Assembly (NCBI GenBank): GCA_030599585.1
Contig: JAUVNS010000004.1
Location: forward strand, 32,001-96,000
Length of the DNA stretch: 64,000 nucleotides
Source of the DNA: Promethearchaeota archaeon
Lineage (GTDB): Archaea > Asgardarchaeota > Lokiarchaeia > Sigyniarchaeales > SOKP01
Direction of reading: 5' to 3'
Both the position numbers and the translations under genes were made by a program. A model generated the notes under the pieces. That model saw only the letters and a program-made list of their open reading frames with translations, was not told where the DNA came from and searched no databases. Of the stretch, positions 1 through 64,000 are shown in pieces; within the stretch, counting starts at the first letter, position 1, and each line of letters begins with the position of its first letter.

Positions 1-479
1 TCACTCCTGGCGGCGGTTCTAGCGTGAATACAACCGATCTATTCAATTTTCACAATTTAAAAATTCCGGAATTAACTTTAGATTCTCAAAAGAAACTTAG
101 CGAAATCCTTCCATATGAAAACGTAAATGTGAAGAATCCTGTGGACTTAGGGGCACTGGGTTTTGTTCTAGAAGTATTTGTAAATTCTATTAAGGTTGTC
201 GTAAACGATCCAAACATTGATATTATCGTGATTCCTTTATGGCCACATTTTATCTATAATCATGTTTTCAGGCAGATGATTAAAATCCAAAAATCAACAA
301 AGAAACCATTTATGTTTTGTTTACCTAGCATTGCTGACTCATCGGAGCTTGCAAACAAATTTTCTGCGGTCAAAAAAACACTTCACAATGAAAGGGTTTT
401 GTACTTTTTCTCGTTAAGAGACGCAGCAAAAAGTATATCTCTATACTGCGATTATATTGAGTTTTTAAACTCCCGTTAG
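1..479 (+). CDS. Acyl-CoA synthetase (NDP-forming)/CoA-ligase alpha-like protein, C-terminal part (5' truncated by window)
   Basis: Frame open from the window edge (TPGGGSSV...); contains the NPVDL motif and DPNIDII typical of the succinyl-CoA-ligase-like domain. Confidence 0.75.
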   Translation, partial: TPGGGSSVNTTDLFNFHNLKIPELTLDSQKKLSEILPYENVNVKNPVDLGALGFVLEVFVNSIKVVVNDPNIDIIVIPLWPHFIYNHVFRQMIKIQKSTKKPFMFCLPSIADSSELANKFSAVKKTLHNERVLYFFSLRDAAKSISLYCDYIEFLNSR

Positions 480-511
480 TGTAAAAATTCAGAATAAGGA
501 TTTTTGGCCAT

Positions 512-802
512 TCAAACTTTCTTCATCATTTCTTTTAGATACGCCTTCATAAAATATCTTTCCATGCTGCAATAATCCAACTTCTGGGCATTTGTTAATT
601 CCTCGTTATTTAGTAGAAATGAGTGGACATTTACTATTTTACCATAACACTTAGTGAGTTTGTGGTCCACACAGTTTTCATTTAGTGTAAACTTATATTT
701 TTTCTCAAAAATAGGTAAAACAGCAACGCTACTATCATCAGTATTGTCAAGGATTTCAATGGAATAATTAATACCAGCTTTACCCGAACTCAATTTGATC
801 AC
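512..802 (-). CDS. Hypothetical protein (possibly the distal part of an amber-interrupted ORF starting at 883)
   Basis: 96-aa ORF; in-frame ATG at 883 is separated from it by a single TAG at 809-811. Confidence 0.45.
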   Translation of the reverse strand: MIKLSSGKAGINYSIEILDNTDDSSVAVLPIFEKKYKFTLNENCVDHKLTKCYGKIVNVHSFLLNNEELTNAQKLDYCSMERYFMKAYLKEMMKKV

Positions 803-1094
803 TTTAATCTAAAATTTTATGTTATTAAACCGCTTGTTTTTTGAAACTGATGTGTTGTTTCTAATTTTGTCGGAAATTTTCATAAATGCATACTAAAATG
901 TCTAATTTAGAGGCTTAATAGACCTATAATCTCAATTTTGCATATATTATTGTTTTACTTATATTAAACTCTCAGTGAACTACATGTTAACAGATTAATA
1001 ACTGCAAACTGAAATTTAAAATAATAGTGGAAGCATTAAAATAAAATAAAAAGAACAACAATTAATTATAACAAATTAGAGATGAGTACATTTC

Positions 1095-2105
1095 ATGAAA
1101 TTTATAGCTGGATTGAAGGGAGTGTTTAAAAAACCGTTATACATTTTTATAATTAGTGTTTTTACGCTTACATGGATACTAATTATAGTTAATTCATACT
1201 ATTCTAGCGTATTTTTAGGATTATCTGTACTACTATTAGGTGGAAGCTTATTATATTTCGCGATGATTCTCTTTCTAATTTCAATTATTAAACCTATTGA
1301 CCAGCTAAAAGGATGGTTTGTATTCATTATATATCTATTTTCGGTATTATCAACCTTTGTTTTAAACCGTATAGTGTTTATTATAACCTCAGAATTGTTT
1401 TTCGTTATCCCTCTTATGATAAACCAGTTCTTCACTGCCTACTTTGCATTTAAAATTTGCATGGATTCTTCTACAAAAGTAGACGATTATCTATATAAAA
1501 AGAAGAAAAGTCGAATAGTAACGCGGTTAATAGAATTTAGTGTTTTTCTTTTGATAAACTTGTGGCTTTCAAGGATTACCTTGATATTTTTCAGCAATAC
1601 ATCCACTCCATTATTTTTTATAGTATTCCGAATGCTTCAAGTCATGTTTTGGGTAAATGTGGGTTTAATGGTAATCGTAGTTATTCGCCTGATTATCACT
1701 AAAAAGTTTTCGGCTTATATTTCACTATTTTTCTTGTTAACTCTATCTTACGCGTTATATATTCTTATTGATTATCTCTATGGTGCTTACTTTAGTTCTG
1801 GATCAGGGGATCCAATATATGTGTTAATCTCCTTTTTCGTTGATTGGTTCTTGTTTTTGTATATATTAGGAACAGTCTACTCAAAAATTGATTATATTCA
1901 AGCCAAACTAAAATTCCTTAAAGTAGACACAATCGCACTCTTTCTTATTATTATGAAAATTTATGTGCAGGTTTCCAAAATCGTCCCTAAAGTTGTTTTA
2001 GAAGAGATACAAATTCTACAAGCAGGAGGACTGTTCGCAATCTTCGTTTTCTTCAATCTACTCTTTGGAATTCATTCAATTTTAGCTCATAAACAGAAAA
2101 AATAA
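1095..2105 (+). CDS. Polytopic membrane protein, unknown function
   Basis: 336 aa with about 9-10 hydrophobic segments. Confidence 0.75.
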   Translation: MKFIAGLKGVFKKPLYIFIISVFTLTWILIIVNSYYSSVFLGLSVLLLGGSLLYFAMILFLISIIKPIDQLKGWFVFIIYLFSVLSTFVLNRIVFIITSELFFVIPLMINQFFTAYFAFKICMDSSTKVDDYLYKKKKSRIVTRLIEFSVFLLINLWLSRITLIFFSNTSTPLFFIVFRMLQVMFWVNVGLMVIVVIRLIITKKFSAYISLFFLLTLSYALYILIDYLYGAYFSSGSGDPIYVLISFFVDWFLFLYILGTVYSKIDYIQAKLKFLKVDTIALFLIIMKIYVQVSKIVPKVVLEEIQILQAGGLFAIFVFFNLLFGIHSILAHKQKK

Positions 2106-2123
2106 AAATAAAAAAAAAATAAA

Positions 2124-2633
2124 CTAGTACATTTCAGTCTTAGTAAATAAAAGTGCGAAACATCCGTAAAATACTCCGTTTATCGCGGCACTTATACTCA
2201 CCGTGATTAAAAATATAACGGCAGCCGCTGGAGGAATACCTAAAGCAACAGGGTTAATGAATGCCAACACCCCTAAAGCTGTAGAACTGATTAAACAAGT
2301 TATCATCCATCCACCGAAACTTGCTCCTTTACTTCCACCAGTGCGACCCGCTACGATAGACGCTACAAATGGCGTTACAATAAACCCAATGGTTTGAATC
2401 AAAGTAGCATCAAACGTTCCGAAAGCGATCTTCCCATACAATGCAAATATTTCGGTACTGGGCACGTCAATAATAGGCCCGAAGAAGATTAACAATATTA
2501 TTAATGGATTGCTAGTAATACTGCTGAACAGTAAATTTAAATTACCACTAATAGTTTCTGATATGATGATAAATAAGAAGTTCAAGCCAACGTACGCGAG
2601 TAAGCTAAATCCGAGAGCTTTTCCAAGTCCCAA
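2124..2633 (-). CDS. Small membrane protein, unknown function
   Basis: 169 aa, 4-5 hydrophobic helices, Gly-rich loop. Confidence 0.7.
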   Translation of the reverse strand: MGLGKALGFSLLAYVGLNFLFIIISETISGNLNLLFSSITSNPLIILLIFFGPIIDVPSTEIFALYGKIAFGTFDATLIQTIGFIVTPFVASIVAGRTGGSKGASFGGWMITCLISSTALGVLAFINPVALGIPPAAAVIFLITVSISAAINGVFYGCFALLFTKTEMY

Positions 2634-2770
2634 CTATAATCAACCTTTTTATAAATTTGTGTTTACTATTTAATTAATTAATACTATGTATACAATACAA
2701 AAGAAAGGCTATTTAAATTTATTTGACTTAAAAATTAAATATCATATTATACTAAATCTTCAAAATTTAA

Positions 2771-3847
2771 ATGTTTAAAATCTCTATTTGTAATGAGATG
2801 GAAATGAGAGAAAAGCAAACTAAAAATAAATTTCTTCTTGGTAAACTGAAGCATAAGTTCCTACAGAAAATGTTAAGTGAATTTGTGTCTACCACTCATT
2901 TAAAAGACGATAGAGTTGTTGTAGGTTCGCAGATTGGAGAAGATGCCGCTGTCATAGACATGGGCGATAAATATCTAGTCGCAAAAACAGATCCAATAAC
3001 ATTTGTAACTGACGAAATCGGATATTACGCCGTTAATGTAAATGTCAACGATGTAGTATGCACGGGGGCTACTCCAAAATGGTTCCAATCAACTATTCTA
3101 TTACCTGCTAAACGTACTGATGAGGATTTAATCGAATCAATTTTTAGGAATATCCATGATACGTGTAAATCCTTAGGAATAACTGTGATTGGAGGTCACA
3201 CCGAGATTACAGCTGGTCTTGATAGGCCTATAGTGGTAGGGTCTTTGCTTGGCGAAGTTGATAAAGAAAAATTAGTATTATCCTCTGGGGCTAAAGAAGA
3301 TGATTTGATAATCCTAACCAAGGGAATTTTTATTGAGGGTACTAGTATTATAGCTCGAGAAAAAGAGAATTTCTTAAAAGAGAAAGGATATAGTAGTCAA
3401 TTTATTGAAAAGTGTAAAAATTACCTCTACGATCCCGGGATTAGCATATTTAAAGAAGCCGTTGTATCGAATAACAATTTTACAGTAACATCAATGCACG
3501 ACATAACCGAAGGAGGTTTATTCTGTGGTATCGCTGAAACTGCGATTGCTTCAAAACTAGGAGTATTTATTAATAAAAGCAAAATTAATGTCTTACCAGA
3601 GCCGAGCGAATTGAGTAAAATTTTTAACATTGACCCCTATAGTACAATATCTTCCGGGTCTCTACTAATCTCAATTAATCCCGAAATCGCTAGAGATTTA
3701 ATTAATTTGTTAGCTAAGAATGGGGTTGCGTCAGAAGCGATCGGAAAATTTACAAAGGATGAAGGTAAATATCTCATAGTAGATGGGAATAATAGTGAAA
3801 AGACTATGATTTACACTGAAGTAGACGAAATAACCAAAATAGTTTAA
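2771..3847 (+). CDS. AIR synthase/HypE-like (PurM superfamily) protein
   Basis: GEDAAV, KTDPITF, NVNDV, GGHTE and MHDITEGG motifs. Confidence 0.9.
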   Translation: MFKISICNEMEMREKQTKNKFLLGKLKHKFLQKMLSEFVSTTHLKDDRVVVGSQIGEDAAVIDMGDKYLVAKTDPITFVTDEIGYYAVNVNVNDVVCTGATPKWFQSTILLPAKRTDEDLIESIFRNIHDTCKSLGITVIGGHTEITAGLDRPIVVGSLLGEVDKEKLVLSSGAKEDDLIILTKGIFIEGTSIIAREKENFLKEKGYSSQFIEKCKNYLYDPGISIFKEAVVSNNNFTVTSMHDITEGGLFCGIAETAIASKLGVFINKSKINVLPEPSELSKIFNIDPYSTISSGSLLISINPEIARDLINLLAKNGVASEAIGKFTKDEGKYLIVDGNNSEKTMIYTEVDEITKIV

Positions 3848-4023
3848 ATTTCTTACCACCTAAAAAACTTCTTAAGTAGACGGAATCACGTAATTATTTA
3901 AATACCAAGATTTTTATTTCTGTATTTTCACCTATTTTATGTAACACGGGTATTTTATAATTTTATATTAAGGGTTGTAAGGAATTTATTTGTCTATCAT
4001 AATAATTTAAAATTTGATTAATC

Positions 4024-5943
4024 GTGGTTAATAAAGAATTACGGACTATTCTTAAATCCATTGGGGAGCATTCCAAGGGAAAAGATTTAACCATGAAATT
4101 GAATTCGCATGTTTTTTTTGAAATTCTCGAAGCCAAAACTATTGTTTTTGACAAATTTAAAGAAAAAATTAACAAAGATTGGAAAAAATTTAAACTAAAG
4201 AATCAAAATCGAGTAATTAAAAAAACCTATAGTTCTTTCTTTTTTCAACATTTCGACGAACTTCTTACATTTTACTTACAAACCTTCTGTGGATACGATA
4301 CTAACTCTTTAAAGTTAATAGTAAAAGAGAAGATATCTGACAATAATTTATTTTTAGAGTATAGTTACAATCTATCTCCCGAAGAAAAGGAAGTTTATAG
4401 TGAGTTTGCTCGGGATTTTAAGGATGTTGTTAATGGAGTTACCACCCCATCTGGCTATCTCTACTTAATAATTGCGATACTTGGGATAATACTGAGGAAG
4501 CTATTAGATGAGAAATTTTACATCGTTTTAGATGGCGTAGTATTAAAGAATGGTGAAGAAAACGCTCTGAATTTCTTAATCGTTATCAAAAATAGCAAAG
4601 ACGAATTATTCGATAACTACTATTATATGTATTTATATTATTTTTTAAAATACTTTAAAGAGGTTCCTGAGCAATATTTTACTAAATTATTAGCTGGGAG
4701 GGAAAAGGTTTACCAAATAGCTCTTGACGAATATTCTAACGCTAAAGAGTCCCTCGTTGATCTAATGTATTACTTTTATAAGAAATGTAACCTGTTAGGA
4801 AACTTTTCACCACTATTGGATTTCCTAAACTTTGTATGCTCGCGAGTAGAAGATTCGGTGTTTCCGAAGCTAGATATTATCAGAAAAGAATTCTTACGGA
4901 ATTTTGATTATACTGACGAAAAAAAGAACGCTCTATTGCGAATATTTGATTTTATAGACAAAAAATCTACGTTGTATAGTACATTTCAAGCAAACAATTT
5001 GCCATCACAACATTCTCAATTTAATCTATTTCTCCTCTATACAAAATATTATTTTGGAAGTGGGAGTTTGGAAGCTTTAGAAGTGAGTGATCTCTTATTT
5101 TTACCGGATGAATTCAAAATAAAATTAAATAATTTTAATTCTAAAACGGAAAATGTAATCAATGCTAACACTATTAACGAAGTTCAAGAATTTTTAGATA
5201 CTCTCTCGATTATGACGAACATCGAGAACCCAGATATATTTTTTAAGAAAATATTTAACAAGGAAATCTCAGAGCTTAATTACGATTTCTTTAAAGCGTT
5301 TTTGCTTAGTTTAAATTCGAGTATCTCGCGTTTGATTGGGCTTGAAAATAAGACCTTAGAAGAAGATCCAAATAACGAATTATTAAATTTTAAAATCGTA
5401 GTGGATCACGTTTGTCGAATGCTCTACACCCTTATCGACAAAATCTTTCTCAGAAGACTTCCAAGTCAAGCGTCCAAAAACTTTATCGACCCAAGAAGTA
5501 GGTATGTTGGCAAAAATATCGCTTTGAGGGTATTAGAGTTATTTATTTTTAGTGATTTGAATGTTTCAGATGATGTTTGGCCTGATTACATTATATCGAT
5601 GAATAAAGACGTTTTATTAAAGGATTTAGAAAATTTCGAAGTTGAGATACCTGAAAAATATTTCTATCGATATGAAGATATCGCAAGATTTGTTGTTACA
5701 TTTAATTTTCAGTCCCCAAAAGGACAGATACTATTCGAAGAGTGGTTAATCACGGGACTTATTACTCCAATTATCAGTTTTACATCGAAAATTCGTAATT
5801 TGATAAAAAACGATGAAAATAAAACAGAGATATGTAAGATATTAAGAAACTACTTTATTGATGACGATGTACACATAGAAAATCTACAAGATATCGACTA
5901 TGTTTGCCAACAACTCGCAGATTTTTGGGAAAGTGCTGATTAG
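4024..5943 (+). CDS. Large hypothetical protein
   Basis: 639-aa ORF, no recognised motif. Confidence 0.75.
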   Translation: MVNKELRTILKSIGEHSKGKDLTMKLNSHVFFEILEAKTIVFDKFKEKINKDWKKFKLKNQNRVIKKTYSSFFFQHFDELLTFYLQTFCGYDTNSLKLIVKEKISDNNLFLEYSYNLSPEEKEVYSEFARDFKDVVNGVTTPSGYLYLIIAILGIILRKLLDEKFYIVLDGVVLKNGEENALNFLIVIKNSKDELFDNYYYMYLYYFLKYFKEVPEQYFTKLLAGREKVYQIALDEYSNAKESLVDLMYYFYKKCNLLGNFSPLLDFLNFVCSRVEDSVFPKLDIIRKEFLRNFDYTDEKKNALLRIFDFIDKKSTLYSTFQANNLPSQHSQFNLFLLYTKYYFGSGSLEALEVSDLLFLPDEFKIKLNNFNSKTENVINANTINEVQEFLDTLSIMTNIENPDIFFKKIFNKEISELNYDFFKAFLLSLNSSISRLIGLENKTLEEDPNNELLNFKIVVDHVCRMLYTLIDKIFLRRLPSQASKNFIDPRSRYVGKNIALRVLELFIFSDLNVSDDVWPDYIISMNKDVLLKDLENFEVEIPEKYFYRYEDIARFVVTFNFQSPKGQILFEEWLITGLITPIISFTSKIRNLIKNDENKTEICKILRNYFIDDDVHIENLQDIDYVCQQLADFWESAD

Positions 5944-5955
5944 CTCTATTAGCTT

Positions 5956-6459
5956 TTAAGGTATATTAAAAATTTTAGTAAATCTTTCAAAATTTTGTTG
6001 TATACTAAAAATCGGTGTTTGATCTTCTCTTTCCTTGCTGATTTTATTTAGAGCGATTAATCCGGATATCAATTTAACGTTTTTGTTTAATTGGACTTCA
6101 ATATCCTTGAACTCTTTTACGCATAAAATGGTAGGGTAGGATGCATCTCTAAAACCCTCAATAATTATAAGGTCAACTTTAAACGGGCTTTTGTTAAGCC
6201 AGTCTATTAAAGCATCTAAGCTGATTTTTTTATTGAGATAAATAGCGTTTTGATTAAACTTATTTTTACTAACAGAAAAAACAGCACCAGCTTCAGAAAA
6301 TTTAAAGGAATCTTTTCCTTCTTCGTCTATTCTATGTTCATGAATGTATTTAACAACACTAACTTCAAGGTTAAGTTCGGTTTTAAATTTCTTGATAAGA
6401 AATTCAATAATATGAGTCTTACCAGATCCAGAATAACCAATCACACTAATAACTTGCAT
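5956..6459 (-). CDS. mobB: Molybdopterin-guanine dinucleotide biosynthesis protein B
   Basis: GYSGSGKT P-loop, D..GKDS..F..AGA, DLIIIEGF. Confidence 0.9.
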   Translation of the reverse strand: MQVISVIGYSGSGKTHIIEFLIKKFKTELNLEVSVVKYIHEHRIDEEGKDSFKFSEAGAVFSVSKNKFNQNAIYLNKKISLDALIDWLNKSPFKVDLIIIEGFRDASYPTILCVKEFKDIEVQLNKNVKLISGLIALNKISKEREDQTPIFSIQQNFERFTKIFNIP

Positions 6460-6485
6460 TATTAATCACAGATTCTAAGAGCTTG

Positions 6486-6557
6486 AAAAATACTAGAGAT
6501 TTAATATAATCATTAATATCTAAAAAATACTAGAGATTTAATATAATCATTAATATC
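6486..6557. repeat. Exact 35-bp tandem duplication (period 37) in a divergent promoter
   Basis: AAAAATACTAGAGATTTAATATAATCATTAATATC at 6486-6520 and 6523-6557. Confidence 0.95.
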
Positions 6558-6573
6558 AAAATTTTAGGGAATT

Positions 6574-8580
6574 ATGCCAAAAATGAGCGAAATCATAGTA
6601 TTTGATGCAAATTTCTTTATTTGTATGAACTCGATTAGAGCTAAAAATTTGCTCGGGAACCTCGATAGCGTTGCGTCTGATTTAGGTTTTGAGTATTATA
6701 TTAGCACGGTTGTATTTGATGAAATTAAAGCACCCCATACCTTCCGCGAAAAATTCCAGAAAATCATACATGTTGAGGAAATAACTGATTCTGAGATAAA
6801 AGCTGTTAAAACTAAACTTAGTTCTCAAGGCATTCGGTTTCCTGCTCAAGATCCTGATTTATCTTTGCTCTCATTATCGCAGAAATTGCTCGATAAAAAA
6901 AATAATCGACCTATTCATATTAATATGGTGTCTGACGACTTTAAGCTAGCTAAAAACGCTAATTTATACTTTCGCGGCAAAATCAATATTCTTTCACTTT
7001 CTAGTTTTTTACTAAAAATTCACAGAACGATTTCCAATAAACAGTTACGGAGCTATTTTAAAAATTTATGGAAAAAGAGTTTAAACTACACTTTATCGTA
7101 TATGATAGAGCGTTCCAAAATTTACCCTGCTGAAGAAAAGATAACATGGTTAATAGAGAAGGCAATAAGCGTAACACAAGACTCTATTTTAACTCAAGAC
7201 GCACATTATATTGATAGCCAGAAAGGTCCCGTAAAATTTGAAATAGGGGCAAGCAAATACGAACAAGAAATAGCAATATGCGAGAAATATATTGAAGACC
7301 ATAATATAGCAAATAGCGAAGAAGAGTTAATAGCGGGGATATTAAATTTCCTTGAAAACTTAAAGATATCTCGTGAATATGTAAAGCAAGCTCGTAAAGC
7401 AATTGAAAAACACGATTCTAAGAATGCGGTAAAATATTTAAAGAAAGGTAATGGTTTCTTGATTTCACTATTGCAGATTGCTTCCGGTCAACTAACAAAT
7501 TTAAAAGATTATGATATCGTTGAAAAATTAATCTGTAGCGAGATTTCGAAGATGGAATTCCTAAGAGCCTTTATATTAATTTCTTTAGGGAGGGTTAATA
7601 ATGCTATAGACTCTTTAGAAAGAGCTGCTTTATTTTCTACAATAATCCATAATCACCAAACATGCTTAACTTTAAATTATGTAAAAGCCTTAATCCTGCT
7701 ATTTCATGGGCTATACAACAACGCGATTATGGCTTATAATTTTACAGAGGAGCTTGCTGATATATATAACGACGAAAGGCTTAAACTTAAGTGTGCGATT
7801 GGAAAATCTATTGCTATCTATATTAAAGGAGATGATAGCGAGACTGCTATGGCGATTATGGATGAAATTGCTAACATGGATATGGAAAAGAATTTCCTTG
7901 ATACCATTATTGTTTTTAGTGAACTGGGTGATTATTTCTTAGCTTTAGGGCACTCACAATTGGCTGCGAATCTTTACAACGAGGCTTTAGAAATTAGCAT
8001 TGATTATAAATTAAAAATTAGAAGCGATATATTAATAGAAAAATTAAAACGAGCTTATATTGCTACGGTCCTCAATGGATATTCAACTGAAGATATTATG
8101 GTTGATAAATTAGATCTTTTGCTGAATAAGGCTTATTCGGTAAAAGATGTTGAAAAATACAATGAGCAAATCAAGAAAATCTCAAGTTTTAACATTCTAT
8201 TTTATACGCCCTTTCCTTACATTTCTGGGAAAAAAAAGATTGTCCCTTTTACCAAACTTCCTAAAGAACTCCAAGAAGATTACTTAGAAGTAGTCCATTT
8301 TGAGAAGCTAAAAAGCACTAAGACCTCAAAATATCTTTTCATTGTCTCTCATTATGAATTGGGATTGTTAGGCGTCATTCTCAAAACTGATGAAAACATT
8401 TTGGGAATCGCTGAGAATTATTCTCTTAAATTTAAGCCTACATCTAGGCTCAAAATATACAATCCTAGCGAAGTATTGAGAGACACCTATTTAATTAGAG
8501 CGATTATCGAAGTTGTGAAAATAAATGAATGCGAGATCATTTACTCTTTACCTTCGTTCTTTAAAGCCCTGAATATATAA
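6574..8580 (+). CDS. PIN-domain nuclease fused to TPR-like repeats
   Basis: N-terminal IVFDANFF...VFDEI...DPDLSL...SDDFKL PIN acidic residues; helical repeats such as ELGDYFLALGHSQLAANLYNEAL. Confidence 0.75.
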   Translation: MPKMSEIIVFDANFFICMNSIRAKNLLGNLDSVASDLGFEYYISTVVFDEIKAPHTFREKFQKIIHVEEITDSEIKAVKTKLSSQGIRFPAQDPDLSLLSLSQKLLDKKNNRPIHINMVSDDFKLAKNANLYFRGKINILSLSSFLLKIHRTISNKQLRSYFKNLWKKSLNYTLSYMIERSKIYPAEEKITWLIEKAISVTQDSILTQDAHYIDSQKGPVKFEIGASKYEQEIAICEKYIEDHNIANSEEELIAGILNFLENLKISREYVKQARKAIEKHDSKNAVKYLKKGNGFLISLLQIASGQLTNLKDYDIVEKLICSEISKMEFLRAFILISLGRVNNAIDSLERAALFSTIIHNHQTCLTLNYVKALILLFHGLYNNAIMAYNFTEELADIYNDERLKLKCAIGKSIAIYIKGDDSETAMAIMDEIANMDMEKNFLDTIIVFSELGDYFLALGHSQLAANLYNEALEISIDYKLKIRSDILIEKLKRAYIATVLNGYSTEDIMVDKLDLLLNKAYSVKDVEKYNEQIKKISSFNILFYTPFPYISGKKKIVPFTKLPKELQEDYLEVVHFEKLKSTKTSKYLFIVSHYELGLLGVILKTDENILGIAENYSLKFKPTSRLKIYNPSEVLRDTYLIRAIIEVVKINECEIIYSLPSFFKALNI

Positions 8581-8601
8581 TTTAAAGCTCTGAATATCTA
8601 A
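8560..8601. repeat. Imperfect 21-bp tandem duplication of the PIN-TPR gene 3' end
   Basis: TTTAAAGCCCTGAATATATAA followed by TTTAAAGCTCTGAATATCTAA (19/21 identical). Confidence 0.85.
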
Positions 8602-8732
8602 TTTGAGTGTATTGAAGAAGAATGGGTTATTGGTTATTCAAAAAATTTTCTAATTAGGTCAAGATTACCGAATATGCGTTGTTGTTTTATAAACTGGTAA
8701 TTACTTTGAAGTAAATAAGGAGGAAGTGGTTA

Positions 8733-9143
8733 ATGGCTAAGAAGAAGAGTAGCAAAAGTAGTAGTAATGATAACAAAAAATGTGCAAATTGTGGTAAACT
8801 CGTTAAGTCCTATTCCTATGGGTATTACTGTAGCTCATGTGCAGAAGAAATTTGGGATCGGGGTTTTGACTCAACAACACAGCATGCCGAGGAGTTATAT
8901 GAACAAGACTTGAAAGAAAATAAGGAGATCAATAAAAAAATCAATAAAGGCAATATTAGTTATAATATCGTTCGAAATTTGATCGGATATAAGTCAGGAA
9001 CTTTTCGCTGTTCAAAATGTAATAAATTAAGACTGGAATGGATTCATTTCCCTAATTCACCCATCAAAGACGAGAAACTTCGATTATTGCTTAAAACACC
9101 CTGTCGTAAATGTAAGGTGGTGGGTTTTTTAAATTTTTCTTGA
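8733..9143 (+). CDS. Small Zn-finger protein (four CxxC pairs)
   Basis: CANC/CSSC and CSKC/CRKC; AAGGAGG SD-like motif upstream. Confidence 0.65.
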   Translation: MAKKKSSKSSSNDNKKCANCGKLVKSYSYGYYCSSCAEEIWDRGFDSTTQHAEELYEQDLKENKEINKKINKGNISYNIVRNLIGYKSGTFRCSKCNKLRLEWIHFPNSPIKDEKLRLLLKTPCRKCKVVGFLNFS

Positions 9144-9401
9144 AGCTTTACTCCGTTGAGAAACTTGATGACTATGAACAGCGCAACTTATACAGTAATA
9201 TTTTTTCGTACTTGCAGACATAATAATCGTCCCAGTCTTCTTTAATTCGCTGAACATGCGCCCGTCAACCAAATTGGTTCGTTGCGTTACTGCCTTAGCC
9301 TTACTCCGTGGAACCCTTCGTCCACATTTACTGCATTGAACCGTCTTATAACTTCCCTTACTTGAGCCGGTTTTACCGCCACTTCTTCTCTTCTTAGGAA
9401 T
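9129..9401 (-). CDS. rps26e: Ribosomal protein S26e (eS26), ATT start; absent from ORF track
   Basis: Translates (M)PKKRRSGGKTGSSKG...VQCSKCGRRVPRSKA...YYCISCAVH; in-frame TGA three codons upstream of the ATT. Confidence 0.95.
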   Translation of the reverse strand: MPKKRRSGGKTGSSKGSYKTVQCSKCGRRVPRSKAKAVTQRTNLVDGRMFSELKKTGTIIMSASTKKYYCISCAVHSHQVSQRSKASRKI

Positions 9402-9537
9402 TAATAATCAGCTTTTTTCTATAAGTAATTGTGTTCTATTTCTAAGACTTTGAATAATGCAAACCTTAAAAAATTTTTCTTCCCTTAGGAGCTTAGCAAG
9501 TATTAATTCTCTTAGGGTTTTCTTTCAAAAAAAGTAG

Positions 9538-10221
9538 TTATTTTTTATCGTGCGTTTCAATCTTACTTATTTCTTTAAAAGAAAATACTAATCTTTGTGC
9601 TATTGTCAAAATTAGTAGTCCTGTAAAGATTATCGTGAATATCGGGAAAAAAAGTTCGAAAGGAGCTCCATAAAATAGGTTGGATAAGAAAAAAATCCAA
9701 AATTCTGCAATAAAGGCAAACCATAAAATGATTAATCTTTCAGCTCTTTCCATAAAGCCCACGCCTTTCATCACAATTCCCTCATTTTCCGCTCTGGAGC
9801 GAATATAAGAAATCATAATAATTAAGAATAGTATCGTATATCCAATTATATAATTAAAATATCCCCCTATTATTAATCCAAAGACTATAATGGCATCAGA
9901 AAGGCGATCTAAGTTCGAATCTAAAAATGCTCCTGAATTGGAAATTTTCTGAGTCATCCGGGCTACTTCTCCATCGAACACATCAAAAGCACCCGCCCAA
10001 AACATAAAAAATGGGACGATCCAAGCTATAGGAAAGGGAAAATGTAACCCTCCTAATGAGAGTAAAATAGCAACCGCTATTGAACAGAAGAAGCCACTAA
10101 ATGAAAGTATATTTGGAGTAAATCCCCATTTAACTAACATTTTAGCCGGGAGCTCGACAAATATTTCTAAAATTCTTCTCTGATTGCTCCTTTTATCAGT
10201 GGCTTGTTCAATTTTGCTCAA
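9538..10221 (-). CDS. pgsA: CDP-alcohol phosphatidyltransferase (archaetidylinositol-phosphate synthase-like)
   Basis: DVFDGEVAR...GAFLDSNLDRLSD signature; SYIRSRAE; GFMERAER. Confidence 0.9.
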   Translation of the reverse strand: MSKIEQATDKRSNQRRILEIFVELPAKMLVKWGFTPNILSFSGFFCSIAVAILLSLGGLHFPFPIAWIVPFFMFWAGAFDVFDGEVARMTQKISNSGAFLDSNLDRLSDAIIVFGLIIGGYFNYIIGYTILFLIIMISYIRSRAENEGIVMKGVGFMERAERLIILWFAFIAEFWIFFLSNLFYGAPFELFFPIFTIIFTGLLILTIAQRLVFSFKEISKIETHDKK

Positions 10222-10285
10222 TATTTAATCCTAATTATGTTTTGACGATAATACAATTTAAAAGTACTCTAAAATAAAAAATTTA

Positions 10286-10885
10286 TCATACTAATAATTG
10301 CAGATTTATTTTAATTAATCGAATCGTAGAAGATGCTAAATATGAGCGATTTCCAAGACTTATCTCTACCAAATTCAACTTTTTCAATTCTTTATCGTTT
10401 AGAAGATCACCACTTTGATCTCCTAGAATAAACAGCAAATTATCCTTTGAACTCAGTTCCTCAAAAATTTCTTTAAAATCCATTCCATCCTCATTTAATA
10501 CAAATGCTTTATATTTTTTTTCGACGAAATTTTTAATAGCGTCAATAATATCTAATTTTGAGTATTTTATTGAGTCTAATGGCGTTTCAGGATGCTTTTC
10601 TTCTTTTTTCGTTTTTTTGATAAATTCTACAAAGAAATCCGTTAGAAGAATTTCGTTTTTTGGGAAACTTTCATCATTGAACAGATCAGAGTCAAAGACA
10701 AACGTTCCATACTTATCCAGAAAAATCCATATTTGAATATTTTTTTCAAGATCTGTGTCAATTGTAAGCGCTGATAAAATACATCTTGAGATTACGTCAA
10801 GTCTTCCAGATGATCCGGGGATATCTTTAATCGTATACCTGCTAATGTTAGCTGTAGAAGATTTTATGAAGAAAATTAAGTTCAT
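10286..10885 (-). CDS. trmY: tRNA (pseudouridine54-N1)-methyltransferase (SPOUT)
   Basis: DIPGSSGRLDVISRC, FILGDQSG, ISLG..SYLAS. Confidence 0.85.
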   Translation of the reverse strand: MNLIFFIKSSTANISRYTIKDIPGSSGRLDVISRCILSALTIDTDLEKNIQIWIFLDKYGTFVFDSDLFNDESFPKNEILLTDFFVEFIKKTKKEEKHPETPLDSIKYSKLDIIDAIKNFVEKKYKAFVLNEDGMDFKEIFEELSSKDNLLFILGDQSGDLLNDKELKKLNLVEISLGNRSYLASSTIRLIKINLQLLV

Positions 10886-10994
10886 TAATTTAAGATGAAA
10901 CTATTTGATTTAAATTGGTATTATAAACCTGAGAGTATACCATATGAATAAATTTTTTGTTTTTCAGAAGTGAAGTCTCCTCTGAAATTACAGT

Positions 10995-11303
10995 TTATTC
11001 TAATTTTTTTTTCTTAAAGCGTGTAATTAGATAAAATGTGCCCATCAATACTGTTATTGAAAGAACAACGCCGACGATTCCAGCAACATAATCGTTAGTA
11101 ATCCAACTTAAGAAAGGAATCCAGGGAGAAAACAAATTTTCAAGCCATTCTTCACCATAATAATCTATTAAAACTCTTTCTAACCCATCAGGATTTTCAG
11201 AGAGAAATCCAATTGTAAAACCTACCGCTATAACAGACATTAGAGCAATGACTATTATTAAAATTGTGATTAAAGGCCATTTATTTCTTTTTATTATGCT
11301 CAT
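10995..11303 (-). CDS. PDGLE-domain Co/Ni ECF accessory membrane protein (CbiN/NikN-like)
   Basis: SENPDGLE motif between two TM helices, directly downstream of cbiM. Confidence 0.85.
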   Translation of the reverse strand: MSIIKRNKWPLITILIIVIALMSVIAVGFTIGFLSENPDGLERVLIDYYGEEWLENLFSPWIPFLSWITNDYVAGIVGVVLSITVLMGTFYLITRFKKKKLE

Positions 11304-11305
11304 TT

Positions 11306-11977
11306 TTATTTCACCTTCAGTATTGATTCAGTTGTAATAAAATCAGGCTTAGTTTTATAAATATAAAACACAATAAGAGCAGAGATTATTGCTTCACCAA
11401 TTCCTATTAGGATATGCCAAAAAACCATAGCCGGAACTGCAATTTCAATTGGAATTGTGCCACTAATACCAATTTCAATGCCACATATGAAAGAAGCTAA
11501 CACTATCGATATATAAGATCCAATAGCGGTTGCGATTGTAACTTTTAATTCCTTTTTCAGTGATGTTTTATTAAAAAGCCTTACAAGCAACAACACTATA
11601 TAGAATCCTACAATACCACATATTATCCCCATATTAAAGGCATTCGGCCCTAAAGCAGTAATTCCTCCGTCCCCAAAAAGGCTTTGAATAACTAAGATTA
11701 AAAACAATACAATAACGGACGCCCAAGGACCAAGTATAATGGCTACTAGAGTACCTCCAACCAAATGGCCAGAAGTTCCTCCTGGAACAGGGTAATTAAC
11801 AAATTGAAACGCAAAAATAATTGCTGCCAATACTCCAATGTAGGGGATCATCTTTTCAGAATCTTCTTTTTCAAACATTTTGCCCATTCTAAAATATCCT
11901 AGAATCATAATCGCAATTGTAACAACCCAGAGCACGATAGTTGTTATAGGGTCTAATAATCCATCAGGTAGATGCAT
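11306..11977 (-). CDS. cbiM: Co/Ni ECF transporter S component
   Basis: N-terminal MHLPDG, GTSGHLVGG, GDGGITALG. Confidence 0.93.
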   Translation of the reverse strand: MHLPDGLLDPITTIVLWVVTIAIMILGYFRMGKMFEKEDSEKMIPYIGVLAAIIFAFQFVNYPVPGGTSGHLVGGTLVAIILGPWASVIVLFLILVIQSLFGDGGITALGPNAFNMGIICGIVGFYIVLLLVRLFNKTSLKKELKVTIATAIGSYISIVLASFICGIEIGISGTIPIEIAVPAMVFWHILIGIGEAIISALIVFYIYKTKPDFITTESILKVK

Positions 11978-12175
11978 TTTTTCTTTACCAATATTTTATT
12001 ATCGATTAATTTTTTTGGTATGAATAATATTTTATCATAATTTAGTATTATTTATAAACGATATGATAATTTTATAATTTAATATGAAGTATCAATTTGG
12101 AGCCATTTGAGTTTCATAGAAGGAATATTCTAATGAGTTTCGTTAAATAATAGAAAGCTAAGGAGATAAAATAAA

Positions 12176-12979
12176 TTGGATATAGAATTACCTTTCAAAC
12201 ATGAAGATGAGAAAAATTTCTTAAATAAGATTCATCCTTTAATTCGATTCATTCTTCCGTTTATCTTAGTTGTACCCTTTCTTATTATAAACGATGTTTA
12301 TTTAGTAATTACGATTATTATTTTTGTTATATTTTTCAATTTAGTGTTTCGCCTACATCTATTAAATATTTTTTCAAAACTTAAAGCGTTAATTCCATTT
12401 ATACTTCTTATTACAATTTTTGTTCCTTTTTATGTTGGAAACACCGTACTCTTTCAATTAAACATTGGAATTCCACTAAATATTTATGTGGAAGGATTAG
12501 CTTATGCCTTAACTCTATTTTTTCGAATTATTGGGGCGGCGTTTGTATTCTTAACCTTTCTAACATCTTTAACTTATTCTGAATTTATTGAAGCATTAAC
12601 TAAATTAAGAGCAATTCCCTCATTTTTTGTAGGTAGTATTATTATCATGCTTCATTACATCCCAATTCTCGCAAAATCTAATAAAAAAGTACTAGAAGCA
12701 CAGGATTTAAGAGGAAAAAACTTTACATCGTATTGGCAAAGGCTTAAAACTCACGGGTTCATAATGGGAAAGAATGTAGTACACAATATGGAAAGAAGCG
12801 AAAAACTATACGAGAGTTTAAAAATGAGGGGATTTTCTGGTAAAATTACCTTTTCTTCAAAGAAGGTAAAATTAGCGGATATACTAATAGTAATGATATT
12901 TGTGTTTATTATGATTTCATTCATCTATTTTATCAATCTAGAACAGATATACATGGGGGTTTTTCAATTATTAGTCTAA
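12176..12979 (+). CDS. cbiQ: ECF transporter T component
   Basis: TM helices, AQDLRG and SLKMRGF conserved Arg motifs. Confidence 0.9.
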   Translation: MDIELPFKHEDEKNFLNKIHPLIRFILPFILVVPFLIINDVYLVITIIIFVIFFNLVFRLHLLNIFSKLKALIPFILLITIFVPFYVGNTVLFQLNIGIPLNIYVEGLAYALTLFFRIIGAAFVFLTFLTSLTYSEFIEALTKLRAIPSFFVGSIIIMLHYIPILAKSNKKVLEAQDLRGKNFTSYWQRLKTHGFIMGKNVVHNMERSEKLYESLKMRGFSGKITFSSKKVKLADILIVMIFVFIMISFIYFINLEQIYMGVFQLLV

Positions 12980-13719
12980 TAGAAGTGGAAAAAATAAATT
13001 TTGAGTACAATTCAAGTTTTTCTCTTAACGATTTATCTTTAACCATAAAAGAAAATTCGATCTACGCTTTAACAGGGAATAACGGGTCTGGTAAAACTAC
13101 GTTTCTCAGGTTATTAGTTGGTTTACTAAAACCTAAATCTGGAACTATTAAAATTTTCAACGAACTCCTGACTAGAGATAAACAACAACTCTGGAGACTT
13201 AGACAAAAAATCGGATTTTTATTCCAAAACCCAGATGATCAATTATTTGCCCCAACTATAGGAGAGGATGTAGGTTTTGGAGCAAGAAATCTTGGACTTG
13301 AAGAGCCTGAAGTGAACAAGAGAGTTGAATGGGCGCTCGAAGCTGTTAATTTATCGCAATATACTAAAAGTTCTCCGTACGATTTATCCTGGGGACAGAA
13401 AAAACGAGCTGCTTTAGCAGGACTATTAGTAATGAAGCCTAAACTATTAATATTAGACGAACCCTTCGCAAATCTTGATTTTAAATCAATTTATAACCAC
13501 CTACAAATTTTTAAAACCCTTAAAAAAGAGCAAAAGATGACAATTTTATTTACTACTCACAATCTTTTTTTTATAGAACATTGGGCAGATAAAATGCTTG
13601 TATTAAACGATGGAAGGGCTATATTTGAAGGTCTTCCTAAGGATGGATTAAACCTTCCCAAAATCAAGCAATTATTGGGGTCGTATAACGAACTCTTAAC
13701 TCTTATCAACCAAAAGTAA
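12970..13719 (+). CDS. cbiO: ECF transporter ATPase (probable ATT start at 12970; track uses GTG 12985)
   Basis: GNNGSGKT, FQNPDDQLF, LSWGQKKR, LDEP; upstream in-frame (M)SLIEVE gives the usual ABC N-terminus. Confidence 0.92.
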   Translation: MSLIEVEKINFEYNSSFSLNDLSLTIKENSIYALTGNNGSGKTTFLRLLVGLLKPKSGTIKIFNELLTRDKQQLWRLRQKIGFLFQNPDDQLFAPTIGEDVGFGARNLGLEEPEVNKRVEWALEAVNLSQYTKSSPYDLSWGQKKRAALAGLLVMKPKLLILDEPFANLDFKSIYNHLQIFKTLKKEQKMTILFTTHNLFFIEHWADKMLVLNDGRAIFEGLPKDGLNLPKIKQLLGSYNELLTLINQK

Positions 13720-13798
13720 TTTAGTTTTCCACTAAAATTGAATAAATTTTTTAATTTGTTCTTTTTATTATTACTTGGGAAAAACGATGATGGAACAT

Positions 13799-14073
13799 TA
13801 GCATATTCGAGGACGTTTATGATAACCCGTGATTAAACGTGCAAAATAACTGCTTACATCCTAAGTTTATTAATCAAAACTTACTGCGTCAAAAATGGGC
13901 TCTTAATCAAGCTTTGGTATAACCTTGCGATGAGATTGGAGTCAGACCCAGCACGCAGATAGATTATGCCCCAAAAAGGCAAAGAAATTACCGCCTAACA
14001 CGAGAGAATATATTTGATGTTTATGGTATGACCATAAGATGATAAATATGTGTTAGTGTTTTAGGCAACAATA
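13799..14073 (+). ncRNA. Putative three-hairpin H/ACA pseudouridylation guide sRNA
   Basis: Three hairpins, each with basal stem, internal pocket, upper stem, K-turn/K-loop-like motif and 3' ACA/ANA (13856, 13959-63, 14068); followed by a T-run at 14082-14088. Confidence 0.75.
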
Positions 14074-14137
14074 CTTGCTGATTTTTTTGCCCCTTTTCTT
14101 TTAAGATATGATTCTGAGCCTCAGAGACCTCACGGGT

Positions 14138-14617
14138 CTATAAAAGACTTATCGAATCTGAGCTGAATAGCTCTTTTAATTCTTTATTCATTTCGCTTTG
14201 ATCTTCTTGTTGAAGATAGTTATTAAGAACCGAAGCAATTTTTTGTGAGTATTTGTTCATGATTGCTCTCACGAGTCCTATTTGAATATTTTTATCGGTT
14301 GCAATACATAAGATACCCTTCCCGACTTTTAGCGAAAAGATCATCCCTTTAAAATATTCAGTTATTTGTAAATGTATCTTTCCATACCCTAAGATATATC
14401 CTTGTTCCTCGCCAGCCGTAAATACAGCTCCTCCAATCGCACCTATTTTTTCAACAGAAATGTCTTCTTCGGTAGGAGACTTTAATATGAATTTTGATTC
14501 GCTCATTATAGTTATCCCCGTATCATCTATGATTATAGCATATTTCAAGCCGGGCGTGCTATGAATAATTTCCTTAAGTATTTTCTTTAATATGCGTTCA
14601 TCATTAGAATAACTCAA
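14138..14617 (-). CDS. Roadblock/LC7 domain protein
   Basis: PGLKYAIIIDDTGITI...IGAIGGAVF...QIGLVR roadblock pattern. Confidence 0.85.
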   Translation of the reverse strand: MSYSNDERILKKILKEIIHSTPGLKYAIIIDDTGITIMSESKFILKSPTEEDISVEKIGAIGGAVFTAGEEQGYILGYGKIHLQITEYFKGMIFSLKVGKGILCIATDKNIQIGLVRAIMNKYSQKIASVLNNYLQQEDQSEMNKELKELFSSDSISLL

Positions 14618-14782
14618 TAACCTTCAATACACCTTCTTTTTGAGCGATAATTCTTTTTCTTGAGTGCGTTTTTTATTTTAAAAAGAATTTATTTAAAGTA
14701 AACTCACTCACTTTAATATAAAAATAAAAATTAATCTATAAAAACTTAATTCACTCGAAATAGTTTTATGTTGCGCAACGAA

Positions 14783-15193
14783 TTAAAATAACTCTTGCGA
14801 CCTAATCAAAGTTTTTAAGGGTTTTACTCTGTTTTTATTATTTTTCGATTTTTCGAGTAAAATAAATAGTTTAAAGTTTTTCCCTTTGTCTATATCGAAT
14901 TTTAATTGGACCAGATTTGGATCATTTATTACTTCTTTATTCTCCTTATTCTTCGAGATTGCCCACAATGCTAATTTGTTCTCGTGAATCCAAAGCCGTT
15001 TTGAGATATTTGCGCCTATTGTAAATCCATTTCTATCAGTGATAACGCCCGCAACAAAGTTAGGAAAGTTTATTTTAATCTTATGTAAAAAATAATTAAC
15101 TTCCATTTGATTTATCAATCTAACATTTTCCTGTTTCATACCAAATAACCTATCAAAATCAATTGATTTATAGATAAAAAGTGAAAAAAACAA
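14783..15193 (-). CDS. Hypothetical, degenerate roadblock-like protein
   Basis: PNFVAGVITDRNGFTI resembles roadblock N-terminal strands; real start may be the ATG of MKQEN. Confidence 0.5.
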   Translation of the reverse strand: MFFSLFIYKSIDFDRLFGMKQENVRLINQMEVNYFLHKIKINFPNFVAGVITDRNGFTIGANISKRLWIHENKLALWAISKNKENKEVINDPNLVQLKFDIDKGKNFKLFILLEKSKNNKNRVKPLKTLIRSQELF

Positions 15194-15304
15194 TTGAAAA
15201 AAACGTGTGATATCACGATATCATTCATGTTCAATTAAAAACAATTCACAAAGAAAAATCGCAATTAGTCAAAAGAAAAAGGGTCCTTCTTGGTATTACA
15301 TATT

Positions 15305-16276
15305 TTATCTTTCTTTTCCTTTAATTCCCAGATCCAGATTCTCTACTAACTCGTTAAACCTATTACGAACCGTTACCTCTGTGACTTGAGACGTCTTAGC
15401 TATTGCGCGTTGCGTCCTCCTCTCCTTAGTTATGATGCTCGCGGCATAAATAGCTGCGGCACACACTCCAGTTGGACCACGTCCAGAGGTAAGACCTCTT
15501 AGTTCAGCCATCTTGATTACTTTTTTTGCTATCTTCAGACACTCAGTGGACAATTCAAGTTCTGAAACAAAGCGAGTAAGAAAATCTAAGGGTTTAGTGG
15601 GATTTAAGTTTAGTTCTAACTCCTTTGAGATAAATCGATAAGATCGCCCTATCTCTTTTTTGTTAACACGAGCAACTTCAGCAATTTCATTTAAAGTGCG
15701 TGGTACTTTATACATTCTGCATGCAGCATATAAACTTGCAGCCGCAACTCCTTCGATACTTCTCCCCCGAATTAAGTGAGCTTCAACTGCATCTCTATAA
15801 ATCTTAGCTGAACACTCGCGGAGGTTTTTCTGAAGATCGAGACTTGACGACATTCTATCTAACTCACTTAACGCAAAGGTTAAGTTTCTTTCGGTGGCAT
15901 CTGAAACTCTAATTCGGGATTGCCACTTTCGCAAACGATATATCTGTCCTCTGATTTTGGCTGAGATCTCTTTACCAAAGATATCTTTGTTCTTCCAATC
16001 AATCATAGTGCTCAAGCCTTTGTCGTGGATCATCAACGTCATAGGAGCACCAGTTCTTGTTCTTTTCTTTCTTTGATCTGAGTCAAAAGCACGCCATTCT
16101 GGACCTTGGTCTATGTGTTTTTCAGAGTGAACTAATCCACATTTTTCACAAACTAATAAGCCTCTATTTGCATCAAATAAAATATTTTTACCGCATTCAG
16201 TACAATTATCTTGACTTAACACTGTATTTTTTTCTACGGTTGCATCGCTATGATTCCAACTTGAAATAAATAACAC
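15305..16276 (-). CDS. tfb: Transcription initiation factor B
   Basis: CxxC...CxxCG Zn ribbon, [11 protein letters not shown]-reader, two cyclin repeats ([13 protein letters not shown]). Confidence 0.97.
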
Positions 16277-16313
16277 CTATTAATATCTTTTTATAATGGA
16301 AATTAGAGAAAAC

Positions 16314-16565
16314 TTATCTCATTTTAGCATAAAAATTGTCATTCGGGTTAAATTCCTTCTTTGGAGAAATTTTCATCGAAATGAATGGTAGTTCTTCTGG
16401 ACCAAAGATCTCTACAATTTTTCCTATCTCGTCAAATTCTTCAGTAAAAACGGGTCTATTAGTTATTTTTTCTAAACTTTTGTTCCACTTTGTCGTTCTA
16501 AAAATCTGATGTTTTTTCGATTTTCCGAGATAGAACAGATTTAATTTATTATATTTTTGCGTAAC
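16314..16565 (-). CDS. gar1: H/ACA RNP protein Gar1 (no canonical start; start position uncertain); absent from ORF track
   Basis: Translates ...VFTEEFDEIGKIVEIFGPEELPFISMK... (Gar1/Naf1 core); gar1 upstream of tfb is a conserved archaeal arrangement; in-frame TAA at 16590-16592. Confidence 0.85.
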   Translation of the reverse strand, partial: VTQKYNKLNLFYLGKSKKHQIFRTTKWNKSLEKITNRPVFTEEFDEIGKIVEIFGPEELPFISMKISPKKEFNPNDNFYAKMR

Positions 16566-16743
16566 AACGACCCTAACTAATTTTAAAACTTAGAATAGTG
16601 AATTGGTGGTTAATATTTAAATATACCCTTTATTTAAAAAGGAATATTTTAGTGTATGGTTTAGCAGTAGTGAGAATTGCTAGGTTAATTTGTGCGAATA
16701 AGAATGATAGAAAAATTCTTGGTGATCATTCTGATTTTGAAAC

Positions 16744-17844
16744 CTAAATATAGCGTTTTTGAAGGTGATATTTCGCAAGACAATCGCACGAATAATCCTT
16801 ATCACGTCTTATTAAATGGTTAATGTCTTGAGTTAAAACAAAATTTCTTAAAGATTTTATCATAACTTCATTGCATTCTCTTTTTAAACAATTATGAATT
16901 CCTCGTTTAGAACCTGCGCCCGAAGGAGACGATATGATCCTCACTTCTTTTAGTATTTCTCTTTCGTGACATGCTTTGACAATGCATTTGAACAAAGAAT
17001 AGAACCAGGGAGGACGGTATCTCTTCTGATAAAATAAATACTCAATTAGTGTATTTTTTTGGATATTGAGTGGATTAATTGAAATAGTATTTACCTTTAG
17101 TTCTGCTAATTTAAAAATAGAACTAACGCAATCGTCGATAGCTGTTTGCTCATTTAGAAATGGAGGCTTAAACAGCAAGTATGCTCTCACGCCTATATCA
17201 TTTTTTTTGCAAAGACGAATCGCTTCTAAAAAATCTTTAAAAAATAAACCTTTATTTATGTAGGTATTTCTAATGTGGTCATTAACCGTTTCCAAACCGA
17301 TTGCTACTTCTATATATATGTCTAAAGAACTTCTCATTTTTATTAATTTTTCTTGGGTGATAAAATCCACTCGAGACTCTATAACGAGCTCTTTAATCTT
17401 CGGTATCTCTGTTATTTTTTTGTATATATAATCACGAGTACTTTCAGTAATTTCATCGTCATCAAAGAAGCTCCCGGAATTATAAATTTTTAACACAAAA
17501 TCTTCCTGCTCTTCAATAATCTCCGTGAATTTTTGTTGAAAGGCGTAATCAATTTGGTTTTTTATATGTGCTTGATCGATTTTTTCAAAAGTAGAATCTT
17601 GGACATATCCACACATAGAACATCCACCATCAGGACCTAGAGCCCAACTACAGCCTTTAGTTCTTAATATAATCGTGAATTCCTTTCCCTTTTTCTTTAG
17701 TAAACGATCTTCTTTTATCCAGAAGCTTATTGGTTTATCTAATTGTTTTTCATCGTATTTATGTTTCTGTTTAATAGCCTTTGATCTAAATTTCTTTATT
17801 TTTTCAACGATGAGGTTGTTATCGCTATATTTTTTCGTAGACAT
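16744..17844 (-). CDS. raSEA: Archaeosine biosynthesis radical SAM protein RaSEA
   Basis: ILRTKGCSWA...GGCSMCGY, YNSGSFFD, YRPPW, RGIHNC; overlaps arcS. Confidence 0.92.
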   Translation of the reverse strand: MSTKKYSDNNLIVEKIKKFRSKAIKQKHKYDEKQLDKPISFWIKEDRLLKKKGKEFTIILRTKGCSWALGPDGGCSMCGYVQDSTFEKIDQAHIKNQIDYAFQQKFTEIIEEQEDFVLKIYNSGSFFDDDEITESTRDYIYKKITEIPKIKELVIESRVDFITQEKLIKMRSSLDIYIEVAIGLETVNDHIRNTYINKGLFFKDFLEAIRLCKKNDIGVRAYLLFKPPFLNEQTAIDDCVSSIFKLAELKVNTISINPLNIQKNTLIEYLFYQKRYRPPWFYSLFKCIVKACHEREILKEVRIISSPSGAGSKRGIHNCLKRECNEVMIKSLRNFVLTQDINHLIRRDKDYSCDCLAKYHLQKRYI

Positions 17845-19912
17845 TTATGATTTTCCCTGTTTTTGAATTTTTTATATAATTAGATCCAACGATTAAGCTT
17901 CCTAATCCTATAATTTTTTCTTTAGTTTTATCAAAAATCACTACAACATCTTTTGGAACGAGGCTTGGACTAAAACTAACTATCCCTGGGCGAAATAAGG
18001 TATTTCCATTAATTTTTTGACCATCAAAAACAATATAATTCGAATTTTCGCTAAAAGGCAACATTCTATTTGCCCCTTTAAGATTTAATTCTATTTGTCC
18101 AGAATTAACATTAAATTTTCCAAGTTTTTCTCGAGTTAACAAGTCGCTTATTTCTATTTGATGACTTCTTTTGTTTCTCCACGTTTTAATTCCATTGTAA
18201 AATATTTTGTTGCCTGTATTAAGTCCAAATTGATAATCAATAATTTTAAAAAACTTACGAGTTAAAGTTTTTAGGAAGTTTTTATTTTCAGGAATAACAT
18301 CACCTATACTGTATGAATCTTTAAGTTCGCTTATTTTCTCCTCTAGAGAAAGCAAAGATTCATTGCTCGTAAGATTTTTCTTAACCTCAGTAAAGTAGAT
18401 TTTATTCTTTATTTTTGAACGAGCGTTTTCAATAATTTTAAAGTATCCTGAATCTTTTACGTGACACAATATAGGTATCCTCTCGTCAAACTTTTCCAAA
18501 AGGGAGATAAGCATATCTGAAGCAATAGCAATTTCTTCGTTATCCCATTCCCCGGTAACAGAAATATCATACGAATTCACGGGATATATATCTTCTAGTT
18601 GTCTTGGAATAGCCCCTAAAGGAGATGTTAAAATGATTTCTTGGAAATCAGGAAAATCACGATACTTCCTTATTACGGTATGAAATTTTTGATGAGATCT
18701 TGACTCAGAGTATGGTTTCTTCGCAGAACATGGTAGTATAATGATCAACTTTGTCCATGATTCAGGCGTGAATCTTTTAATCAATCTCTCCCGAAACCCT
18801 TGGAAATCTTGTCTATTATACGATAATGCTCCATGACAATTAATAACTTTATTTGTTTGAGTTAATGGGGTTTCATATTTCAAAATGTTGAAATATTGGT
18901 TATCAAGCACTCTCAATGTAGAAATTATATTCATGTCGTCAAATGAGGATTTTTCAATAAAACCCCGGAAATCTTCCATTCTCAGATACAATTTGATTTT
19001 ATTCATGTAAGTGAATGCTGAGATAATATTGTGAAGAGTTAGTTGTTCTGTTTTTTCAGAAGAATATTTGTCAGTTAGACTATGCTTTAAATTCCTCTTA
19101 CAAATCGTACATGGGCACGGAAAATACTTAATCTTATAAATTGGAAGTAGATATTCGATTGTATCGTAGAAATTTTCAGCAGATAAATATAATAAGTAAG
19201 AACTATCGATTAGGTCGATTCCTAAGTATACCAAGATCGGATAAAATTTCGGAATAATTCTCCCCGAAACCATTAATACTAAATTATTATCGAGCTCTTG
19301 TTTGATTTTAAATATGACTTTTAATATGTTCCTGAAATTACTAAAATTGTCAAAGATATCTACTAAATTTATTATTCTAACATTTTTATTGTTCTTAATT
19401 AGAGGAATGTATAGATCAAATAGTTCATAATAATCATAAATTTTAACAGATAAACCAAAATCTAAATTGCTATGTTGTTGTAAGATCTGATTAGATTCTT
19501 CTATAAAAATCTTAATTTCCTCTTCAGCAAATTCTTTATTTATAACTGTTGTTGGAATATTGAATGGAATGGAAGGGATAATGTTGTCTTCTGTAAAAAT
19601 GTCAATATTAGAAGTTAATATTCCCTTAAAAGATTCCATTGAACCATTATGCGTATAGATAAAGCCAGTCTTTTTAAATTTGTCTCGTAAGAATCCAATT
19701 TTCAAATAGAAGTCTTTTAAAATTAAAAAAATCTCATGATCTTCAAATTCCTCAAGAAAATTTAAATCGTTCATTAAACTTTTTTTCATCGGAATAATTA
19801 TGTTTGGGGTTGAAATAAACCTTTTAGATTCTTTCGAACAGACAATTCTGCCTATTCTTGAAAACCCTACACCTTTTGTAATTAATTCAAAAAAATAATT
19901 CATACTTTCCAA
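17825..19912 (-). CDS. arcS: Archaeosine synthase ArcS (TGT-like + DUF5591 + PUA domains)
   Basis: CPCTIC Zn site, LPCSAKKPYSESRSH, TSPLGAIPRQLE, YD..VTGEW, C-terminal PUA. Confidence 0.9.
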   Translation of the reverse strand: MESMNYFFELITKGVGFSRIGRIVCSKESKRFISTPNIIIPMKKSLMNDLNFLEEFEDHEIFLILKDFYLKIGFLRDKFKKTGFIYTHNGSMESFKGILTSNIDIFTEDNIIPSIPFNIPTTVINKEFAEEEIKIFIEESNQILQQHSNLDFGLSVKIYDYYELFDLYIPLIKNNKNVRIINLVDIFDNFSNFRNILKVIFKIKQELDNNLVLMVSGRIIPKFYPILVYLGIDLIDSSYLLYLSAENFYDTIEYLLPIYKIKYFPCPCTICKRNLKHSLTDKYSSEKTEQLTLHNIISAFTYMNKIKLYLRMEDFRGFIEKSSFDDMNIISTLRVLDNQYFNILKYETPLTQTNKVINCHGALSYNRQDFQGFRERLIKRFTPESWTKLIIILPCSAKKPYSESRSHQKFHTVIRKYRDFPDFQEIILTSPLGAIPRQLEDIYPVNSYDISVTGEWDNEEIAIASDMLISLLEKFDERIPILCHVKDSGYFKIIENARSKIKNKIYFTEVKKNLTSNESLLSLEEKISELKDSYSIGDVIPENKNFLKTLTRKFFKIIDYQFGLNTGNKIFYNGIKTWRNKRSHQIEISDLLTREKLGKFNVNSGQIELNLKGANRMLPFSENSNYIVFDGQKINGNTLFRPGIVSFSPSLVPKDVVVIFDKTKEKIIGLGSLIVGSNYIKNSKTGKIINVYEKI

Positions 19913-20024
19913 TTAGAAGTATTATCCTTTTGTAATTAAATTAATTTATTTCGCCATTTTAAAACAAATCCGCAATCTAGCTTTGCTTATCATACGATCA
20001 ACAAGTTAATTAAGGAAAGTAGCT

Positions 20025-20612
20025 TTAACAAGGTTCAACTTTATAATCTCCTCGTTTATACATTTCAAATAAGATTTCAGCTTCATGAATTGCGTCATCC
20101 ACTGCTCTATGTTTTTCAATATAGCTCGTATTAGGGAATATATTATCCCAGGCTTCTTGCATTTTTGGATTTTTATAACCTCCTCTTGAACGCATAATTT
20201 TACATACCTCTTTAGCAACTGCCATAATATCTGGGATATCCTTTTTTATAATAAAGCCTCTAGATTCCATATATCCAAAATCAAATGCTGTGTTATACGC
20301 AGTTAATGAATATTGATCTAAAATTTCTTGAATTTGTTTTTTAACATGGTTTAAACTAGGTGCGTCCTCAATATCTTCGAATTTCAAATCAGAGTTATTG
20401 AAAATCCAAGCGTTTCTGTGCGATTCTCCAAAAGGTAATTCTTTTACCAACGAATCAAATAATATTCGAGTTGTTCCAGTTACTAAATCAAGCTCAACAA
20501 TACCTATCTCAATTATACACCCTTCTTTTTTGATTTTAGTTGTTTCTATATCAATAACAGCAATTTTTTTAGAATTAGGCTTTTTAACAAAGTCATTAAT
20601 ATCTCGAAAAAT
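20025..20612 (-). CDS. DEDDh 3'-5' exonuclease (probable ATT start at 20612)
   Basis: ExoI IAVIDIETT lies upstream of the track's start; also AYNTAFD and HRAVDDA; GGAGGAG 6 nt before the ATT. Confidence 0.88.
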   Translation of the reverse strand: MFRDINDFVKKPNSKKIAVIDIETTKIKKEGCIIEIGIVELDLVTGTTRILFDSLVKELPFGESHRNAWIFNNSDLKFEDIEDAPSLNHVKKQIQEILDQYSLTAYNTAFDFGYMESRGFIIKKDIPDIMAVAKEVCKIMRSRGGYKNPKMQEAWDNIFPNTSYIEKHRAVDDAIHEAEILFEMYKRGDYKVEPC

Positions 20613-20753
20613 ATGAAACTCCTCCCAAAGATATGATTTTTTTTAATCTATACTATTGATATTAATCTTAATAAAAAAAATGTAATTGAAATGAAATATA
20701 AATCATTAGAGAGTGATTACTAAAGCGATTTTGATCTAAAACTTACACACGAT

Positions 20754-21743
20754 CTAATAAATAACAAAATTTGTATAAGTCTTAAGTTCATCTAGAACAA
20801 AACTGGTAAAAGTATCCTCAATTTCATCGGATTGATATAAAATTTTTATGAATTCTGCGTAATCATCGACCTTTTTTACACGAACTATCGCAAATAAACC
20901 ATGTTGTTCCCCTATCCTGAAAAGATCGGTTATAAAGCTATTTTTTTCTAAATTTAAGGCAATTTCATTATACCTTGAAGGATCCTTGGGTTTAATTCTT
21001 ACGAGATATTTACCTCTAAATCCAATTTTTTTAGGACAAAAGTTAAGCGTATAATTAAGAATTACGTTATTTTTTTCAAGCTTTTTAATTCTGTTATGAA
21101 TTGTAGATTGGGAGATTTCTTGTAAAAAATCTTTGTACTTCTCTTTAATTATATCTTTAATCTCGTATGTCGAGATTGGTTTTATACTCTGGTTTTCTTG
21201 CATTATTTTTAAGATTACATAATCGATGCTATCAATTTCGAAATTGGGATCAATTTTATTGACATTTAACTCAATTCCATTAGTTTTGAACACTTTAATT
21301 GTCTCAATTATTTGGTATTTCTTAAAATATGATTGAGCCATTATTGTATCTATTATACTTAAAACCTGGTAATACTCCTCAGATGAATGAAAAATGAGTA
21401 AAGCAAATAGAGAATATTCCCCTAAAACTCCATCAAGAATTTTTAATTGAGAGATTTTTAACAAATTTTCCAAAAGTTCTGGTTCGTTAGGGTTGGTTTT
21501 AATCTCTAGCAATACATACTTTAAATTAATGGGAAGAATATTCGGATTAATATTGATTGTGAAATTACTAATTATTTTTTGACCCCTCAGAATATCAAGT
21601 TTATTCTGGTAAGTTTGTCTAGAGAGACCCAACGCGCGGGAATTTTTCGATATTACAAACTTGGTTTTACCTGTTAGATTTTTAATGAAGTGGTGGGCCT
21701 CCACTAAATATTTACTATTCTGCATAATATAACAATTTTGCAC
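20754..21743 (-). CDS. Tandem Lrp/AsnC-family transcriptional regulator
   Basis: Two HTH + RAM-like modules (LGLSRQTYQNKL; ISQSTIHNRIKKLE). Confidence 0.85.
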   Translation of the reverse strand: MQNCYIMQNSKYLVEAHHFIKNLTGKTKFVISKNSRALGLSRQTYQNKLDILRGQKIISNFTININPNILPINLKYVLLEIKTNPNEPELLENLLKISQLKILDGVLGEYSLFALLIFHSSEEYYQVLSIIDTIMAQSYFKKYQIIETIKVFKTNGIELNVNKIDPNFEIDSIDYVILKIMQENQSIKPISTYEIKDIIKEKYKDFLQEISQSTIHNRIKKLEKNNVILNYTLNFCPKKIGFRGKYLVRIKPKDPSRYNEIALNLEKNSFITDLFRIGEQHGLFAIVRVKKVDDYAEFIKILYQSDEIEDTFTSFVLDELKTYTNFVIY

Positions 21744-21864
21744 TTTTCTTCGGTAATATTAATTAAATGTTAAATAGATTTTAATTAAACTTTTGCCTTT
21801 AACCAAAAAAAGATTTATTAATTAATTAAAATTTATCTTCTTACAAAAAAGAAAATGATTTATT

Positions 21865-23133
21865 ATGGTAAATTATAAAGTTGCAGATGAAAACTTAGCT
21901 GGAAAAGGCAAAGAAGCGATATACATCGCTGAATCTAGAATGCCTGTTTCTGCTATAACAATTCGAGAACGATTCGCTAAGGAAAGACCTTTAGAAGGAA
22001 TCACAATTGCGGGCTGTCTTCATATCACAAAAGAAACTGCAAATCTTGCCAGAACTTTAAAGGCAGGAGGCGCCGATGTTTGGTTATGTGGAAGTAATCC
22101 CCTATCAACTCAAGATGATGTAGCGGCAGCTATGGTTAAAGAAGGAATTAATACATTTGCGTGGCATGGTAATACCGATGAGGAATTTTACTGGTGTATT
22201 CGAGAGTGTTTAAAAGCTAAACCAAATATCCTTATTGATGATGGTGCTGATATGATCGTTACAGCACATAAAGAATTTCCTGAACTAATTACGGATGGTG
22301 TAATAATCGGATGTCAAGAAGAAACTACTACAGGGGTAAAAAGATTCAGAGCAATGGATGCCGCTGGCGATCTAAAAGTCCCATTATTTCCTGTAAATGA
22401 TGCCCGATGTAAAAATCAATTCGATAACGAGTTAGGTACAGGACAAGGAATTGTTGCTGCCATCTATGGGATGCACGTACTTTTCGCAGGAAAAAATGTA
22501 GTAATAGCGGGATATGGCCATTGTTCTTCAGGAATGGCCCTTAGAGCACGAGGTTTGGGTGCCAATGTTACAGTGACTGAAATTGATCCGATAAAAGCTC
22601 TTCAAGCTAAATTTGCTGGTTTTAATGTTATGCCTATAGAAACAGCATTGCCTTATGCGGATATTATCTTAACTGCTACGGGTTGTAAGCACGTAATATT
22701 ACCTACCAAAGAGAATTTTGACGCTTTAAAGGATGGCGTCATTTTAGGCAATTTAGGACATTTCGACATTGAGATCCCAACCAAGGAGATTTATGAGTAT
22801 GCTAAGGAAATCAAACCTATAAGAAGTGATGTAGAAGAAATCACCTTTCCTGATGGCAAAAGAATATATCTGCTTGCTAAAGGAAGACTGGCTAATTTAG
22901 TTCTTTCTGAAGGTCACCCTGCAGAAGTCATGGATATGTCATTTGGCTTACAATCTCTCATGTCTGAATACATCGTTAAAAACAAAGATTCATTGAAACC
23001 TGGAATGGTAGAGGTTCCCGTTGAAATTGACGATAGAGTTGGATTCTTGAAACTTCAAGCAATGGGTATAGAAATAGATAAGCTCAATGAAGAACAATAT
23101 AACTACATCCACGGCTACGAACAAGGAACTTAA
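21865..23133 (+). CDS. ahcY: S-adenosylhomocysteine hydrolase
   Basis: CLHITKETA, SNPLSTQD, DDGAD, EETTTG, GHFDIEI, GHPAEVMD. Confidence 0.97.
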   Translation: MVNYKVADENLAGKGKEAIYIAESRMPVSAITIRERFAKERPLEGITIAGCLHITKETANLARTLKAGGADVWLCGSNPLSTQDDVAAAMVKEGINTFAWHGNTDEEFYWCIRECLKAKPNILIDDGADMIVTAHKEFPELITDGVIIGCQEETTTGVKRFRAMDAAGDLKVPLFPVNDARCKNQFDNELGTGQGIVAAIYGMHVLFAGKNVVIAGYGHCSSGMALRARGLGANVTVTEIDPIKALQAKFAGFNVMPIETALPYADIILTATGCKHVILPTKENFDALKDGVILGNLGHFDIEIPTKEIYEYAKEIKPIRSDVEEITFPDGKRIYLLAKGRLANLVLSEGHPAEVMDMSFGLQSLMSEYIVKNKDSLKPGMVEVPVEIDDRVGFLKLQAMGIEIDKLNEEQYNYIHGYEQGT

Positions 23134-23202
23134 AAACGCTCTAAATTTTAATATTTTTTAAAAACTTTTCAATTTTTCTTATTTCTTTTATTATTCTATT
23201 GT

Positions 23203-24243
23203 TCAGGCTTTAGGATTCAAAATATCACTAGCTGAAGCATCGTTGTAGATTTCTTTTGCCAAATTTTTTAATCCCTCTAAACCAATAGGTTCTTCTTTAA
23301 GTCTATTAGACTCCCATATTTTTTCATTTTTAAACTCGCTTTTAATCTCAACTAAATATCGCTGCTGAATTGAGGAAATTTGACCACAAAAGTCGCACTT
23401 CTTCGCATGTTTCTTAGGAATTATCATGTTGATATGAATGGCATCAAGGTTAATATATCTATTTGTTAAATCTCTTGCTCGTTTGACTTCTTCAAAGCTT
23501 GGTTTCTCAGCAATTGAAACTAGTCTTAATGATCCTACGGTATGGATCAATTCTGAGATTCTCTCACCACGGTTCTCCAAAGCAACCATCATATTAAAAA
23601 TATCTTTACCTAGTTCTTTTCTTTTTTCGTAATCATCATCAAAAGGTTTAAAAAGTTGTCTAAACATCTTTGAAAAATTCTGCATCGCCCCTTTAATAGA
23701 ATTATAGAAATTTAATGAATATTTTAGGACAACTTTGACCTGATCCTCTGGGATTTCAAAAAGAGTGATCATGTTAGCAGTCGGAGGAAAATCAGCTATA
23801 ATGATATCAAATTGTAAATCTTGAGAATTATTGTCCTCTGCATCTAAGATTTTTTGAAAAAACATGGCATTTTTTAAAGCCAAGGGTATAGAATCTGAAG
23901 TAAAAGTAGTATCAATAAATTCCTCAATTTGTGGGATTCTACCAACTAAAGGCATCTGCTTCATAAGAGTTTTCATCTTATTAACTAAATCCTTAGTATA
24001 AATTTCAGCGTATACATTTGCATCGGGTTCAATCGCCCACAAATTACTCGTAATAGGTGTAATTGTGTTTCCTATATCTTTTGATAGGAGATCTGATAAA
24101 TTATGAGCCATATCAAAAGAAATGAGAAGCAACTTCTTTTCTGGTAATAAATCCGATAATAATACTGCAGTCGCAGCACTTATGCTGCTTTTCCCGACTC
24201 CACCTTTCCCACCTAAAACTAATATTTTCTCTATCATTGCCAA
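23203..24243 (-). CDS. ArsA/GET3-family ATPase
   Basis: GKGGVGKS, SFDMAHNL, DFPPT, C-terminal CDFC, EPIGLEGL. Confidence 0.88.
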   Translation of the reverse strand: MAMIEKILVLGGKGGVGKSSISAATAVLLSDLLPEKKLLLISFDMAHNLSDLLSKDIGNTITPITSNLWAIEPDANVYAEIYTKDLVNKMKTLMKQMPLVGRIPQIEEFIDTTFTSDSIPLALKNAMFFQKILDAEDNNSQDLQFDIIIADFPPTANMITLFEIPEDQVKVVLKYSLNFYNSIKGAMQNFSKMFRQLFKPFDDDYEKRKELGKDIFNMMVALENRGERISELIHTVGSLRLVSIAEKPSFEEVKRARDLTNRYINLDAIHINMIIPKKHAKKCDFCGQISSIQQRYLVEIKSEFKNEKIWESNRLKEEPIGLEGLKNLAKEIYNDASASDILNPKA

Positions 24244-24342
24244 TAATAAGATTTGTTGTTATTCAAAATTAGAAATTAAATATCATAAATAATGATATTT
24301 ATTTAATCCATAATTCAAGAATTTTAGTAATTCGACATCAAA

Positions 24343-24525
24343 TTATTGATTATTTTTAGGGAAAAAAACTAACCTCCCAGAAATAGAGGGTTGGTCAGCA
24401 TTCTTATTTTCCTCGAAATAAAAATAAAATCTCCCAATATCAGTATTGATTCGGTATTTCGTTCTTTTTTTTGCATTTTTTGCAAAAATTTCCCTTACTA
24501 GTTTTCCGTTCCAGTAAAGACTCAT
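24343..24525 (-). CDS. Small hypothetical protein
   Basis: 60-aa ORF; frame open upstream to 24636; no motif. Confidence 0.35.
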   Translation of the reverse strand: MSLYWNGKLVREIFAKNAKKRTKYRINTDIGRFYFYFEENKNADQPSISGRLVFFPKNNQ

Positions 24526-24739
24526 GCAAGTAAAATTATAATCATGAAATAAAAAATCACATTTTATGGAGATAATATAACTATGAAGGTCAATTCTTAT
24601 TTTATTCTTAAATTGACAAAAGATAAATCTAATAAATTATTCTTATAAACTAGTCATCAATAAAATTTTGATTATTTATTACAAATTAAATTTCCAATTC
24701 ATATTATTACATTAAAATATTAATCGAATAAGTAAATTT

Positions 24740-24781
24740 TTCAATAAATATCGTAAATTATTCAATAAATATCGTAAATTA
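24740..24781. repeat. Exact 21-bp tandem repeat in AT-rich intergenic region
   Basis: TTCAATAAATATCGTAAATTA x2, followed by several AATCAA units. Confidence 0.9.
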
Positions 24782-24980
24782 AACAAATTAATCAAGTAAA
24801 TCAATCAAAAAAAAAAATCAATCAAAGAATTAAATTAAAATTATTATTCAAACTTATAACGATATACAGGAAGTATACCTAATTCAAGCTTAATAAAGGT
24901 AAACAAAACAATTCCAAAAGATTAAGTATTCAAGATCTTGGTTAGAAATAATCAATTTAACCGTAGGTCTTATCCATTAG

Positions 24981-26240
24981 TTGGATTTTACTTCTTTTTA
25001 TAAGTTTATAATTAATTTTGATTCTTTGATAAAATCAAATATTAAAAAGAAAAAAGGAGTGATGAAAATTACATCTAATACTGTAGATTTTACTACTAAA
25101 TATGTTATAGAAGCCAAGTTCAAAATTAAAGGTGTCGTTGCACAATCAGACATAGTGGGAGCAGTTTTTGGACAAACCGAGGGATTGCTCTTAGACTTGG
25201 ATTTACGTGATCTTCAAAAATCTGGACGAATCGGGAGAATTGAAGTTGATAACGAATCTAAGGATGGGATATCTGAAGGAATTATTAAAATCCCCTCTAG
25301 CCTAACTCGTAAAGAGACTGCTCTGTTAGCTGCGACTGTAGAAACAGTTTCTCGCGTAGGTCCTTGTGAGGCTGAAATTGAATTAATAGATATCCGAGAT
25401 GTCAGAGAATCTAAACGTAAACAAATTATTGAGCGTGCTGCAGAATTATTAAGAAAATGGGATGAGAATTCTTTAGAATCGAGCGAGATCGAAGAAAAAA
25501 TCGACGCAGGTATTAAACTTGGAGAAATAACATCTTGGGGTCCGGAGAACTTACCCGCAGGTCCCAATGTTGATTCTAGCCAAGAATTAATAATCGTTGA
25601 AGGTCGAGCAGATGTATTAAACCTCTTACGAATCGGAGTTAAAAATACCATTGCAACCCAAGGCACACACGTACCAAAATCTGTTGTAAAATTAATTAAG
25701 ACTAAAAAACCTGTGATAGCGTTCTTAGATGGAGATCGTGGGGGCACCATTATATTGAATGAATTAATGCAACGAGCAAAAGTTGATTTTGTAGCTAGAG
25801 CACCTGAAGGCTTAGAAGTTGAGGAACTTACTCGTAAACAAATGATTAAAGCTCTTCAGAACAAGAAACCCGCAAGGGATAAAAAAACATCATATAGCAA
25901 AGCGAAAAAGGAAGATGCTGGAAAAGGCACTTTGTTGGAAAAATTGCTTAAGAAGTTAAAAGTAAAAAATCAGAAAGCGTTAATCGATAGTCTCGAGAAA
26001 ATTGAGCCCGGATATAGTATAGGATTTAATAAGAGTATGGAGAAACTATTTGAACTCCCAGTGGGAGAAGTCTTTGCAAAAATTAATGAGTTTAAAGATA
26101 CTCAATTTCTAGTAATATACGGAATTCTCTCTAAACGATTGATCTCACTAATAGTAAAGATGAAAGTAAAATTTATCGCATGCAAGAACAAAGAGGAAGA
26201 ATTACGAGTACCAGATCAGGTCGCAGTTTATTACTTTTAA
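24981..26240 (+). CDS. dnaG: Archaeal DnaG (Toprim; exosome-associated)
   Basis: GAVFGQTEGLL, GRIGRI, VEGRADV, FLDGDRGG; true start probably at the MKITSN ATG (25062). Confidence 0.95.
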   Translation: MDFTSFYKFIINFDSLIKSNIKKKKGVMKITSNTVDFTTKYVIEAKFKIKGVVAQSDIVGAVFGQTEGLLLDLDLRDLQKSGRIGRIEVDNESKDGISEGIIKIPSSLTRKETALLAATVETVSRVGPCEAEIELIDIRDVRESKRKQIIERAAELLRKWDENSLESSEIEEKIDAGIKLGEITSWGPENLPAGPNVDSSQELIIVEGRADVLNLLRIGVKNTIATQGTHVPKSVVKLIKTKKPVIAFLDGDRGGTIILNELMQRAKVDFVARAPEGLEVEELTRKQMIKALQNKKPARDKKTSYSKAKKEDAGKGTLLEKLLKKLKVKNQKALIDSLEKIEPGYSIGFNKSMEKLFELPVGEVFAKINEFKDTQFLVIYGILSKRLISLIVKMKVKFIACKNKEEELRVPDQVAVYYF

Positions 26241-26297
26241 ACCTAAAAAGTTTTTTACTACTTTTTTTTAATAATTAATAATCCTAATAATTAAGTG

Positions 26298-26729
26298 TTA
26301 AATCTGGTTGCAATTAACTGTAATAGGTAACCCATCTGCTATTGAGCTTGTTACTATACAATTTTCCTTAAATTCTTTTACGCATTTATTAATTCTTTCC
26401 TTTGTAGTATTTTCCTTTACAGTAAAATTCATCTCAACATCCACATTAACTAATTTCAAACGTTTTTTAGGACCGATATGAGATAATTTACCATCAACTA
26501 ACACGTTACATGCATTTAATTCTATGTTCATTTTTTGAAGACAATAGATAAATGTTGTTCCTAAACAGCCTCCAATACCAACTAATAAATATTCTACTGC
26601 GCTTGGTCCTAGATTTGTTCCATGAAAAGAGGCAGGCTCATCAACATTAAAATCATTGAAATTTCTTACAGAAGCTTTGAAATGAAGGTCTTTATTATAG
26701 GCTAAGGTTACTTTCATAAAACTCAACAA
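26298..26729 (-). CDS. OsmC-family protein
   Basis: DEPASFHGTNLGPSAVEYLL..IGGC and second Cys in NCIV. Confidence 0.88.
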   Translation of the reverse strand: MLSFMKVTLAYNKDLHFKASVRNFNDFNVDEPASFHGTNLGPSAVEYLLVGIGGCLGTTFIYCLQKMNIELNACNVLVDGKLSHIGPKKRLKLVNVDVEMNFTVKENTTKERINKCVKEFKENCIVTSSIADGLPITVNCNQI

Positions 26730-26776
26730 TAAAAACTATTTTAATTAAAGATGAAAAGAAGTTTAATTTTAAAACT

Positions 26777-27028
26777 CTAACGAATTCCTAAAAGACCATT
26801 TATCAAAGTCCAGATAAGTTGAATCACGTAAGATAGAACTCCTAACACTAATATTCCAATAGCACATATCTTAAACACTAAGAAGTAATCTTTCCTTCCT
26901 GGTTTATTAGCAATTTTGATAATTCTTTTCGAATTTTGAAAAAAGACGCCTATGCGCTCGTAAAGGGATAATTTCCCCTTTTTATCGTATTTTGAATATT
27001 GATCATATTTAGGATAATTATTTGACAC
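26777..27028 (-). CDS. secE: Protein translocase SecE/Sec61-gamma
   Basis: RIIKIANKPGRKDY followed by a C-terminal TM helix; follows ftsY. Confidence 0.9.
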   Translation of the reverse strand: MSNNYPKYDQYSKYDKKGKLSLYERIGVFFQNSKRIIKIANKPGRKDYFLVFKICAIGILVLGVLSYVIQLIWTLINGLLGIR

Positions 27029-27085
27029 AAATAGATTAAAAATAAATATTTAAAAAATTTAACTATTAGTTTGGTAATTCGTTTT

Positions 27086-28000
27086 CTAATCTTCCTTAAT
27101 GCCTAGTATATTAGAAATGAATACTTGAATGTTGAAGGGTTCTAGATCGTCATAACCTTGTCCGATACCCACGAAGAGAATTGGTTTTTTAGTTTCGTAT
27201 GAAATTGATAATGCAGATCCTCCCTTCGCATCAGCATCAAATTTAGTTAGGATGTTAGCGTCGATTCCTACACTTTTATTGAATTCTTTTGCTTGGGTTA
27301 ACGCGTCATTACCCGCAAGACTATCGCCAATAAACAAAATTAGATCCGGCTCAGCCACCTTCACAATTTTTTGCATTTCTCTCATCAAATTCTTATTACT
27401 AACTTGTCTCCCTGCAGTGTCTACTAAAACGACATCAACATTTTTTGCTTCTGCGTGTTGAATCGCATCGAACGCAACGCTCGCAGGATCAGATTTGTAT
27501 GCGTGTTTAATAACTCTAATTCCAACATTTTGCATATGGTAGGATAGTTGTTCTAAAGCACCAGCTCTAAAAGTATCTGCTGCTGCTGCTACAGAAGATA
27601 TATCATTCTTTTTTAGATAATGAGCTATTTTTGCAATCGTTGTAGTTTTGCCAGTTCCATTAACTCCTAGAAAACACATAACATAAGGTTTATTTTGCTT
27701 GTTAACATTCCTAATCTCATCAATTAAATTGATCTCTCTTTCTGGAGTTAAAATTTCTTTAACTACTTCTCTTAAAATATCAAAAAGAAACTTTTTTTTT
27801 GATGTTAAACGACTTATTTGTTCACCTTTCAGAGATTCACTAACTTTTTGGCAAAGGGCATCAGCAGTTTCTATGGCTACATCATTACTGATTAAAAGTA
27901 AATTAAGTTCTTTTAATGTGCTTTCTAAATTATCGGATGTCAGTGTTTTTTTAACAAAAGTAGAGAAAATATTACCTAATTTTTTCATCGATTTAATCAC
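27086..28000 (-). CDS. ftsY: SRP receptor FtsY
   Basis: GVNGTGKTTT, DTFRAGA, DTAGR, TKFDADAKGG. Confidence 0.96.
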   Translation of the reverse strand: MIKSMKKLGNIFSTFVKKTLTSDNLESTLKELNLLLISNDVAIETADALCQKVSESLKGEQISRLTSKKKFLFDILREVVKEILTPEREINLIDEIRNVNKQNKPYVMCFLGVNGTGKTTTIAKIAHYLKKNDISSVAAAADTFRAGALEQLSYHMQNVGIRVIKHAYKSDPASVAFDAIQHAEAKNVDVVLVDTAGRQVSNKNLMREMQKIVKVAEPDLILFIGDSLAGNDALTQAKEFNKSVGIDANILTKFDADAKGGSALSISYETKKPILFVGIGQGYDDLEPFNIQVFISNILGIKED

Positions 28001-28020
28001 AAAAAAGAGTTTACCATAAA

Positions 28021-28446
28021 TTACTGTTGACTCATCCTGTTTTGAAGCATTTGATTCATTCCTTGAAGATTCATATCTAAGGCAAAGATTCTTTCCTTGA
28101 GAAATTTTAATTGGTTATTGTGTTGCTCAATAAGTTTATTTAAAAATTCAATGGCTTCTTCCACAGTTTTTTCAATAACCGTATCTTGATTTACAGACAC
28201 AAGAACATTTTTGGTATCTTTAATCGTTGCTTTTATGCTTGCCAATCCTCCAATGGGGATTAGTATTTCGTCGTTTTCGTTAACGCCCTCGAGAAGACTA
28301 TCCAAAGTTCGTTTAGTATTAAAAAGATTTCCAAGAGAAGCATTTACAATTTCGAATTGACCTTGAAACACATCTCTCTGTTCTTTAAGATATCTAAACT
28401 GATTTACTTGTTGTTCAAAATTTTGGTTATTTTCCATACAAATCAA
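28021..28446 (-). CDS. pfdA: Prefoldin alpha subunit
   Basis: Coiled coils flanking EILIPIGG...VLVSV...IEKT; conserved operon position. Confidence 0.92.
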   Translation of the reverse strand: MICMENNQNFEQQVNQFRYLKEQRDVFQGQFEIVNASLGNLFNTKRTLDSLLEGVNENDEILIPIGGLASIKATIKDTKNVLVSVNQDTVIEKTVEEAIEFLNKLIEQHNNQLKFLKERIFALDMNLQGMNQMLQNRMSQQ

Positions 28447-28464
28447 CTTTTTTTTAAAAATTAT

Positions 28465-28698
28465 CTATTTAGATAATTCTCGTATTAGATAATCTTGAGC
28501 TTCGTCAGGAGATATTACTTTTATTTCTTTAATTTTAATTTGTCTTCTTAAAATACCTATCGAGGTAATTTGAGTTAAAGCTTTTTCTAAGGCATCTTTC
28601 TCCTTTAAAGCTCGAACCTCCTTCCGAAATAAATATTTTCTGAACTTCTTATTATAAGTTCCTATGATCCTAAAAATCTTAATTTCACTTTCTGACAT
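28465..28698 (-). CDS. rpl18a: Ribosomal protein L18a/LX (eL20)
   Basis: KIFRIIG...FRKEVRALKEKDALEK...RRQIKI; between aIF6 and pfdA. Confidence 0.9.
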   Translation of the reverse strand: MSESEIKIFRIIGTYNKKFRKYLFRKEVRALKEKDALEKALTQITSIGILRRQIKIKEIKVISPDEAQDYLIRELSK

Positions 28699-28805
28699 AA
28701 GTTAACACTTCCAATACATCAACGAAGTTGAACATGATAATAATTTTAAAAATATTAAATTTTGCTTTTTTAATAGGACTAAAGATAACTTTTGGATAGT
28801 AAGAT

Positions 28806-29486
28806 TTATAACATTAACACATTAGTTAAACGCATCATTTCAGGACCCGTGCATTGATGACCAAAGATGCCACTTCGATCGTTGACAACCGCACCTGAAG
28901 AGAGATAGGGTATACCTCTGTTTACAGTAGATACATCTGTTTCATTGACTTTTAAAATATCGGTAATTATTTCGATCTCGTCGTCGGTTGTTAATGGATG
29001 CACTAGACAGCCTTTATTGTTAGCAACTGAAATCGATCCGGGAAGATTCATATCTACGTATTCATAAACTATAGTTTCAACCTTTAAAATATCTTCAATT
29101 ACGTTCTTGTACTCCTTTAAGAAAGAAGAGATTATCGCACCTTTATCATTACATAATATTAAATTACCAAATGCATTATCTTTAGATTTAAGAACTCCTA
29201 TTTGATAATCACTGTTTAAATTGGTTGTGTACGTCTTTAAATTTTGAAGTTCTTCCTCTCTAATTATGTGTGGAACGATTATTCCATTTTTATTACTTGC
29301 TGTGTATACTCCTATTAAGCTGGAATTATTAATCGAAATAGGAAAAAAAGGTTCCTTGAATGCGCTTTTAATTTTTTCAATTGCTGGTGCGATTAGAGTA
29401 GGAGGGTATAAGCCATAAAGGTTATTTACAGCTAAGTAAACACCTACCGAATTCCCTCCAAAAACCTGATACTTTAAAATCGTCAT
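28806..29486 (-). CDS. eif6: Translation initiation factor aIF6
   Basis: GNLILCNDKGA, NNKGCLVHP, STVNRG, TGPEM. Confidence 0.95.
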   Translation of the reverse strand: MTILKYQVFGGNSVGVYLAVNNLYGLYPPTLIAPAIEKIKSAFKEPFFPISINNSSLIGVYTASNKNGIIVPHIIREEELQNLKTYTTNLNSDYQIGVLKSKDNAFGNLILCNDKGAIISSFLKEYKNVIEDILKVETIVYEYVDMNLPGSISVANNKGCLVHPLTTDDEIEIITDILKVNETDVSTVNRGIPYLSSGAVVNDRSGIFGHQCTGPEMMRLTNVLML

Positions 29487-29776
29487 TTAACAAAACTAAC
29501 TTATATTTTATGTGTTGGATAAAGTTTCAAATCATAAATATTTTATTAAAAATGCGTAGGATTAATAGGTCTACTACAAACCATTTAGAATTTTTATTCT
29601 TAACAATTCTCCTCCCAAAGCTTAAGACAATCCTGATTTGTAAGGACTCTCCATTTTAATGTGTGAACAAATATGTAATTGCCTTTTTCTTTTTTAAAAC
29701 ACGTTGGCCATAACCTTACTAAGGTAAATGGCATTTTCGTAAACCTTTATAAGTGAGTTAATAACAATTATGAATT

Positions 29777-32026
29777 ATGATAAATTGGATTATAGCACTC
29801 TTTTACTTTTTAGAAGAGCTAGGTTTTTTGAAAATTGAAGACATGATCACAAAGAATCTTCCTATATTATTGATTTGCCGTGGCTTCTATTGTCTCACCT
29901 ATGTTCTTAAATATTACAAGAGTCGTAGCGGAATTCCAAACGATGCAAATTCTCTATTTGCTCAAAAAGAAGTCAGCTATTTTATCCTAAAACAAGCAAT
30001 ATTAATCCTCTTTGGAACGATATACTTACCTTTTGCTATTTTCATATCATTCTATTCATTAATGGCGAGCGGGAACTACATTAAAATTGTAGCTGAAAAT
30101 AGAGGAAACAAGTATTTAGCTTTAATAGGAAAACTAATCAATGTTACATCACCTTTATTTGGAATTCTTTGGTATACTTTCATCTCCCTGGATTATTACT
30201 CTATTGCCGCTATAGGTGTAAGTATTGCTGCATTTTTACATTACGGACTAAAAATTTCGTCGTTATCTACAGAAAAGTTGTTAGAAAAGTATCAGAGAAG
30301 GCGTATAGCGAAAGTACCTAAAGTTCTCCAATATATTCTAATTATTTTTCTAATAGCCTTTCCATCAACAGTGATTATAGGTACTGGGGTCTATAAAGTT
30401 CAAGAAAAACAAACTTTTATGGTTCCAATGCGAGACGATATTAATCTCGCTACAGATGTTTATTTTGCTCCTGGTTCCTTTGGAGCTCCTCGTCCGGTAA
30501 TTTTGATAAGAACTCCTTACGATAAATCTGGTTGGGCACAGGAGTTATATTCTCCTATATATTTACTTCAAGATTACCATTTAGTTATTCAGGATTTAAG
30601 GGGCACCCACGATTCTGAAGGGGGAAATGATTTTCTTTTATTTGTTAATTCGTATAATGATGGTGTTGATACAATCGAGTGGTTGATGAATCAAAGCTGG
30701 TGTAATAAAAAGATCGCAAGTGCTGGCGTTTCGGCTCTATGTCTTAACCAATACTATTACGCTGGAATGGGTCCCGAAGGGCTTCTTGCTCAACAGCTCT
30801 GGTTTGGAACCCCTGAAATGTTTGATCACGCAATTTTTCAAGGATCCTATCATAAATCCTCGGTTGAAACGTGGATAAAGAGCACATCCCCATCAAATTG
30901 GGAGTTTCAAGTAGACACGCTTTTTTCTAAAACAATTCCAAAAAATGATATACTCTACAATTCAACCTCGCTTTCAATTCCAATTGGACCGCATTATTCT
31001 AATGTTTCTGTCTATGGAATTCATGTTGGTGGTTGGTATGATCATTTTTTACAAGGAACACTTGATGGTTACATCGGTTACGACGATTTTGGAACTACTA
31101 GAGCACAAGGACATCAAAAATTAGTAATGGGTCCATGGACACATGGTTCGATTTATGGTGGGCAACAGGGAGAGCTATTATATCCTGATAATTCTAATGG
31201 ATTTGATTTATTACTCGATTGGGAAGCCGAGATTTTCGACGAAGCATTGTTAGGTATTCCCGCGGATTGGACTGGAGCGAGAGTTGCATATTATCTAATG
31301 GGTGATGTCGACGTTGCCTCTGAAGATTGGAATTATTGGAGATATGCATACGATTGGCCATTAGATCATATAGATGATGCGTGGTATTTCACTGCGGATG
31401 GAGGATTAAGTAAAACATCTGCTGGCTTAGTAAACAAAAATTTTTCTTATTCATATGATCCTCGACATGTCGTTCCAAATTTAGGAGGCCAAAATCAACC
31501 GTTCGATTTAGCAGGTCCCATGGATCAAAGATCGATAGAAAGTCGATCTGATGTATTGGTATTTGAGAGTTCTGTATTAACTGAAACGGTGGAGACCGTG
31601 GGAAGAATATGGGGCAATTTATTCGTTTCATCAAATTGTACGGACACAGATTTCACTATAAAGTTGACGGATGTATACCCCGATGGGCGATCAATGTTAG
31701 TTACTGATGGATCCTTAACTGTTAGATATAGATACAATTATACATCTGAAGTTTTTATGTCAGGAAATCAAAACGATGTTTATGAATTATTGATTGATTG
31801 TTGGTCATCAGCTTATTCTTTCGCACCAGGACACAAGATTAGAATTGTAATTTCGAGTTCTAATTATCCACGTTTTGCTGCAAATCCTAATACTGGAGCT
31901 CCATTAGCCAGAGAATATCTGATCTCAAATATAGCAAATAATACGCTTCTTGTAGGGCCACTATACAATTCAAGCATCATCTTACCCAGATTAGTTAATA
32001 TGAGTAGCACACATACAATATATTAA
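29777..32026 (+). CDS. CocE/NonD (S15) hydrolase with N-terminal membrane domain
   Basis: VPMRD.INLATDVY, RTPY, QDLRG..DSEG, GGWYD, GPWTH, SSSNYPRF..NPN; ~200-aa TM N-terminus. Confidence 0.9.
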   Translation: MINWIIALFYFLEELGFLKIEDMITKNLPILLICRGFYCLTYVLKYYKSRSGIPNDANSLFAQKEVSYFILKQAILILFGTIYLPFAIFISFYSLMASGNYIKIVAENRGNKYLALIGKLINVTSPLFGILWYTFISLDYYSIAAIGVSIAAFLHYGLKISSLSTEKLLEKYQRRRIAKVPKVLQYILIIFLIAFPSTVIIGTGVYKVQEKQTFMVPMRDDINLATDVYFAPGSFGAPRPVILIRTPYDKSGWAQELYSPIYLLQDYHLVIQDLRGTHDSEGGNDFLLFVNSYNDGVDTIEWLMNQSWCNKKIASAGVSALCLNQYYYAGMGPEGLLAQQLWFGTPEMFDHAIFQGSYHKSSVETWIKSTSPSNWEFQVDTLFSKTIPKNDILYNSTSLSIPIGPHYSNVSVYGIHVGGWYDHFLQGTLDGYIGYDDFGTTRAQGHQKLVMGPWTHGSIYGGQQGELLYPDNSNGFDLLLDWEAEIFDEALLGIPADWTGARVAYYLMGDVDVASEDWNYWRYAYDWPLDHIDDAWYFTADGGLSKTSAGLVNKNFSYSYDPRHVVPNLGGQNQPFDLAGPMDQRSIESRSDVLVFESSVLTETVETVGRIWGNLFVSSNCTDTDFTIKLTDVYPDGRSMLVTDGSLTVRYRYNYTSEVFMSGNQNDVYELLIDCWSSAYSFAPGHKIRIVISSSNYPRFAANPNTGAPLAREYLISNIANNTLLVGPLYNSSIILPRLVNMSSTHTIY

Positions 32027-32084
32027 TTCTTTTTTTTTTTTTTAAGACTAACTGAGAAGTAAGAACAAAAAAATAATTATAAAA

Positions 32085-32321
32085 TTACTCAATCATCTTT
32101 AGAAAATCAAGCTCATTGATAAAAGTTACACCAAGATTTCGGGCTCTATTAAACTTATCAGAGCTTGCATTTGGATTATTTGTAACTAAATACCACAAAT
32201 CGTTAGATATTTCGTCCCTAATGAGTCCTCCTTTTTCAAGGACCCTTTTTTTTGCTTCGTCTCTATTAATTTCTTTTAGATCTTTTGAAAAATAAAATTT
32301 AATTAAAGATAAATCAGCGAT
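32085..32321 (-). CDS. Stand-alone BRCT-domain protein (ATC start); absent from ORF track
   Basis: Translates ...NRDEAKKRVLEKGGLIRDEISNDLWYLVTN...SSDKFNRARNLGVTFINELDFLKMIE, a LigA/RFC-type BRCT pattern; AGGTGA SD 6 nt upstream, whose TGA is an in-frame stop. Confidence 0.8.
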   Translation of the reverse strand: MADLSLIKFYFSKDLKEINRDEAKKRVLEKGGLIRDEISNDLWYLVTNNPNASSDKFNRARNLGVTFINELDFLKMIE

Positions 32322-32460
32322 AATTAATCACCTTTCTGAATTAATATTAATAAATGTAATTTTGATATGTTAAGTAAAACGTGTATATATTAAAAGACGA
32401 AGACTATAAAAAATTCTAAATTTTTAAAATAAGGTGTAAGAAGATTTTGAGATTAAATAC

Positions 32461-32901
32461 CTATTCCGCCAGATAGCAGACTACTAACCCATCAATGTTC
32501 TTGGTTGCTCTAATCTTGATTTTCCTTGGAGGTTTTTGGATTCCTCTTGACCAGATCTTCTCGTTAACTTCTTGCGAAATGACTAAAGATTCGGGTTTAA
32601 AATGTCTCTCCATAAATTCTCTAAGATATCTAACTGCTTTTTTAGCCCGTTTATTCCTTGGACCATTCCGTGCTTTAGCTAATGGTATTACATATATCCT
32701 TTCATCTATGATTTCTTCTTCTGGGGGTTTTTCTCCTTCTATTTCTTCTAATCCCTCAAGTTCCTCTTCAAAAACTTCGCTAACTTCCTCTCCTTCAGAT
32801 ACTTCATCTAAACTGAATTCGTCGATTTCTTCAATTTCCTCTTCCGCTAATTCTTCTTCTAAATCGTCTAAACTGATTTCTTTTGATTTTTTTTTTGCCA
32901 T
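32461..32901 (-). CDS. rpl31e: Ribosomal protein L31e (eL31) with long acidic N-terminal extension
   Basis: ERIYVIPL...RAKKAVRYLREF...VNEKIWSRGIQKPPRKI. Confidence 0.95.
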   Translation of the reverse strand: MAKKKSKEISLDDLEEELAEEEIEEIDEFSLDEVSEGEEVSEVFEEELEGLEEIEGEKPPEEEIIDERIYVIPLAKARNGPRNKRAKKAVRYLREFMERHFKPESLVISQEVNEKIWSRGIQKPPRKIKIRATKNIDGLVVCYLAE

Positions 32902-32903
32902 GC

Positions 32904-33065
32904 TTAATCTCTCTTTAATCTAGTATTTCGCCATTCTCTTCTAGAGTTAGGACTTGATCTAACTTTTCCCCCAGTCCTCCGAACAACCCAATTTGGAACT
33001 GAACGACTCTGTTTCATACTCTTAGCTCTTCGTAATTTTGAAGGTAAATCTTTATTGCGTGCCAT
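32904..33065 (-). CDS. rpl39e: Ribosomal protein L39e (eL39); below ORF-track length cutoff
   Basis: MARNKDLPSKLRRAKSMKQSRSVPNWVVRRTGGKVRSSPNSRREWRNTRLKRD. Confidence 0.93.
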   Translation of the reverse strand: MARNKDLPSKLRRAKSMKQSRSVPNWVVRRTGGKVRSSPNSRREWRNTRLKRD

Positions 33066-33082
33066 TTTCTTAATCTCAAGTT

Positions 33083-33421
33083 TTATTTTTTAATATTAAA
33101 TTCTTTTTTGCTACCTGCTGTAATTTTTTCTAAAATTTTTTTAAACTCTTTATCAGGTAACGGTGTAGCTCCACGCAGTTTTCCCGATTGGAATAACTGT
33201 ATTAATTGTAATTCAATCTGCTCAGCAAATTGTGGTTTAACTATTCTAATGTTTTCTAATCGCTGACGTCCTTCTTGACTTAATACTTTTCGCATAATTT
33301 GGTATTTTTGGTTGGTATACTGCTGTTGTTGTTGTGATGCTACTTGTTGTTGAATTGCCTGCTGTTGCAATTGTTCTAATTTCCTCTTCCTAATAGCTTC
33401 TAATTCTTCCTCGTCGCTCAA
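33083..33421 (-). CDS. PDCD5-family DNA-binding protein
   Basis: ELEAIRKRKLEQLQ...LSQEGRQRLENIRIVKP...LIQL; sits between rps19e and rpl39e. Confidence 0.92.
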   Translation of the reverse strand: MSDEEELEAIRKRKLEQLQQQAIQQQVASQQQQQYTNQKYQIMRKVLSQEGRQRLENIRIVKPQFAEQIELQLIQLFQSGKLRGATPLPDKEFKKILEKITAGSKKEFNIKK

Positions 33422-33453
33422 AGTTAAACTCCAAGAAGTATTGTTTGTTAAAG

Positions 33454-33876
33454 TTACTTTCTTAAAATTCCATAGGCGGTTCTTTCTAGAAGGCTAGTTC
33501 CTTCTGGTGTAACTATTTTACCCGCCCTGTCTTGCTTCATTATTAAATTAGCTTTCTCTAACTGCTGCAATGCTACTCGTATGATCTTTCCGCTCCCTTT
33601 AGCGCTGTGGTGTCGACCTGGACCTTTTCTATTTTTTCCTCCGTAGTATTTTCTGAGTTTATTTACCCCAACCGGACCAAATTTCTTTATCTTTCTTAAA
33701 AGTGAGGCACACCTAATATACCAGAAATTCTCGTGATCGATAGGAGCTAATTCCTTAAAAAATGCAGTCTTCCAAAATTCGGATCCCTCGGGTGGGCTAA
33801 TTTCGGGAAATTCTCTTAATTTTTCTGCTAAGATTTTAATAAGCTTCTCTGGTTCAACGATATATATGCTAATTAT
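33454..33876 (-). CDS. rps19e: Ribosomal protein S19e (eS19), probable ATA start; absent from ORF track
   Basis: Translates (M)ISIYIVEPEKLI...FWYIRCASLLRKI...GPVGVNKLRKYYGG...GSGKIIRVALQQLE; in-frame TAA at 33892-33894. Confidence 0.95.
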   Translation of the reverse strand: MISIYIVEPEKLIKILAEKLREFPEISPPEGSEFWKTAFFKELAPIDHENFWYIRCASLLRKIKKFGPVGVNKLRKYYGGKNRKGPGRHHSAKGSGKIIRVALQQLEKANLIMKQDRAGKIVTPEGTSLLERTAYGILRK

Positions 33877-33964
33877 ATTACACCAAGAATTTTAATATTA
33901 TATGATACATTTAAAAAGATTAAGTAGATTAAAAATTTTATGGTAAAAGTGGTATTTTAGGGCA

Positions 33965-34237
33965 ATGAGTCATCAAAACGAGTTTAAAAAAGTATTATTA
34001 TCATCACCACACGCTACATTAGGAAAGAAGGGAATTACAGAAGAATTTATATTACATGTGCAGCATTTACTCAAGAAATATAAAATAATCAAAATTAAGA
34101 TGTTAAAATCAATCGCAACAAAAACTAATATCCAAAGTATTGCTGAACAAATATCAAACTCCACAAATTCTAACCTATTGGATGTCAGAGGAAAAACAAT
34201 TATCATCTCGAAGAAAAAATTCAACAAAGGGAATTAA
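33965..34237 (+). CDS. YhbY/CRM-domain RNA-binding protein
   Basis: LGKKGIT, KIIKIK, DVRGKTIII. Confidence 0.88.
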   Translation: MSHQNEFKKVLLSSPHATLGKKGITEEFILHVQHLLKKYKIIKIKMLKSIATKTNIQSIAEQISNSTNSNLLDVRGKTIIISKKKFNKGN

Positions 34238-34258
34238 ATATAATGTGAAGTATCCACA

Positions 34259-34591
34259 ATGGTGAAAAATAAAAGGAGAAACAAGAATATCGTCAAACAA
34301 ATAGCAGATACTCGGATGCAATATTTATTTCAAAAAGCACATGAAATATTCCCACAAAATAAAGAATTAGCTAATAGATATGTGTATTTAGCGAGACGAT
34401 ATGCACAAAGAGCAAAGATTCAAATTCCTTCGATATGGAAAAAAAGAATTTGTCACAAATGTAAGAAATTTCTTTACCCAGGTATTAATAACAGGACCAG
34501 AATTCATTCAAAGGGTAAAGGTTCTCATGTATCTTCAACATGTTTGGATTGTAATCATGTAACTCGATATTTTATTAAGATCAAGTCATAA
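34259..34591 (+). CDS. rnp4: RNase P protein Rpp21
   Basis: ANRYVYLARR, KRICHKC..FLYPG, CLDC. Confidence 0.92.
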   Translation: MVKNKRRNKNIVKQIADTRMQYLFQKAHEIFPQNKELANRYVYLARRYAQRAKIQIPSIWKKRICHKCKKFLYPGINNRTRIHSKGKGSHVSSTCLDCNHVTRYFIKIKS

Positions 34592-34624
34592 ATGAAATAA
34601 AAATTAGAATCACATCAATATAAA

Positions 34625-35299
34625 ATGCCTTTAACAATAATTTTTGTGGAATGCGGATTAGAACTCATCCCATCAACTATTAAGAATCATCCTGCCATTC
34701 AAAAAAATTTAAAGAAGGATTCTTACCCTTCTAAACTCCTTGATAACGCAATTCACCATTCCGCTATGGTTAGGCTAGATGCTGCTGAACAAAGAGGCCG
34801 CCCCGATATTACTCACGCTTGCCTTCTTAATGCCTTAGGGTCAACCGCTAATAAAAGTGGTAACCTAAAAATATATCTTCATACATTCGAAAATAAAATA
34901 TTCGAAATAAACCCAGCTATAAAAATCGCCAGAAATTATAATAGATTTAAAGGCTTAATGGCAAAATTATTGATGGAAAATGAAATAAGAATTAAAAACC
35001 TCGTATTAATTTCAGAATTTAAAGGTACCTTAAGAGAGTTAATAAACACCATTGATAATAAGGAAGTCATGCTCCTCTCTAATAAAGGAGAACTAGCAAA
35101 AAACCCCCTCTTATTATTTAATAAGGATTTATCTAAAGATTTAGTAGTTATTATTGGTTGTTTTCAAAAAGGTTTTTTTACGGATGAAATTTTGGAACTA
35201 AGCAATAGACTGGTATCAATTTCTCATTATTCGCTAGATGCGTGGGTTGTTTTGAGTAGAGTTATAACTCTCTATGAAATTGCTAACGATATTTTATGA
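34625..35299 (+). CDS. nep1: SSU rRNA pseudouridine N1-methyltransferase Nep1/Emg1
   Basis: RGRPDITHACLL, RNYNRFKGLM, IIGCFQKG. Confidence 0.93.
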   Translation: MPLTIIFVECGLELIPSTIKNHPAIQKNLKKDSYPSKLLDNAIHHSAMVRLDAAEQRGRPDITHACLLNALGSTANKSGNLKIYLHTFENKIFEINPAIKIARNYNRFKGLMAKLLMENEIRIKNLVLISEFKGTLRELINTIDNKEVMLLSNKGELAKNPLLLFNKDLSKDLVVIIGCFQKGFFTDEILELSNRLVSISHYSLDAWVVLSRVITLYEIANDIL

Positions 35300-35406
35300 C
35301 GATAGGTATCAGAAAGTTTTTTTTAAATCTTTAATAATTACATTTAACATATTTATATTCATTTCCACCTGAAAAAAAATATTAAATACCTTTCTTGTTC
35401 TGCATC

Positions 35407-35478
35407 GCGCTTTTGGTATAGTGGTTAGAATATCAGGTTTCCAACCTGACGACCCGGGTTCAATTCCCGGAAGGCGCA
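35407..35478 (+). tRNA. tRNA-Gly(TCC)
   Basis: GCGCTTT/AAGGCGC acceptor; TCAGG-TTTCCAA-CCTGA anticodon arm; CCGGG-TTCAATT-CCCGG T arm. Confidence 0.95.
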
Positions 35479-35658
35479 TTTATTTATTAAATCTTAAAGG
35501 ATTAAAGAGAATCCTTGAAATTAATTTAAGTTTGAATTATGATAACTTTTCTTCTTAAGGGGGTCTTAGATAATGTCTTCCCAAAGACTAATTAAATCTC
35601 CTTCAGTATAGCAATCAAATATGATAAAGTTATTTAAAAAAGCTGTGGTATTATTTTT

Positions 35659-36732
35659 ATGCCGATATTGAACAAACGATTGTTAAGACCAGATGTAAAG
35701 AAACTCCATCAAAGGAGTCAAAAAATAGTTACGAAAGGAGCACTCGAAATTGCGGAAAAGGAAGGAGTCGACATTATAAAAATACTTTCAATAATTGCGA
35801 ACGGAAATAAGCGATTCTACGAGATACTCGAAACTGGAGAAGGTAAAACAGAGGATCTTTACGATCTTATAAATAGAGACCAAATGAGGCAGTTAGCAAA
35901 GATTTTTCGAGGTGCAATGGAATATAAAGGGAAAATTCTACAAGAACAGCATCCGTTGTCTCCAGATGTAAAAATTGAATCTGTTGATGCCGGAGGAGTG
36001 CCTGCAGAGTGGCAAATCTCTGAGGGTGTTGACGAAAATAAAATCTTATTGTATTTCCACGGAGGAGGACATGTGTTAGGATCTCCAATGTCCAGCCGAC
36101 CTTATACAGTTGAGATTGGAAAAGCTGCGCGTGTAAGAATATTGAGCGTAGATTATGCTCTTGCCCCTGAACATCCATTCCCTGAGGGTCCAAACGATTG
36201 CTTTACATCTTATAAATGGCTTCTTTCGAATGGATGTAAACCTGAAAATATCATTATCGGTGGAGCTTCTGCGGGCGGAAACATGACTCTTGCAACTCTT
36301 ATTAAAATTAAAGAGGATGGTATTACTATGCCCAGAGGTGCTATAGTTCTCTCTCCCGGTATTGATTATACGACAAACAGTAAAACAATTCTAGAGAATG
36401 CCCCTACAGATTGTGTTATGGCAGATGTGGGCGTTTTTTGGTGGATTCCCGCATATTTAAACGGAGAAGATCCTAATAATCCTCTCGCATGCCCAATCTT
36501 TGCTGACTTTACCGGTTTCCCTTCAATTTTAGCGCAAGTAAGCACAAGTGAGATGGTCTACGATCATTCTACTCGATTAGTGGAACTCGCGAAAGCTGCC
36601 GGTGTTAATGCCATCCTACAAGAATGGGATGATATGCCCCACGTCTGGCAAAATTACGGTCTTTACGACCTTCCTGAAGCAAAAGAAGCTATAGATAAAA
36701 TTGGTCAATTTATAAAAGATCTGTTTGATTAA
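35659..36732 (+). CDS. HSL-family alpha/beta hydrolase (esterase)
   Basis: HGGG, DYALAPEHPFP, GASAGG, MPHVW. Confidence 0.92.
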   Translation: MPILNKRLLRPDVKKLHQRSQKIVTKGALEIAEKEGVDIIKILSIIANGNKRFYEILETGEGKTEDLYDLINRDQMRQLAKIFRGAMEYKGKILQEQHPLSPDVKIESVDAGGVPAEWQISEGVDENKILLYFHGGGHVLGSPMSSRPYTVEIGKAARVRILSVDYALAPEHPFPEGPNDCFTSYKWLLSNGCKPENIIIGGASAGGNMTLATLIKIKEDGITMPRGAIVLSPGIDYTTNSKTILENAPTDCVMADVGVFWWIPAYLNGEDPNNPLACPIFADFTGFPSILAQVSTSEMVYDHSTRLVELAKAAGVNAILQEWDDMPHVWQNYGLYDLPEAKEAIDKIGQFIKDLFD

Positions 36733-36866
36733 TCAAAATGAGGACATATGTAAGTTTGATCATTAAAAATAAAGGTTTCAAAAGGCATTGAAACTCTAAT
36801 TCTCAAATCTACTCTTAGAAATAGAAATGATTTCACATCTTAAATAGTTGAGATTAATTTTTATAC

Positions 36867-38975
36867 TCACGAATCTTTCTTGTCAGAGTTAAACACCAAA
36901 CTCTTTATTGTAACAGGAAAAGCCTTACGATTTTTAGTTTGAAAGGGTGCCCCTATATCAATCCAATCTCCTGCTTCTAATTCCAATTCATCTAAGCAAA
37001 AGAGGTTATTTTTTATAGCCGTATTCTTCTTAAGGGTTAATCCAAGCATTTTTCCGCCATCCCCTCGCAAGATAACCAGAATTAATTTATTATTGGCAAT
37101 GGAATTAGGTAATGCAATCTCTATGATTTTTGCTAGGGCAACAATACTAGATCCAATTAAAATATCCTTAAAGTATAATGCGAATATATCTTCTCCCTCA
37201 ATCAGGCTAAAATTCTTTAGGGAGCGTGAAATTATATCTTTAAACTCATTCATTCTGTCTTCATTGTATAAATCCTTGCTATCTATATTTATTGGCACGA
37301 CAGGTACATTTTCCAGAGGGAGTTCTACTGATTCGTCATAATAACAGGTGGATCCCGAAACTGAAAGAGAAAATGACCCTGCTCCAATAACAGTTGCCCG
37401 AATTTTGTTTTCTGGTTCGATTAATGGCAAATTGTTTTCTTCAATGAGGTGTTTTATTTCTTCTGCAAGATACCTACCTATATCATTATAGGGGTTTGAA
37501 GTTTCATTAGATTCTTTATCCATACCTATATCATAAATCATCTCAGCAACTCCTCCAGAAAATGAATAACTATCAATTGGGACTAAAATTTTGATATCGT
37601 CCGTCATCATAAGTAATTTAGCAATCTTACTTGTAGCAGGTCCTCTCATAACTTCAAACAGCGCTTTTGCATATTCTTTTGTTATTTTTAGAACATCCTC
37701 CTCAAAAATGATATCTCCTAGAGAATAACTCATTTTTAGTTCTTTCATAATCCATTCTGTGGGTTCATCTATCCTCCAGATTTTTAAATCTTTATCGATT
37801 CCTAATAATCTCCCCCCAACATTGATACACGAAGTGCTTAGAACATCCCCTTTTGAAGCAATAGCAATGTTACTTGTACCTCCCCCTAAATCAATATTCA
37901 TTAAATTTTTCTGAGTCCTTTTTGATTGTTCAACAATTCCACTTCCCATAATTCCGAGCGTTGATTCAAAATTTGGACCTGCAGAGGCGCTGACAAATTT
38001 TCCTGATTCTGATGATAATCTTTTCACAATTTCCGCAGCGTTTTCCTTCTTTGCTGTTTCTCCAGTAACAATAACTGCTCCCGTATCTACCATTTCAGGT
38101 GTGATCTCCGCCCGTTCATATTCTTTCTTGCAGAATTCTATAACTTTTTCAATGTCTATATTAAATCTGTCAATTAGTGGAGTAAAAATAATATTTCCCT
38201 CATAGAGAATCTCTCGATTAACGAGCATAAATCGATTTGACATATTGAAAAAGCTGGTTTCCCTTTTTAAACTAAGGCGTGAAAAAATTAGATGGGAGGT
38301 TGACGATCCAATATCTATGCCGACACTTAAGATATTAAGATATTCTGCATCAGTTTCAGCAGAGTCTGAATGACCCATTAATACTTCTGCCGGATATATC
38401 TTAATTTCTTCTAATTCTGTTTCATCTTTGTTTTCTTCCTCAATTTTAACTATTTTAATTACCATTTCCTTATCGTGATGTTTTGGTAATTCTACCTTTT
38501 CATCAGAATTATCAATTTTTTCCTTCATTTCAGGTGGAATTTCAAAACTCTCATTACAGACCGTACAAAAATATCGAAGTTCAAATGATTTATTACTCCC
38601 AGGTAAAACTGGTCCACTTCTATTTTTCTTAGCTTTTTTATCATTAATCTGTCTTCTTATTCGATCTAAAGTGGCTTTAAAAGTACCACCAATCAATGCA
38701 TTACAAATTTCATCAAATTCTTTTCCGGGCTTTAAAATCGTATTTAAAGCAGGTTTTACCATCATAATTAGTCTGTAATATTGGGAAAGTTCTGTAATAT
38801 CTTCTTTTGCATGTTCTTTAAGGAGTCGATCAAGTTCTTGGATGAATTTATCCACTACTTCCTCTGAATCTTGTCGACCGTTTTTCTCAAGGAGAAACGC
38901 TACAAAAAACTTTAGACCGTTTTTCTGAGATTCGATATTAATTTCAATATTCGCGATTCTTTCATTGATGTCCAT
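36867..38975 (-). CDS. eutA: EutA-family reactivase fused to an N-terminal helical + metal-ribbon region
   Basis: SVGIDIGSSTS, GAVIVTGETAKKENA, NVGGRL, IRATVIGAG, PVTIKSLVF; extra ~200-aa N-terminus. Confidence 0.85.
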   Translation of the reverse strand: MDINERIANIEINIESQKNGLKFFVAFLLEKNGRQDSEEVVDKFIQELDRLLKEHAKEDITELSQYYRLIMMVKPALNTILKPGKEFDEICNALIGGTFKATLDRIRRQINDKKAKKNRSGPVLPGSNKSFELRYFCTVCNESFEIPPEMKEKIDNSDEKVELPKHHDKEMVIKIVKIEEENKDETELEEIKIYPAEVLMGHSDSAETDAEYLNILSVGIDIGSSTSHLIFSRLSLKRETSFFNMSNRFMLVNREILYEGNIIFTPLIDRFNIDIEKVIEFCKKEYERAEITPEMVDTGAVIVTGETAKKENAAEIVKRLSSESGKFVSASAGPNFESTLGIMGSGIVEQSKRTQKNLMNIDLGGGTSNIAIASKGDVLSTSCINVGGRLLGIDKDLKIWRIDEPTEWIMKELKMSYSLGDIIFEEDVLKITKEYAKALFEVMRGPATSKIAKLLMMTDDIKILVPIDSYSFSGGVAEMIYDIGMDKESNETSNPYNDIGRYLAEEIKHLIEENNLPLIEPENKIRATVIGAGSFSLSVSGSTCYYDESVELPLENVPVVPINIDSKDLYNEDRMNEFKDIISRSLKNFSLIEGEDIFALYFKDILIGSSIVALAKIIEIALPNSIANNKLILVILRGDGGKMLGLTLKKNTAIKNNLFCLDELELEAGDWIDIGAPFQTKNRKAFPVTIKSLVFNSDKKDS

Positions 38976-39093
38976 TTTTATGCATCTAGTTAAGTTTTAT
39001 TTCGATTTATATTAGATAAATTCAAAATTTCTATCTAAATTCATAATATTTTTTAGTTGTATTTTATTTATATAATTATGGTTTATGTATTTT

Positions 39094-39145
39094 AAGATAC
39101 AATAACATACCAAGAACTTAAATAGGAAGATACAATAATATACCA
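39094..39145 (+). promoter_or_regulatory. 19-bp direct repeats flanking a TATA box (candidate operator)
   Basis: AAGATACAATAACATACCA (39094) and AAGATACAATAATATACCA (39127) around CTTAAATA. Confidence 0.6.
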
Positions 39146-39151
39146 TATACT

Positions 39152-39517
39152 ATGACAATCGAATTAAAACAACGAAGAACACTCCAAGAGCGCGTTGAAG
39201 CCATCTTTAATTTCATTGATTTACAAAAGGGAGTCTTTCCTAAAAGTCGTCTTAAAGAAATCGGACTTAACCCTCATACAGCAGGAAAATGGCTGAAATT
39301 AATTGATTTCATACAAAATCAACCAAAAATTCGAATAATTCAAACAGAGCATAATACTCTCGTAGAAAAAGTAGAGGGAAAGTATCAAGCTCTTATGAGA
39401 AAGATGATCATAGACGAAACACTTCCATTTGAACAAAGGCTCCAACATGTGACAGATTACTTAAAATCTTTATACGCTCGTGAACGAGTTACTAAATTAA
39501 AAAGTGCAAATCATTAG
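39152..39517 (+). CDS. Small putative HTH/DNA-binding protein
   Basis: KSRLKEIGLNPHTAGKWLKLI resembles an HTH. Confidence 0.6.
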   Translation: MTIELKQRRTLQERVEAIFNFIDLQKGVFPKSRLKEIGLNPHTAGKWLKLIDFIQNQPKIRIIQTEHNTLVEKVEGKYQALMRKMIIDETLPFEQRLQHVTDYLKSLYARERVTKLKSANH

Positions 39518-39969
39518 TTATGTCACGAAGAAACTTCGTGAAACGATGATTTCACGAATAATCAATATTTTTCTCGTTTATTTAAGAGCATGAGCTCGAA
39601 AATATTTTGAACTTTAAAATTTACACTATTTTATGAAAAAAATCTTATAAATCCTCTTCTTAAACGTATAGATAACCGATATCCTTTTTTTTCTCAGATT
39701 TTATTAAAAATATCTCGATTTTTTAATAAAAAATAATAACAGACGTTTAAGAATATTATAATTGGGCTATGATTTATAATCAAGTTATGGTATATCTCTT
39801 ATGGGAAAAAGCGCCCATTTTTCTGCATTCTTTTTCCATTTTTTAATCACTTAAATAATAATAATAAAAATAATAACGGGTGTTTTTTCTCATTTTTCCT
39901 TCTAATTAAATTGCTTACCGAAGAAACAACTAATCTTAAATTTATTCTTGTATTATTGAGCTTTACTGA

Positions 39970-41133
39970 TTGGATTGCCATAATATGACTAGCAATTTTA
40001 AAATCATAAATAAAGAATTTAAGACGGCGCTAAATAAGCTAAAATATCCCGATTCTTGGTTCTGGTGTCGATATACCATAAATCCTTACTCTGGATGTGC
40101 TCATACTTGCATTTATTGTGACGCTAGAAGCCAAAAGTATTACTTAAATCAAGATTTTGAACGCGAAGTAATTGTTAAAACTAACATGGATAAAATACTG
40201 GACAAAAGAATAAAAAACTCGCGAACATTACTTCCAGACGTTATAGGTCCTGGTGGAGTTTGCGACGCATACCAGCCAATAGAATTAGAAGTAGAAAATA
40301 CTTTAAAAATTCTAAAAATAATTGAAAAACATAGATTCCCGGTAAACATTGCAACAAAATCAAATTTGATAACTAGAGATATCGATATTTTAAGTAGAAT
40401 TGCGAATGATACTTGGTGTACGGTTGGTTTTTCTATTACTACGATGAATGAAGAATTAGCTACTTTTTTAGAACCTCATTCTTCATCCCCTAAAGAGCGA
40501 CTTGAAGCTCTAAAACAGATCAAACAAAAAGCCCCCAATATCCAAGTTGGAACCTATTTCATGCCAATAATCCCCTTTTTAGAAGATAACGACGAAAATT
40601 TAGTTGCTGTAATTAAAAAATCAAAAGAAGCCGGAGCCGATTTTATCATATTTGCTCCCGGATTAACTCTTCGAGATGATCAAGCTGATTTTTTCATTAA
40701 GAAATTAAGGGAAAGTAAATACAATCACATTGTTAACCCGTTGTTGAATTTATATAAGGGCCAGATGGGTCCTCCCAAGGGTTATGTTCAAAAGATGCAT
40801 CAAAAATTATTGGCACTATGTCAGAAATATGATATTGCTGTAAGAGAAAAGAGATGGATTCCAAACGATTATAGGAAATGGAATTATAAAATCTCAGAAT
40901 TATTGCTGGTAAAAGATTATATGAATAAATTAACATCGGGAAAATCAAATAAATCGTTTTATTGGGCAGGGTTAACTCTCAACAACTTGGAGGAATCAAT
41001 TATTAGTGTTTATAAAAGAGGAGAGTTAGCTACACTTAAGAATTTCAATTCTGAAGTAATAAAATTTGTAGAACCCTATTTAAAGAGAAGTAAAGAAATG
41101 AATGAAAAAACAGGAATGGATAAATTCATATGA
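39970..41133 (+). CDS. SplB/Rv2578c-like radical SAM protein (putative DNA repair)
   Basis: INPYSGCAHTCIYCDA, DAYQPIE, ATKS, LEP..SSPKERL. Confidence 0.88.
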   Translation: MDCHNMTSNFKIINKEFKTALNKLKYPDSWFWCRYTINPYSGCAHTCIYCDARSQKYYLNQDFEREVIVKTNMDKILDKRIKNSRTLLPDVIGPGGVCDAYQPIELEVENTLKILKIIEKHRFPVNIATKSNLITRDIDILSRIANDTWCTVGFSITTMNEELATFLEPHSSSPKERLEALKQIKQKAPNIQVGTYFMPIIPFLEDNDENLVAVIKKSKEAGADFIIFAPGLTLRDDQADFFIKKLRESKYNHIVNPLLNLYKGQMGPPKGYVQKMHQKLLALCQKYDIAVREKRWIPNDYRKWNYKISELLLVKDYMNKLTSGKSNKSFYWAGLTLNNLEESIISVYKRGELATLKNFNSEVIKFVEPYLKRSKEMNEKTGMDKFI

Positions 41134-41873
41134 TAGATTCGATCGTAAAAGAAATTTCAAGTTTACTCTTAGAAAACACTCCTCAGCAATCTGAAGATCA
41201 AAAGGATAGAATGTATAGAATCCTAAACCCAGACATTTCTGATTACATTATTTATGGCGTTCGAATGCCCGAAATAGAAAGGATTGTTAAGTCCGTTCAC
41301 GCAAAATTTAACTCAAGTTATGATGATGCTGTTGGAGTGTTTAGAAAACTAACAAGAATTAATGTTGAGGAACTTAAATTTGCCGGATTTTTCTTCCTAA
41401 ATCGGTTCAAGAAACATTTTAGTGAAGGAACTGTTGATTTGATTAGAAAAGAGTACGCAGAGCATTGTCACACTTGGAGTCACTGCGATTCAACTTGCGT
41501 AAGACTTTTAGGTCCGTTTTTAGGAAAAAAAGGAAACGAAGCTTTAGCAAAAAAAACAATAGATGATTGGTCTAATTCGAATAAACTTTGGATAAAACGA
41601 GCCTCTATGGTCATTTTACTTAAAATTACAATGATGAGAAAAGATTTTGACGAGGATTACGTCTTTGAACTAGTGGAAAAAATGTTGGCGTATTCTGATG
41701 CAAATTATATCGAAAAAGGAATAGGATGGCTCTTAAAAACATGCTCAAAATATAAGCCCGAAGTAATTTTTAATTATTTATCGAAGAATAAAAAAAATCT
41801 GTCTAGGTTAATCCTCAGATACGCCAGCGAAAAATTACCTAAAGAAAAGAGAGCAAAACTTCTTAGTAAATGA
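41130..41873 (+). CDS. AlkD-like DNA alkylation repair protein
   Basis: YGVRMP, TWSHCD, WIKRAS, KGIGWLLK, RYASEKL. Confidence 0.88.
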   Translation: MIDSIVKEISSLLLENTPQQSEDQKDRMYRILNPDISDYIIYGVRMPEIERIVKSVHAKFNSSYDDAVGVFRKLTRINVEELKFAGFFFLNRFKKHFSEGTVDLIRKEYAEHCHTWSHCDSTCVRLLGPFLGKKGNEALAKKTIDDWSNSNKLWIKRASMVILLKITMMRKDFDEDYVFELVEKMLAYSDANYIEKGIGWLLKTCSKYKPEVIFNYLSKNKKNLSRLILRYASEKLPKEKRAKLLSK

Positions 41874-41893
41874 AGATAATCCAATTCGAAACT

Positions 41894-42655
41894 TTAATCT
41901 CTTACAAGACCTTTTTTAATTTCATTAATCAGGAACTCAACCATTTTTTCGATATAGATTTTCCCGTGTTCTTTGCTTGCTTTAGTCGGATCTCCAAGAA
42001 CGCCAATATCAGTTAAGGAGGGCATTCCTTTCTCAAAAAGCATTTCGATTTCTTCCTTTCCTAAAATTCCAAGATATCCTGGTTGGAATCTTTCTTTTTT
42101 CACAAGATTTTCGGCGAGGAACAAAACTTCAGATGTCTCTACTTCACCAGCATGACCTCCCGCTTCTTCTACTGTTATATTTAAACCTGCTGCGATTTTA
42201 TCCTGTACATCCATAAATCTCATCAAATCTGTAAATGCTAAAATCTTTATATCAGGATATTTTACTTGCGCCTGCTCAACAGTTTCTTTTATGGGATTAA
42301 AATTTCCTCCATGCGTAGGGATAAAAATGATGTTTTGAAAGCCGTGTTTTTGAAGACTCTCTATATAATCGTTAATAATCGCCTTTAAAGTAGATTTTTT
42401 TAACGATATTGTCCCCGAGAACGGCAAATGATGTTCTGAGCACCCCACACTAATAGTTCGTGCTTGTAAGGCATTCTTTAGGTTTTGAGCGATTAAATTT
42501 ACCATGACATCTGCGATTAAAGCGTCCGTCTGAGTTGGCAAGTGAGGTCCATGCTGTTCCGTAGAGCCTACTCCAATTATGACCGTTTTGAAACCATCTT
42601 GAATTGCTTTCTTAATATCAACCCAATTCATTTCTTCCATTCGAAGTGTTTTCAT
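41894..42655 (-). CDS. Creatininase-family amidohydrolase
   Basis: GSTEQHGPHLP..TD, SEHH..F.GT, HGGN, HAGEVETS, GVLGDP. Confidence 0.92.
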   Translation of the reverse strand: MKTLRMEEMNWVDIKKAIQDGFKTVIIGVGSTEQHGPHLPTQTDALIADVMVNLIAQNLKNALQARTISVGCSEHHLPFSGTISLKKSTLKAIINDYIESLQKHGFQNIIFIPTHGGNFNPIKETVEQAQVKYPDIKILAFTDLMRFMDVQDKIAAGLNITVEEAGGHAGEVETSEVLFLAENLVKKERFQPGYLGILGKEEIEMLFEKGMPSLTDIGVLGDPTKASKEHGKIYIEKMVEFLINEIKKGLVRD

Positions 42656-42735
42656 TCTTCTTCCTTCATTTAGATACTTCTATTTTTTGAATTGCTTATG
42701 TGAGTTCTCGAATATATATAGAATTTACTTCAGTG

Positions 42736-43416
42736 CTTGATCGAAAACTAAAAAGATTTTCATGAGTTATGATTTAATTCATTTTTTCATATTATCGAGT
42801 TTTATTTATTTTTAAATAGAAAGGTAAATTCAGAGTCCCTTTCATATGAAAATTCCATTAAAAATTAAAAAATAAAATTATTAGGCTTCAATTTTTTCTT
42901 CCAGTCCTTGGGAAAAAGAATACACACCTATATCAATACTTTTTACTGCTTCTAGAAGCTCTGGTGAGGGGTCACCGTAGATATTAACGTGATCTATTGG
43001 AAAATCAATATATGCTTTTTCTAGAGTTTCTCTTAAGTTTGCCATATGCTCGAGCACAGCTTCTGAGTTCTTATATTCCTGACGAACTTCACACTCTGTT
43101 TTGTCACTACTAATATAAACGTCATACTTAATTGTTCCCGTATCTCTTTCCTTGCTCAGTCGTATAGTCTCGACTGCGAGTTCCTTGAATTCTTCTAGTT
43201 TTCCCTTCGGTATTTTCATAATCGCACTAATTTCTATATTGTTATTATTTTTCATGATAAAACCTTCCTTTTTATCATCTCAAAAAAAATAGACAATATA
43301 TAGATACAGATAATAATTCGAACTAAATTTGCAGAATTTTATTGCAAAATGAAAGAGTCTGATGAGATATGTTAATAACTTATAGACTTGATCTAAAACT
43401 AAAAAGATTTTTATGA
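42736..43416. repeat. Pair of 30-bp direct repeats flanking the ABM gene
   Basis: CTTGATCGAAAACTAAAAAGATTTTCATGA (42736-42765) and CTTGATCTAAAACTAAAAAGATTTTTATGA (43387-43416), 28/30 identical. Confidence 0.85.
42881..43255 (-). CDS. ABM-like (dimeric alpha+beta barrel) protein
   Basis: GKLEEFK...DTGTIKYD...YKNSEAVLEH...YGDPSPEL. Confidence 0.8.
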   Translation of the reverse strand: MKNNNNIEISAIMKIPKGKLEEFKELAVETIRLSKERDTGTIKYDVYISSDKTECEVRQEYKNSEAVLEHMANLRETLEKAYIDFPIDHVNIYGDPSPELLEAVKSIDIGVYSFSQGLEEKIEA

Positions 43417-43493
43417 CATTCTATACTTTGATTTCTATCTTAATTAGGATAAAAAGAGTATTATTAATTCCAAGTTAAGAGCAGCATTACTTT

Positions 43494-43597
43494 GCCAAGG
43501 TGGCGTAGCCCGGAACGAGTTGAAACGTCTCAACAGTGGGTAAGAACGCACTAGACTGAAGATCTAGGTATCGAGGGTTCAAATCCCTCTCTTGGCA
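43494..43597 (+). tRNA. tRNA-Phe(GAA) with a 30-nt D-loop intron (43514-43543)
   Basis: CTAGA-CTGAAGA-TCTAG anticodon arm; removing the intron at the BHB bulges restores GCGT-AGCCCGGGA-ACGC. Confidence 0.9.
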
Positions 43598-43717
43598 TTT
43601 TTTTTCACTTGATAAACTCCTCCCTAAATTTGAATTTTTGCCTTCTCTTATCTTGATTAATAAATTCTTTAAATTCATAATTATTATCATCAATAAATTC
43701 ATATAGGAGATAATTTA

Positions 43718-44854
43718 ATGAAGTGTCTTGTTTTAGGAGCAGGTCTTGTTGGGAGCACTATCGCCCTTGATTTAGCAAAGGATCGAGATATGGACGTAAC
43801 AGTTGCTGATGTCAACCAGTCTTCCTTAGATAAATTGAAACAACAGCAAATTAACGTGATACACGCTGATTTATCTAACTCACAAACTTTGAAGAGCATG
43901 GTAATGGACTTTGATATTATTGTTGGGGCATTACCGGGTTTCATGGGTTTTAAAACGCTTAAATCTATTATAGAAACCGGTAAAAATGTTGTAGATATCG
44001 CATTTTTTCCTGAAGATGCTTTTAAACTTGATAAACTCGCTAAAGAAAATAATGTAACCGCAATAGTGGACTGTGGGGTTGCTCCTGGATTAAGTAGTAT
44101 CATACTAGGCCATCTCTATAATTCCTTAGAGAAAATCGATTCTTACATTTGCTATGTTGGAGGTCTTCCAGTAATAAGAGAGTGGCCTCTTGAATACAAG
44201 ACTCTTTTTTCACCCATTGACATGATCGAAGATTATACAACGCCAGCAAGATTTGTTGTAAAAGGTAATCTTGTTATCCGACCAGCATTATCTGATCCTG
44301 AAATAATAGATTTCCCTGGAATTGGTTCTCTTGAAGCGTTCAATATGGATGGATTAAGAACCTTGACAAAGACATTCCCTGACATTCCTAACAAGATAGA
44401 GAAAACATTACGTTACCCTGACCATATAGAAAAGATGAAACTACTAATGGATCTAGGTTTTTTTTCCCACGAAACCATTGAAGTCAAGGGGGTAAAAATC
44501 AAGCCCATAGATCTCACCACGAAATTGATACTTCCAAAGTGGAAATTCAAGGAAGGTGAAGAAGATCTCACTGTAATGCAAATAATCATTAAAGGAGAGA
44601 AACTAGGTAGGAAAGTTACTTACTGTTATGATATGCTTGACCGTTATGATAAAAACTCAAAAACACTATCCATGGCCCGTACTACAGGTTATACATGTTC
44701 CATAGTTACCCGTCTCGTCGCTAAGGGTGTTTATAATAGGAAAGGGATATCTCCACCGGAGTATATAGGACAAAATAGCACATGTTACAATACACTCCTG
44801 AAAGAACTGGAGAAGAGAGATGTTACTATCACAGAAACCATAGAAGAGCAGTAA
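43718..44854 (+). CDS. Saccharopine/lysine 6-dehydrogenase family protein
   Basis: GAGLVG, DCGVAPG, YVGGLP, KTLRYP.H, MARTTG. Confidence 0.9.
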   Translation: MKCLVLGAGLVGSTIALDLAKDRDMDVTVADVNQSSLDKLKQQQINVIHADLSNSQTLKSMVMDFDIIVGALPGFMGFKTLKSIIETGKNVVDIAFFPEDAFKLDKLAKENNVTAIVDCGVAPGLSSIILGHLYNSLEKIDSYICYVGGLPVIREWPLEYKTLFSPIDMIEDYTTPARFVVKGNLVIRPALSDPEIIDFPGIGSLEAFNMDGLRTLTKTFPDIPNKIEKTLRYPDHIEKMKLLMDLGFFSHETIEVKGVKIKPIDLTTKLILPKWKFKEGEEDLTVMQIIIKGEKLGRKVTYCYDMLDRYDKNSKTLSMARTTGYTCSIVTRLVAKGVYNRKGISPPEYIGQNSTCYNTLLKELEKRDVTITETIEEQ

Positions 44855-44890
44855 AACAACGAAATATTCTGTCTTTTTTTATATACTTTT

Positions 44891-45448
44891 TTAAGACCTT
44901 AATTTAAGTTTTAGTCTTCTCTTATCCTTACTGATAAATTCTTTAAATTCAGAATTATTATCGTCAATGAATTCCCAAAACTCGTTATAAACATCTTTTA
45001 GACTTCTTTTGCTCTCGAGTTTCTTACTTTCTTGTAATTTTTGCTCCAATTCATTCTTCTTCTTCTTATTCACTGTAGGTCGAAATTTAACGTAATTCCC
45101 TTCTAAAATTAAGTGATCAAAGAGTTCGTCCTCACTTCCACTTAAAAGTTGTATATCAGCTTGTTGTTTTTGGTCTTTCTTATTTTCAAATTCAAAATCG
45201 ACTTTTTGATATCCGCGAATAGCAAAGTTTTTATCAAGAAAAGCTTGAAAGTGATGGTCGCATACTAATCCTTTTGGCAAAGAGATAGTAGTTAAGTGTC
45301 GAGATTTGCTAATCACTGATTTAGGAAATTTCATAACTTTCCTTGCTTTGCATATAGGACATTCAATTTTGACGTCAGAATATTCGTTGAGCTCGCCAAT
45401 TTGAGTAGTAAGGTTTTGTTCTAAAATAGCCATAGTTACAACACCCAC
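44891..45448 (-). CDS. Hypothetical Zn-binding protein
   Basis: CPIC...CDHHFQAFLDKNFAIRGYQKVDF. Confidence 0.7.
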   Translation of the reverse strand: MGVVTMAILEQNLTTQIGELNEYSDVKIECPICKARKVMKFPKSVISKSRHLTTISLPKGLVCDHHFQAFLDKNFAIRGYQKVDFEFENKKDQKQQADIQLLSGSEDELFDHLILEGNYVKFRPTVNKKKKNELEQKLQESKKLESKRSLKDVYNEFWEFIDDNNSEFKEFISKDKRRLKLKLRS

Positions 45449-45549
45449 ATAATTGTTAAAAACTAAGCATAAAAACTCCTATAATAATTTATTAATATAC
45501 GGTAGGCACAGAAACATACACGAGCCGTAAAAAAGAGGGGGTGTTACAA

Positions 45550-46101
45550 TTATTTTGGATCAAATTTCTGATTTAAGTTTTCTGCTCCTAATTCGAAGTT
45601 AAATTCAAGAGTAGGAATAATTTCCGATTTAAACTTGAATGTGTGCTTTCCTTCTGAAAATTTTTCTAAACCGTCTTCATCAATTTTAATTAAAATGCTT
45701 ATAGTATCTCCTAAAGCTATCATTCTTCCAGCAAGCTTTCCGCTCAATAAATCATCAACAGTATATTCCTCAGCCTTGAGATAAAATCTGAAGTGTCCTT
45801 TAAGTTTTTCTACATCGAAATCTTTCTTCGAAACATTTATAGGAAACTCGTCGAGATACATCTTTCCATAATCTGAAAGTTCAAAATTATTGATATCGAA
45901 ATTTTTCGTGCTGAATCCACCGAGTTCAATATGCTTAGGAATGAAGATCGGCATAATCACGTTTAACACTTTAATAAGAAGAGAATCTGCTTTTCCGTCA
46001 TTATTCGTGTCGACGGTATAAATGGATTTCTTTGGTGGAAATATTTTTTTAAAGAGTACTTTGAGAGCTGAAATATCGAAAGACATAATTATTATTACCA
46101 A
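45550..46101 (-). CDS. Hypothetical protein
   Basis: 183-aa ORF, likely starting at MSFDI. Confidence 0.7.
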   Translation of the reverse strand: MVIIIMSFDISALKVLFKKIFPPKKSIYTVDTNNDGKADSLLIKVLNVIMPIFIPKHIELGGFSTKNFDINNFELSDYGKMYLDEFPINVSKKDFDVEKLKGHFRFYLKAEEYTVDDLLSGKLAGRMIALGDTISILIKIDEDGLEKFSEGKHTFKFKSEIIPTLEFNFELGAENLNQKFDPK

Positions 46102-46165
46102 TAAAATGATAATTTTTTATCTTTGTGTTAAATAATTATTATTTAATTAAAAAGTTATGATATGA

Positions 46166-47215
46166 TTAAGGTATTGTAATGATTTTCACGCACTTTCTTT
46201 CTTTCATTAAGTTAAAACCAGTTGAGATTAATTTCTCTAAAGGAATGACTTTAGTAATGAGTTTATCAACTTCTATTGCCTTATTAGCAATGAGTTCAAT
46301 TGCATCTAAGAAATCTTCGGCATAGCCTATATACGACCCTAAGATTTGTCTTTGATATCTCACAATGTCATTTGGTTTTATTTTTGCTTCTGCACGATAA
46401 TCCTGTCCAAAACAAATAAGTCGAGCACCTGGTGCCCAAAATTTAGTTGCCATTTCAAACGTCTTAGAAATCCCAACAGCATCAATTATAACATCTGCTC
46501 CCTCGTTATTAGTTACTTTCATGATTTGTTTCTGCACATTCGTAGTATCTGGATTAATTAATATGTCCGCTCCTAATTCTAGTGCTTTTTGACCGCGCCA
46601 TTCGTCAATTTCTATGCTGATCAATCTTTTGATTGGGTGCTTTCTTATAACCGATTCTATAATTAATCCCATAGGACCGGCTCCAATTATGGCCACATTA
46701 TCGGATTCCTTGACATTTGCGATGTTATGGCAGTGAACTGCACAAGAAAGGGGTTCTATTAAAGAAGCAGCAACTAGGTCTATTTTTTCAGGCAGCTTAA
46801 AGAGTGAACTCCTCGGTAATACGCAGAATTTTGCAAACCCTCCGTTTTGAAAGATACCAAATGTTGTTCCTAGAGCCATATATTCGCATAAGTTTGACAG
46901 TCCTCTCCTGCAATTAATACAGTATCCACACTTTTCATTTGGATCTACGACAACTTTATCACCAATTTCTAAATCTTTGATACTCTCTCCAATTTCTCTG
47001 ATTATTCCTGAAAACTCATGCCCTAAAATCGTATTATCATTAGCAGGGTGTCCTCCCTCCATGATTTTTAAATCGGTACCACATATTCCACAAGCTTTTA
47101 TTTCCACTAAAACTTGATTGCTTTTAGTAATCTTAGGTAGATCCGCTTCTTCTAAATTAATATCTCCACCTAGTTCATTACCTTTGTGAAATACTGCTGC
47201 CAACATTTTTTCCAT
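46166..47215 (-). CDS. Zn-dependent (MDR) alcohol/polyol dehydrogenase
   Basis: CGICGTD, GHEFSG, CGYCINC...C, GAGPMG. Confidence 0.93.
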   Translation of the reverse strand: MEKMLAAVFHKGNELGGDINLEEADLPKITKSNQVLVEIKACGICGTDLKIMEGGHPANDNTILGHEFSGIIREIGESIKDLEIGDKVVVDPNEKCGYCINCRRGLSNLCEYMALGTTFGIFQNGGFAKFCVLPRSSLFKLPEKIDLVAASLIEPLSCAVHCHNIANVKESDNVAIIGAGPMGLIIESVIRKHPIKRLISIEIDEWRGQKALELGADILINPDTTNVQKQIMKVTNNEGADVIIDAVGISKTFEMATKFWAPGARLICFGQDYRAEAKIKPNDIVRYQRQILGSYIGYAEDFLDAIELIANKAIEVDKLITKVIPLEKLISTGFNLMKERKCVKIITIP

Positions 47216-47381
47216 AGTAAGACCCTCAATTATTCAATAGATTATTTATTACAATTAATTATAATCAACTATAATCTCATCGCTAAATAATTTTCTTACT
47301 TTAATTCATAGATTGCTTACTTTATTTTATAGATTGTAAAAATGAGATAAAAAAAAAAAAATGTTTATTTTTATGAGTTAA

Positions 47382-47876
47382 TTACAATTTTGCTCCACAA
47401 TAAGCACAATACACTGCGGTTCCATCACGTTTTACAGAGGTTCCACAGTTAGAACAATAATTTCCTTTCTCTTGAGATGGCGCTTGGTTGGAAGTCGTAA
47501 CTTCTATGTGCTTCGCCTCGCCAGTTTTAGTAGAAAATTTACCTCTCAATTCTCCCCTTGCCTTGAGATCTAATACTATTGCTCGAGCATCTTTAGTTGT
47601 TATCCCTGTGTTAGTAGCGATTTGTTCAATCGAAGCTGTAGGATTTTCTTCAAATTCGAGCTTAACAACATTTCTTAACTTGCCTCTGCTTGTTAGCTTA
47701 TAAATTTGGCTCGATATTATTGATAATCCTATTGCAATCAAAATAAATCCAAACCACCACCAAATGTGAAACATATTCTCAAGGAGATTATTAAATCCCC
47801 AATATAGAAACATACCGGCTATGATGAGAGAACAGATGCTAAAGCCGTCCGAATATTGGTTTGATTCATATTTCAT
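47382..47876 (-). CDS. Membrane protein with winged-helix-like segment and C-terminal zinc ribbon
   Basis: Two TM helices; CSNCG...CAYCG. Confidence 0.75.
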   Translation of the reverse strand: MKYESNQYSDGFSICSLIIAGMFLYWGFNNLLENMFHIWWWFGFILIAIGLSIISSQIYKLTSRGKLRNVVKLEFEENPTASIEQIATNTGITTKDARAIVLDLKARGELRGKFSTKTGEAKHIEVTTSNQAPSQEKGNYCSNCGTSVKRDGTAVYCAYCGAKL

Positions 47877-48066
47877 GATTTATCAAATTTACATTTATAA
47901 TATTTTATAATTTTATACAAATAATTCTTACAATAACAAAATGGATGCAATATATATGAGTCAAAGAGACCAATATTTAATTTATCCTTCTAAAATAAAA
48001 ATAAACGTTAATTTTAGAAGGGGTTTATTGGATAAGGTTTAAAATGAAAGCGCAAAAATTTGCGTC

Positions 48067-48423
48067 TTAAGGGGGATTTACTGACTGATTTATTATTTTA
48101 AATACATCTCTTACTTCGACTTGGTCCTCTGTTAAAAGGATAACCAAATGTTCAAGTATTTTTATTGAAAGGATATAATAGTTATCAGAATGAGTTATAT
48201 TAAAATCTGGACTGTGGAGTCCTATACTTTCGGCAGTTTCTTCTGCTAATTCATAAAGCTGAGATATGTTAAGCGAGATAGAGGCTTTATTAAACTCGTC
48301 CTCATTTATATATGATTTCATAATGACTCCATTCAAAGAAGAAATCAAGATGAAGTAAACTGACGGTCCTAAATCACTTACCAAATTGTTTAGAATCGTG
48401 TCCAAATCTATTGTCAGCGTCAT
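48067..48423 (-). CDS. Roadblock-like protein
   Basis: ILISSLNGVIMKS...LYELAEETAESIG...ILLT alpha/beta pattern. Confidence 0.6.
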   Translation of the reverse strand: MTLTIDLDTILNNLVSDLGPSVYFILISSLNGVIMKSYINEDEFNKASISLNISQLYELAEETAESIGLHSPDFNITHSDNYYILSIKILEHLVILLTEDQVEVRDVFKIINQSVNPP

Positions 48424-48524
48424 CTAATTATTTTATAAATTTGAATTATAAATATGTTTGGGTAAGATTAATTAAGAGTGCTAGTATCTCGTATTGTTTT
48501 TTTTTATATCTTAAGATGAGCTGA

Positions 48525-49322
48525 CTATAAGAAGTATTTATCAACTACCAACTTGAAGCAATGAAACTGGTTTAGATCTCCGTTAAAATTTTTTACACTT
48601 TCCTTGAATTGATCTAAAAACTCCTCTGCAATCAGATCCGTATATCGCTCAAAATTATCAGTTTTCAGCGAACTATCAACAAGATAAGCAAAAATTATGT
48701 CCTCTTTAACAGATATGATAAATTGCTGGGCTCCAAAATTGATCGCCTGAAGTGTATCTCCAGAATTTTTTGCGATAATTTCGTTTGAAAACATTAAAAT
48801 AGCTGAAAGAAAACCCCCAATTTGAATGTGATTTTCTGATATTGATGTTTTATCGTCTCTAATTTTGGTAAATAATGTGTGTCCCGATGTGCTAACTACA
48901 AAAAGAGCAGACAACCCTTCAAAATTTGGAATTATTTTATTGCACATATTATTAATCCAAGATAAAGGGGCATTAGAACAATACATTTGGGCTAAAATTT
49001 TTGAAGTTGAACACATGGAATCGTAATCTGTGAGAGTATCCTTTTCAATGAGATAGAAAATTGCAATACTTTCCGTGTCAAGAGAATAGAAATGAATGGA
49101 AACAGTGAAAATTCCAAGAAGATCAATTATTTTTCCCTCTTTCTTTTCTAAAATATCGGAGCGATAAAGCTTTAATAGATCATTCATAAGAGAACGGCTA
49201 ATTCCTTTATTGTATATTAAATTAGAATTTCTTTCAGTTATCGATACTATTCCAACACCCAATATATCCATTGCGGTTGGACTGTCCAATAATTCCTGAT
49301 GACCTTTCTCTAATACAATCAT
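48525..49322 (-). CDS. Longin-like domain protein
   Basis: C-terminal LFVVSTSGHTLF...IGGFLSAILMFSNEI...IAEEFLDQF...FNGDLNQF pattern typical of Asgard longins. Confidence 0.7.
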   Translation of the reverse strand: MIVLEKGHQELLDSPTAMDILGVGIVSITERNSNLIYNKGISRSLMNDLLKLYRSDILEKKEGKIIDLLGIFTVSIHFYSLDTESIAIFYLIEKDTLTDYDSMCSTSKILAQMYCSNAPLSWINNMCNKIIPNFEGLSALFVVSTSGHTLFTKIRDDKTSISENHIQIGGFLSAILMFSNEIIAKNSGDTLQAINFGAQQFIISVKEDIIFAYLVDSSLKTDNFERYTDLIAEEFLDQFKESVKNFNGDLNQFHCFKLVVDKYFL

Positions 49323-49765
49323 TTTTTTATTTTTTTGTGGTCAAAATTTTTTTTATTTGAACTAAAAAATAAAGTTAACCATAATATTTGAGGTAAAAAT
49401 CCTATTTAAATGTTTGTGTTTTGTTATAAAAAAATTCAAACAAAAAAGATAGATAATTTCCAAATAATAAGTTTATACCCTACTAAGAATTGATTCTTCT
49501 TATTTTAATCTTTTATTTCAAGAAATATTTTTTTGCATAACAAATAAAAATTTTTACACCCAAACAAATATTAATTTTGTTATCAAATTTTTAAGTTGGT
49601 TTTTTAAAGATATTTATTTAAATTATGACTTTGGGTCAATGGAAATTTCCCCCTAACATTCAAGTCCATCTATTGGTATACATCGAAATATTATATAAAA
49701 ATATTAACTAATAATAATAATAGTAATAATAAACCGTAAATGTTTTCAGAATACTCAAACTCGGC

Positions 49766-50215
49766 ATGATTGACTCAAATACAATTTTAATGATACTGAA
49801 TTCCCTGGAATCGCCAAGGACTTCCTTTAAGGCTACGCTAGATAAATTTATTAAGGAAGCAATCAAAATCGCCAATGTATCCGAGGATTTTAAAGACGAA
49901 TTAGAATTATATGATGACATTATTTACCATCTCTACATTTATGATATAGATTATAACATCTGGATTAAGAAAAAAGGAACCTCCTTATCGTTTAATAACT
50001 CATTCTATGAAGAAAACTCAGAAAATATCGATATTCTTCATTGCATTCTTACAAGAAGTATTATGAGGAAAATTTTAATCCGAAAAATGCAGGCATCTGA
50101 TGCGTATATGAGAGGGCTGATTGAGATCAACGGTAATCTATCTGACGCCGTCCACGCAAGAAATTTATGGAAAACCTTTCTCGCTTGTATGGATTACTTG
50201 GCCGAAAAAAAGTAG
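49766..50215 (+). CDS. SCP2 lipid-binding domain protein
   Basis: DAYMRGLIEINGNLSDA C-terminal SCP2 motif. Confidence 0.75.
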   Translation: MIDSNTILMILNSLESPRTSFKATLDKFIKEAIKIANVSEDFKDELELYDDIIYHLYIYDIDYNIWIKKKGTSLSFNNSFYEENSENIDILHCILTRSIMRKILIRKMQASDAYMRGLIEINGNLSDAVHARNLWKTFLACMDYLAEKK

Positions 50216-50304
50216 TAAAAATTCTATCTTCCCCTTTAGAGTTTTAGTAAAATTATTTAGAAACATATAATTAATTATCTTAGACACGATTTTATCATTT
50301 TTAA

Positions 50305-50379
50305 GGGCCTATAATCTAGCCTGGATAGGGTACCCGCCTTCGGAGCGGGATTTCGCAGGTTCGAATCCTGCTAGGCTCA
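50305..50379 (+). tRNA. tRNA-Arg(TCG)
   Basis: GGGCCTA/TAGGCTC; CCCGC-CTTCGGA-GCGGG; GCAGG-TTCGAAT-CCTGC. Confidence 0.93.
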
Positions 50380-50469
50380 CTTTTAAATAGTGTCATTATC
50401 TTATCATTAATCTGTACAAATTTGGATAAGCTCTTAAATTGAAAGAACAATATCATTACGGTTTAAAAA

Positions 50470-51279
50470 ATGGAATGGAAATCTGATTATATTACTTACG
50501 CTGAAAACAAAATTCATTACTTTCATGGTAATGAAAATGGAAATAAAAACCCAATAATTCTCTTACATGGAGCAATGGATAATGGCTTATGCTGGTCTCC
50601 TGTGGCTCAGAAATTATCTGAAAACTATCACGTCATCATGCCCGATGCAAGAGGTCATGGTTTAACGGAAATTATCGATAATTCCTTATCGATTGATTTG
50701 ATGGCGAAGGATACTGCAATGGTAATTCAGAACCTTAAATTAGACTCCCCCCAGATAATGGGGCATTCGATGGGAGCTCAAATGACGATATTAGTCGCCT
50801 CGAAATACCCCGAATTGGTGAGTAGAATTGTATTAGAAGATCCTGCTATTAGGCTCAAAAATATTCCAAAAATAAGAAAGAGATTATTTAAATTTATAGC
50901 AAAAATAGTTGTCTCTATTTTACTTAAAGGTTCATACGAAAAATTAATAGAGAAAGGTCGCAAACGGAATCCCAAGTGGTCTGACGAGGAATTACAGCCA
51001 TGGGCGGAGTCTAAAATACTCTTTAGAGAAAATAATCCAAAAATGCTTCTGGGAATTCTTGATAATTCTCCTGATTGGAAAGACGTCATTTCAAAAATCT
51101 CGTGTCCTATTCTTTTGATTACTTCAGATAAAGGGATGACTTCAGATGAAACGGCAGGAGGTATAGTAGAATTAAGTAAAGATTGTAAATGGATCAAAAT
51201 TGAGGGCGCAGGTCATAATATCCGTCGCGAGCAGTATGAGCGATTCATGCAAGAAATTCAAGACTTTTTCGTTGCATAA
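50470..51279 (+). CDS. Alpha/beta hydrolase
   Basis: LLHG, PDARGHG, GHSMG, GAGH. Confidence 0.92.
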   Translation: MEWKSDYITYAENKIHYFHGNENGNKNPIILLHGAMDNGLCWSPVAQKLSENYHVIMPDARGHGLTEIIDNSLSIDLMAKDTAMVIQNLKLDSPQIMGHSMGAQMTILVASKYPELVSRIVLEDPAIRLKNIPKIRKRLFKFIAKIVVSILLKGSYEKLIEKGRKRNPKWSDEELQPWAESKILFRENNPKMLLGILDNSPDWKDVISKISCPILLITSDKGMTSDETAGGIVELSKDCKWIKIEGAGHNIRREQYERFMQEIQDFFVA

Positions 51280-51310
51280 CTAGTTTTTGAATAAGTCGTC
51301 AAAAAACTGT

Positions 51311-51748
51311 TCACTTAGAACCGTTTCTTTTTCTTAAATATTTTTCAAAAATGCGAAAAAGTTTTATATATCTTAGACCTTGGGAGAGAGAGCCTTCAAC
51401 CTTAATTTTTCCCTTCATAAAAGCGTCTGTACCGCTTACATCTTCTCTAAAAATTTTTATGATTAAATCCTTAGTAAGATTGATCTTAAATAACGCTTGA
51501 GGATTGACTCCTTTTTCGTAGTAAAGTCTGCCGTCTGATACTTCTAACCAATAATTAAAATCTGCATCAGTTACATATGTTTGGTAAATATCATCGTAAC
51601 CTAATAATTCTTCCTTAAGTTCTTCAGTGTTATTCATGATTTTTACGACTCCCTTAATGATTTTATCTAACGCATATTCAAATTTAACACCATTGCTCTC
51701 CAAATTTTCCAAAATCGAAATAATAGGGTTATGATTCGACATTAACAC
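51311..51748 (-). CDS. SCP2 lipid-binding domain protein
   Basis: DAFMKGKIKVEGSL. Confidence 0.85.
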   Translation of the reverse strand: MLMSNHNPIISILENLESNGVKFEYALDKIIKGVVKIMNNTEELKEELLGYDDIYQTYVTDADFNYWLEVSDGRLYYEKGVNPQALFKINLTKDLIIKIFREDVSGTDAFMKGKIKVEGSLSQGLRYIKLFRIFEKYLRKRNGSK

Positions 51749-51922
51749 AAACGAGTTGCTGTTTACCTCTACTATAAGGCCTTATTCCTATAATCTAAAA
51801 GTAATAGGACAGCTATTTATTTGTTTTTATTCAGAAAAAAGGGGACAACAATAATAAGACAGGACTTTAATTATCTTGAAAAACTACTGCGATAATAAAA
51901 AAAGGGCGAAAAATCAAAATTA

Positions 51923-52492
51923 TCAATCCTTCTTGAATCTAACATAAAAGATTCCATCGATTGGGTCTTTTTCTACTACACTAAACCCATTAGAGGTGCC
52001 TAATTTTGCGTAGTATGCTAGATCTTGCTCTTTAATCCATTTTGTAGCGTATCCCGTTGATATATTTGTATCTCTAATCTTGACTTCAAGCATAAGACCA
52101 TAAAACTCTTTTTCATCCTTATCTCGCTTTGGAATTGGGAAATCCCAAACTACGAATTGTCCACCCTTTTTTAATACTCGGTGTATCTCTTGAAAAATTA
52201 TTTGGTGGTTTTCGAGGGGAATATACATTAATGTGAAAAAAGCAGTTACCGTATCAAAGGTCCCGTCTAAAAACTTCAATTCTTTTGCATCCATAATTAT
52301 TTTTAAATAGTCTCCAGGGGGTGCTTCCTTGAGTTCGGATTCGCGACGATCGATAGCAACTACGCTTTCACCTTTTAATAGTCCGATAATTCCTTCTCCT
52401 CCACCTCCAATATCTAAAATTCTTCCCGATAATTCAACATCAGTCAGATCAATATATTGCGGATCAATGAATTTAATATCCTCTTCAGTCAT
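51923..52492 (-). CDS. Class I SAM-dependent methyltransferase
   Basis: ILDIGGGGEG, FDTVT, RVLKKGG. Confidence 0.9.
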   Translation of the reverse strand: MTEEDIKFIDPQYIDLTDVELSGRILDIGGGGEGIIGLLKGESVVAIDRRESELKEAPPGDYLKIIMDAKELKFLDGTFDTVTAFFTLMYIPLENHQIIFQEIHRVLKKGGQFVVWDFPIPKRDKDEKEFYGLMLEVKIRDTNISTGYATKWIKEQDLAYYAKLGTSNGFSVVEKDPIDGIFYVRFKKD

Positions 52493-52640
52493 ACCATATT
52501 CAATCTTTCAAACTTTTAATAATTTTATGCGAAAACAACGAGGTAAAAATGCCCTCCCTATTAATTAAATAAAATTTTTAAATCTGGTATCACTTTTTTT
52601 GTTATAGTAATATAGATTCAATCTGTTTTCTATTAAATAA

Positions 52641-52717
52641 GCCCATATAGTGTAGTACGGTTAGCATTAGGGACTGTCACTCCTTCGACCCGGGTTCAAC
52701 TCCCGGTGTGGGCGCCA
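52641..52717 (+). tRNA. tRNA-Asp(GTC), CCA encoded
   Basis: GCCCATA/TGTGGGC; AGGGA-CTGTCAC-TCCTT; CCGGG-TTCAACT-CCCGG; 3' GCCA. Confidence 0.95.
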
Positions 52718-52950
52718 TTTTTTAACCTTTAATATCAATTATGTAAAACCTGCACTTTTTATTATTGTCGAAAAACTGACAAAATTATTCAAATCGAAGC
52801 CAGAATCGCCAAAGGCTAATAAAAATTTTATGATGTTTGTAGAGAAAACGATTAAAGGTTTTTATATCAAAATATCTTATCTATATTCATAATTTAATTT
52901 AATACTGAATCAAAAAAAGAAATTAAAATTTAAAAAGAGGTTTAACAATA

Positions 52951-53385
52951 ATGGTTGATAAAGCATTATTAAAAGAAATTAAAGCAGCAATGGATGCTGG
53001 CGCTGCCGCGTCTGATGTGAAAGACACTCTAAAGGTTTACGAGCTCTTCAAGCAAGTAGCTGAAGAGAACGAAGACTTAAAAGAGGAATTAGAAGACATG
53101 GATATCACCATCCAGATGAATATAACTGACGCCGATGCTAAGTTTTGGTTAAAAGCTCACGACGGTACTTTGGAATTTGGTGAGGGAGATGTTGAAAATC
53201 CATCGTTTACATTCTCTGCCACGAAAGAAATCGGTGCTGGAATGTTATTTGGCGAAGTTGACGCCACTAGCGCTTATATGGCCGGTGACATCACTGTAGA
53301 AGGTAATTTACAAGACGCTATGGCATTTCAGGAGATTATTGAACTTGCCTTAGAAGCTCTTGAAGATATGTTTGAAGAACTATAA
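52951..53385 (+). CDS. Acidic SCP2 domain protein, paralog 1
   Basis: GEVDATSAYMAGDITVEGNLQDA. Confidence 0.9.
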   Translation: MVDKALLKEIKAAMDAGAAASDVKDTLKVYELFKQVAEENEDLKEELEDMDITIQMNITDADAKFWLKAHDGTLEFGEGDVENPSFTFSATKEIGAGMLFGEVDATSAYMAGDITVEGNLQDAMAFQEIIELALEALEDMFEEL

Positions 53386-53677
53386 AAATCCAACATTTCC
53401 TTCAATCTTATACCAAAATCTACTTTTTCTTTTATATTTTTTTTTTTTTTCCTACTATGTGTTAACTTAAAATTGGCAAATTTACCCTTTGAAATGCGAC
53501 AAATTTTGTAAACTAATTCTGTGCTAAACTGCTATACATTCGGATTTCGCACTATAAATAATAAGAGAAATAAAACCTTTTTATATAGTAAAGAGTTATA
53601 CATTATAGTATTTGTTTAATCGATCAAAATCATAAATAAAATACTAAACCAAAAAAGTAAAAAAAAGGTTAAAAATC

Positions 53678-54112
53678 ATGGTTGATGAAGCATTAATAAA
53701 AGAAATGAAAGGAAAATTTGACGCCGGAGCAGCTGCCTCGGACGTAATGGATTCGTTAAAAGTATTCGAGTTATTCAAACAGATTGCTGTAGAGAACGAA
53801 GACTTGAAGGAAGAGTTAGAAGACATGGATATTACGATCCAAATGTTAATTACGGACGAAGATAAAAAGTTTTGGTTAAAGGCAAAAGAAGGTACTCTAG
53901 AATACGGCGAAGGTGACGTAGAAAATCCATCGTTCACATTCTCCGCTACAAAAGAAGTAGGTTCTGGTATGTTATTCGGCGAAGTTGACGCAACTAGCGC
54001 TTACATGGCTGGTGACATTACCGTTGAAGGTAATCTTCAAGATGCAATGGCCTTTCAAGAGATTATTGAATTAGCTTTAGAAGCGTACGAAGATTTAGCT
54101 GAAGATTTATAA
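53678..54112 (+). CDS. Acidic SCP2 domain protein, paralog 2 (tandem duplicate)
   Basis: Same length (144 aa) and largely identical to 52951-53385. Confidence 0.9.
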   Translation: MVDEALIKEMKGKFDAGAAASDVMDSLKVFELFKQIAVENEDLKEELEDMDITIQMLITDEDKKFWLKAKEGTLEYGEGDVENPSFTFSATKEVGSGMLFGEVDATSAYMAGDITVEGNLQDAMAFQEIIELALEAYEDLAEDL

Positions 54113-54193
54113 AAAGGCTATAATCTAATCACTATAAAACCTTACGCGAAATCATTATCTATTTTTTTTTATATTTTAATTCTTTTAATAAAT

Positions 54194-55456
54194 TTAATTT
54201 CTATTCTCTCTAGCTTCAACTTTAAAGATTTTATCATTTTTTTTTACCGGTTTATCGACTAGAATACCCATTGTTAATCGGTCGTTTTTTGTTTTTACTC
54301 GAGGTGTTTCTGTTAAGTGTTTTTTTTGCTTTATTTGTAATGAGGTAATTTTTTGTCGCAAATATGTATCCGTATGCGTGCCAATTATGAATATTTCATC
54401 ATCTAATTTTAAGCTTCCTTTTGTTAACAAGATTTTCGCTGCTTTTTTATCGGGAAAGTAAGAGAGTACTTTTCCAATTTCCACTTTTTTAAAATCGGAA
54501 ATGTTACCGTCATGTTCTCTTTGAATTTCGCTGCCCTTAGGTAGCCCAAAGTAAAAACCTGTTGAAAATCCTCGGTTATAAACTTTATTTAAACGTTTTA
54601 ACCATTCAATGACTTTCTCTTGTGTAAAAGTCTTCTCGTAGTAAGCATCAATCGCTTCTTTATAGCACGAAGTCGTTTCTTCTACGTATATTGGGTCCCG
54701 CATTCGACCTTCGATTTTAAAAGCGTCAATACCGGCTTCAATTAATTGAGGGATATATTTTATCATGCATAAGTCTTTGGCATTAATGAAAAAAGCGCCA
54801 TCGTAGAGGAATTCGTTTGATTGGTCGTCGATTACTCGCCACCTTCTCCTACATGGCTGAACGCATCTACCTCTATTAGCTGAATATTCTTGAGATTCAC
54901 AAACTTCAGCCGAAAAGTAACATCGGCCTGAAATAGACGTACATTGTGCTCCATGAACAAATATTTCAATTTCAGCCTTGTGAATTTTACTTTTTATATC
55001 TTTGATTTGATTCAAGGATAACTCTCTAGCAAGAATTAGCCGTTCCGCTCCTAAATTTTCGTAAAATTGGGCTGTTCGAGAGTTTGAAATATTTGCTTGA
55101 GTTGAGATGTGGAAAGATAATCCCTTTTCTTTAATCAACTCAATTACTCCAATGTCGTGAACAATGATAGCATCTACATTTGCTTTAGCGGCAGTATCTA
55201 AGACTTTGTCAAGAAGGTCAAATTCGTTTTCATACATGACTACATTCGTGGTCATGTAAGCTTTAATCTTGTTTTGGTGACATTTTTTCACTATGTTTTC
55301 TAAATCTTCGAGTCTGAAATTATCGCTAAACATTCTCATGTTAAAGGCTTCAACACCGAAATAAACTGCGTCAGCTTTACCCTGAACTGCGTTTAATGAT
55401 TTGGCATTCTTGAGTGGTGCCATTAGTTCTACTTTTTTTTGTTTGATTTCTAGCAT
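54194..55456 (-). CDS. U32 'peptidase' family Fe-S hydroxylase (TrhP/RlhA/UbiU-like)
   Basis: ADAVYFG, HISTQAN, ILARELS, HGAQC.SISGRC...NRGRCVQPCR, FKIEGR. Confidence 0.9.
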   Translation of the reverse strand: MLEIKQKKVELMAPLKNAKSLNAVQGKADAVYFGVEAFNMRMFSDNFRLEDLENIVKKCHQNKIKAYMTTNVVMYENEFDLLDKVLDTAAKANVDAIIVHDIGVIELIKEKGLSFHISTQANISNSRTAQFYENLGAERLILARELSLNQIKDIKSKIHKAEIEIFVHGAQCTSISGRCYFSAEVCESQEYSANRGRCVQPCRRRWRVIDDQSNEFLYDGAFFINAKDLCMIKYIPQLIEAGIDAFKIEGRMRDPIYVEETTSCYKEAIDAYYEKTFTQEKVIEWLKRLNKVYNRGFSTGFYFGLPKGSEIQREHDGNISDFKKVEIGKVLSYFPDKKAAKILLTKGSLKLDDEIFIIGTHTDTYLRQKITSLQIKQKKHLTETPRVKTKNDRLTMGILVDKPVKKNDKIFKVEARENRN

Positions 55457-55564
55457 TTTATTGTTATGAACAGTTACAATATACTAATTGAAATTAGAAT
55501 TAAATTAATTTACACTCTATAAAAATAAATGATAAAAAGAATAAAAAAAAATTGCTTGTATTTA

Positions 55565-57283
55565 TTAAAGAACGGTAAACCATAGATAGAAGAGGAAAGC
55601 GCCGATTATAAAGAACAGTACTGCTGAAATGTAAGTCATGTGCTTTGAATAATTACGGAAGCTTTTACCAGATTCTGTCCAAATTTTATCTACTTGAAAG
55701 TATGGGTTTGGACCTCGTCTGTACCACCCTTGAATTCTTACTTTTTGTCCTACTAATTGATCTGCTCTCCTGAGTGCCCACCAGAAATCCATAAGCCTAA
55801 ACCCAAATCGGTAATCGATGTACATTAAGCCAGTATTGTCTTGAAAGTATAAGTCTTCCGACAACCAATATCCTGCTATACCTTTCCCTACGATTACACC
55901 TTCAATAATGGATGGTTTGGGACGTACTGGAGATACATTTATTGTAGTAATTAATTCTACGACGTTGTTAGGCTCAAATCCGCTCCGGTACATAAAAGAT
56001 GTTCTACCAATAACACCAATTCCCATAACGAAAAATCCGATAGCCCACAGAAGGATTATGTTATTTATTGTAGTTAAAGTTCCAATGGGCAAAAAACCTA
56101 AAAATCCGAATATCCATACAGCTGAAAAGGCGATTAATATTACAAATACTATGGTCGGCAATTTGCTTACGAAAAGATCGGTTATAAATTCACCCGCCAT
56201 TGATTTGCCTTCCTGATATTCTTTGATTTTTCTTGCTTCGGAGAAATCGTATTCAATAGGAACTCCATATGTTGCACATTGTTCGTTTAATCGTTGAATT
56301 CTTTTTGCAGGTAATGGAAGTGTGCTGAAAGTTTGGAAGTATTTCGCCCATGGATTAAAGAGATCCCATCCTGCTGCTGCTTCAACTGCGTATTTTGATA
56401 ATTTACCGTTGCTATCCATAGTTTGGACAGCTAAATCTCTAGCCTTCTTTGGATCAAAAATCCCTAAACCTCGTAGTCCTCTCATACTAGATTTTTGTTT
56501 CTCCTTAATTTCAGCTTCAGTGCCGCTTGCGAGCAGACCGTAAGCGATTTTGATGAGCGCAGTTGATAAATAATTTGGATTTTCGGTTAATTCCGCGGCA
56601 TGTTGATCAGCGAAATATTCACGAATTCGACTCACGACCAGTGATATTAAGTAGCCGATGTAATAAGATATGTAAGAAACTACAGCTACAACAATTAAAG
56701 CTATAGCAATATAACTTCCTGCGTCGTCGTCTTTAGAGCGTCTAAAACCTGAAAAACGTACAGCATAGAAAGACCACCTTGCTATCGTTAACAATATTAA
56801 AGGAATTGCAAATACTACCGTCATTAAAATGAAATCATTATGTACGATGTGACCTAACTCGTGAGCTACCACTGCTCTTTGCTCGTTCTCGTCTAAGTAA
56901 TGAAAGATGCCATCCGTAATTACTATTTTTGCGGTATTCTTAGACCACCCATATGAAAAAGTTTGAGGGTTAAAGTCGTGAATTATTCCCATTCTTGGGG
57001 GTTTAATTTCCCTGATTGCCACAACCTTGTCTACTGCGTCAGCTAAATGAGGGTATTTATATGTGAAATCCTCATACTCCATCCATTCGATTCTATACAT
57101 CCAATTAATAAATACAGGACCCATACCATATTGAAATAAAACTATTAGAATCGTTAAAGCAATCATTATTAACAATCCAAAAAGATTGCCTGGTAAAAAC
57201 CAAACTCCGATAGTAAAAACTACTGCATAGATAAGTGCAAATAGAAACATTATTGCAAGGGTAGATGCTAATTTTAATCCCAT
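55565..57283 (-). CDS. HtpX-like M48 metalloprotease with C-terminal TM + OB-fold-like extension
   Basis: AHELGH, SRIREYFAD, LSTALIKI; about 200 extra C-terminal residues. Confidence 0.88.
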   Translation of the reverse strand: MGLKLASTLAIMFLFALIYAVVFTIGVWFLPGNLFGLLIMIALTILIVLFQYGMGPVFINWMYRIEWMEYEDFTYKYPHLADAVDKVVAIREIKPPRMGIIHDFNPQTFSYGWSKNTAKIVITDGIFHYLDENEQRAVVAHELGHIVHNDFILMTVVFAIPLILLTIARWSFYAVRFSGFRRSKDDDAGSYIAIALIVVAVVSYISYYIGYLISLVVSRIREYFADQHAAELTENPNYLSTALIKIAYGLLASGTEAEIKEKQKSSMRGLRGLGIFDPKKARDLAVQTMDSNGKLSKYAVEAAAGWDLFNPWAKYFQTFSTLPLPAKRIQRLNEQCATYGVPIEYDFSEARKIKEYQEGKSMAGEFITDLFVSKLPTIVFVILIAFSAVWIFGFLGFLPIGTLTTINNIILLWAIGFFVMGIGVIGRTSFMYRSGFEPNNVVELITTINVSPVRPKPSIIEGVIVGKGIAGYWLSEDLYFQDNTGLMYIDYRFGFRLMDFWWALRRADQLVGQKVRIQGWYRRGPNPYFQVDKIWTESGKSFRNYSKHMTYISAVLFFIIGAFLFYLWFTVL

Positions 57284-57487
57284 TTTTAATCTCTCAATGT
57301 TTAGTTAATATTTTTAAAATTTTTGATAGGTTTTCTAATTGTTAAATTACATGCAGTTCTTAATAAATAATTTTATCTATTAGAATTTGAAAGTGCTGCA
57401 TTTTTGGACAGATTTCGAAAAGAATAAAATAGATTATTTTATTGTTACTTCAACTAAATTTTCAATTATCGTTTAGGTGGTTCTACT

Positions 57488-58123
57488 ATAGATGCTAAGC
57501 TGAAGCTTTTATGCGAAGCAACCGACAATCTTATAAAACAACAGTTTTATCAGAGCGGTAACGATGTTATCGTAGGGAGAACGCCAGAAATTTCAATCAA
57601 AATAAAGAACTCGGGTCAAATTATTAAGAAATATGAGAATATATTTAACGAAAACCTTCATTATTTCTTAGAGGGTCAATACATGGATTTTTTTAAGCCT
57701 TTTATGAAAATAAAAGGAATAGATGAGAATCACATACGCGAAATATATCAAGACATTCAAATTAAACTGGCGGCAATGCATGGTACCGAATTTGATGTTG
57801 TACTTATGTATACCATCGTCGTTAGTTCATTGACAACAAGTATCCGAGAGATTCAGTTTAATTATTCACTCCAAGATATTATTGTGAGAGCGAAGAAACA
57901 TTCTGCTAACTTGAGTAAAAAACAAATTCAGGGCGAATTAGAAAAACTTTTTATGCGTAATAATAAAAATGTGTCGATATTGTACAACTTATCCTATATT
58001 GATGCTTTAGCAGAGTCATTTAACTATTTAAAAACAGCTCGTATCTGTAAAATTCAAAAGAGTAAATATATTAACCGTATTGTGGATATAATAGTGAAAT
58101 CAAACGATAAAATCTCTAAATAG
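57488..58123 (+). CDS. Hypothetical protein (probable ATA start at 57488; track uses ATG 57683)
   Basis: Frame open for 65 codons upstream of the ATG; AGGTGG 7 nt before the ATA. Confidence 0.6.
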   Translation: MDAKLKLLCEATDNLIKQQFYQSGNDVIVGRTPEISIKIKNSGQIIKKYENIFNENLHYFLEGQYMDFFKPFMKIKGIDENHIREIYQDIQIKLAAMHGTEFDVVLMYTIVVSSLTTSIREIQFNYSLQDIIVRAKKHSANLSKKQIQGELEKLFMRNNKNVSILYNLSYIDALAESFNYLKTARICKIQKSKYINRIVDIIVKSNDKISK

Positions 58124-58138
58124 AATAGGTGTCAATAT

Positions 58139-58993
58139 ATTCTAATTACGGAATTCCATCAATTTTATAAAAAGAAAGGATTAAACCAAGAAGTCGTAAA
58201 AACGTTTCAATCTTTTATTTTTGCATATTTCAAGCAATCCGGACGAGACTTTCCTTTTAGGAAAGACATTACTCCTTATAATGTGCTTGTTTCAGAAATG
58301 ATGCTGCAACAAACTCAAACTAATAGGGTCAGCGAAAAATTCCAAGAATTCATTAAGAAATTTCCTGATTTTAAGACACTGGATAATGCGCCTCTTAACG
58401 AAATTCTCCAACTTTGGCAAGGGTTAGGCTATAATCGTAGAGCTGTCGCTCTCAAAAAGATAGCTGAAAAGGTAGTGAACGAATTTGATTGTATATTACC
58501 TGCTGATGTTGAAATATTGAAATCGTTTCCTCAAATTGGTCATAATACAGCCTCTTCAATAGTTGCTTTTGCGTTTAATTTACCTACCTTTTTTATTGAG
58601 GTAAATATCAGACGCGTTTATATTTATTTCTTTTTTCCTGGTAAATCTTTAATTAATGACAAAGATATCATGCCACTTGTACGAAAAACACTAGAACTTT
58701 CTAATGTGCGTAATTGGTATTATGCTCTTATGGATTACGGAGTTATGCTAAAAAAAACACATCCCGAATTGAACAAAAGGAGCGCCCATTATCGAAAACA
58801 GTCAAAGTTTAAAGGATCGAACAGGGAATTAAGGGGTAAGATTTTAAAGCTCATAATCGAAAGAAAACTTTTAACCGAAGCTGAGATTCTTAAGTATTTG
58901 CGTAGTGAACCTAAAAAAGTAGGATTAATATTAAATCAATTAACACAAGAAGGTTTCATTAATCGTAATGAGGATGGATATTTCATAGCTTAA
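58139..58993 (+). CDS. mutY: MutY-like HhH-GPD adenine glycosylase (probable ATT start at 58139)
   Basis: Upstream in-frame FQ...GRDFPFRKDITPYNVLVSEMMLQQT; WQGLGYNRRA; QSKFKGSNRELRG; in-frame TAG at 58121. Confidence 0.85.
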   Translation: MLITEFHQFYKKKGLNQEVVKTFQSFIFAYFKQSGRDFPFRKDITPYNVLVSEMMLQQTQTNRVSEKFQEFIKKFPDFKTLDNAPLNEILQLWQGLGYNRRAVALKKIAEKVVNEFDCILPADVEILKSFPQIGHNTASSIVAFAFNLPTFFIEVNIRRVYIYFFFPGKSLINDKDIMPLVRKTLELSNVRNWYYALMDYGVMLKKTHPELNKRSAHYRKQSKFKGSNRELRGKILKLIIERKLLTEAEILKYLRSEPKKVGLILNQLTQEGFINRNEDGYFIA

Positions 58994-60276
58994 TTCATTT
59001 TCTTTAAGTATTTAGAAATTTCCTTTGCGAGTTTTTCTTGTTTCTTCCATTCACCATAAGCTAGGCCTTGTGAACTTAATTTTGAAATTGTTTTTATTAT
59101 TTTCTCGTCAACATCTTTAACATCTTCGTAGGCAAATTTTGTAAGTGGCAAAGGCATGAATGTGTGGGAATGAATTTTTGCTCCCAAGTCCGATATTTTA
59201 TACATAAAATCTATAGTAAGATCGATATCTTCTTCTGTTTCATTTGGTAGGTTGAAAATAAAATCTACATTTGGGGTAAGTCCTGCTTCTAATGTTAATT
59301 TAACTGCATTATAGACATCATTAGTGGAGTGACCTCTGTTGCATGAATTTAATACCTTTTGACTTCCAGATTGGGCTCCTAATACGATATTATCGTTGGA
59401 GGCATATTTTAGTACTAATCCTAACGATTCTTTTGTTACATGCTCGGGACGAACTTCTGACGGGAAGGATCCAAGGTAAATCTTTCCTTTCGGTTTTATT
59501 ATATTTGTTATTTCGATCAGCAAATTTTCTAAAAGAGGTAATTTAAGTGATTTCCCATCAGGTGAGCCGTAAGAAAACGCATTTGGAGTTATAAATCTAA
59601 TATCTGTTTTACCGTAAGTTTTCATGAAACTAACTGCACTACAAATTGATTTGATACTTCTATGTCTGGGGCGCGTCCCTAAAAGATAAGGCGTTTGACA
59701 AAAATAGCAAGCAAAAGGACATCCTCTCGTTATTTCAATAGCTCCAAATTTTACATTTTTGATCGGAAGAGGAGGATACTTATCCAGATCGATCCATCTT
59801 CTCTTTTTTGATGTAATTAAAATTTTATCTTTATTAAAATAAGCGATACCCCTAATTGCATCAAAATTTTTATTATTTTTAACATTACAAAGAATCTCAA
59901 TTAATGTTTCTTCTCCTTCCCCTACTACAACTATATCAAATCCCATTTTAAGAGTTCCTTTTGGATCCCCAGTTGGATGTGGCCCTCCTGCAATAAATAA
60001 AACTCTTTCTTTATATTTAGCTCGTAATAGTTGAAGTAAATCATTAATTTCCCATAATTGTGTTGTGAAAAAGGAGATGCCTAACACTACTTTTTGGTGA
60101 TTTTCACAAATTCTTTCCAATTCTTTATCCAGATTCTCAGAACCCCTAACAAAGTATAGCTTAACATCTTCCAATTCTTCCACTGTTTCTAATGCTCCTA
60201 TTAAAGCATTGAAACTGTAAATATTTTTTTTTTGATAAAAGACAACAAATGCTATTTTTTTACTCAAAGCTAACAC
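58990..60276 (-). CDS. B12-binding domain radical SAM protein (TIGR04013-like)
   Basis: AGGPHPTG, GEGE, EITRGCPFACYFCQT, GSFPSEVRP. Confidence 0.9.
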   Translation of the reverse strand: MLALSKKIAFVVFYQKKNIYSFNALIGALETVEELEDVKLYFVRGSENLDKELERICENHQKVVLGISFFTTQLWEINDLLQLLRAKYKERVLFIAGGPHPTGDPKGTLKMGFDIVVVGEGEETLIEILCNVKNNKNFDAIRGIAYFNKDKILITSKKRRWIDLDKYPPLPIKNVKFGAIEITRGCPFACYFCQTPYLLGTRPRHRSIKSICSAVSFMKTYGKTDIRFITPNAFSYGSPDGKSLKLPLLENLLIEITNIIKPKGKIYLGSFPSEVRPEHVTKESLGLVLKYASNDNIVLGAQSGSQKVLNSCNRGHSTNDVYNAVKLTLEAGLTPNVDFIFNLPNETEEDIDLTIDFMYKISDLGAKIHSHTFMPLPLTKFAYEDVKDVDEKIIKTISKLSSQGLAYGEWKKQEKLAKEISKYLKKMN

Positions 60277-60378
60277 ATAATAATATGATACTTGATTTTA
60301 TATTTAGAATAAAGAATCTATCATAAAATAAAATTATATTACATAACCAGACTAATAAAAATTAAAAGTGAGTACAAT

Positions 60379-60828
60379 ATGCTTTTTGTAGATATATTTG
60401 CTACAGATCCATCCATGGTTGGGATTGCGTGGTTCGATTTTTATTCAATCGGACACCTCTGCTTTGGAATTGGTGTGTTCCTTTTTTTTAGCTTGTTTTA
60501 TACTATCCCTAAACACAAGGGTAAAACACCCATATTTTCTCTACTCTTTGTTTTCATCTTAACTTTGGGGATTTTAATCCTATGGGAAGTTTTAGAACAT
60601 TTCTTATTTATGGATCTCGGTTGGAAGTTCGAAGGTCGCGCCGATAGTTGGCAAAATATTACAACCGATCTAATAATAGGGACTTTTGGTGGTATAGTAT
60701 CGTGGATCTTTTGCCATGAAGTCTTTGTAAAGGACAAAAATATTTGGTCTTACTACATTTTCGGTATTTTAGGATTTACAGTGTGGCTTGTCGTGTTTAT
60801 GATACTACGCGCTCTTATAATAACATAA
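60379..60828 (+). CDS. Small membrane protein
   Basis: FDFYSIGH...WEVLE...DSWQNITTD, four TM helices. Confidence 0.75.
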   Translation: MLFVDIFATDPSMVGIAWFDFYSIGHLCFGIGVFLFFSLFYTIPKHKGKTPIFSLLFVFILTLGILILWEVLEHFLFMDLGWKFEGRADSWQNITTDLIIGTFGGIVSWIFCHEVFVKDKNIWSYYIFGILGFTVWLVVFMILRALIIT

Positions 60829-60877
60829 TAAACCTAAACCTATTTTTTTATATTTTATTTCTTTTTTTATTATAATA

Positions 60878-61660
60878 ATGGTATTCGAAAAAGATAAAAC
60901 ATTAAATCATGATATTTATATCGAATATTGTCAAGGCTCTATCCCTCTCATCATTTCAGTACCTCACGGTGGTTCTCTCATGATTGAAGAAATTCCTGAC
61001 AGAGTTGAAGGGATTCACGGAGTGGATAGAAATACGGTGAACATAGCTTGTTCTTTAAGAAAAAAAATTAGTAAACTTTTCAGTCTAAATCAAGAGAATA
61101 CGAAGGTTCCATCTTACATTATTTCTAAAGTACATAGAATTAAAATTGATTTTAATAGGAAAGAATCCAAAGCGTTTAATAAAGGATCAACTACGGCTAA
61201 AATATTATATCATTCCTACCATAAAACATTATTAAACTTAATCTCCTACAATTTAGACAAGTTTAACAGGTCATTATTAGTAGATATTCATGGGTTTGAA
61301 AAAAAAAAGAGACCTATTGGATTAAGAGATGTAGAACTAGTTTTAGGGACAAGCAATTTTAAATCAATGTTTTCGCCTGTTTTACCAAAAAAAGACTGGG
61401 GTAATAATCTTCGTGGGAATATTATAAAGAAGTTTAATGAATTAAACATCGCAATCGCACCTGGCCATCCCAGAAGGAGAGAATATGTTTTAACGGGAGG
61501 ATATACCATTACCAATTATGGAGCAAGGCAAATAAAAAATAGTCAAACAATTCAGATAGAGTTTTCAGATAAAATTCGCCTTGAAGACGATATTTTGAAA
61601 GAAACGGTATTAGATGTTTTGGCTCAACTACTCTACAATGAATGTACCATTGCAAAATAA
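60878..61660 (+). CDS. N-formylglutamate amidohydrolase-like protein
   Basis: PLIISVPHGG, HRIKIDFNR, LVDIHG, GGYTI..YG, IQIEF. Confidence 0.8.
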   Translation: MVFEKDKTLNHDIYIEYCQGSIPLIISVPHGGSLMIEEIPDRVEGIHGVDRNTVNIACSLRKKISKLFSLNQENTKVPSYIISKVHRIKIDFNRKESKAFNKGSTTAKILYHSYHKTLLNLISYNLDKFNRSLLVDIHGFEKKKRPIGLRDVELVLGTSNFKSMFSPVLPKKDWGNNLRGNIIKKFNELNIAIAPGHPRRREYVLTGGYTITNYGARQIKNSQTIQIEFSDKIRLEDDILKETVLDVLAQLLYNECTIAK

Positions 61661-61803
61661 GCGATATTAATAAAAAAAAATCCCAATCAATTCCTTGAAA
61701 TAATTATTTTTTCCAAACTAAAAACAGTATTTTGATGAATTATAAATAATAAAACTCTTTCTAGGTTATATAAAAATTAACTCCATCATTTTGGCTTATT
61801 TTT

Positions 61804-62139
61804 ATGAGTGATGATAAGATTGACATTAGCGATTTAGAATCGTTTATCAACGGTTTAAAAACGTCTCTAGATATGCTTGATGGAGCGGATCCATCTCAAT
61901 CAAAAGGTTTTCAAGCTTCCTTAGCTAAAACGATCTCTGCTTTAAGGATAAAAAGAACTGAAAAATTTGAACCATTACCTAAAATTTTGGGTAATGTAAC
62001 TAAAGAAGATATAAAGAATTACTTGTTAAAGGAATTAGAACAACTAACAGACTATTTAGATAATCAAAAATATCCTAAGGGTAAATTTGCTTTAGTGAAA
62101 AAAATCGTTCACTTAAGAGCTGAAATAAATCGAATGTAA
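61804..62139 (+). CDS. Hypothetical protein
   Basis: 111-aa helical ORF. Confidence 0.65.
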   Translation: MSDDKIDISDLESFINGLKTSLDMLDGADPSQSKGFQASLAKTISALRIKRTEKFEPLPKILGNVTKEDIKNYLLKELEQLTDYLDNQKYPKGKFALVKKIVHLRAEINRM

Positions 62140-62174
62140 AATTTCTTCATTTTTCATTGTAATTTACAATAGAG

Positions 62175-62939
62175 GTGATTTATATTTTAATAGATGTTCA
62201 TTGTCATGCTAATCTTTTCTTAACAATAGATAAAGTTATTGAAGACGCTAAAAAAGTTGGTGTTGAGAAAATTATTGCTGTAGCAATGAGTTCCATAAGC
62301 CAAGAGAGAGTTTTAGGATTAGCCAGTCAATATAATGAGGTTTTTGCCTCATTAGGAATCCATCCTGAAGAAGTCAAAATGAACGAGAAAATAGAACAAC
62401 AATTAGATTCAATAATTGACTTAATTAAACAAAATAAACAAAATATATGTGCGATTGGTGAGATTGGTCTAGATCATCACTTCGTTAAAGATAAAGAGCT
62501 ATATCCTCTTCAAGAGACTATTTTTAACAAAATGCTATTGCTTGCTCAAGATTTGGAACTCCCAGTTAATCTCCACACAAAAGGTGCTGAAAAGATAGTT
62601 TTTGATACCTTACTCTCTTATAAAATCCCCAATGTCAATATTCATTGGTATTCAGGACCCGAGAATTTTTTAAAACTTGGCATGGATAGAGGATATTATT
62701 TCTCAATTACACCAGCAATTAGTTATTCACCAGTCGTGAAGAAAGTCGTTTTAAATGTTGATAAAGAACATCTTCTTTTGGAAAGCGATGGTCCAGTAAA
62801 ATATTCCGGAAAAATTGGTGTTCCGGCAATGGTTAAAAATGTATTAAATTCTATTTCAATGCTAAAAGAAATTAATGCAGTTGAATTAGAAAAACAAATT
62901 GAAGAAAATACGAGAAAGATTTTTCCTAAAATTTTCTAA
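62175..62939 (+). CDS. tatD: TatD-family nuclease/hydrolase (true start possibly ATT 62184)
   Basis: DVHCH, GIHP, AIGEIGLD, HWYSG, LESDGP. Confidence 0.93.
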   Translation: MIYILIDVHCHANLFLTIDKVIEDAKKVGVEKIIAVAMSSISQERVLGLASQYNEVFASLGIHPEEVKMNEKIEQQLDSIIDLIKQNKQNICAIGEIGLDHHFVKDKELYPLQETIFNKMLLLAQDLELPVNLHTKGAEKIVFDTLLSYKIPNVNIHWYSGPENFLKLGMDRGYYFSITPAISYSPVVKKVVLNVDKEHLLLESDGPVKYSGKIGVPAMVKNVLNSISMLKEINAVELEKQIEENTRKIFPKIF

Positions 62940-63049
62940 ATTTAACACTTATATTTGCGTTGTTATTGATTTAAATAACGATTAATTAGACTTTTATAAC
63001 AAAGAATCATTATTCAGATCAATATATAATAAAAAAAGAAGTGAAATGG

Positions 63050-64000
63050 ATGAGTAAAAAAGGTGCAAGAATAAAAATCGATGAATATAAAGGACCTTTT
63101 GGTTCAATTAAAGGCTTTGAATTAACTACTGGGAATATTAGCTTAGGAGACGAAACAGAATGGGAACCAATGGGACCAACCCCAAAACCTCATATTCCCA
63201 CGTTGCGAGACTGGTTCTTTAAACTCATGGATAGATATCCTCCATACTACATGCCTATTTGCGACATGTGTTGTCTTTGTACGTATGGGAAGTGTAATCT
63301 TTCGAAGGGTAGAACGGGTGCTTGCGGAATTAACATGGAAACGCAACAAGCAAGGATAGTAGAAATTGCTTGTTGTATAGGTGCTTCATGTCATTCTGCA
63401 CACGGAGATCACTTACTTCACTGGCTTAAAGAGAAATACGGTAATATTCCAATAAATTTTGGTAATAATATTGCTGTAGAAATGCCACATACCCGACTTG
63501 TTGTAGGAATGAAGCCAGAAACCCTTGAAGATTTAGAAACGGCAATGGAATGGGTTCAATATACAATCACTCATTTACTAGCCTCAGGGCACACAGGACA
63601 AGAATCGTCTTATCTAGATTACGAGGCAAAAAGTTTCCTAGCAGGATTAGCAGATTCAGTAGGGATGGAGATATCAGACGCCGTTCAAATTGCTGCGTAT
63701 GGATTTCCTGCGGGAGAAGCAGACGTACCTATAGTTGAATTAGGTATGGGGACCATGGACACCGAAAATAAAGCAACGATATTAATGATAGGACATAATG
63801 TTGCGCCTGGAATAGAATTAGTAGATTACATCAGAGAAAAAGGAATTGAAGAAAAACTTGATATTGGAGCGATTTGTTGTACTGCTCACGATTTAACCAG
63901 GTATTATGCTGGAGCCAAAGTCATTGGATCAATGTCTAGACAAATGCACTTTATCCGCTCTGGTTTGGCAGATGTAATCATGGTCGATGAACAGTGTGTC
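63050..64000 (+). CDS. cdhA: CO dehydrogenase/acetyl-CoA synthase (ACDS) alpha subunit, 3' truncated by window
   Basis: WEPMGPTPKP..PTLRDW...CDMCCLCTYGKC...GACGI, IGHNV, CCTAHD, DEQC. Confidence 0.95.
   Translation, partial: MSKKGARIKIDEYKGPFGSIKGFELTTGNISLGDETEWEPMGPTPKPHIPTLRDWFFKLMDRYPPYYMPICDMCCLCTYGKCNLSKGRTGACGINMETQQARIVEIACCIGASCHSAHGDHLLHWLKEKYGNIPINFGNNIAVEMPHTRLVVGMKPETLEDLETAMEWVQYTITHLLASGHTGQESSYLDYEAKSFLAGLADSVGMEISDAVQIAAYGFPAGEADVPIVELGMGTMDTENKATILMIGHNVAPGIELVDYIREKGIEEKLDIGAICCTAHDLTRYYAGAKVIGSMSRQMHFIRSGLADVIMVDEQCV

Follow-up and report, generated by a model that had tools for sequence, protein, structure and literature searches.

The window, the whole 64,000-nt stretch of contig JAUVNS010000004.1 (GCA_030599585.1, Promethearchaeota archaeon) to which all coordinates refer, contains nine genes for which orthologues support a near-cognate start codon (Table 1). 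Alignment of orthologous N-termini, a check proposed with the original prediction, shows each start to differ from ATG by a single base and to fall in the Met column of its orthologues, which in relatives is occupied by ATG, GTG, TTG or another near-cognate codon. With the exception of tatD, in which an in-frame GTG (62175) falls within the SD, the conserved frames are intact and contain no canonical start ahead of the conserved N-terminus. Counted from the 5′ stop, the first in-frame ATG, GTG or TTG appears at codon 107 of 145 in rps19e, 43 of 80 in the BRCT gene, 64 of 205 in the DEDDh exonuclease, 53 of 289 in mutY, 75 of 221 in the gene at 57488, 71 of 91 in gar1 and 47 of 291 in cbiO. Judged from frame and alignment, these data show that each of these intact genes can start only at a codon differing from ATG in one base: mostly ATT, then ATA and ATC, and sometimes ACG or CTG.

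Table 1. Genes of the window with an orthologue-supported near-cognate start codon.
Gene	Coordinates	Strand	Start codon	SD and context	Pfam match
rps26e (eS26)	9129..9401	-	ATT 9401	weak SD; in-frame TGA three codons 5′	S26e
cbiO-like ABC ATPase	12970..13719	+	ATT 12970		ABC_tran
gar1	16314..16562	-	ACG 16562		Gar1 (E 3e-6, narrowly below cut-off)
DEDDh exonuclease	20025..20612	-	ATT 20612	GGAGGAG	RNase_T
BRCT-domain gene	32085..32321	-	ATC 32321	AGGTGAT	BRCT
rps19e (eS19)	33454..33873	-	ATT 33873	GGTG	S19e
conserved hypothetical gene	57488..58123	+	ATA 57488	AGGTG	
mutY-like HhH-GPD glycosylase	58139..58993	+	ATT 58139	AGGTG	HhH-GPD
tatD	62184..62939	+	ATT 62184	start at family Met column	TatD

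The eight codons named in the original prediction were all found on the strands and at the coordinates given, and the in-frame stops and SD-like motifs described for them are present. Orthologues moved one: rps19e had been assigned ATA 33876, and its Met column is the ATT one codon later. gar1, thought to have no canonical start at all, has none before its conserved N-terminus but does have the late ATG at codon 71; its ACG aligns with TTG in five of five orthologues. The ATT favoured for cbiO recurs in all four orthologues, three of which have a stop 2–9 codons 5′ of it, and the ATA considered at 57488 recurs with AGGTG in G017, the one readable orthologue start. For tatD, 25 family loci (ATG 18, GTG 3, ATT 2, ATA 2) place the Met column at the predicted ATT despite the in-frame GTG. 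One further genome, G017, has TTT at this column. Both orthologues of the DEDDh exonuclease have ATA behind an identical SD; the BRCT column contains ATA, ATG or TTG, and that of mutY contains ATG in G017 (one orthologue start read). Order-wide, the rps26e column contains ATG 17, TTG 5, GTG 2 and ATT 4 times, G011 and G017 also starting at ATT. ATH is thus retained in every orthologue read of cbiO, the DEDDh exonuclease and the 57488 gene, whereas rps19e, rps26e, tatD, BRCT and mutY exchange their start freely with ATG.

ATG genes in this lineage mostly lack a strong SD (about 14% have one of 5 nt or more), and near-cognate starts have an SD nearly always. An SD of at least 4 nt precedes 14 of 16 alignment-chosen near-cognate starts versus 47 of 113 ATG starts (p = 8e-4), a comparison that is partly circular. 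Across 68 rps19e loci (53 ATG, 15 ATT), such an SD precedes all 15 ATT loci and 5 of the 53 ATG loci; the codon changed at least twice on the tree, and in two lineages, one including the near-identical pair L242/L244, SD gain accompanies the change from ATG to ATT. The trend is the same in rps26e and tatD, the latter with an SD of at least 5 nt at 4/4 ATH loci versus 3/21 canonical loci. Spacing from the SD to near-cognate codons equals that of ATG starts; cbiO and gar1 in G000 match the SD consensus in only 3 contiguous bases. Together these patterns suggest that SDs are retained where the start codon is weak.

Genome-wide, among late-start genes, defined as those without an early canonical start, ATH accounts for 45 of 110 codons (41%) at SD spacing, against a background of 13.6% (p = 1.4e-12). 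Behind SD-like motifs inside genes ATH was not enriched (9.5% vs 9.9%). The enriched codons are ATT, ATC and ACG, with ATA and CTG weakly so. Orthologue codons facing SD-picked candidates were start-capable in 20 of 20 cases and canonical in 9, compared with 1.3% canonical opposite internal Ile; scanning every gene for SDs gave no information, as ATG genes swamp the signal. A strict 'forced start' test gave 17/380 against 1–2/124 in the control, which alone is not significant (p = 0.09), and a loose version gave 34 hits, about half of them false, being noisy in close genomes owing to conserved leaders. We estimate that near-cognate codons may start ~4–9% of genes, family-wide. NCBI translation table 11 permits ATT, ATC, ATA and CTG as initiators; ACG is not among its initiators, and such starts are far more frequent here than in usual annotation. 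A same-GC Asgard control pair (one large pair) yielded no candidates in 374 genes. Other Asgard differ only modestly (57/5028 vs 2/802, p = 0.013), in a comparison based on non-independent, unevenly sampled DNA. As read from these genomes, the trait is family-wide, with cases throughout the order and a few in other Asgard. Translational coupling was not clearly enriched among candidates (15/79 vs 283/2176). The relaxed start selection proposed for this lineage holds in that the near-cognate starts appear real, but it is not blanket: they occur in just 1 of 71 genes with an ATG-starting orthologue (an ACG), and nearly always with an SD.

In the family, f1, all 28 unambiguous loci of the aIF1 gene have an ATH start and ATG is never used; five more family loci carry an in-frame GTG upstream. 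Other Asgard families are mixed, with near-cognate aIF1 starts recurring as ATA in f11, f16 and f17 and as CTG in f6 and f9. By a hand tally outside the order, near-cognate starts are not significantly commoner in aIF1 (6/34) than in rpl3 (1/19, p = 0.4). The L3 region here comprises rpl3, rpl4 and rpl23 only, all with canonical starts in the order. In a limited sample of f2, genomes keep ATT in rps19e where aIF1 starts at TTG; an AUU-aIF1 loop is therefore not required. Of 120 public aIF1 homologues, 74 are without the Zn knuckle, having been truncated by gene callers, and 18 are misread under table 4. The expected truncation or loss of genes thus applies to ab-initio callers, although the ATT start of aIF1 is annotated in one NCBI record. 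An identity look-up with the rps19e protein of G038 gave no match.

A cause was sought in the initiation machinery. The initiator tRNA, whose intron-containing gene was missed by ARAGORN and recovered by homology, has A1-U72, three G-C pairs and a CAU anticodon; the 16S anti-SD is canonical and intact, and the 16S P-site motifs and the tails of uS9, uS13 and uS19 are ordinary. In aIF1 the Zn knuckle and the basic loop are both present, and the loop W is common to most Asgard. The initiator tRNA, anti-SD, P-site motifs and aIF1 loop 1 showed no lesion; the tRNA and aIF1 were among the parts that the original prediction had proposed to inspect for fidelity changes. Both retain the identity elements and parts, respectively, that are lost in relaxed-fidelity systems such as mitochondria and mycoplasmas. 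Because the parts inspected (initiator tRNA sequence, anti-SD, 16S P-site motifs, the three ribosomal-protein tails and aIF1) look ordinary, they point to no cause of relaxed fidelity.

We consider it very probable, from the comparative evidence, that the near-cognate codons of the window are real, SD-anchored initiation sites in a two-state gene model. A lineage-wide loss of fidelity, caused by a change in a factor, a tRNA modification or a component of the ribosome and letting near-cognate starts drift in freely, is conceivable but on balance doubtful. It would account for the frequent AUG/AUU switches (at least two in rps19e; rps26e ATT in four genera), where AUG to AUU is recorded for 1 in 61,358 annotated prokaryotic AUG starts, a figure that depends on annotation (PMC5622118), and for the empty control pair; the ordinary machinery and the single near-cognate start among 71 ATG-anchored genes speak against it. 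Such a loss may also coexist with SD-anchored initiation, as its cause. It is rather unlikely that the weak codons are instead selected devices of gene-specific regulation, with aIF1 autoregulated and the others giving lower or stringency-sensitive expression. The exclusion of ATG from aIF1 in f1, the recurrence of near-cognate aIF1 starts in five other families and the constant ATH of cbiO, the DEDDh exonuclease and the 57488 gene favour such devices, but five window genes exchange freely with ATG and the excess in aIF1 over rpl3 is not significant.

Entry into these frames from an upstream canonical start, whether by reading through a stop codon (UGA as Sec or Trp), frameshifting or splicing, is very improbable. 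Several genera do have an in-frame TTG-TGA upstream of aIF1, the reading adopted in the 18 public entries, and four f2 rps19e leaders contain an out-of-frame ATG mini-ORF. However, relatives have an extra TAA or TAG between the TGA and the ATT of aIF1, and orthologues have ATG at the very same column; the bounding stops are mixed (TGA 33, TAA 32, TAG 14), and an ATG out of frame precedes 8 of 79 candidates, no larger a share than for genes starting at ATG (327/2176). Readthrough was rejected on this evidence. It can scarcely be credited that the codons reflect misassembly, pseudogenes or a code change in which ATA/ATT means Met. The source is a metagenome assembly with an estimated contamination of 8.9%, but the same codons recur across numerous independent assemblies (15 rps19e loci, 28 aIF1 loci) and in the single-contig genomes G038 (rps19e) and G182 (rps26e). 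This cross-genome conservation rejects sequencing error and pseudogenes, which the original prediction had called unlikely; the ATG-starting second copies of rps19e and rps26e named as a possible refutation do not exist, both genes being single copy and intact. Recoding was rejected because the residue opposite internal ATA, ATT and ATC is Ile in 65–70% and Met in 1.1–2.2% of cases.

Under SD-anchored initiation, pairing of the SD with the intact anti-SD would position the near-cognate codon in the P site, where the ordinary CAU initiator tRNA would read it with one mismatch and Met would be inserted as first residue. Since most ATG genes here are without a strong SD, a strong codon would suffice, as would a weak one behind an SD; lineages may shift between these states, with ~4–9% of genes in the latter. 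The fixed ATH start of aIF1 may provide infC-like negative feedback, which would hold stringency loose enough for SD-held AUH sites.

Known systems offer partial parallels. In bacteria, infC, encoding IF3, has an AUU start with translational autocontrol (Butler 1987, as described in PMC4705826), and S. solfataricus aIF1 rejects AUU in vitro (PMC4705826). Both infC and Loki aIF1 are fidelity-factor genes with an AUU-type start behind an SD, and aIF1 is the functional counterpart of IF3, although fold and domain of life differ; the bacterial AUU is confined to few genes rather than several per cent, and the infC feedback is known, whereas that of aIF1 is proposed from the start codon. Eukaryotic eIF1, the aIF1 orthologue, likewise has a suboptimal start, being described as autoregulated through a poor-context AUG (via PMC4705826, PMC6237735); it relies on AUG context in scanning, and Loki aIF1 on a near-cognate codon behind an SD. 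Prokaryotic GUG and UUG starts are compensated by stronger SDs (PMC5622118) and, as here, orthologues switch codons. Loki extends this compensation to AUU, AUA, AUC and ACG, seen about once per 61,000 annotated AUG starts in that study, and does so against a background of few SDs elsewhere in the genome. Near-cognate initiation has been reported in archaea as alternative sites in Haloferax Ribo-seq (PMC7261190) and as a proposed ATT start behind an RBS in Kariarchaeaceae atubA (PMC13394414); these are minor sites or a single gene, unlike the sole starts of conserved essential genes, family-wide, described here. In reviews, archaeal starts are limited to AUG, GUG and UUG, and Loki SDs are described as rare (PMC7531240, PMC12993045), and we found no literature description of an SD-led near-cognate pattern in Lokiarchaeia.

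Essential ribosomal proteins and the start-codon proofreading factor are thus most likely among the genes that start at ATT, ATA, ATC or ACG behind an RBS, and many gene finders therefore truncate these proteins. Ab-initio callers would truncate or miss some 150–350 proteins per genome, including eS19, eS26, uS4 and aIF1; the lineage is one searched for genes bearing on eukaryote origins. The suggested SD retention at weak codons bears on the origin of SD-free, AUG-strict eukaryotic initiation. We tentatively put forward, as a serious possibility, that Loki-type Asgard use two modes of initiation, with stringency set by an aIF1 that limits itself through its AUH start. If true, such a loop would give Archaea an equivalent of the feedback described for IF3 and eIF1, in the phylum nearest to eukaryotes, and would complete that parallel in the third domain.

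Aligned orthologues place near-cognate start codons (one base from ATG, including ACG and CTG) at nine of the ~70 genes of the window (G000:C40:32001-96000, contig C40 of the genome assembly G000, which comprises 4.85 Mb in 52 contigs at 32% GC), and Pfam agrees with the families assigned to them. The eight codons named in the original prediction were all found at their predicted coordinates, together with their stops and Shine-Dalgarno-like (SD) motifs. At rps19e a non-canonical start stands, but the ATA first proposed (33876) lies one codon early; gar1, which had been left without a stated start, is now assigned one; and the ATT proposed for tatD is retained despite a competing GTG. Across the whole order, the rps26e Met column holds ATG (17), TTG (5), GTG (2) and ATT (4), and no other codon.

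Near-cognate start codons in the window
Gene	Strand	Start	Basis
rps26e	-	ATT 9401	orthologue alignment
cbiO	+	ATT 12970	orthologue alignment
gar1	-	ACG 16562	five orthologues carry TTG there
DEDDh exonuclease	-	ATT 20612	orthologue alignment
BRCT gene	-	ATC 32321	orthologue alignment
rps19e	-	ATT 33873	orthologue alignment (Met column)
gene at 57488	+	ATA 57488	orthologue alignment
mutY	+	ATT 58139	orthologue alignment
tatD	+	ATT 62184	family Met column; additional in-frame GTG within its SD

The closest relatives of the window rps19e are Promethearchaeota/Promethearchaeia (Loki) sequences (identity up to 95%). Five loci titled Nanopelagicaceae, Hodarchaeota or Hermodarchaeota (L226, L240, L272, L274, L279) carry an rps19e 72-91% identical to the G000 gene and nested among Loki sequences; these records are probably mislabelled or misbinned. 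The window also contains a Cys-rich, zinc-ribbon-like ORF (8715-9143, +) with a tail-to-tail overlap of 15 nt with the rps26e 3′ end, and a tandem pair of similar genes, probably paralogues (52927-53385, + and 53648-54112, +).

A strict orthologue test forced a non-canonical start in 17/380 genes (4.5%); because the next canonical codon (ATG, GTG or TTG) must be at least 20 codons off, this test detects only about half of cases (P = 0.52). Combining it with an SD-based list of 79 G000 candidates, some of them due to chance, we infer near-cognate starts in about 4-9% of genes. Further G000 candidates, named by eye from their N-termini, include an SMC-like gene (ACG, C40:110464), a uvrB-like gene (C34:37638), small GTPases and a short gene at C40:116834. 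The gene for ribosomal protein uS4 (G000:C24:248684, -) appears to start at ATC, with a stop two codons before, AGGTGAT just upstream and the first canonical codon at codon 45. A strict SD test yielded similar rates in relatives within the family (15/1,210 genes) and in G000 (42/3,818), versus 0/374 in a pair of genomes with the same GC content but from a different Asgard family, 0/118 in the rest of the order and 2/310 in other families, a contrast that is suggestive only. Families are labelled f1 (that of G000), f2-f4 (others of its order) and f5-f28 (remaining Asgard). Single cases beyond the family were rps19e in f2, rps26e in genomes G181 and G182, and rpl3 in G094. Elsewhere in Asgard, this rpl3 (L090, family f16) starts at ATT and a truA-like gene (L091 in G069, f17) may start at ATA, and an ATT start has been proposed for a Kariarchaeaceae tubulin (PMC13394414).

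Using a codon model we called ~3,800 genes in G000, 222 of which have their first canonical codon at least 25 codons past the upstream stop. The share of ATT, ATA and ATC (ATH) at SD spacing was 41% in these late-start genes versus a 13.6% background (p = 1.4e-12), with ATT, ATC and ACG enriched; behind SD-like motifs within genes, no ATH enrichment was found. Orthologue codons opposite candidates chosen by SD alone were start-capable in 20/20 cases (9 ATG/GTG/TTG, 11 ATH), and control Ile codons just inside genes faced a canonical codon in 1.3% of cases and an unrelated codon in 23%.

Sequencing error or pseudogenisation, considered unlikely from the outset, is rejected as the source of ATH starts: the same codons recur across independent assemblies, and rps19e, rps26e and aIF1 are intact and single, which also answers the search for second, ATG-started copies of the two ribosomal protein genes. 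Recoding of ATH to Met is rejected because internal ATH codons line up with Ile, and readthrough or frameshifting because the frames are bounded by all three stops and out-of-frame upstream ATGs show no enrichment. Ahead of aIF1, readthrough of TTG-TGA is rejected since more TAA/TAG stops intervene in relatives. In four f2 rps19e leaders (L003, L014, L029, L030) an out-of-frame ATG opens a three-codon mini-ORF overlapping the ATT start; G028 lacks it.

SD matches of at least 5 nt occur at only ~14% of ATG starts in G000, in agreement with the reported rarity of SDs in Loki (PMC7531240; PMC12993045). Near-cognate starts almost always carry an SD: matches of at least 4 nt were found at 14/16 of them versus 47/113 ATG starts, a partly circular comparison. 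The rps19e SD is present in 15/15 ATT loci versus 5/53 ATG loci, and near-cognate versus canonical starts point in the same direction for tatD (4/4 vs 3/21) and rps26e (4/4 vs 13/24); kin are not independent, so these are counts and not probabilities. The rps19e start codon changed at least twice on the tree, and between the near-identical genomes of L242 and L244 the 25 nt ahead of the start are replaced, ATT and SD arising together.

The single aIF1 gene of G000 (G000:C3:26021, +; L001:1426-1767) starts at ATT, with a stop four codons upstream and the first canonical codon only at residue 109. The start is ATT or ATC in 28/28 unambiguous family loci; in five further family loci, which have ATT or ATA, a GTG precedes the start in frame by three or four codons, and other families use ATG, GTG, TTG, CTG or ATA. 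A second, divergent copy in G005 and G007 (L032, L035) likewise has ATT behind GAGGTG. Infc-like feedback through the ATH start is a plausible candidate for aIF1, given that the S. solfataricus factor rejects AUU and that IF3 autoregulation works through AUU (PMC4705826); autoregulation via AUU is a feature of bacterial IF3/infC itself, whereas Loki aIF1 has the ATH start and would share the feedback. Such feedback is not needed for the other ATT starts, because rps19e begins at ATT even in f2 genomes whose aIF1 starts at TTG.

Among 120 public homologues of G000 aIF1 (P0001-P0120), the N-terminal Zn knuckle is missing from 74, and 18 have been misread under table 4; the latter open Met-Trp, an annotation artefact of a caller reading through TTG-TGA. 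The one NCBI aIF1 record inspected places the start at ATT, and the predicted missing or shortening of such genes is therefore limited to ab-initio callers.

In G000 the 16S anti-SD is intact, and A1-U72, three G-C pairs and a CAU anticodon are all present in the initiator tRNA; nothing out of the ordinary was seen in the P-site motifs of 16S or in the tails of the 30S proteins inspected. The tRNA (G000:C3:55185-55309, -) carries a ~49-nt intron after position 37, where G038 also has an intron (loci L342-L344 compared); insert sites differ among close kin, G011 and G016 having theirs in the variable/T-arm region and G032 in the D arm. The uS19 gene (G000:C11) has a long acidic N-terminal extension. 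We propose that this ordinary initiator tRNA would pair, with one mismatch, with a near-cognate codon in the P site, where SD pairing may keep the weak codon long enough. This is consistent with a P. abyssi model in which SD-bearing mRNA is stabilised by aIF1 and start-codon pairing triggers aIF1 release (PMC6237735). SD compensation is known for GUG and UUG starts, near-cognate codons of the present kind being found once among 61,358 AUG starts (PMC5622118); the principle is the same, but the Loki case would extend it to rarer codons.

Taken singly, near-cognate starts, SD compensation and the autoregulation of fidelity factors are already known. In the literature searched, whose coverage is incomplete, near-cognate codons as the sole start of several per cent of an archaeal family's genes, ribosomal proteins included, are undescribed. 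The relaxed start-codon selection originally predicted does not extend to blanket drift, since of 71 G000 genes whose orthologue starts at ATG only one uses a near-cognate codon; as judged from sequence, the near-cognate starts of G000 and its family are real.

Follow-up and report, generated by a model that had tools for sequence, protein, structure and literature searches.

The intergenic region downstream of a cbiO-type ABC ATPase gene in the Promethearchaeota genome studied here most likely harbors a stand-alone small RNA gene of about 310 nt, with a predicted transcript at positions 13776-14088 of the + strand (coordinates refer to the window, i.e., the whole 64,000-nucleotide stretch of DNA that was analyzed). 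We regard this RNA as the Asgard (Promethearchaeota) ortholog of Pab40/Pf7 (Rfam HgcG), a triple box H/ACA RNA of Pyrococcus, and assign a probability of roughly 0.88 to this orthology jointly with a guide role on 23S rRNA, in which the RNA would most likely direct the formation of pseudouridine at three functional centers of that molecule. In an initial annotation, the region had been read as a so far unannotated box H/ACA guide with three hairpins, directed at 23S rRNA, and this proposal was supported by the fold, the covariation, and the complementarity described below. The RNA represents a well-supported Asgard non-coding gene that was missed by Rfam-based annotation, and an alignment spanning the phylum is now ready for the construction of covariance models.

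The gap that hosts the RNA is bordered by the + strand ATPase gene (12985-13719, Pfam ABC_tran) and a convergent ORF on the - strand (14138-14617); CbiQ and CbiM are encoded upstream of the ATPase gene. The ORF listing contained no frame of at least 40 aa across 13720-14137, in agreement with the ORF-free gap that had been claimed after cbiO. In comparisons with dinucleotide shuffles, the + strand was more stable than expected (z -2.67), whereas the - strand was not (z -1.03). The interval originally assigned to the RNA, 13799-14073, contains all three hairpins, but is shorter than the conserved RNA, which extends from about 13776 to 14088. An A/T-rich box, AATAAATTTTTTAAT (13741-13757, + strand), the position and sequence of which are kept in the genus flanks, is located about 25-30 nt upstream of a conserved GGGAAAA leader and is promoter-like. 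The 3' tail (14074-14088, + strand) consists of the outer-helix strand CUUGC (14074-78), CUGA (14078-81), and a T-run (14082-88), the last of which is a probable terminator. Together, the upstream A/T-rich box and the T-run after the tail point to a separate gene with a length of about 310 nt. In the family alignment, the CUGA of the tail was conserved in only part of the family. Two other pairings were considered and rejected: a mini-hairpin at 13967-81, which showed no covariation and overlaps a better-supported outer helix, and a terminal stem between 5' GCAUA and 3' UAUGC, the 5' strand of which (GCAUW) covaries with a strand of the first hairpin and not with the tail.

A DNA search of relatives identified a full-length homolog with 68-93% identity in 29 of the 36 genus genomes. 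With the 29-sequence genus alignment as input, a covariance model detected one full-length copy in 119 of 131 family genomes, distributed over 13 genera, and a second model, for which diverse members of the family were used, detected single full-length copies, as weaker matches, in 30 genomes from at least 12 other Promethearchaeota families; the second model returned no match in three closed sister-family genomes. Among the 29 genus sequences, 94.4% of cells were paired in the refined structure versus 32-44% with slid partners, and changes on both sides were observed at 20 pairs; these values were reached by none of 500 shuffles, a test that may overstate significance for related sequences. 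RNAalifold found the same helices independently of the structure that we supplied. The examination of homologous regions in relatives, which had been proposed as a check on the fold, revealed abundant compensatory changes in the stems of the 29 genus members.

Each of the three hairpins (H1, H2, and H3) comprises a lower stem, a large internal loop, and an upper stem, with an ANA box after each lower stem, and the hairpin motifs, GA kinks, and ANA boxes of the initial annotation were all present at their proposed positions. In the 29-sequence alignment, the tandem G-A/A-G positions are invariant in all three hairpins, and the internal-loop bases are the most conserved portion of the RNA. Measured from the pocket to the GA motif, the upper stem of H1 spans 6-7 bp and those of H2 and H3 span 7-8 bp, slightly more than in Pyrococcus. 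Pyrococcus H/ACA RNAs are functional with an upper helix of 5-6 bp and an ANA distance of 14-15 nt (PMC2377435), and RNPs with components of Haloferax volcanii and M. jannaschii remain active at distances of up to 17-19 nt provided that the box is ACA (PMC7075261); the ANA distance of H1 is canonical, while those of H2 and H3 are at or just beyond the edge of this published range. The functional target arrangements that have been documented include UNN (PMC2377435) and UNUN (PMC7075261). Targets were mapped on the single 23S rRNA (3368 nt) and the single 16S rRNA of the same genome, both of which are located off the contig, and standard numbers were obtained by aligning this 23S rRNA to that of E. 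coli. An energy scan was also performed, in which the duplex energy was calculated at every U of both rRNAs for the pockets of 29 species.

H1 (13800-13854, + strand) showed compensatory changes in its upper and lower stems. The lower stem that had been proposed, AGCA (13800-03) with TGCT (13851-54), is present, but the pairing is really GCAUW/WAUGC, with 5 bp in most species and a fifth pair that alternates between A-U and U-A. The pocket strands (13804-12 and 13841-50) include TCGAGG (13807-12) and GCAAA (13841-45), and the upper stem (13813-19/13834-40) is capped by a predicted K-loop (13820-33), in which TGA (13820-22) and GAT (13831-33) would form the U-U, G-A, and A-G pairs that close an 8-nt loop. 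Throughout the phylum sample, UCGAGG and GCAA of the pocket do not vary. The ACA box (13856-13858, + strand) is ACA in all 29 genus members and is situated 14 nt from the pocket top in the genus and 15 nt in this genome; the corresponding box is AUA in some other genera.

Exactly these invariant bases pair with UUGC-UU-CCUCGA of the genome's own 23S rRNA at U2743, which corresponds to E. coli 2496 in the 23S alignment, in a duplex of 4 + 6 Watson-Crick bp. The rRNA site is identical in the eight other Asgard genomes that were checked, and U2743 had a median rank of 1 for H1 in the energy scan of 29 species. Under loose scoring, the complementarity was equalled by 29 of 300 shuffles and is unexceptional alone; the strength of this predicted target is the exact use of the invariant pocket bases. 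H1 is firmly predicted to guide U2743 in the peptidyl-transferase ring. The target originally suggested was UUGC-UA-CCUCGA at about 2496, of which the site and the pairing hold with U2743, but the genome has UU instead of UA; the lack in 23S rRNA of a U between UUGC and CCUCGA had been named as evidence against the proposal, and such a U is present as U2743. An alternative H1 site at LSU U786 (7 + 3 bp) was rejected because it uses species-variable guide bases and leaves the invariant UCGAGG idle.

In H2 (13884-13958, + strand), five of the six pairs of the lower stem (CTGCGT, 13884-89; ACGCAG, 13953-58) were changed on both sides. Its pocket strands are located at 13890-13901 (5') and 13942-52 (3'), and the upper stem (13902-08/13934-41, with 13938 bulged) leads into a predicted K-turn formed by A13909 and A13910 with GATGA (13929-33), which has a 3-nt bulge on the 3' strand and A or U at position 2n, followed by an apical stem. 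The upper-stem register given in the initial annotation (CTCT/GGAG with a bulged T13904) had to be abandoned because one of its pairs is unpaired in 19 of 29 species, and C13902-G13941 with 13938 bulged fits the variation better. The stretches AAUGGGCUCUU and GAGUCAG..ACCC are conserved in the 29-sequence alignment, and the family pocket reads AAUGGGC(U) / (U)CAG(N0-2)ACCC. The ANA box (13959-13961, + strand) is AUA in this genome and, among the 29 species, ACA in 17, AUA in 11, and AAA in 1. The ACCC block (A13946) ends 13 nt upstream of this box, a distance that is fixed across the phylum sample.

We consider it somewhat better than an even bet that H2 is aimed mainly at an A-loop uridine, U2832, whose counterpart in the 23S alignment is E. 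coli U2554. At UGGGGCUG-UAC-GCCCAUU, H2 is able to form 7 + 7 bp with one mismatch in the UGGGGCUG arm, leaving UAC unpaired, and the contact of the CAG element is 16-18 nt from the ANA box. A search of the whole 4.85-Mb genome with this pattern placed the site first, and its score was equalled by only 4 of 300 shuffled guides. The variable insertion of the pocket is opposite a G of the rRNA, and a C or U at this position adds a pair. In the two sister-family homologs that were detectable, the H2 pocket contains GGGCG / CAGC, without ACCC, and allows a canonical pairing with GCUG-UN-CGCCC on the rRNA of the same organism; in one of them, the pocket CUGGGCG / CAGC faces GCUG-UU-CGCCCA. Another high-scoring site for H2, LSU U841, was discarded because it needs an impossible pocket top.

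The initial annotation had tentatively directed H2 to a site at about 2585, and the homologous hairpin does fit there in other Asgard families, but the A loop is the better fit in this family. Outside the order, the H2 pocket (G/A)ACGGGC / UCA-ACCC fits GGGUU-UA-G.CCGUC, the site of E. coli U2586, in a canonical manner; the first paired base is 14 nt away from ACA, and the guide AACGG of one such genome (G189) matches CCGUU of its own rRNA. In two lineages, including the family f12, the A loop cannot be the target of H2 because C occupies the position of E. coli 2554. The fit to U2586 outside the order, taken together with motif 2 of Pf7 and Psi2605 of H. volcanii (see below), suggests that an ancestral U2586 guide was re-aimed or double-aimed; we read U2863/2864 (E. 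coli 2585/2586) as the ancestral target of H2 and possibly as a second one.

Whether H2 of this genome still guides U2863/U2864, instead of or besides the A loop, needs to be weighed on this background, and we regard it as rather unlikely. In its favor, besides the canonical fit and the C at 2554 in f12, GACCCAGC pairs over 8 bp with GCUGGGUU, which places U2864 at 14-15 nt from AUA, and the distance of ACCC from the ANA box does not vary across the phylum sample. On the other hand, the 5' arm of the family, AAUGGGC, pairs over 7 bp with the flank of the A loop, but its pairing with GACCGAC amounts to no more than about 4 bp and includes one mismatch and one wobble, and the conserved AAU and CAG elements have no partner at the 2585 site. 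Moreover, insertions of 1-2 nt between CAG and ACCC, which occur in most genus members, break the contact at U2585, ACCC is lost entirely in the sister-family pockets, and the median rank in the energy scan of 29 species was 14 at U2864 versus 1 at U2832. U2832 is the probable target that we retain for H2 in the following.

H3 (13993-14066, + strand) also showed covariation in its stems. The lower stem pairs GCCTAA (13993-98) with TTAGGC (14061-66), and CAC (13999-14001) faces GUG (14056-58) at the base of the pocket, which consists of GAGAGAA (14002-08) and GUUA (14052-55). The upper stem (14008-15/14044-51) is followed by a predicted K-turn, in which GA (14016-17) faces TGA (14040-42) and three nucleotides bulge from the 3' strand, and by an apical stem (14021-27/14031-37). 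Within the genus, CACGAGAGA and GUUAGUG never vary, and they are almost unchanged throughout the phylum sample; the ACA box (14068-14070, + strand), which is ACA in 29 of 29 species, is 16-17 nt from G14052. Target scans of the two rRNAs of this genome found no canonical site for H3 and, for GUUAGUG, no 7-bp partner with a suitable U and 5' arm; perfect targets sought genome-wide were chance matches only, inside or antisense to coding frames.

Helix 69, to which H3 had been tentatively assigned at first, is the best supported target. At GGGAGUAAC-UAUAA-CUCUCUU, UAAC pairs with GUUA and CUCUC with GAGAG (4 + 5 bp), and UAUAA is unpaired. Helix 69 is identical wherever the H3 guide is identical. 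In the family f12, the closing pair of helix 69 is flipped (GACUAAC..GUCUC instead of GAGUAAC..CUCUC), and the H3 guide has GAGAC for GAGAG in three genomes of two genera, with a 3' arm, GUUAGU, that pairs over 6 bp with helix 69. This compensatory change between the guide and target, which represents one lineage event, lends moderate support to helix 69. H3 is, in our reading, a probable guide for U2171, and perhaps also for U2173 (E. coli 1915/1917).

An improbable competitor of helix 69 is a variable hairpin of domain V in the same rRNA (LSU 2645-2652, UUAAC-UGUG-CUCGUG), which was the top site for H3 in the energy scan with the pockets of all 29 species, forms 6 bp between CACGAG and CUCGUG, and retains CUCGUGUGG in four family genomes. 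However, one genome (G101) has A in place of the uridine proposed as the target, the sequence of the 5' flank differs among family members, and the sister family and other Asgard families possess an unrelated segment despite their unchanged H3 pockets. The CAC element that this duplex uses may instead pair with GUG inside the RNA, in a helix that gains a pair in the homolog L079, and a compensatory guide-target change is available for the helix-69 reading.

The hairpins appear to be enclosed by additional pairings. The 5' leader and bulged strand (13777-13794, + strand; GGGAAAA..RAUGA.GGA, conserved family-wide and in distant families) pair through 13782-94 with 13859-13868 (+ strand), directly after the ACA box of H1, as judged by covariation and conservation, and we interpret this element, which was absent from the initial annotation, as a conserved box C/D-like K-turn that encloses H1. 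It consists, in order, of a 4-bp C-stem, three bulged nucleotides, one G-A and one A-(G/A) pair, U-U, and a GGA/UCC stem, contributed on the bulged strand by 13782-85 (C-stem), 13786-88 (bulge), G13789, A13790, U13791, and 13792-94 (GGA), and on the opposite strand by UCC, U, A-A (G-A in most species), and GUUU. All four C-stem pairs were changed on both sides, and 97.5% of their cells were paired. In distant families, the same arrangement is found as GC-RAU-GA-A-GGA with UCC-A-GA-GC.

H2 and its ANA box are enclosed by an outer helix between 13871-13875 (+ strand; UAAUC here, AUAAUCA in most species) and 13962-13966 (+ strand; GAUUA), which was also predicted by RNAalifold; 100% of its cells were paired in the genus, and compensatory variants of AUAAUCA/UGAUUAU were found in other genera. 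H3 and its ACA box are similarly enclosed by a helix between the H2-H3 linker (GCAUA(G)) and the 3' tail (UAUGC), the 5' strand of which is located at 13979-13983 (+ strand; GCAAA here, GCAUA in most species) with its partner at 14074-78. In this genome, one pair of the H3 outer helix has undergone a compensated U-A to A-U swap; four species without the 5' strand also lack the 3' UAUGC, and an 11-bp version occurs in a sister-family homolog. Neither of the two outer helices was part of the initial annotation.

Our tentative proposal, to which we give a little less than an even chance, is that the middle hairpin of a Pab40-type RNA was re-aimed from U2586 to the A-loop U2554 in this order, and that its modules are locked Asgard-wide by closing helices, one of which would be a fourth, box C/D-like K-turn. 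If the proposed closing helices form, each ANA box would sit inside an internal loop. To our knowledge, no H/ACA guide for the position of E. coli U2554 is known in other archaea. The apparent retargeting of H2, the closing helices, and the extra K-turn offer modest, but concrete leads on the evolution and packaging of multi-module guides.

Regarding the family assignment, a search of the window against Rfam, using gathering thresholds as well as E-values up to 10, gave no H/ACA match. Among ten distant homologs, HgcG (RF00064) was the best correct-strand Rfam match for four, with E-values of 2.4e-6, 8e-4, 0.14, and 0.74, and scores of 14-32 bits against a gathering threshold of 77 bits. Instead of the model score, the proposed orthology relies on transitive similarity, on the layout of three hairpins, and on a common trio of targets. 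In Pab40/Pf7 as in the present RNA, three H/ACA hairpins follow one another, each with an ANA box and a K-turn or K-loop, the latter elements being predicted in the present RNA, and the trio of E. coli 2496, 2586, and helix 69 is arranged in the same 5'-to-3' order. In P. abyssi, motif 1 of Pab40 guides Psi2588 (PMC2377435), which is converted to E. coli 2496, the same site as that of H1, by a constant offset of 92; the offset is constant across three Pab35 sites that were equated with the E. coli RluE, RluC, and RluB sites (PMC2377435). Motif 2 of Pf7 has a predicted target at P. furiosus 2701 (PMC2377435), which offsets convert to E. coli 2586, the H2 site in most Asgard families, and motif 3 of Pab40 guides helix 69 (PMC2377435), as is predicted for H3. 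Unlike Pab40/Pf7, the RNA in the window is A+U-rich, has upper stems of 6-8 bp rather than 5-6 bp, shows no RF00064 match, and carries an H2 that, in its own family, fits the A loop; the basal K-turn and the two outer helices may be further differences.

A second point of comparison is sR-h45 of Haloferax volcanii, a double stem-loop H/ACA sRNA, stem-loop 2 of which leaves four target bases (UNUN) unpaired and is responsible for both Psi1940 and Psi1942 of helix 69, and the other stem-loop of which generates Psi2605 (PMC7075261). With an offset estimate of about E. coli 2586 for Psi2605, the sites of sR-h45 are those of H3 and of the ancestral H2. That study also demonstrated that atypical pockets and ANA distances of up to 17-19 nt can work (PMC7075261). 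In contrast to the RNA described here, sR-h45 has two hairpins, not three, with none for E. coli 2496, and four unpaired target bases, while H3 would leave five in its own family.

The peptidyl-transferase ring, A loop, and helix 69, in which specific pseudouridines are now predicted, are also modified at these positions by snoRNPs in eukaryotes, which suggests that RNA-guided modification at these sites may predate eukaryotes. In yeast, snR46, snR10, and snR191 guide Psi2865, Psi2923, and Psi2258/2260, respectively, of 25S rRNA (PMC8307265). By alignment, Psi2865 (snR46) and Psi2923 (snR10) correspond to the positions predicted for H1 and for H2 in its A-loop reading; yeast Psi2923 is equated with about E. 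coli 2554 because Um2921 corresponds to E. coli Um2552. Yeast 2865 is presumably the equivalent of E. coli 2496, and Psi2258/2260 presumably that of the helix-69 (H3) target. The likeness considered here concerns target positions. The three yeast RNAs are individual snoRNAs of the H-box/ACA-box type, each with two hairpins; they work with Nhp2 and lack K-turns. The initial annotation had argued that a multi-guide H/ACA RNA in an Asgard archaeon would bear on the origin of snoRNAs; the three-hairpin guide stands, but its layout alone says little on this issue because multi-hairpin H/ACA sRNAs were already known in Euryarchaeota from Pab40/Pf7 (PMC2377435). A description of Asgard archaeal H/ACA sRNAs was not found in the literature searched. 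A pre-eukaryotic origin of guided modification at these sites will be testable in cultured Asgard strains.

The mechanism that we propose is drawn by analogy with characterized archaeal guides. L7Ae would bind the H1 K-loop, the K-turn in each of H2 and H3, and probably also the fourth, basal K-turn that encloses H1, and one set of Cbf5, Nop10, and Gar1 would dock on each lower stem and its ANA box. The two strands of each internal loop would then bracket a uridine of 23S rRNA by pairing with its flanking sequences, and the bracketed uridine would be converted into pseudouridine by Cbf5; for the present RNA, we infer transcription, RNP assembly, and the pseudouridines themselves. It is very improbable that the RNA is something other than a pseudouridylation guide, namely, an RNA with a structural or chaperone role, a long RNA of the box C/D or U3-like type, or an element of the cbiO 3' UTR, as might be suggested by the box C/D-like K-turn at the 5' end, the CUGA near the 3' end in the genus, and a window without an Rfam match, because the three hairpins each possess a stem, loop, stem, GA motif, and ANA box, the most conserved bases are internal loops that are complementary to rRNA around Psi sites known elsewhere, the 3' CUGA is not kept family-wide, box D is not accompanied by an antisense element, and the RNA has its own conserved promoter-like box.

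Among the protein partners of guides of this type, the genome encodes Cbf5 and Nop10, with 433 and 52 bits, respectively, in profile searches, and a Gar1-like frame, with 27.5 bits. A gar1 gene had been claimed at a distance of 2.2 kb from the RNA, and the Gar1-like frame is indeed found there, but its 27.5 bits are below the Pfam cut-off of 29.3; this frame of 91 codons (16317-16463, - strand) adjoins a TFB gene.

The 16S and 23S rRNA genes of the genome that contains the window are unlinked and lie outside the window on contig C3, where the SSU gene was located at positions 14856-16345 and the LSU gene, with a length of 3368 nt, at positions 65805-69172, which corresponds to a separation of about 50 kb. 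Helix 91 of this 23S rRNA carries a 31-nt expansion relative to that of E. coli, and this expansion is situated between the predicted target sites of the H1 and H2 hairpins of the guide RNA.

The predicted target regions were altered in the 23S rRNA of family f12, another Asgard family, in which the A loop is divergent (GCGGGUGCUCACCGAUU; locus L117 in genome G189 and L130 in G205), E. coli position 2554 is occupied by C, and the closing pair of helix 69 is flipped, the latter two features also being found in both genomes. Broken 23S matches were observed in several Asgard genomes: in G192 (L116), about 40 additional nucleotides directly follow the A-loop flank CCCAUUAAAAAGG, and in G101 (L082/L085) and G128 (L083/L086) the gaps close to own position 2879 span hundreds of bases. 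Introns or expansion segments could account for these interruptions.

Among closed genomes of the sister family, no homolog was detected in G044, G050, and G055 by the full-length covariance model (best E 0.76), and the guide RNA in these genomes may have been lost or split, or may have diverged too far; two other sister-family genomes carry a homolog. A second, partial copy was detected in one genus member (G029, contig C17) at L030:1501-1578, with the full copy (L030:2073-2379) lying about 600 nt away. The partial copy matches the H3 hairpin alone, at 79% identity across 80 nt and with an E-value of 9e-12 under the covariance model.

Within the window, a Gar1-like frame of 91 codons (16317-16463, minus strand) showed a sub-threshold Gar1 match (27.5 bits versus a cut-off of 29.3) and is located immediately upstream of the adjoining TFB (TFIIB) gene (15305-16276, minus strand); the frame does not appear as such in the ORF listing. 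A low-scoring Rfam tRNA match was also noted at 43539-43597 on the plus strand, with 32 bits versus 56-63 for the three other tRNAs of the window.
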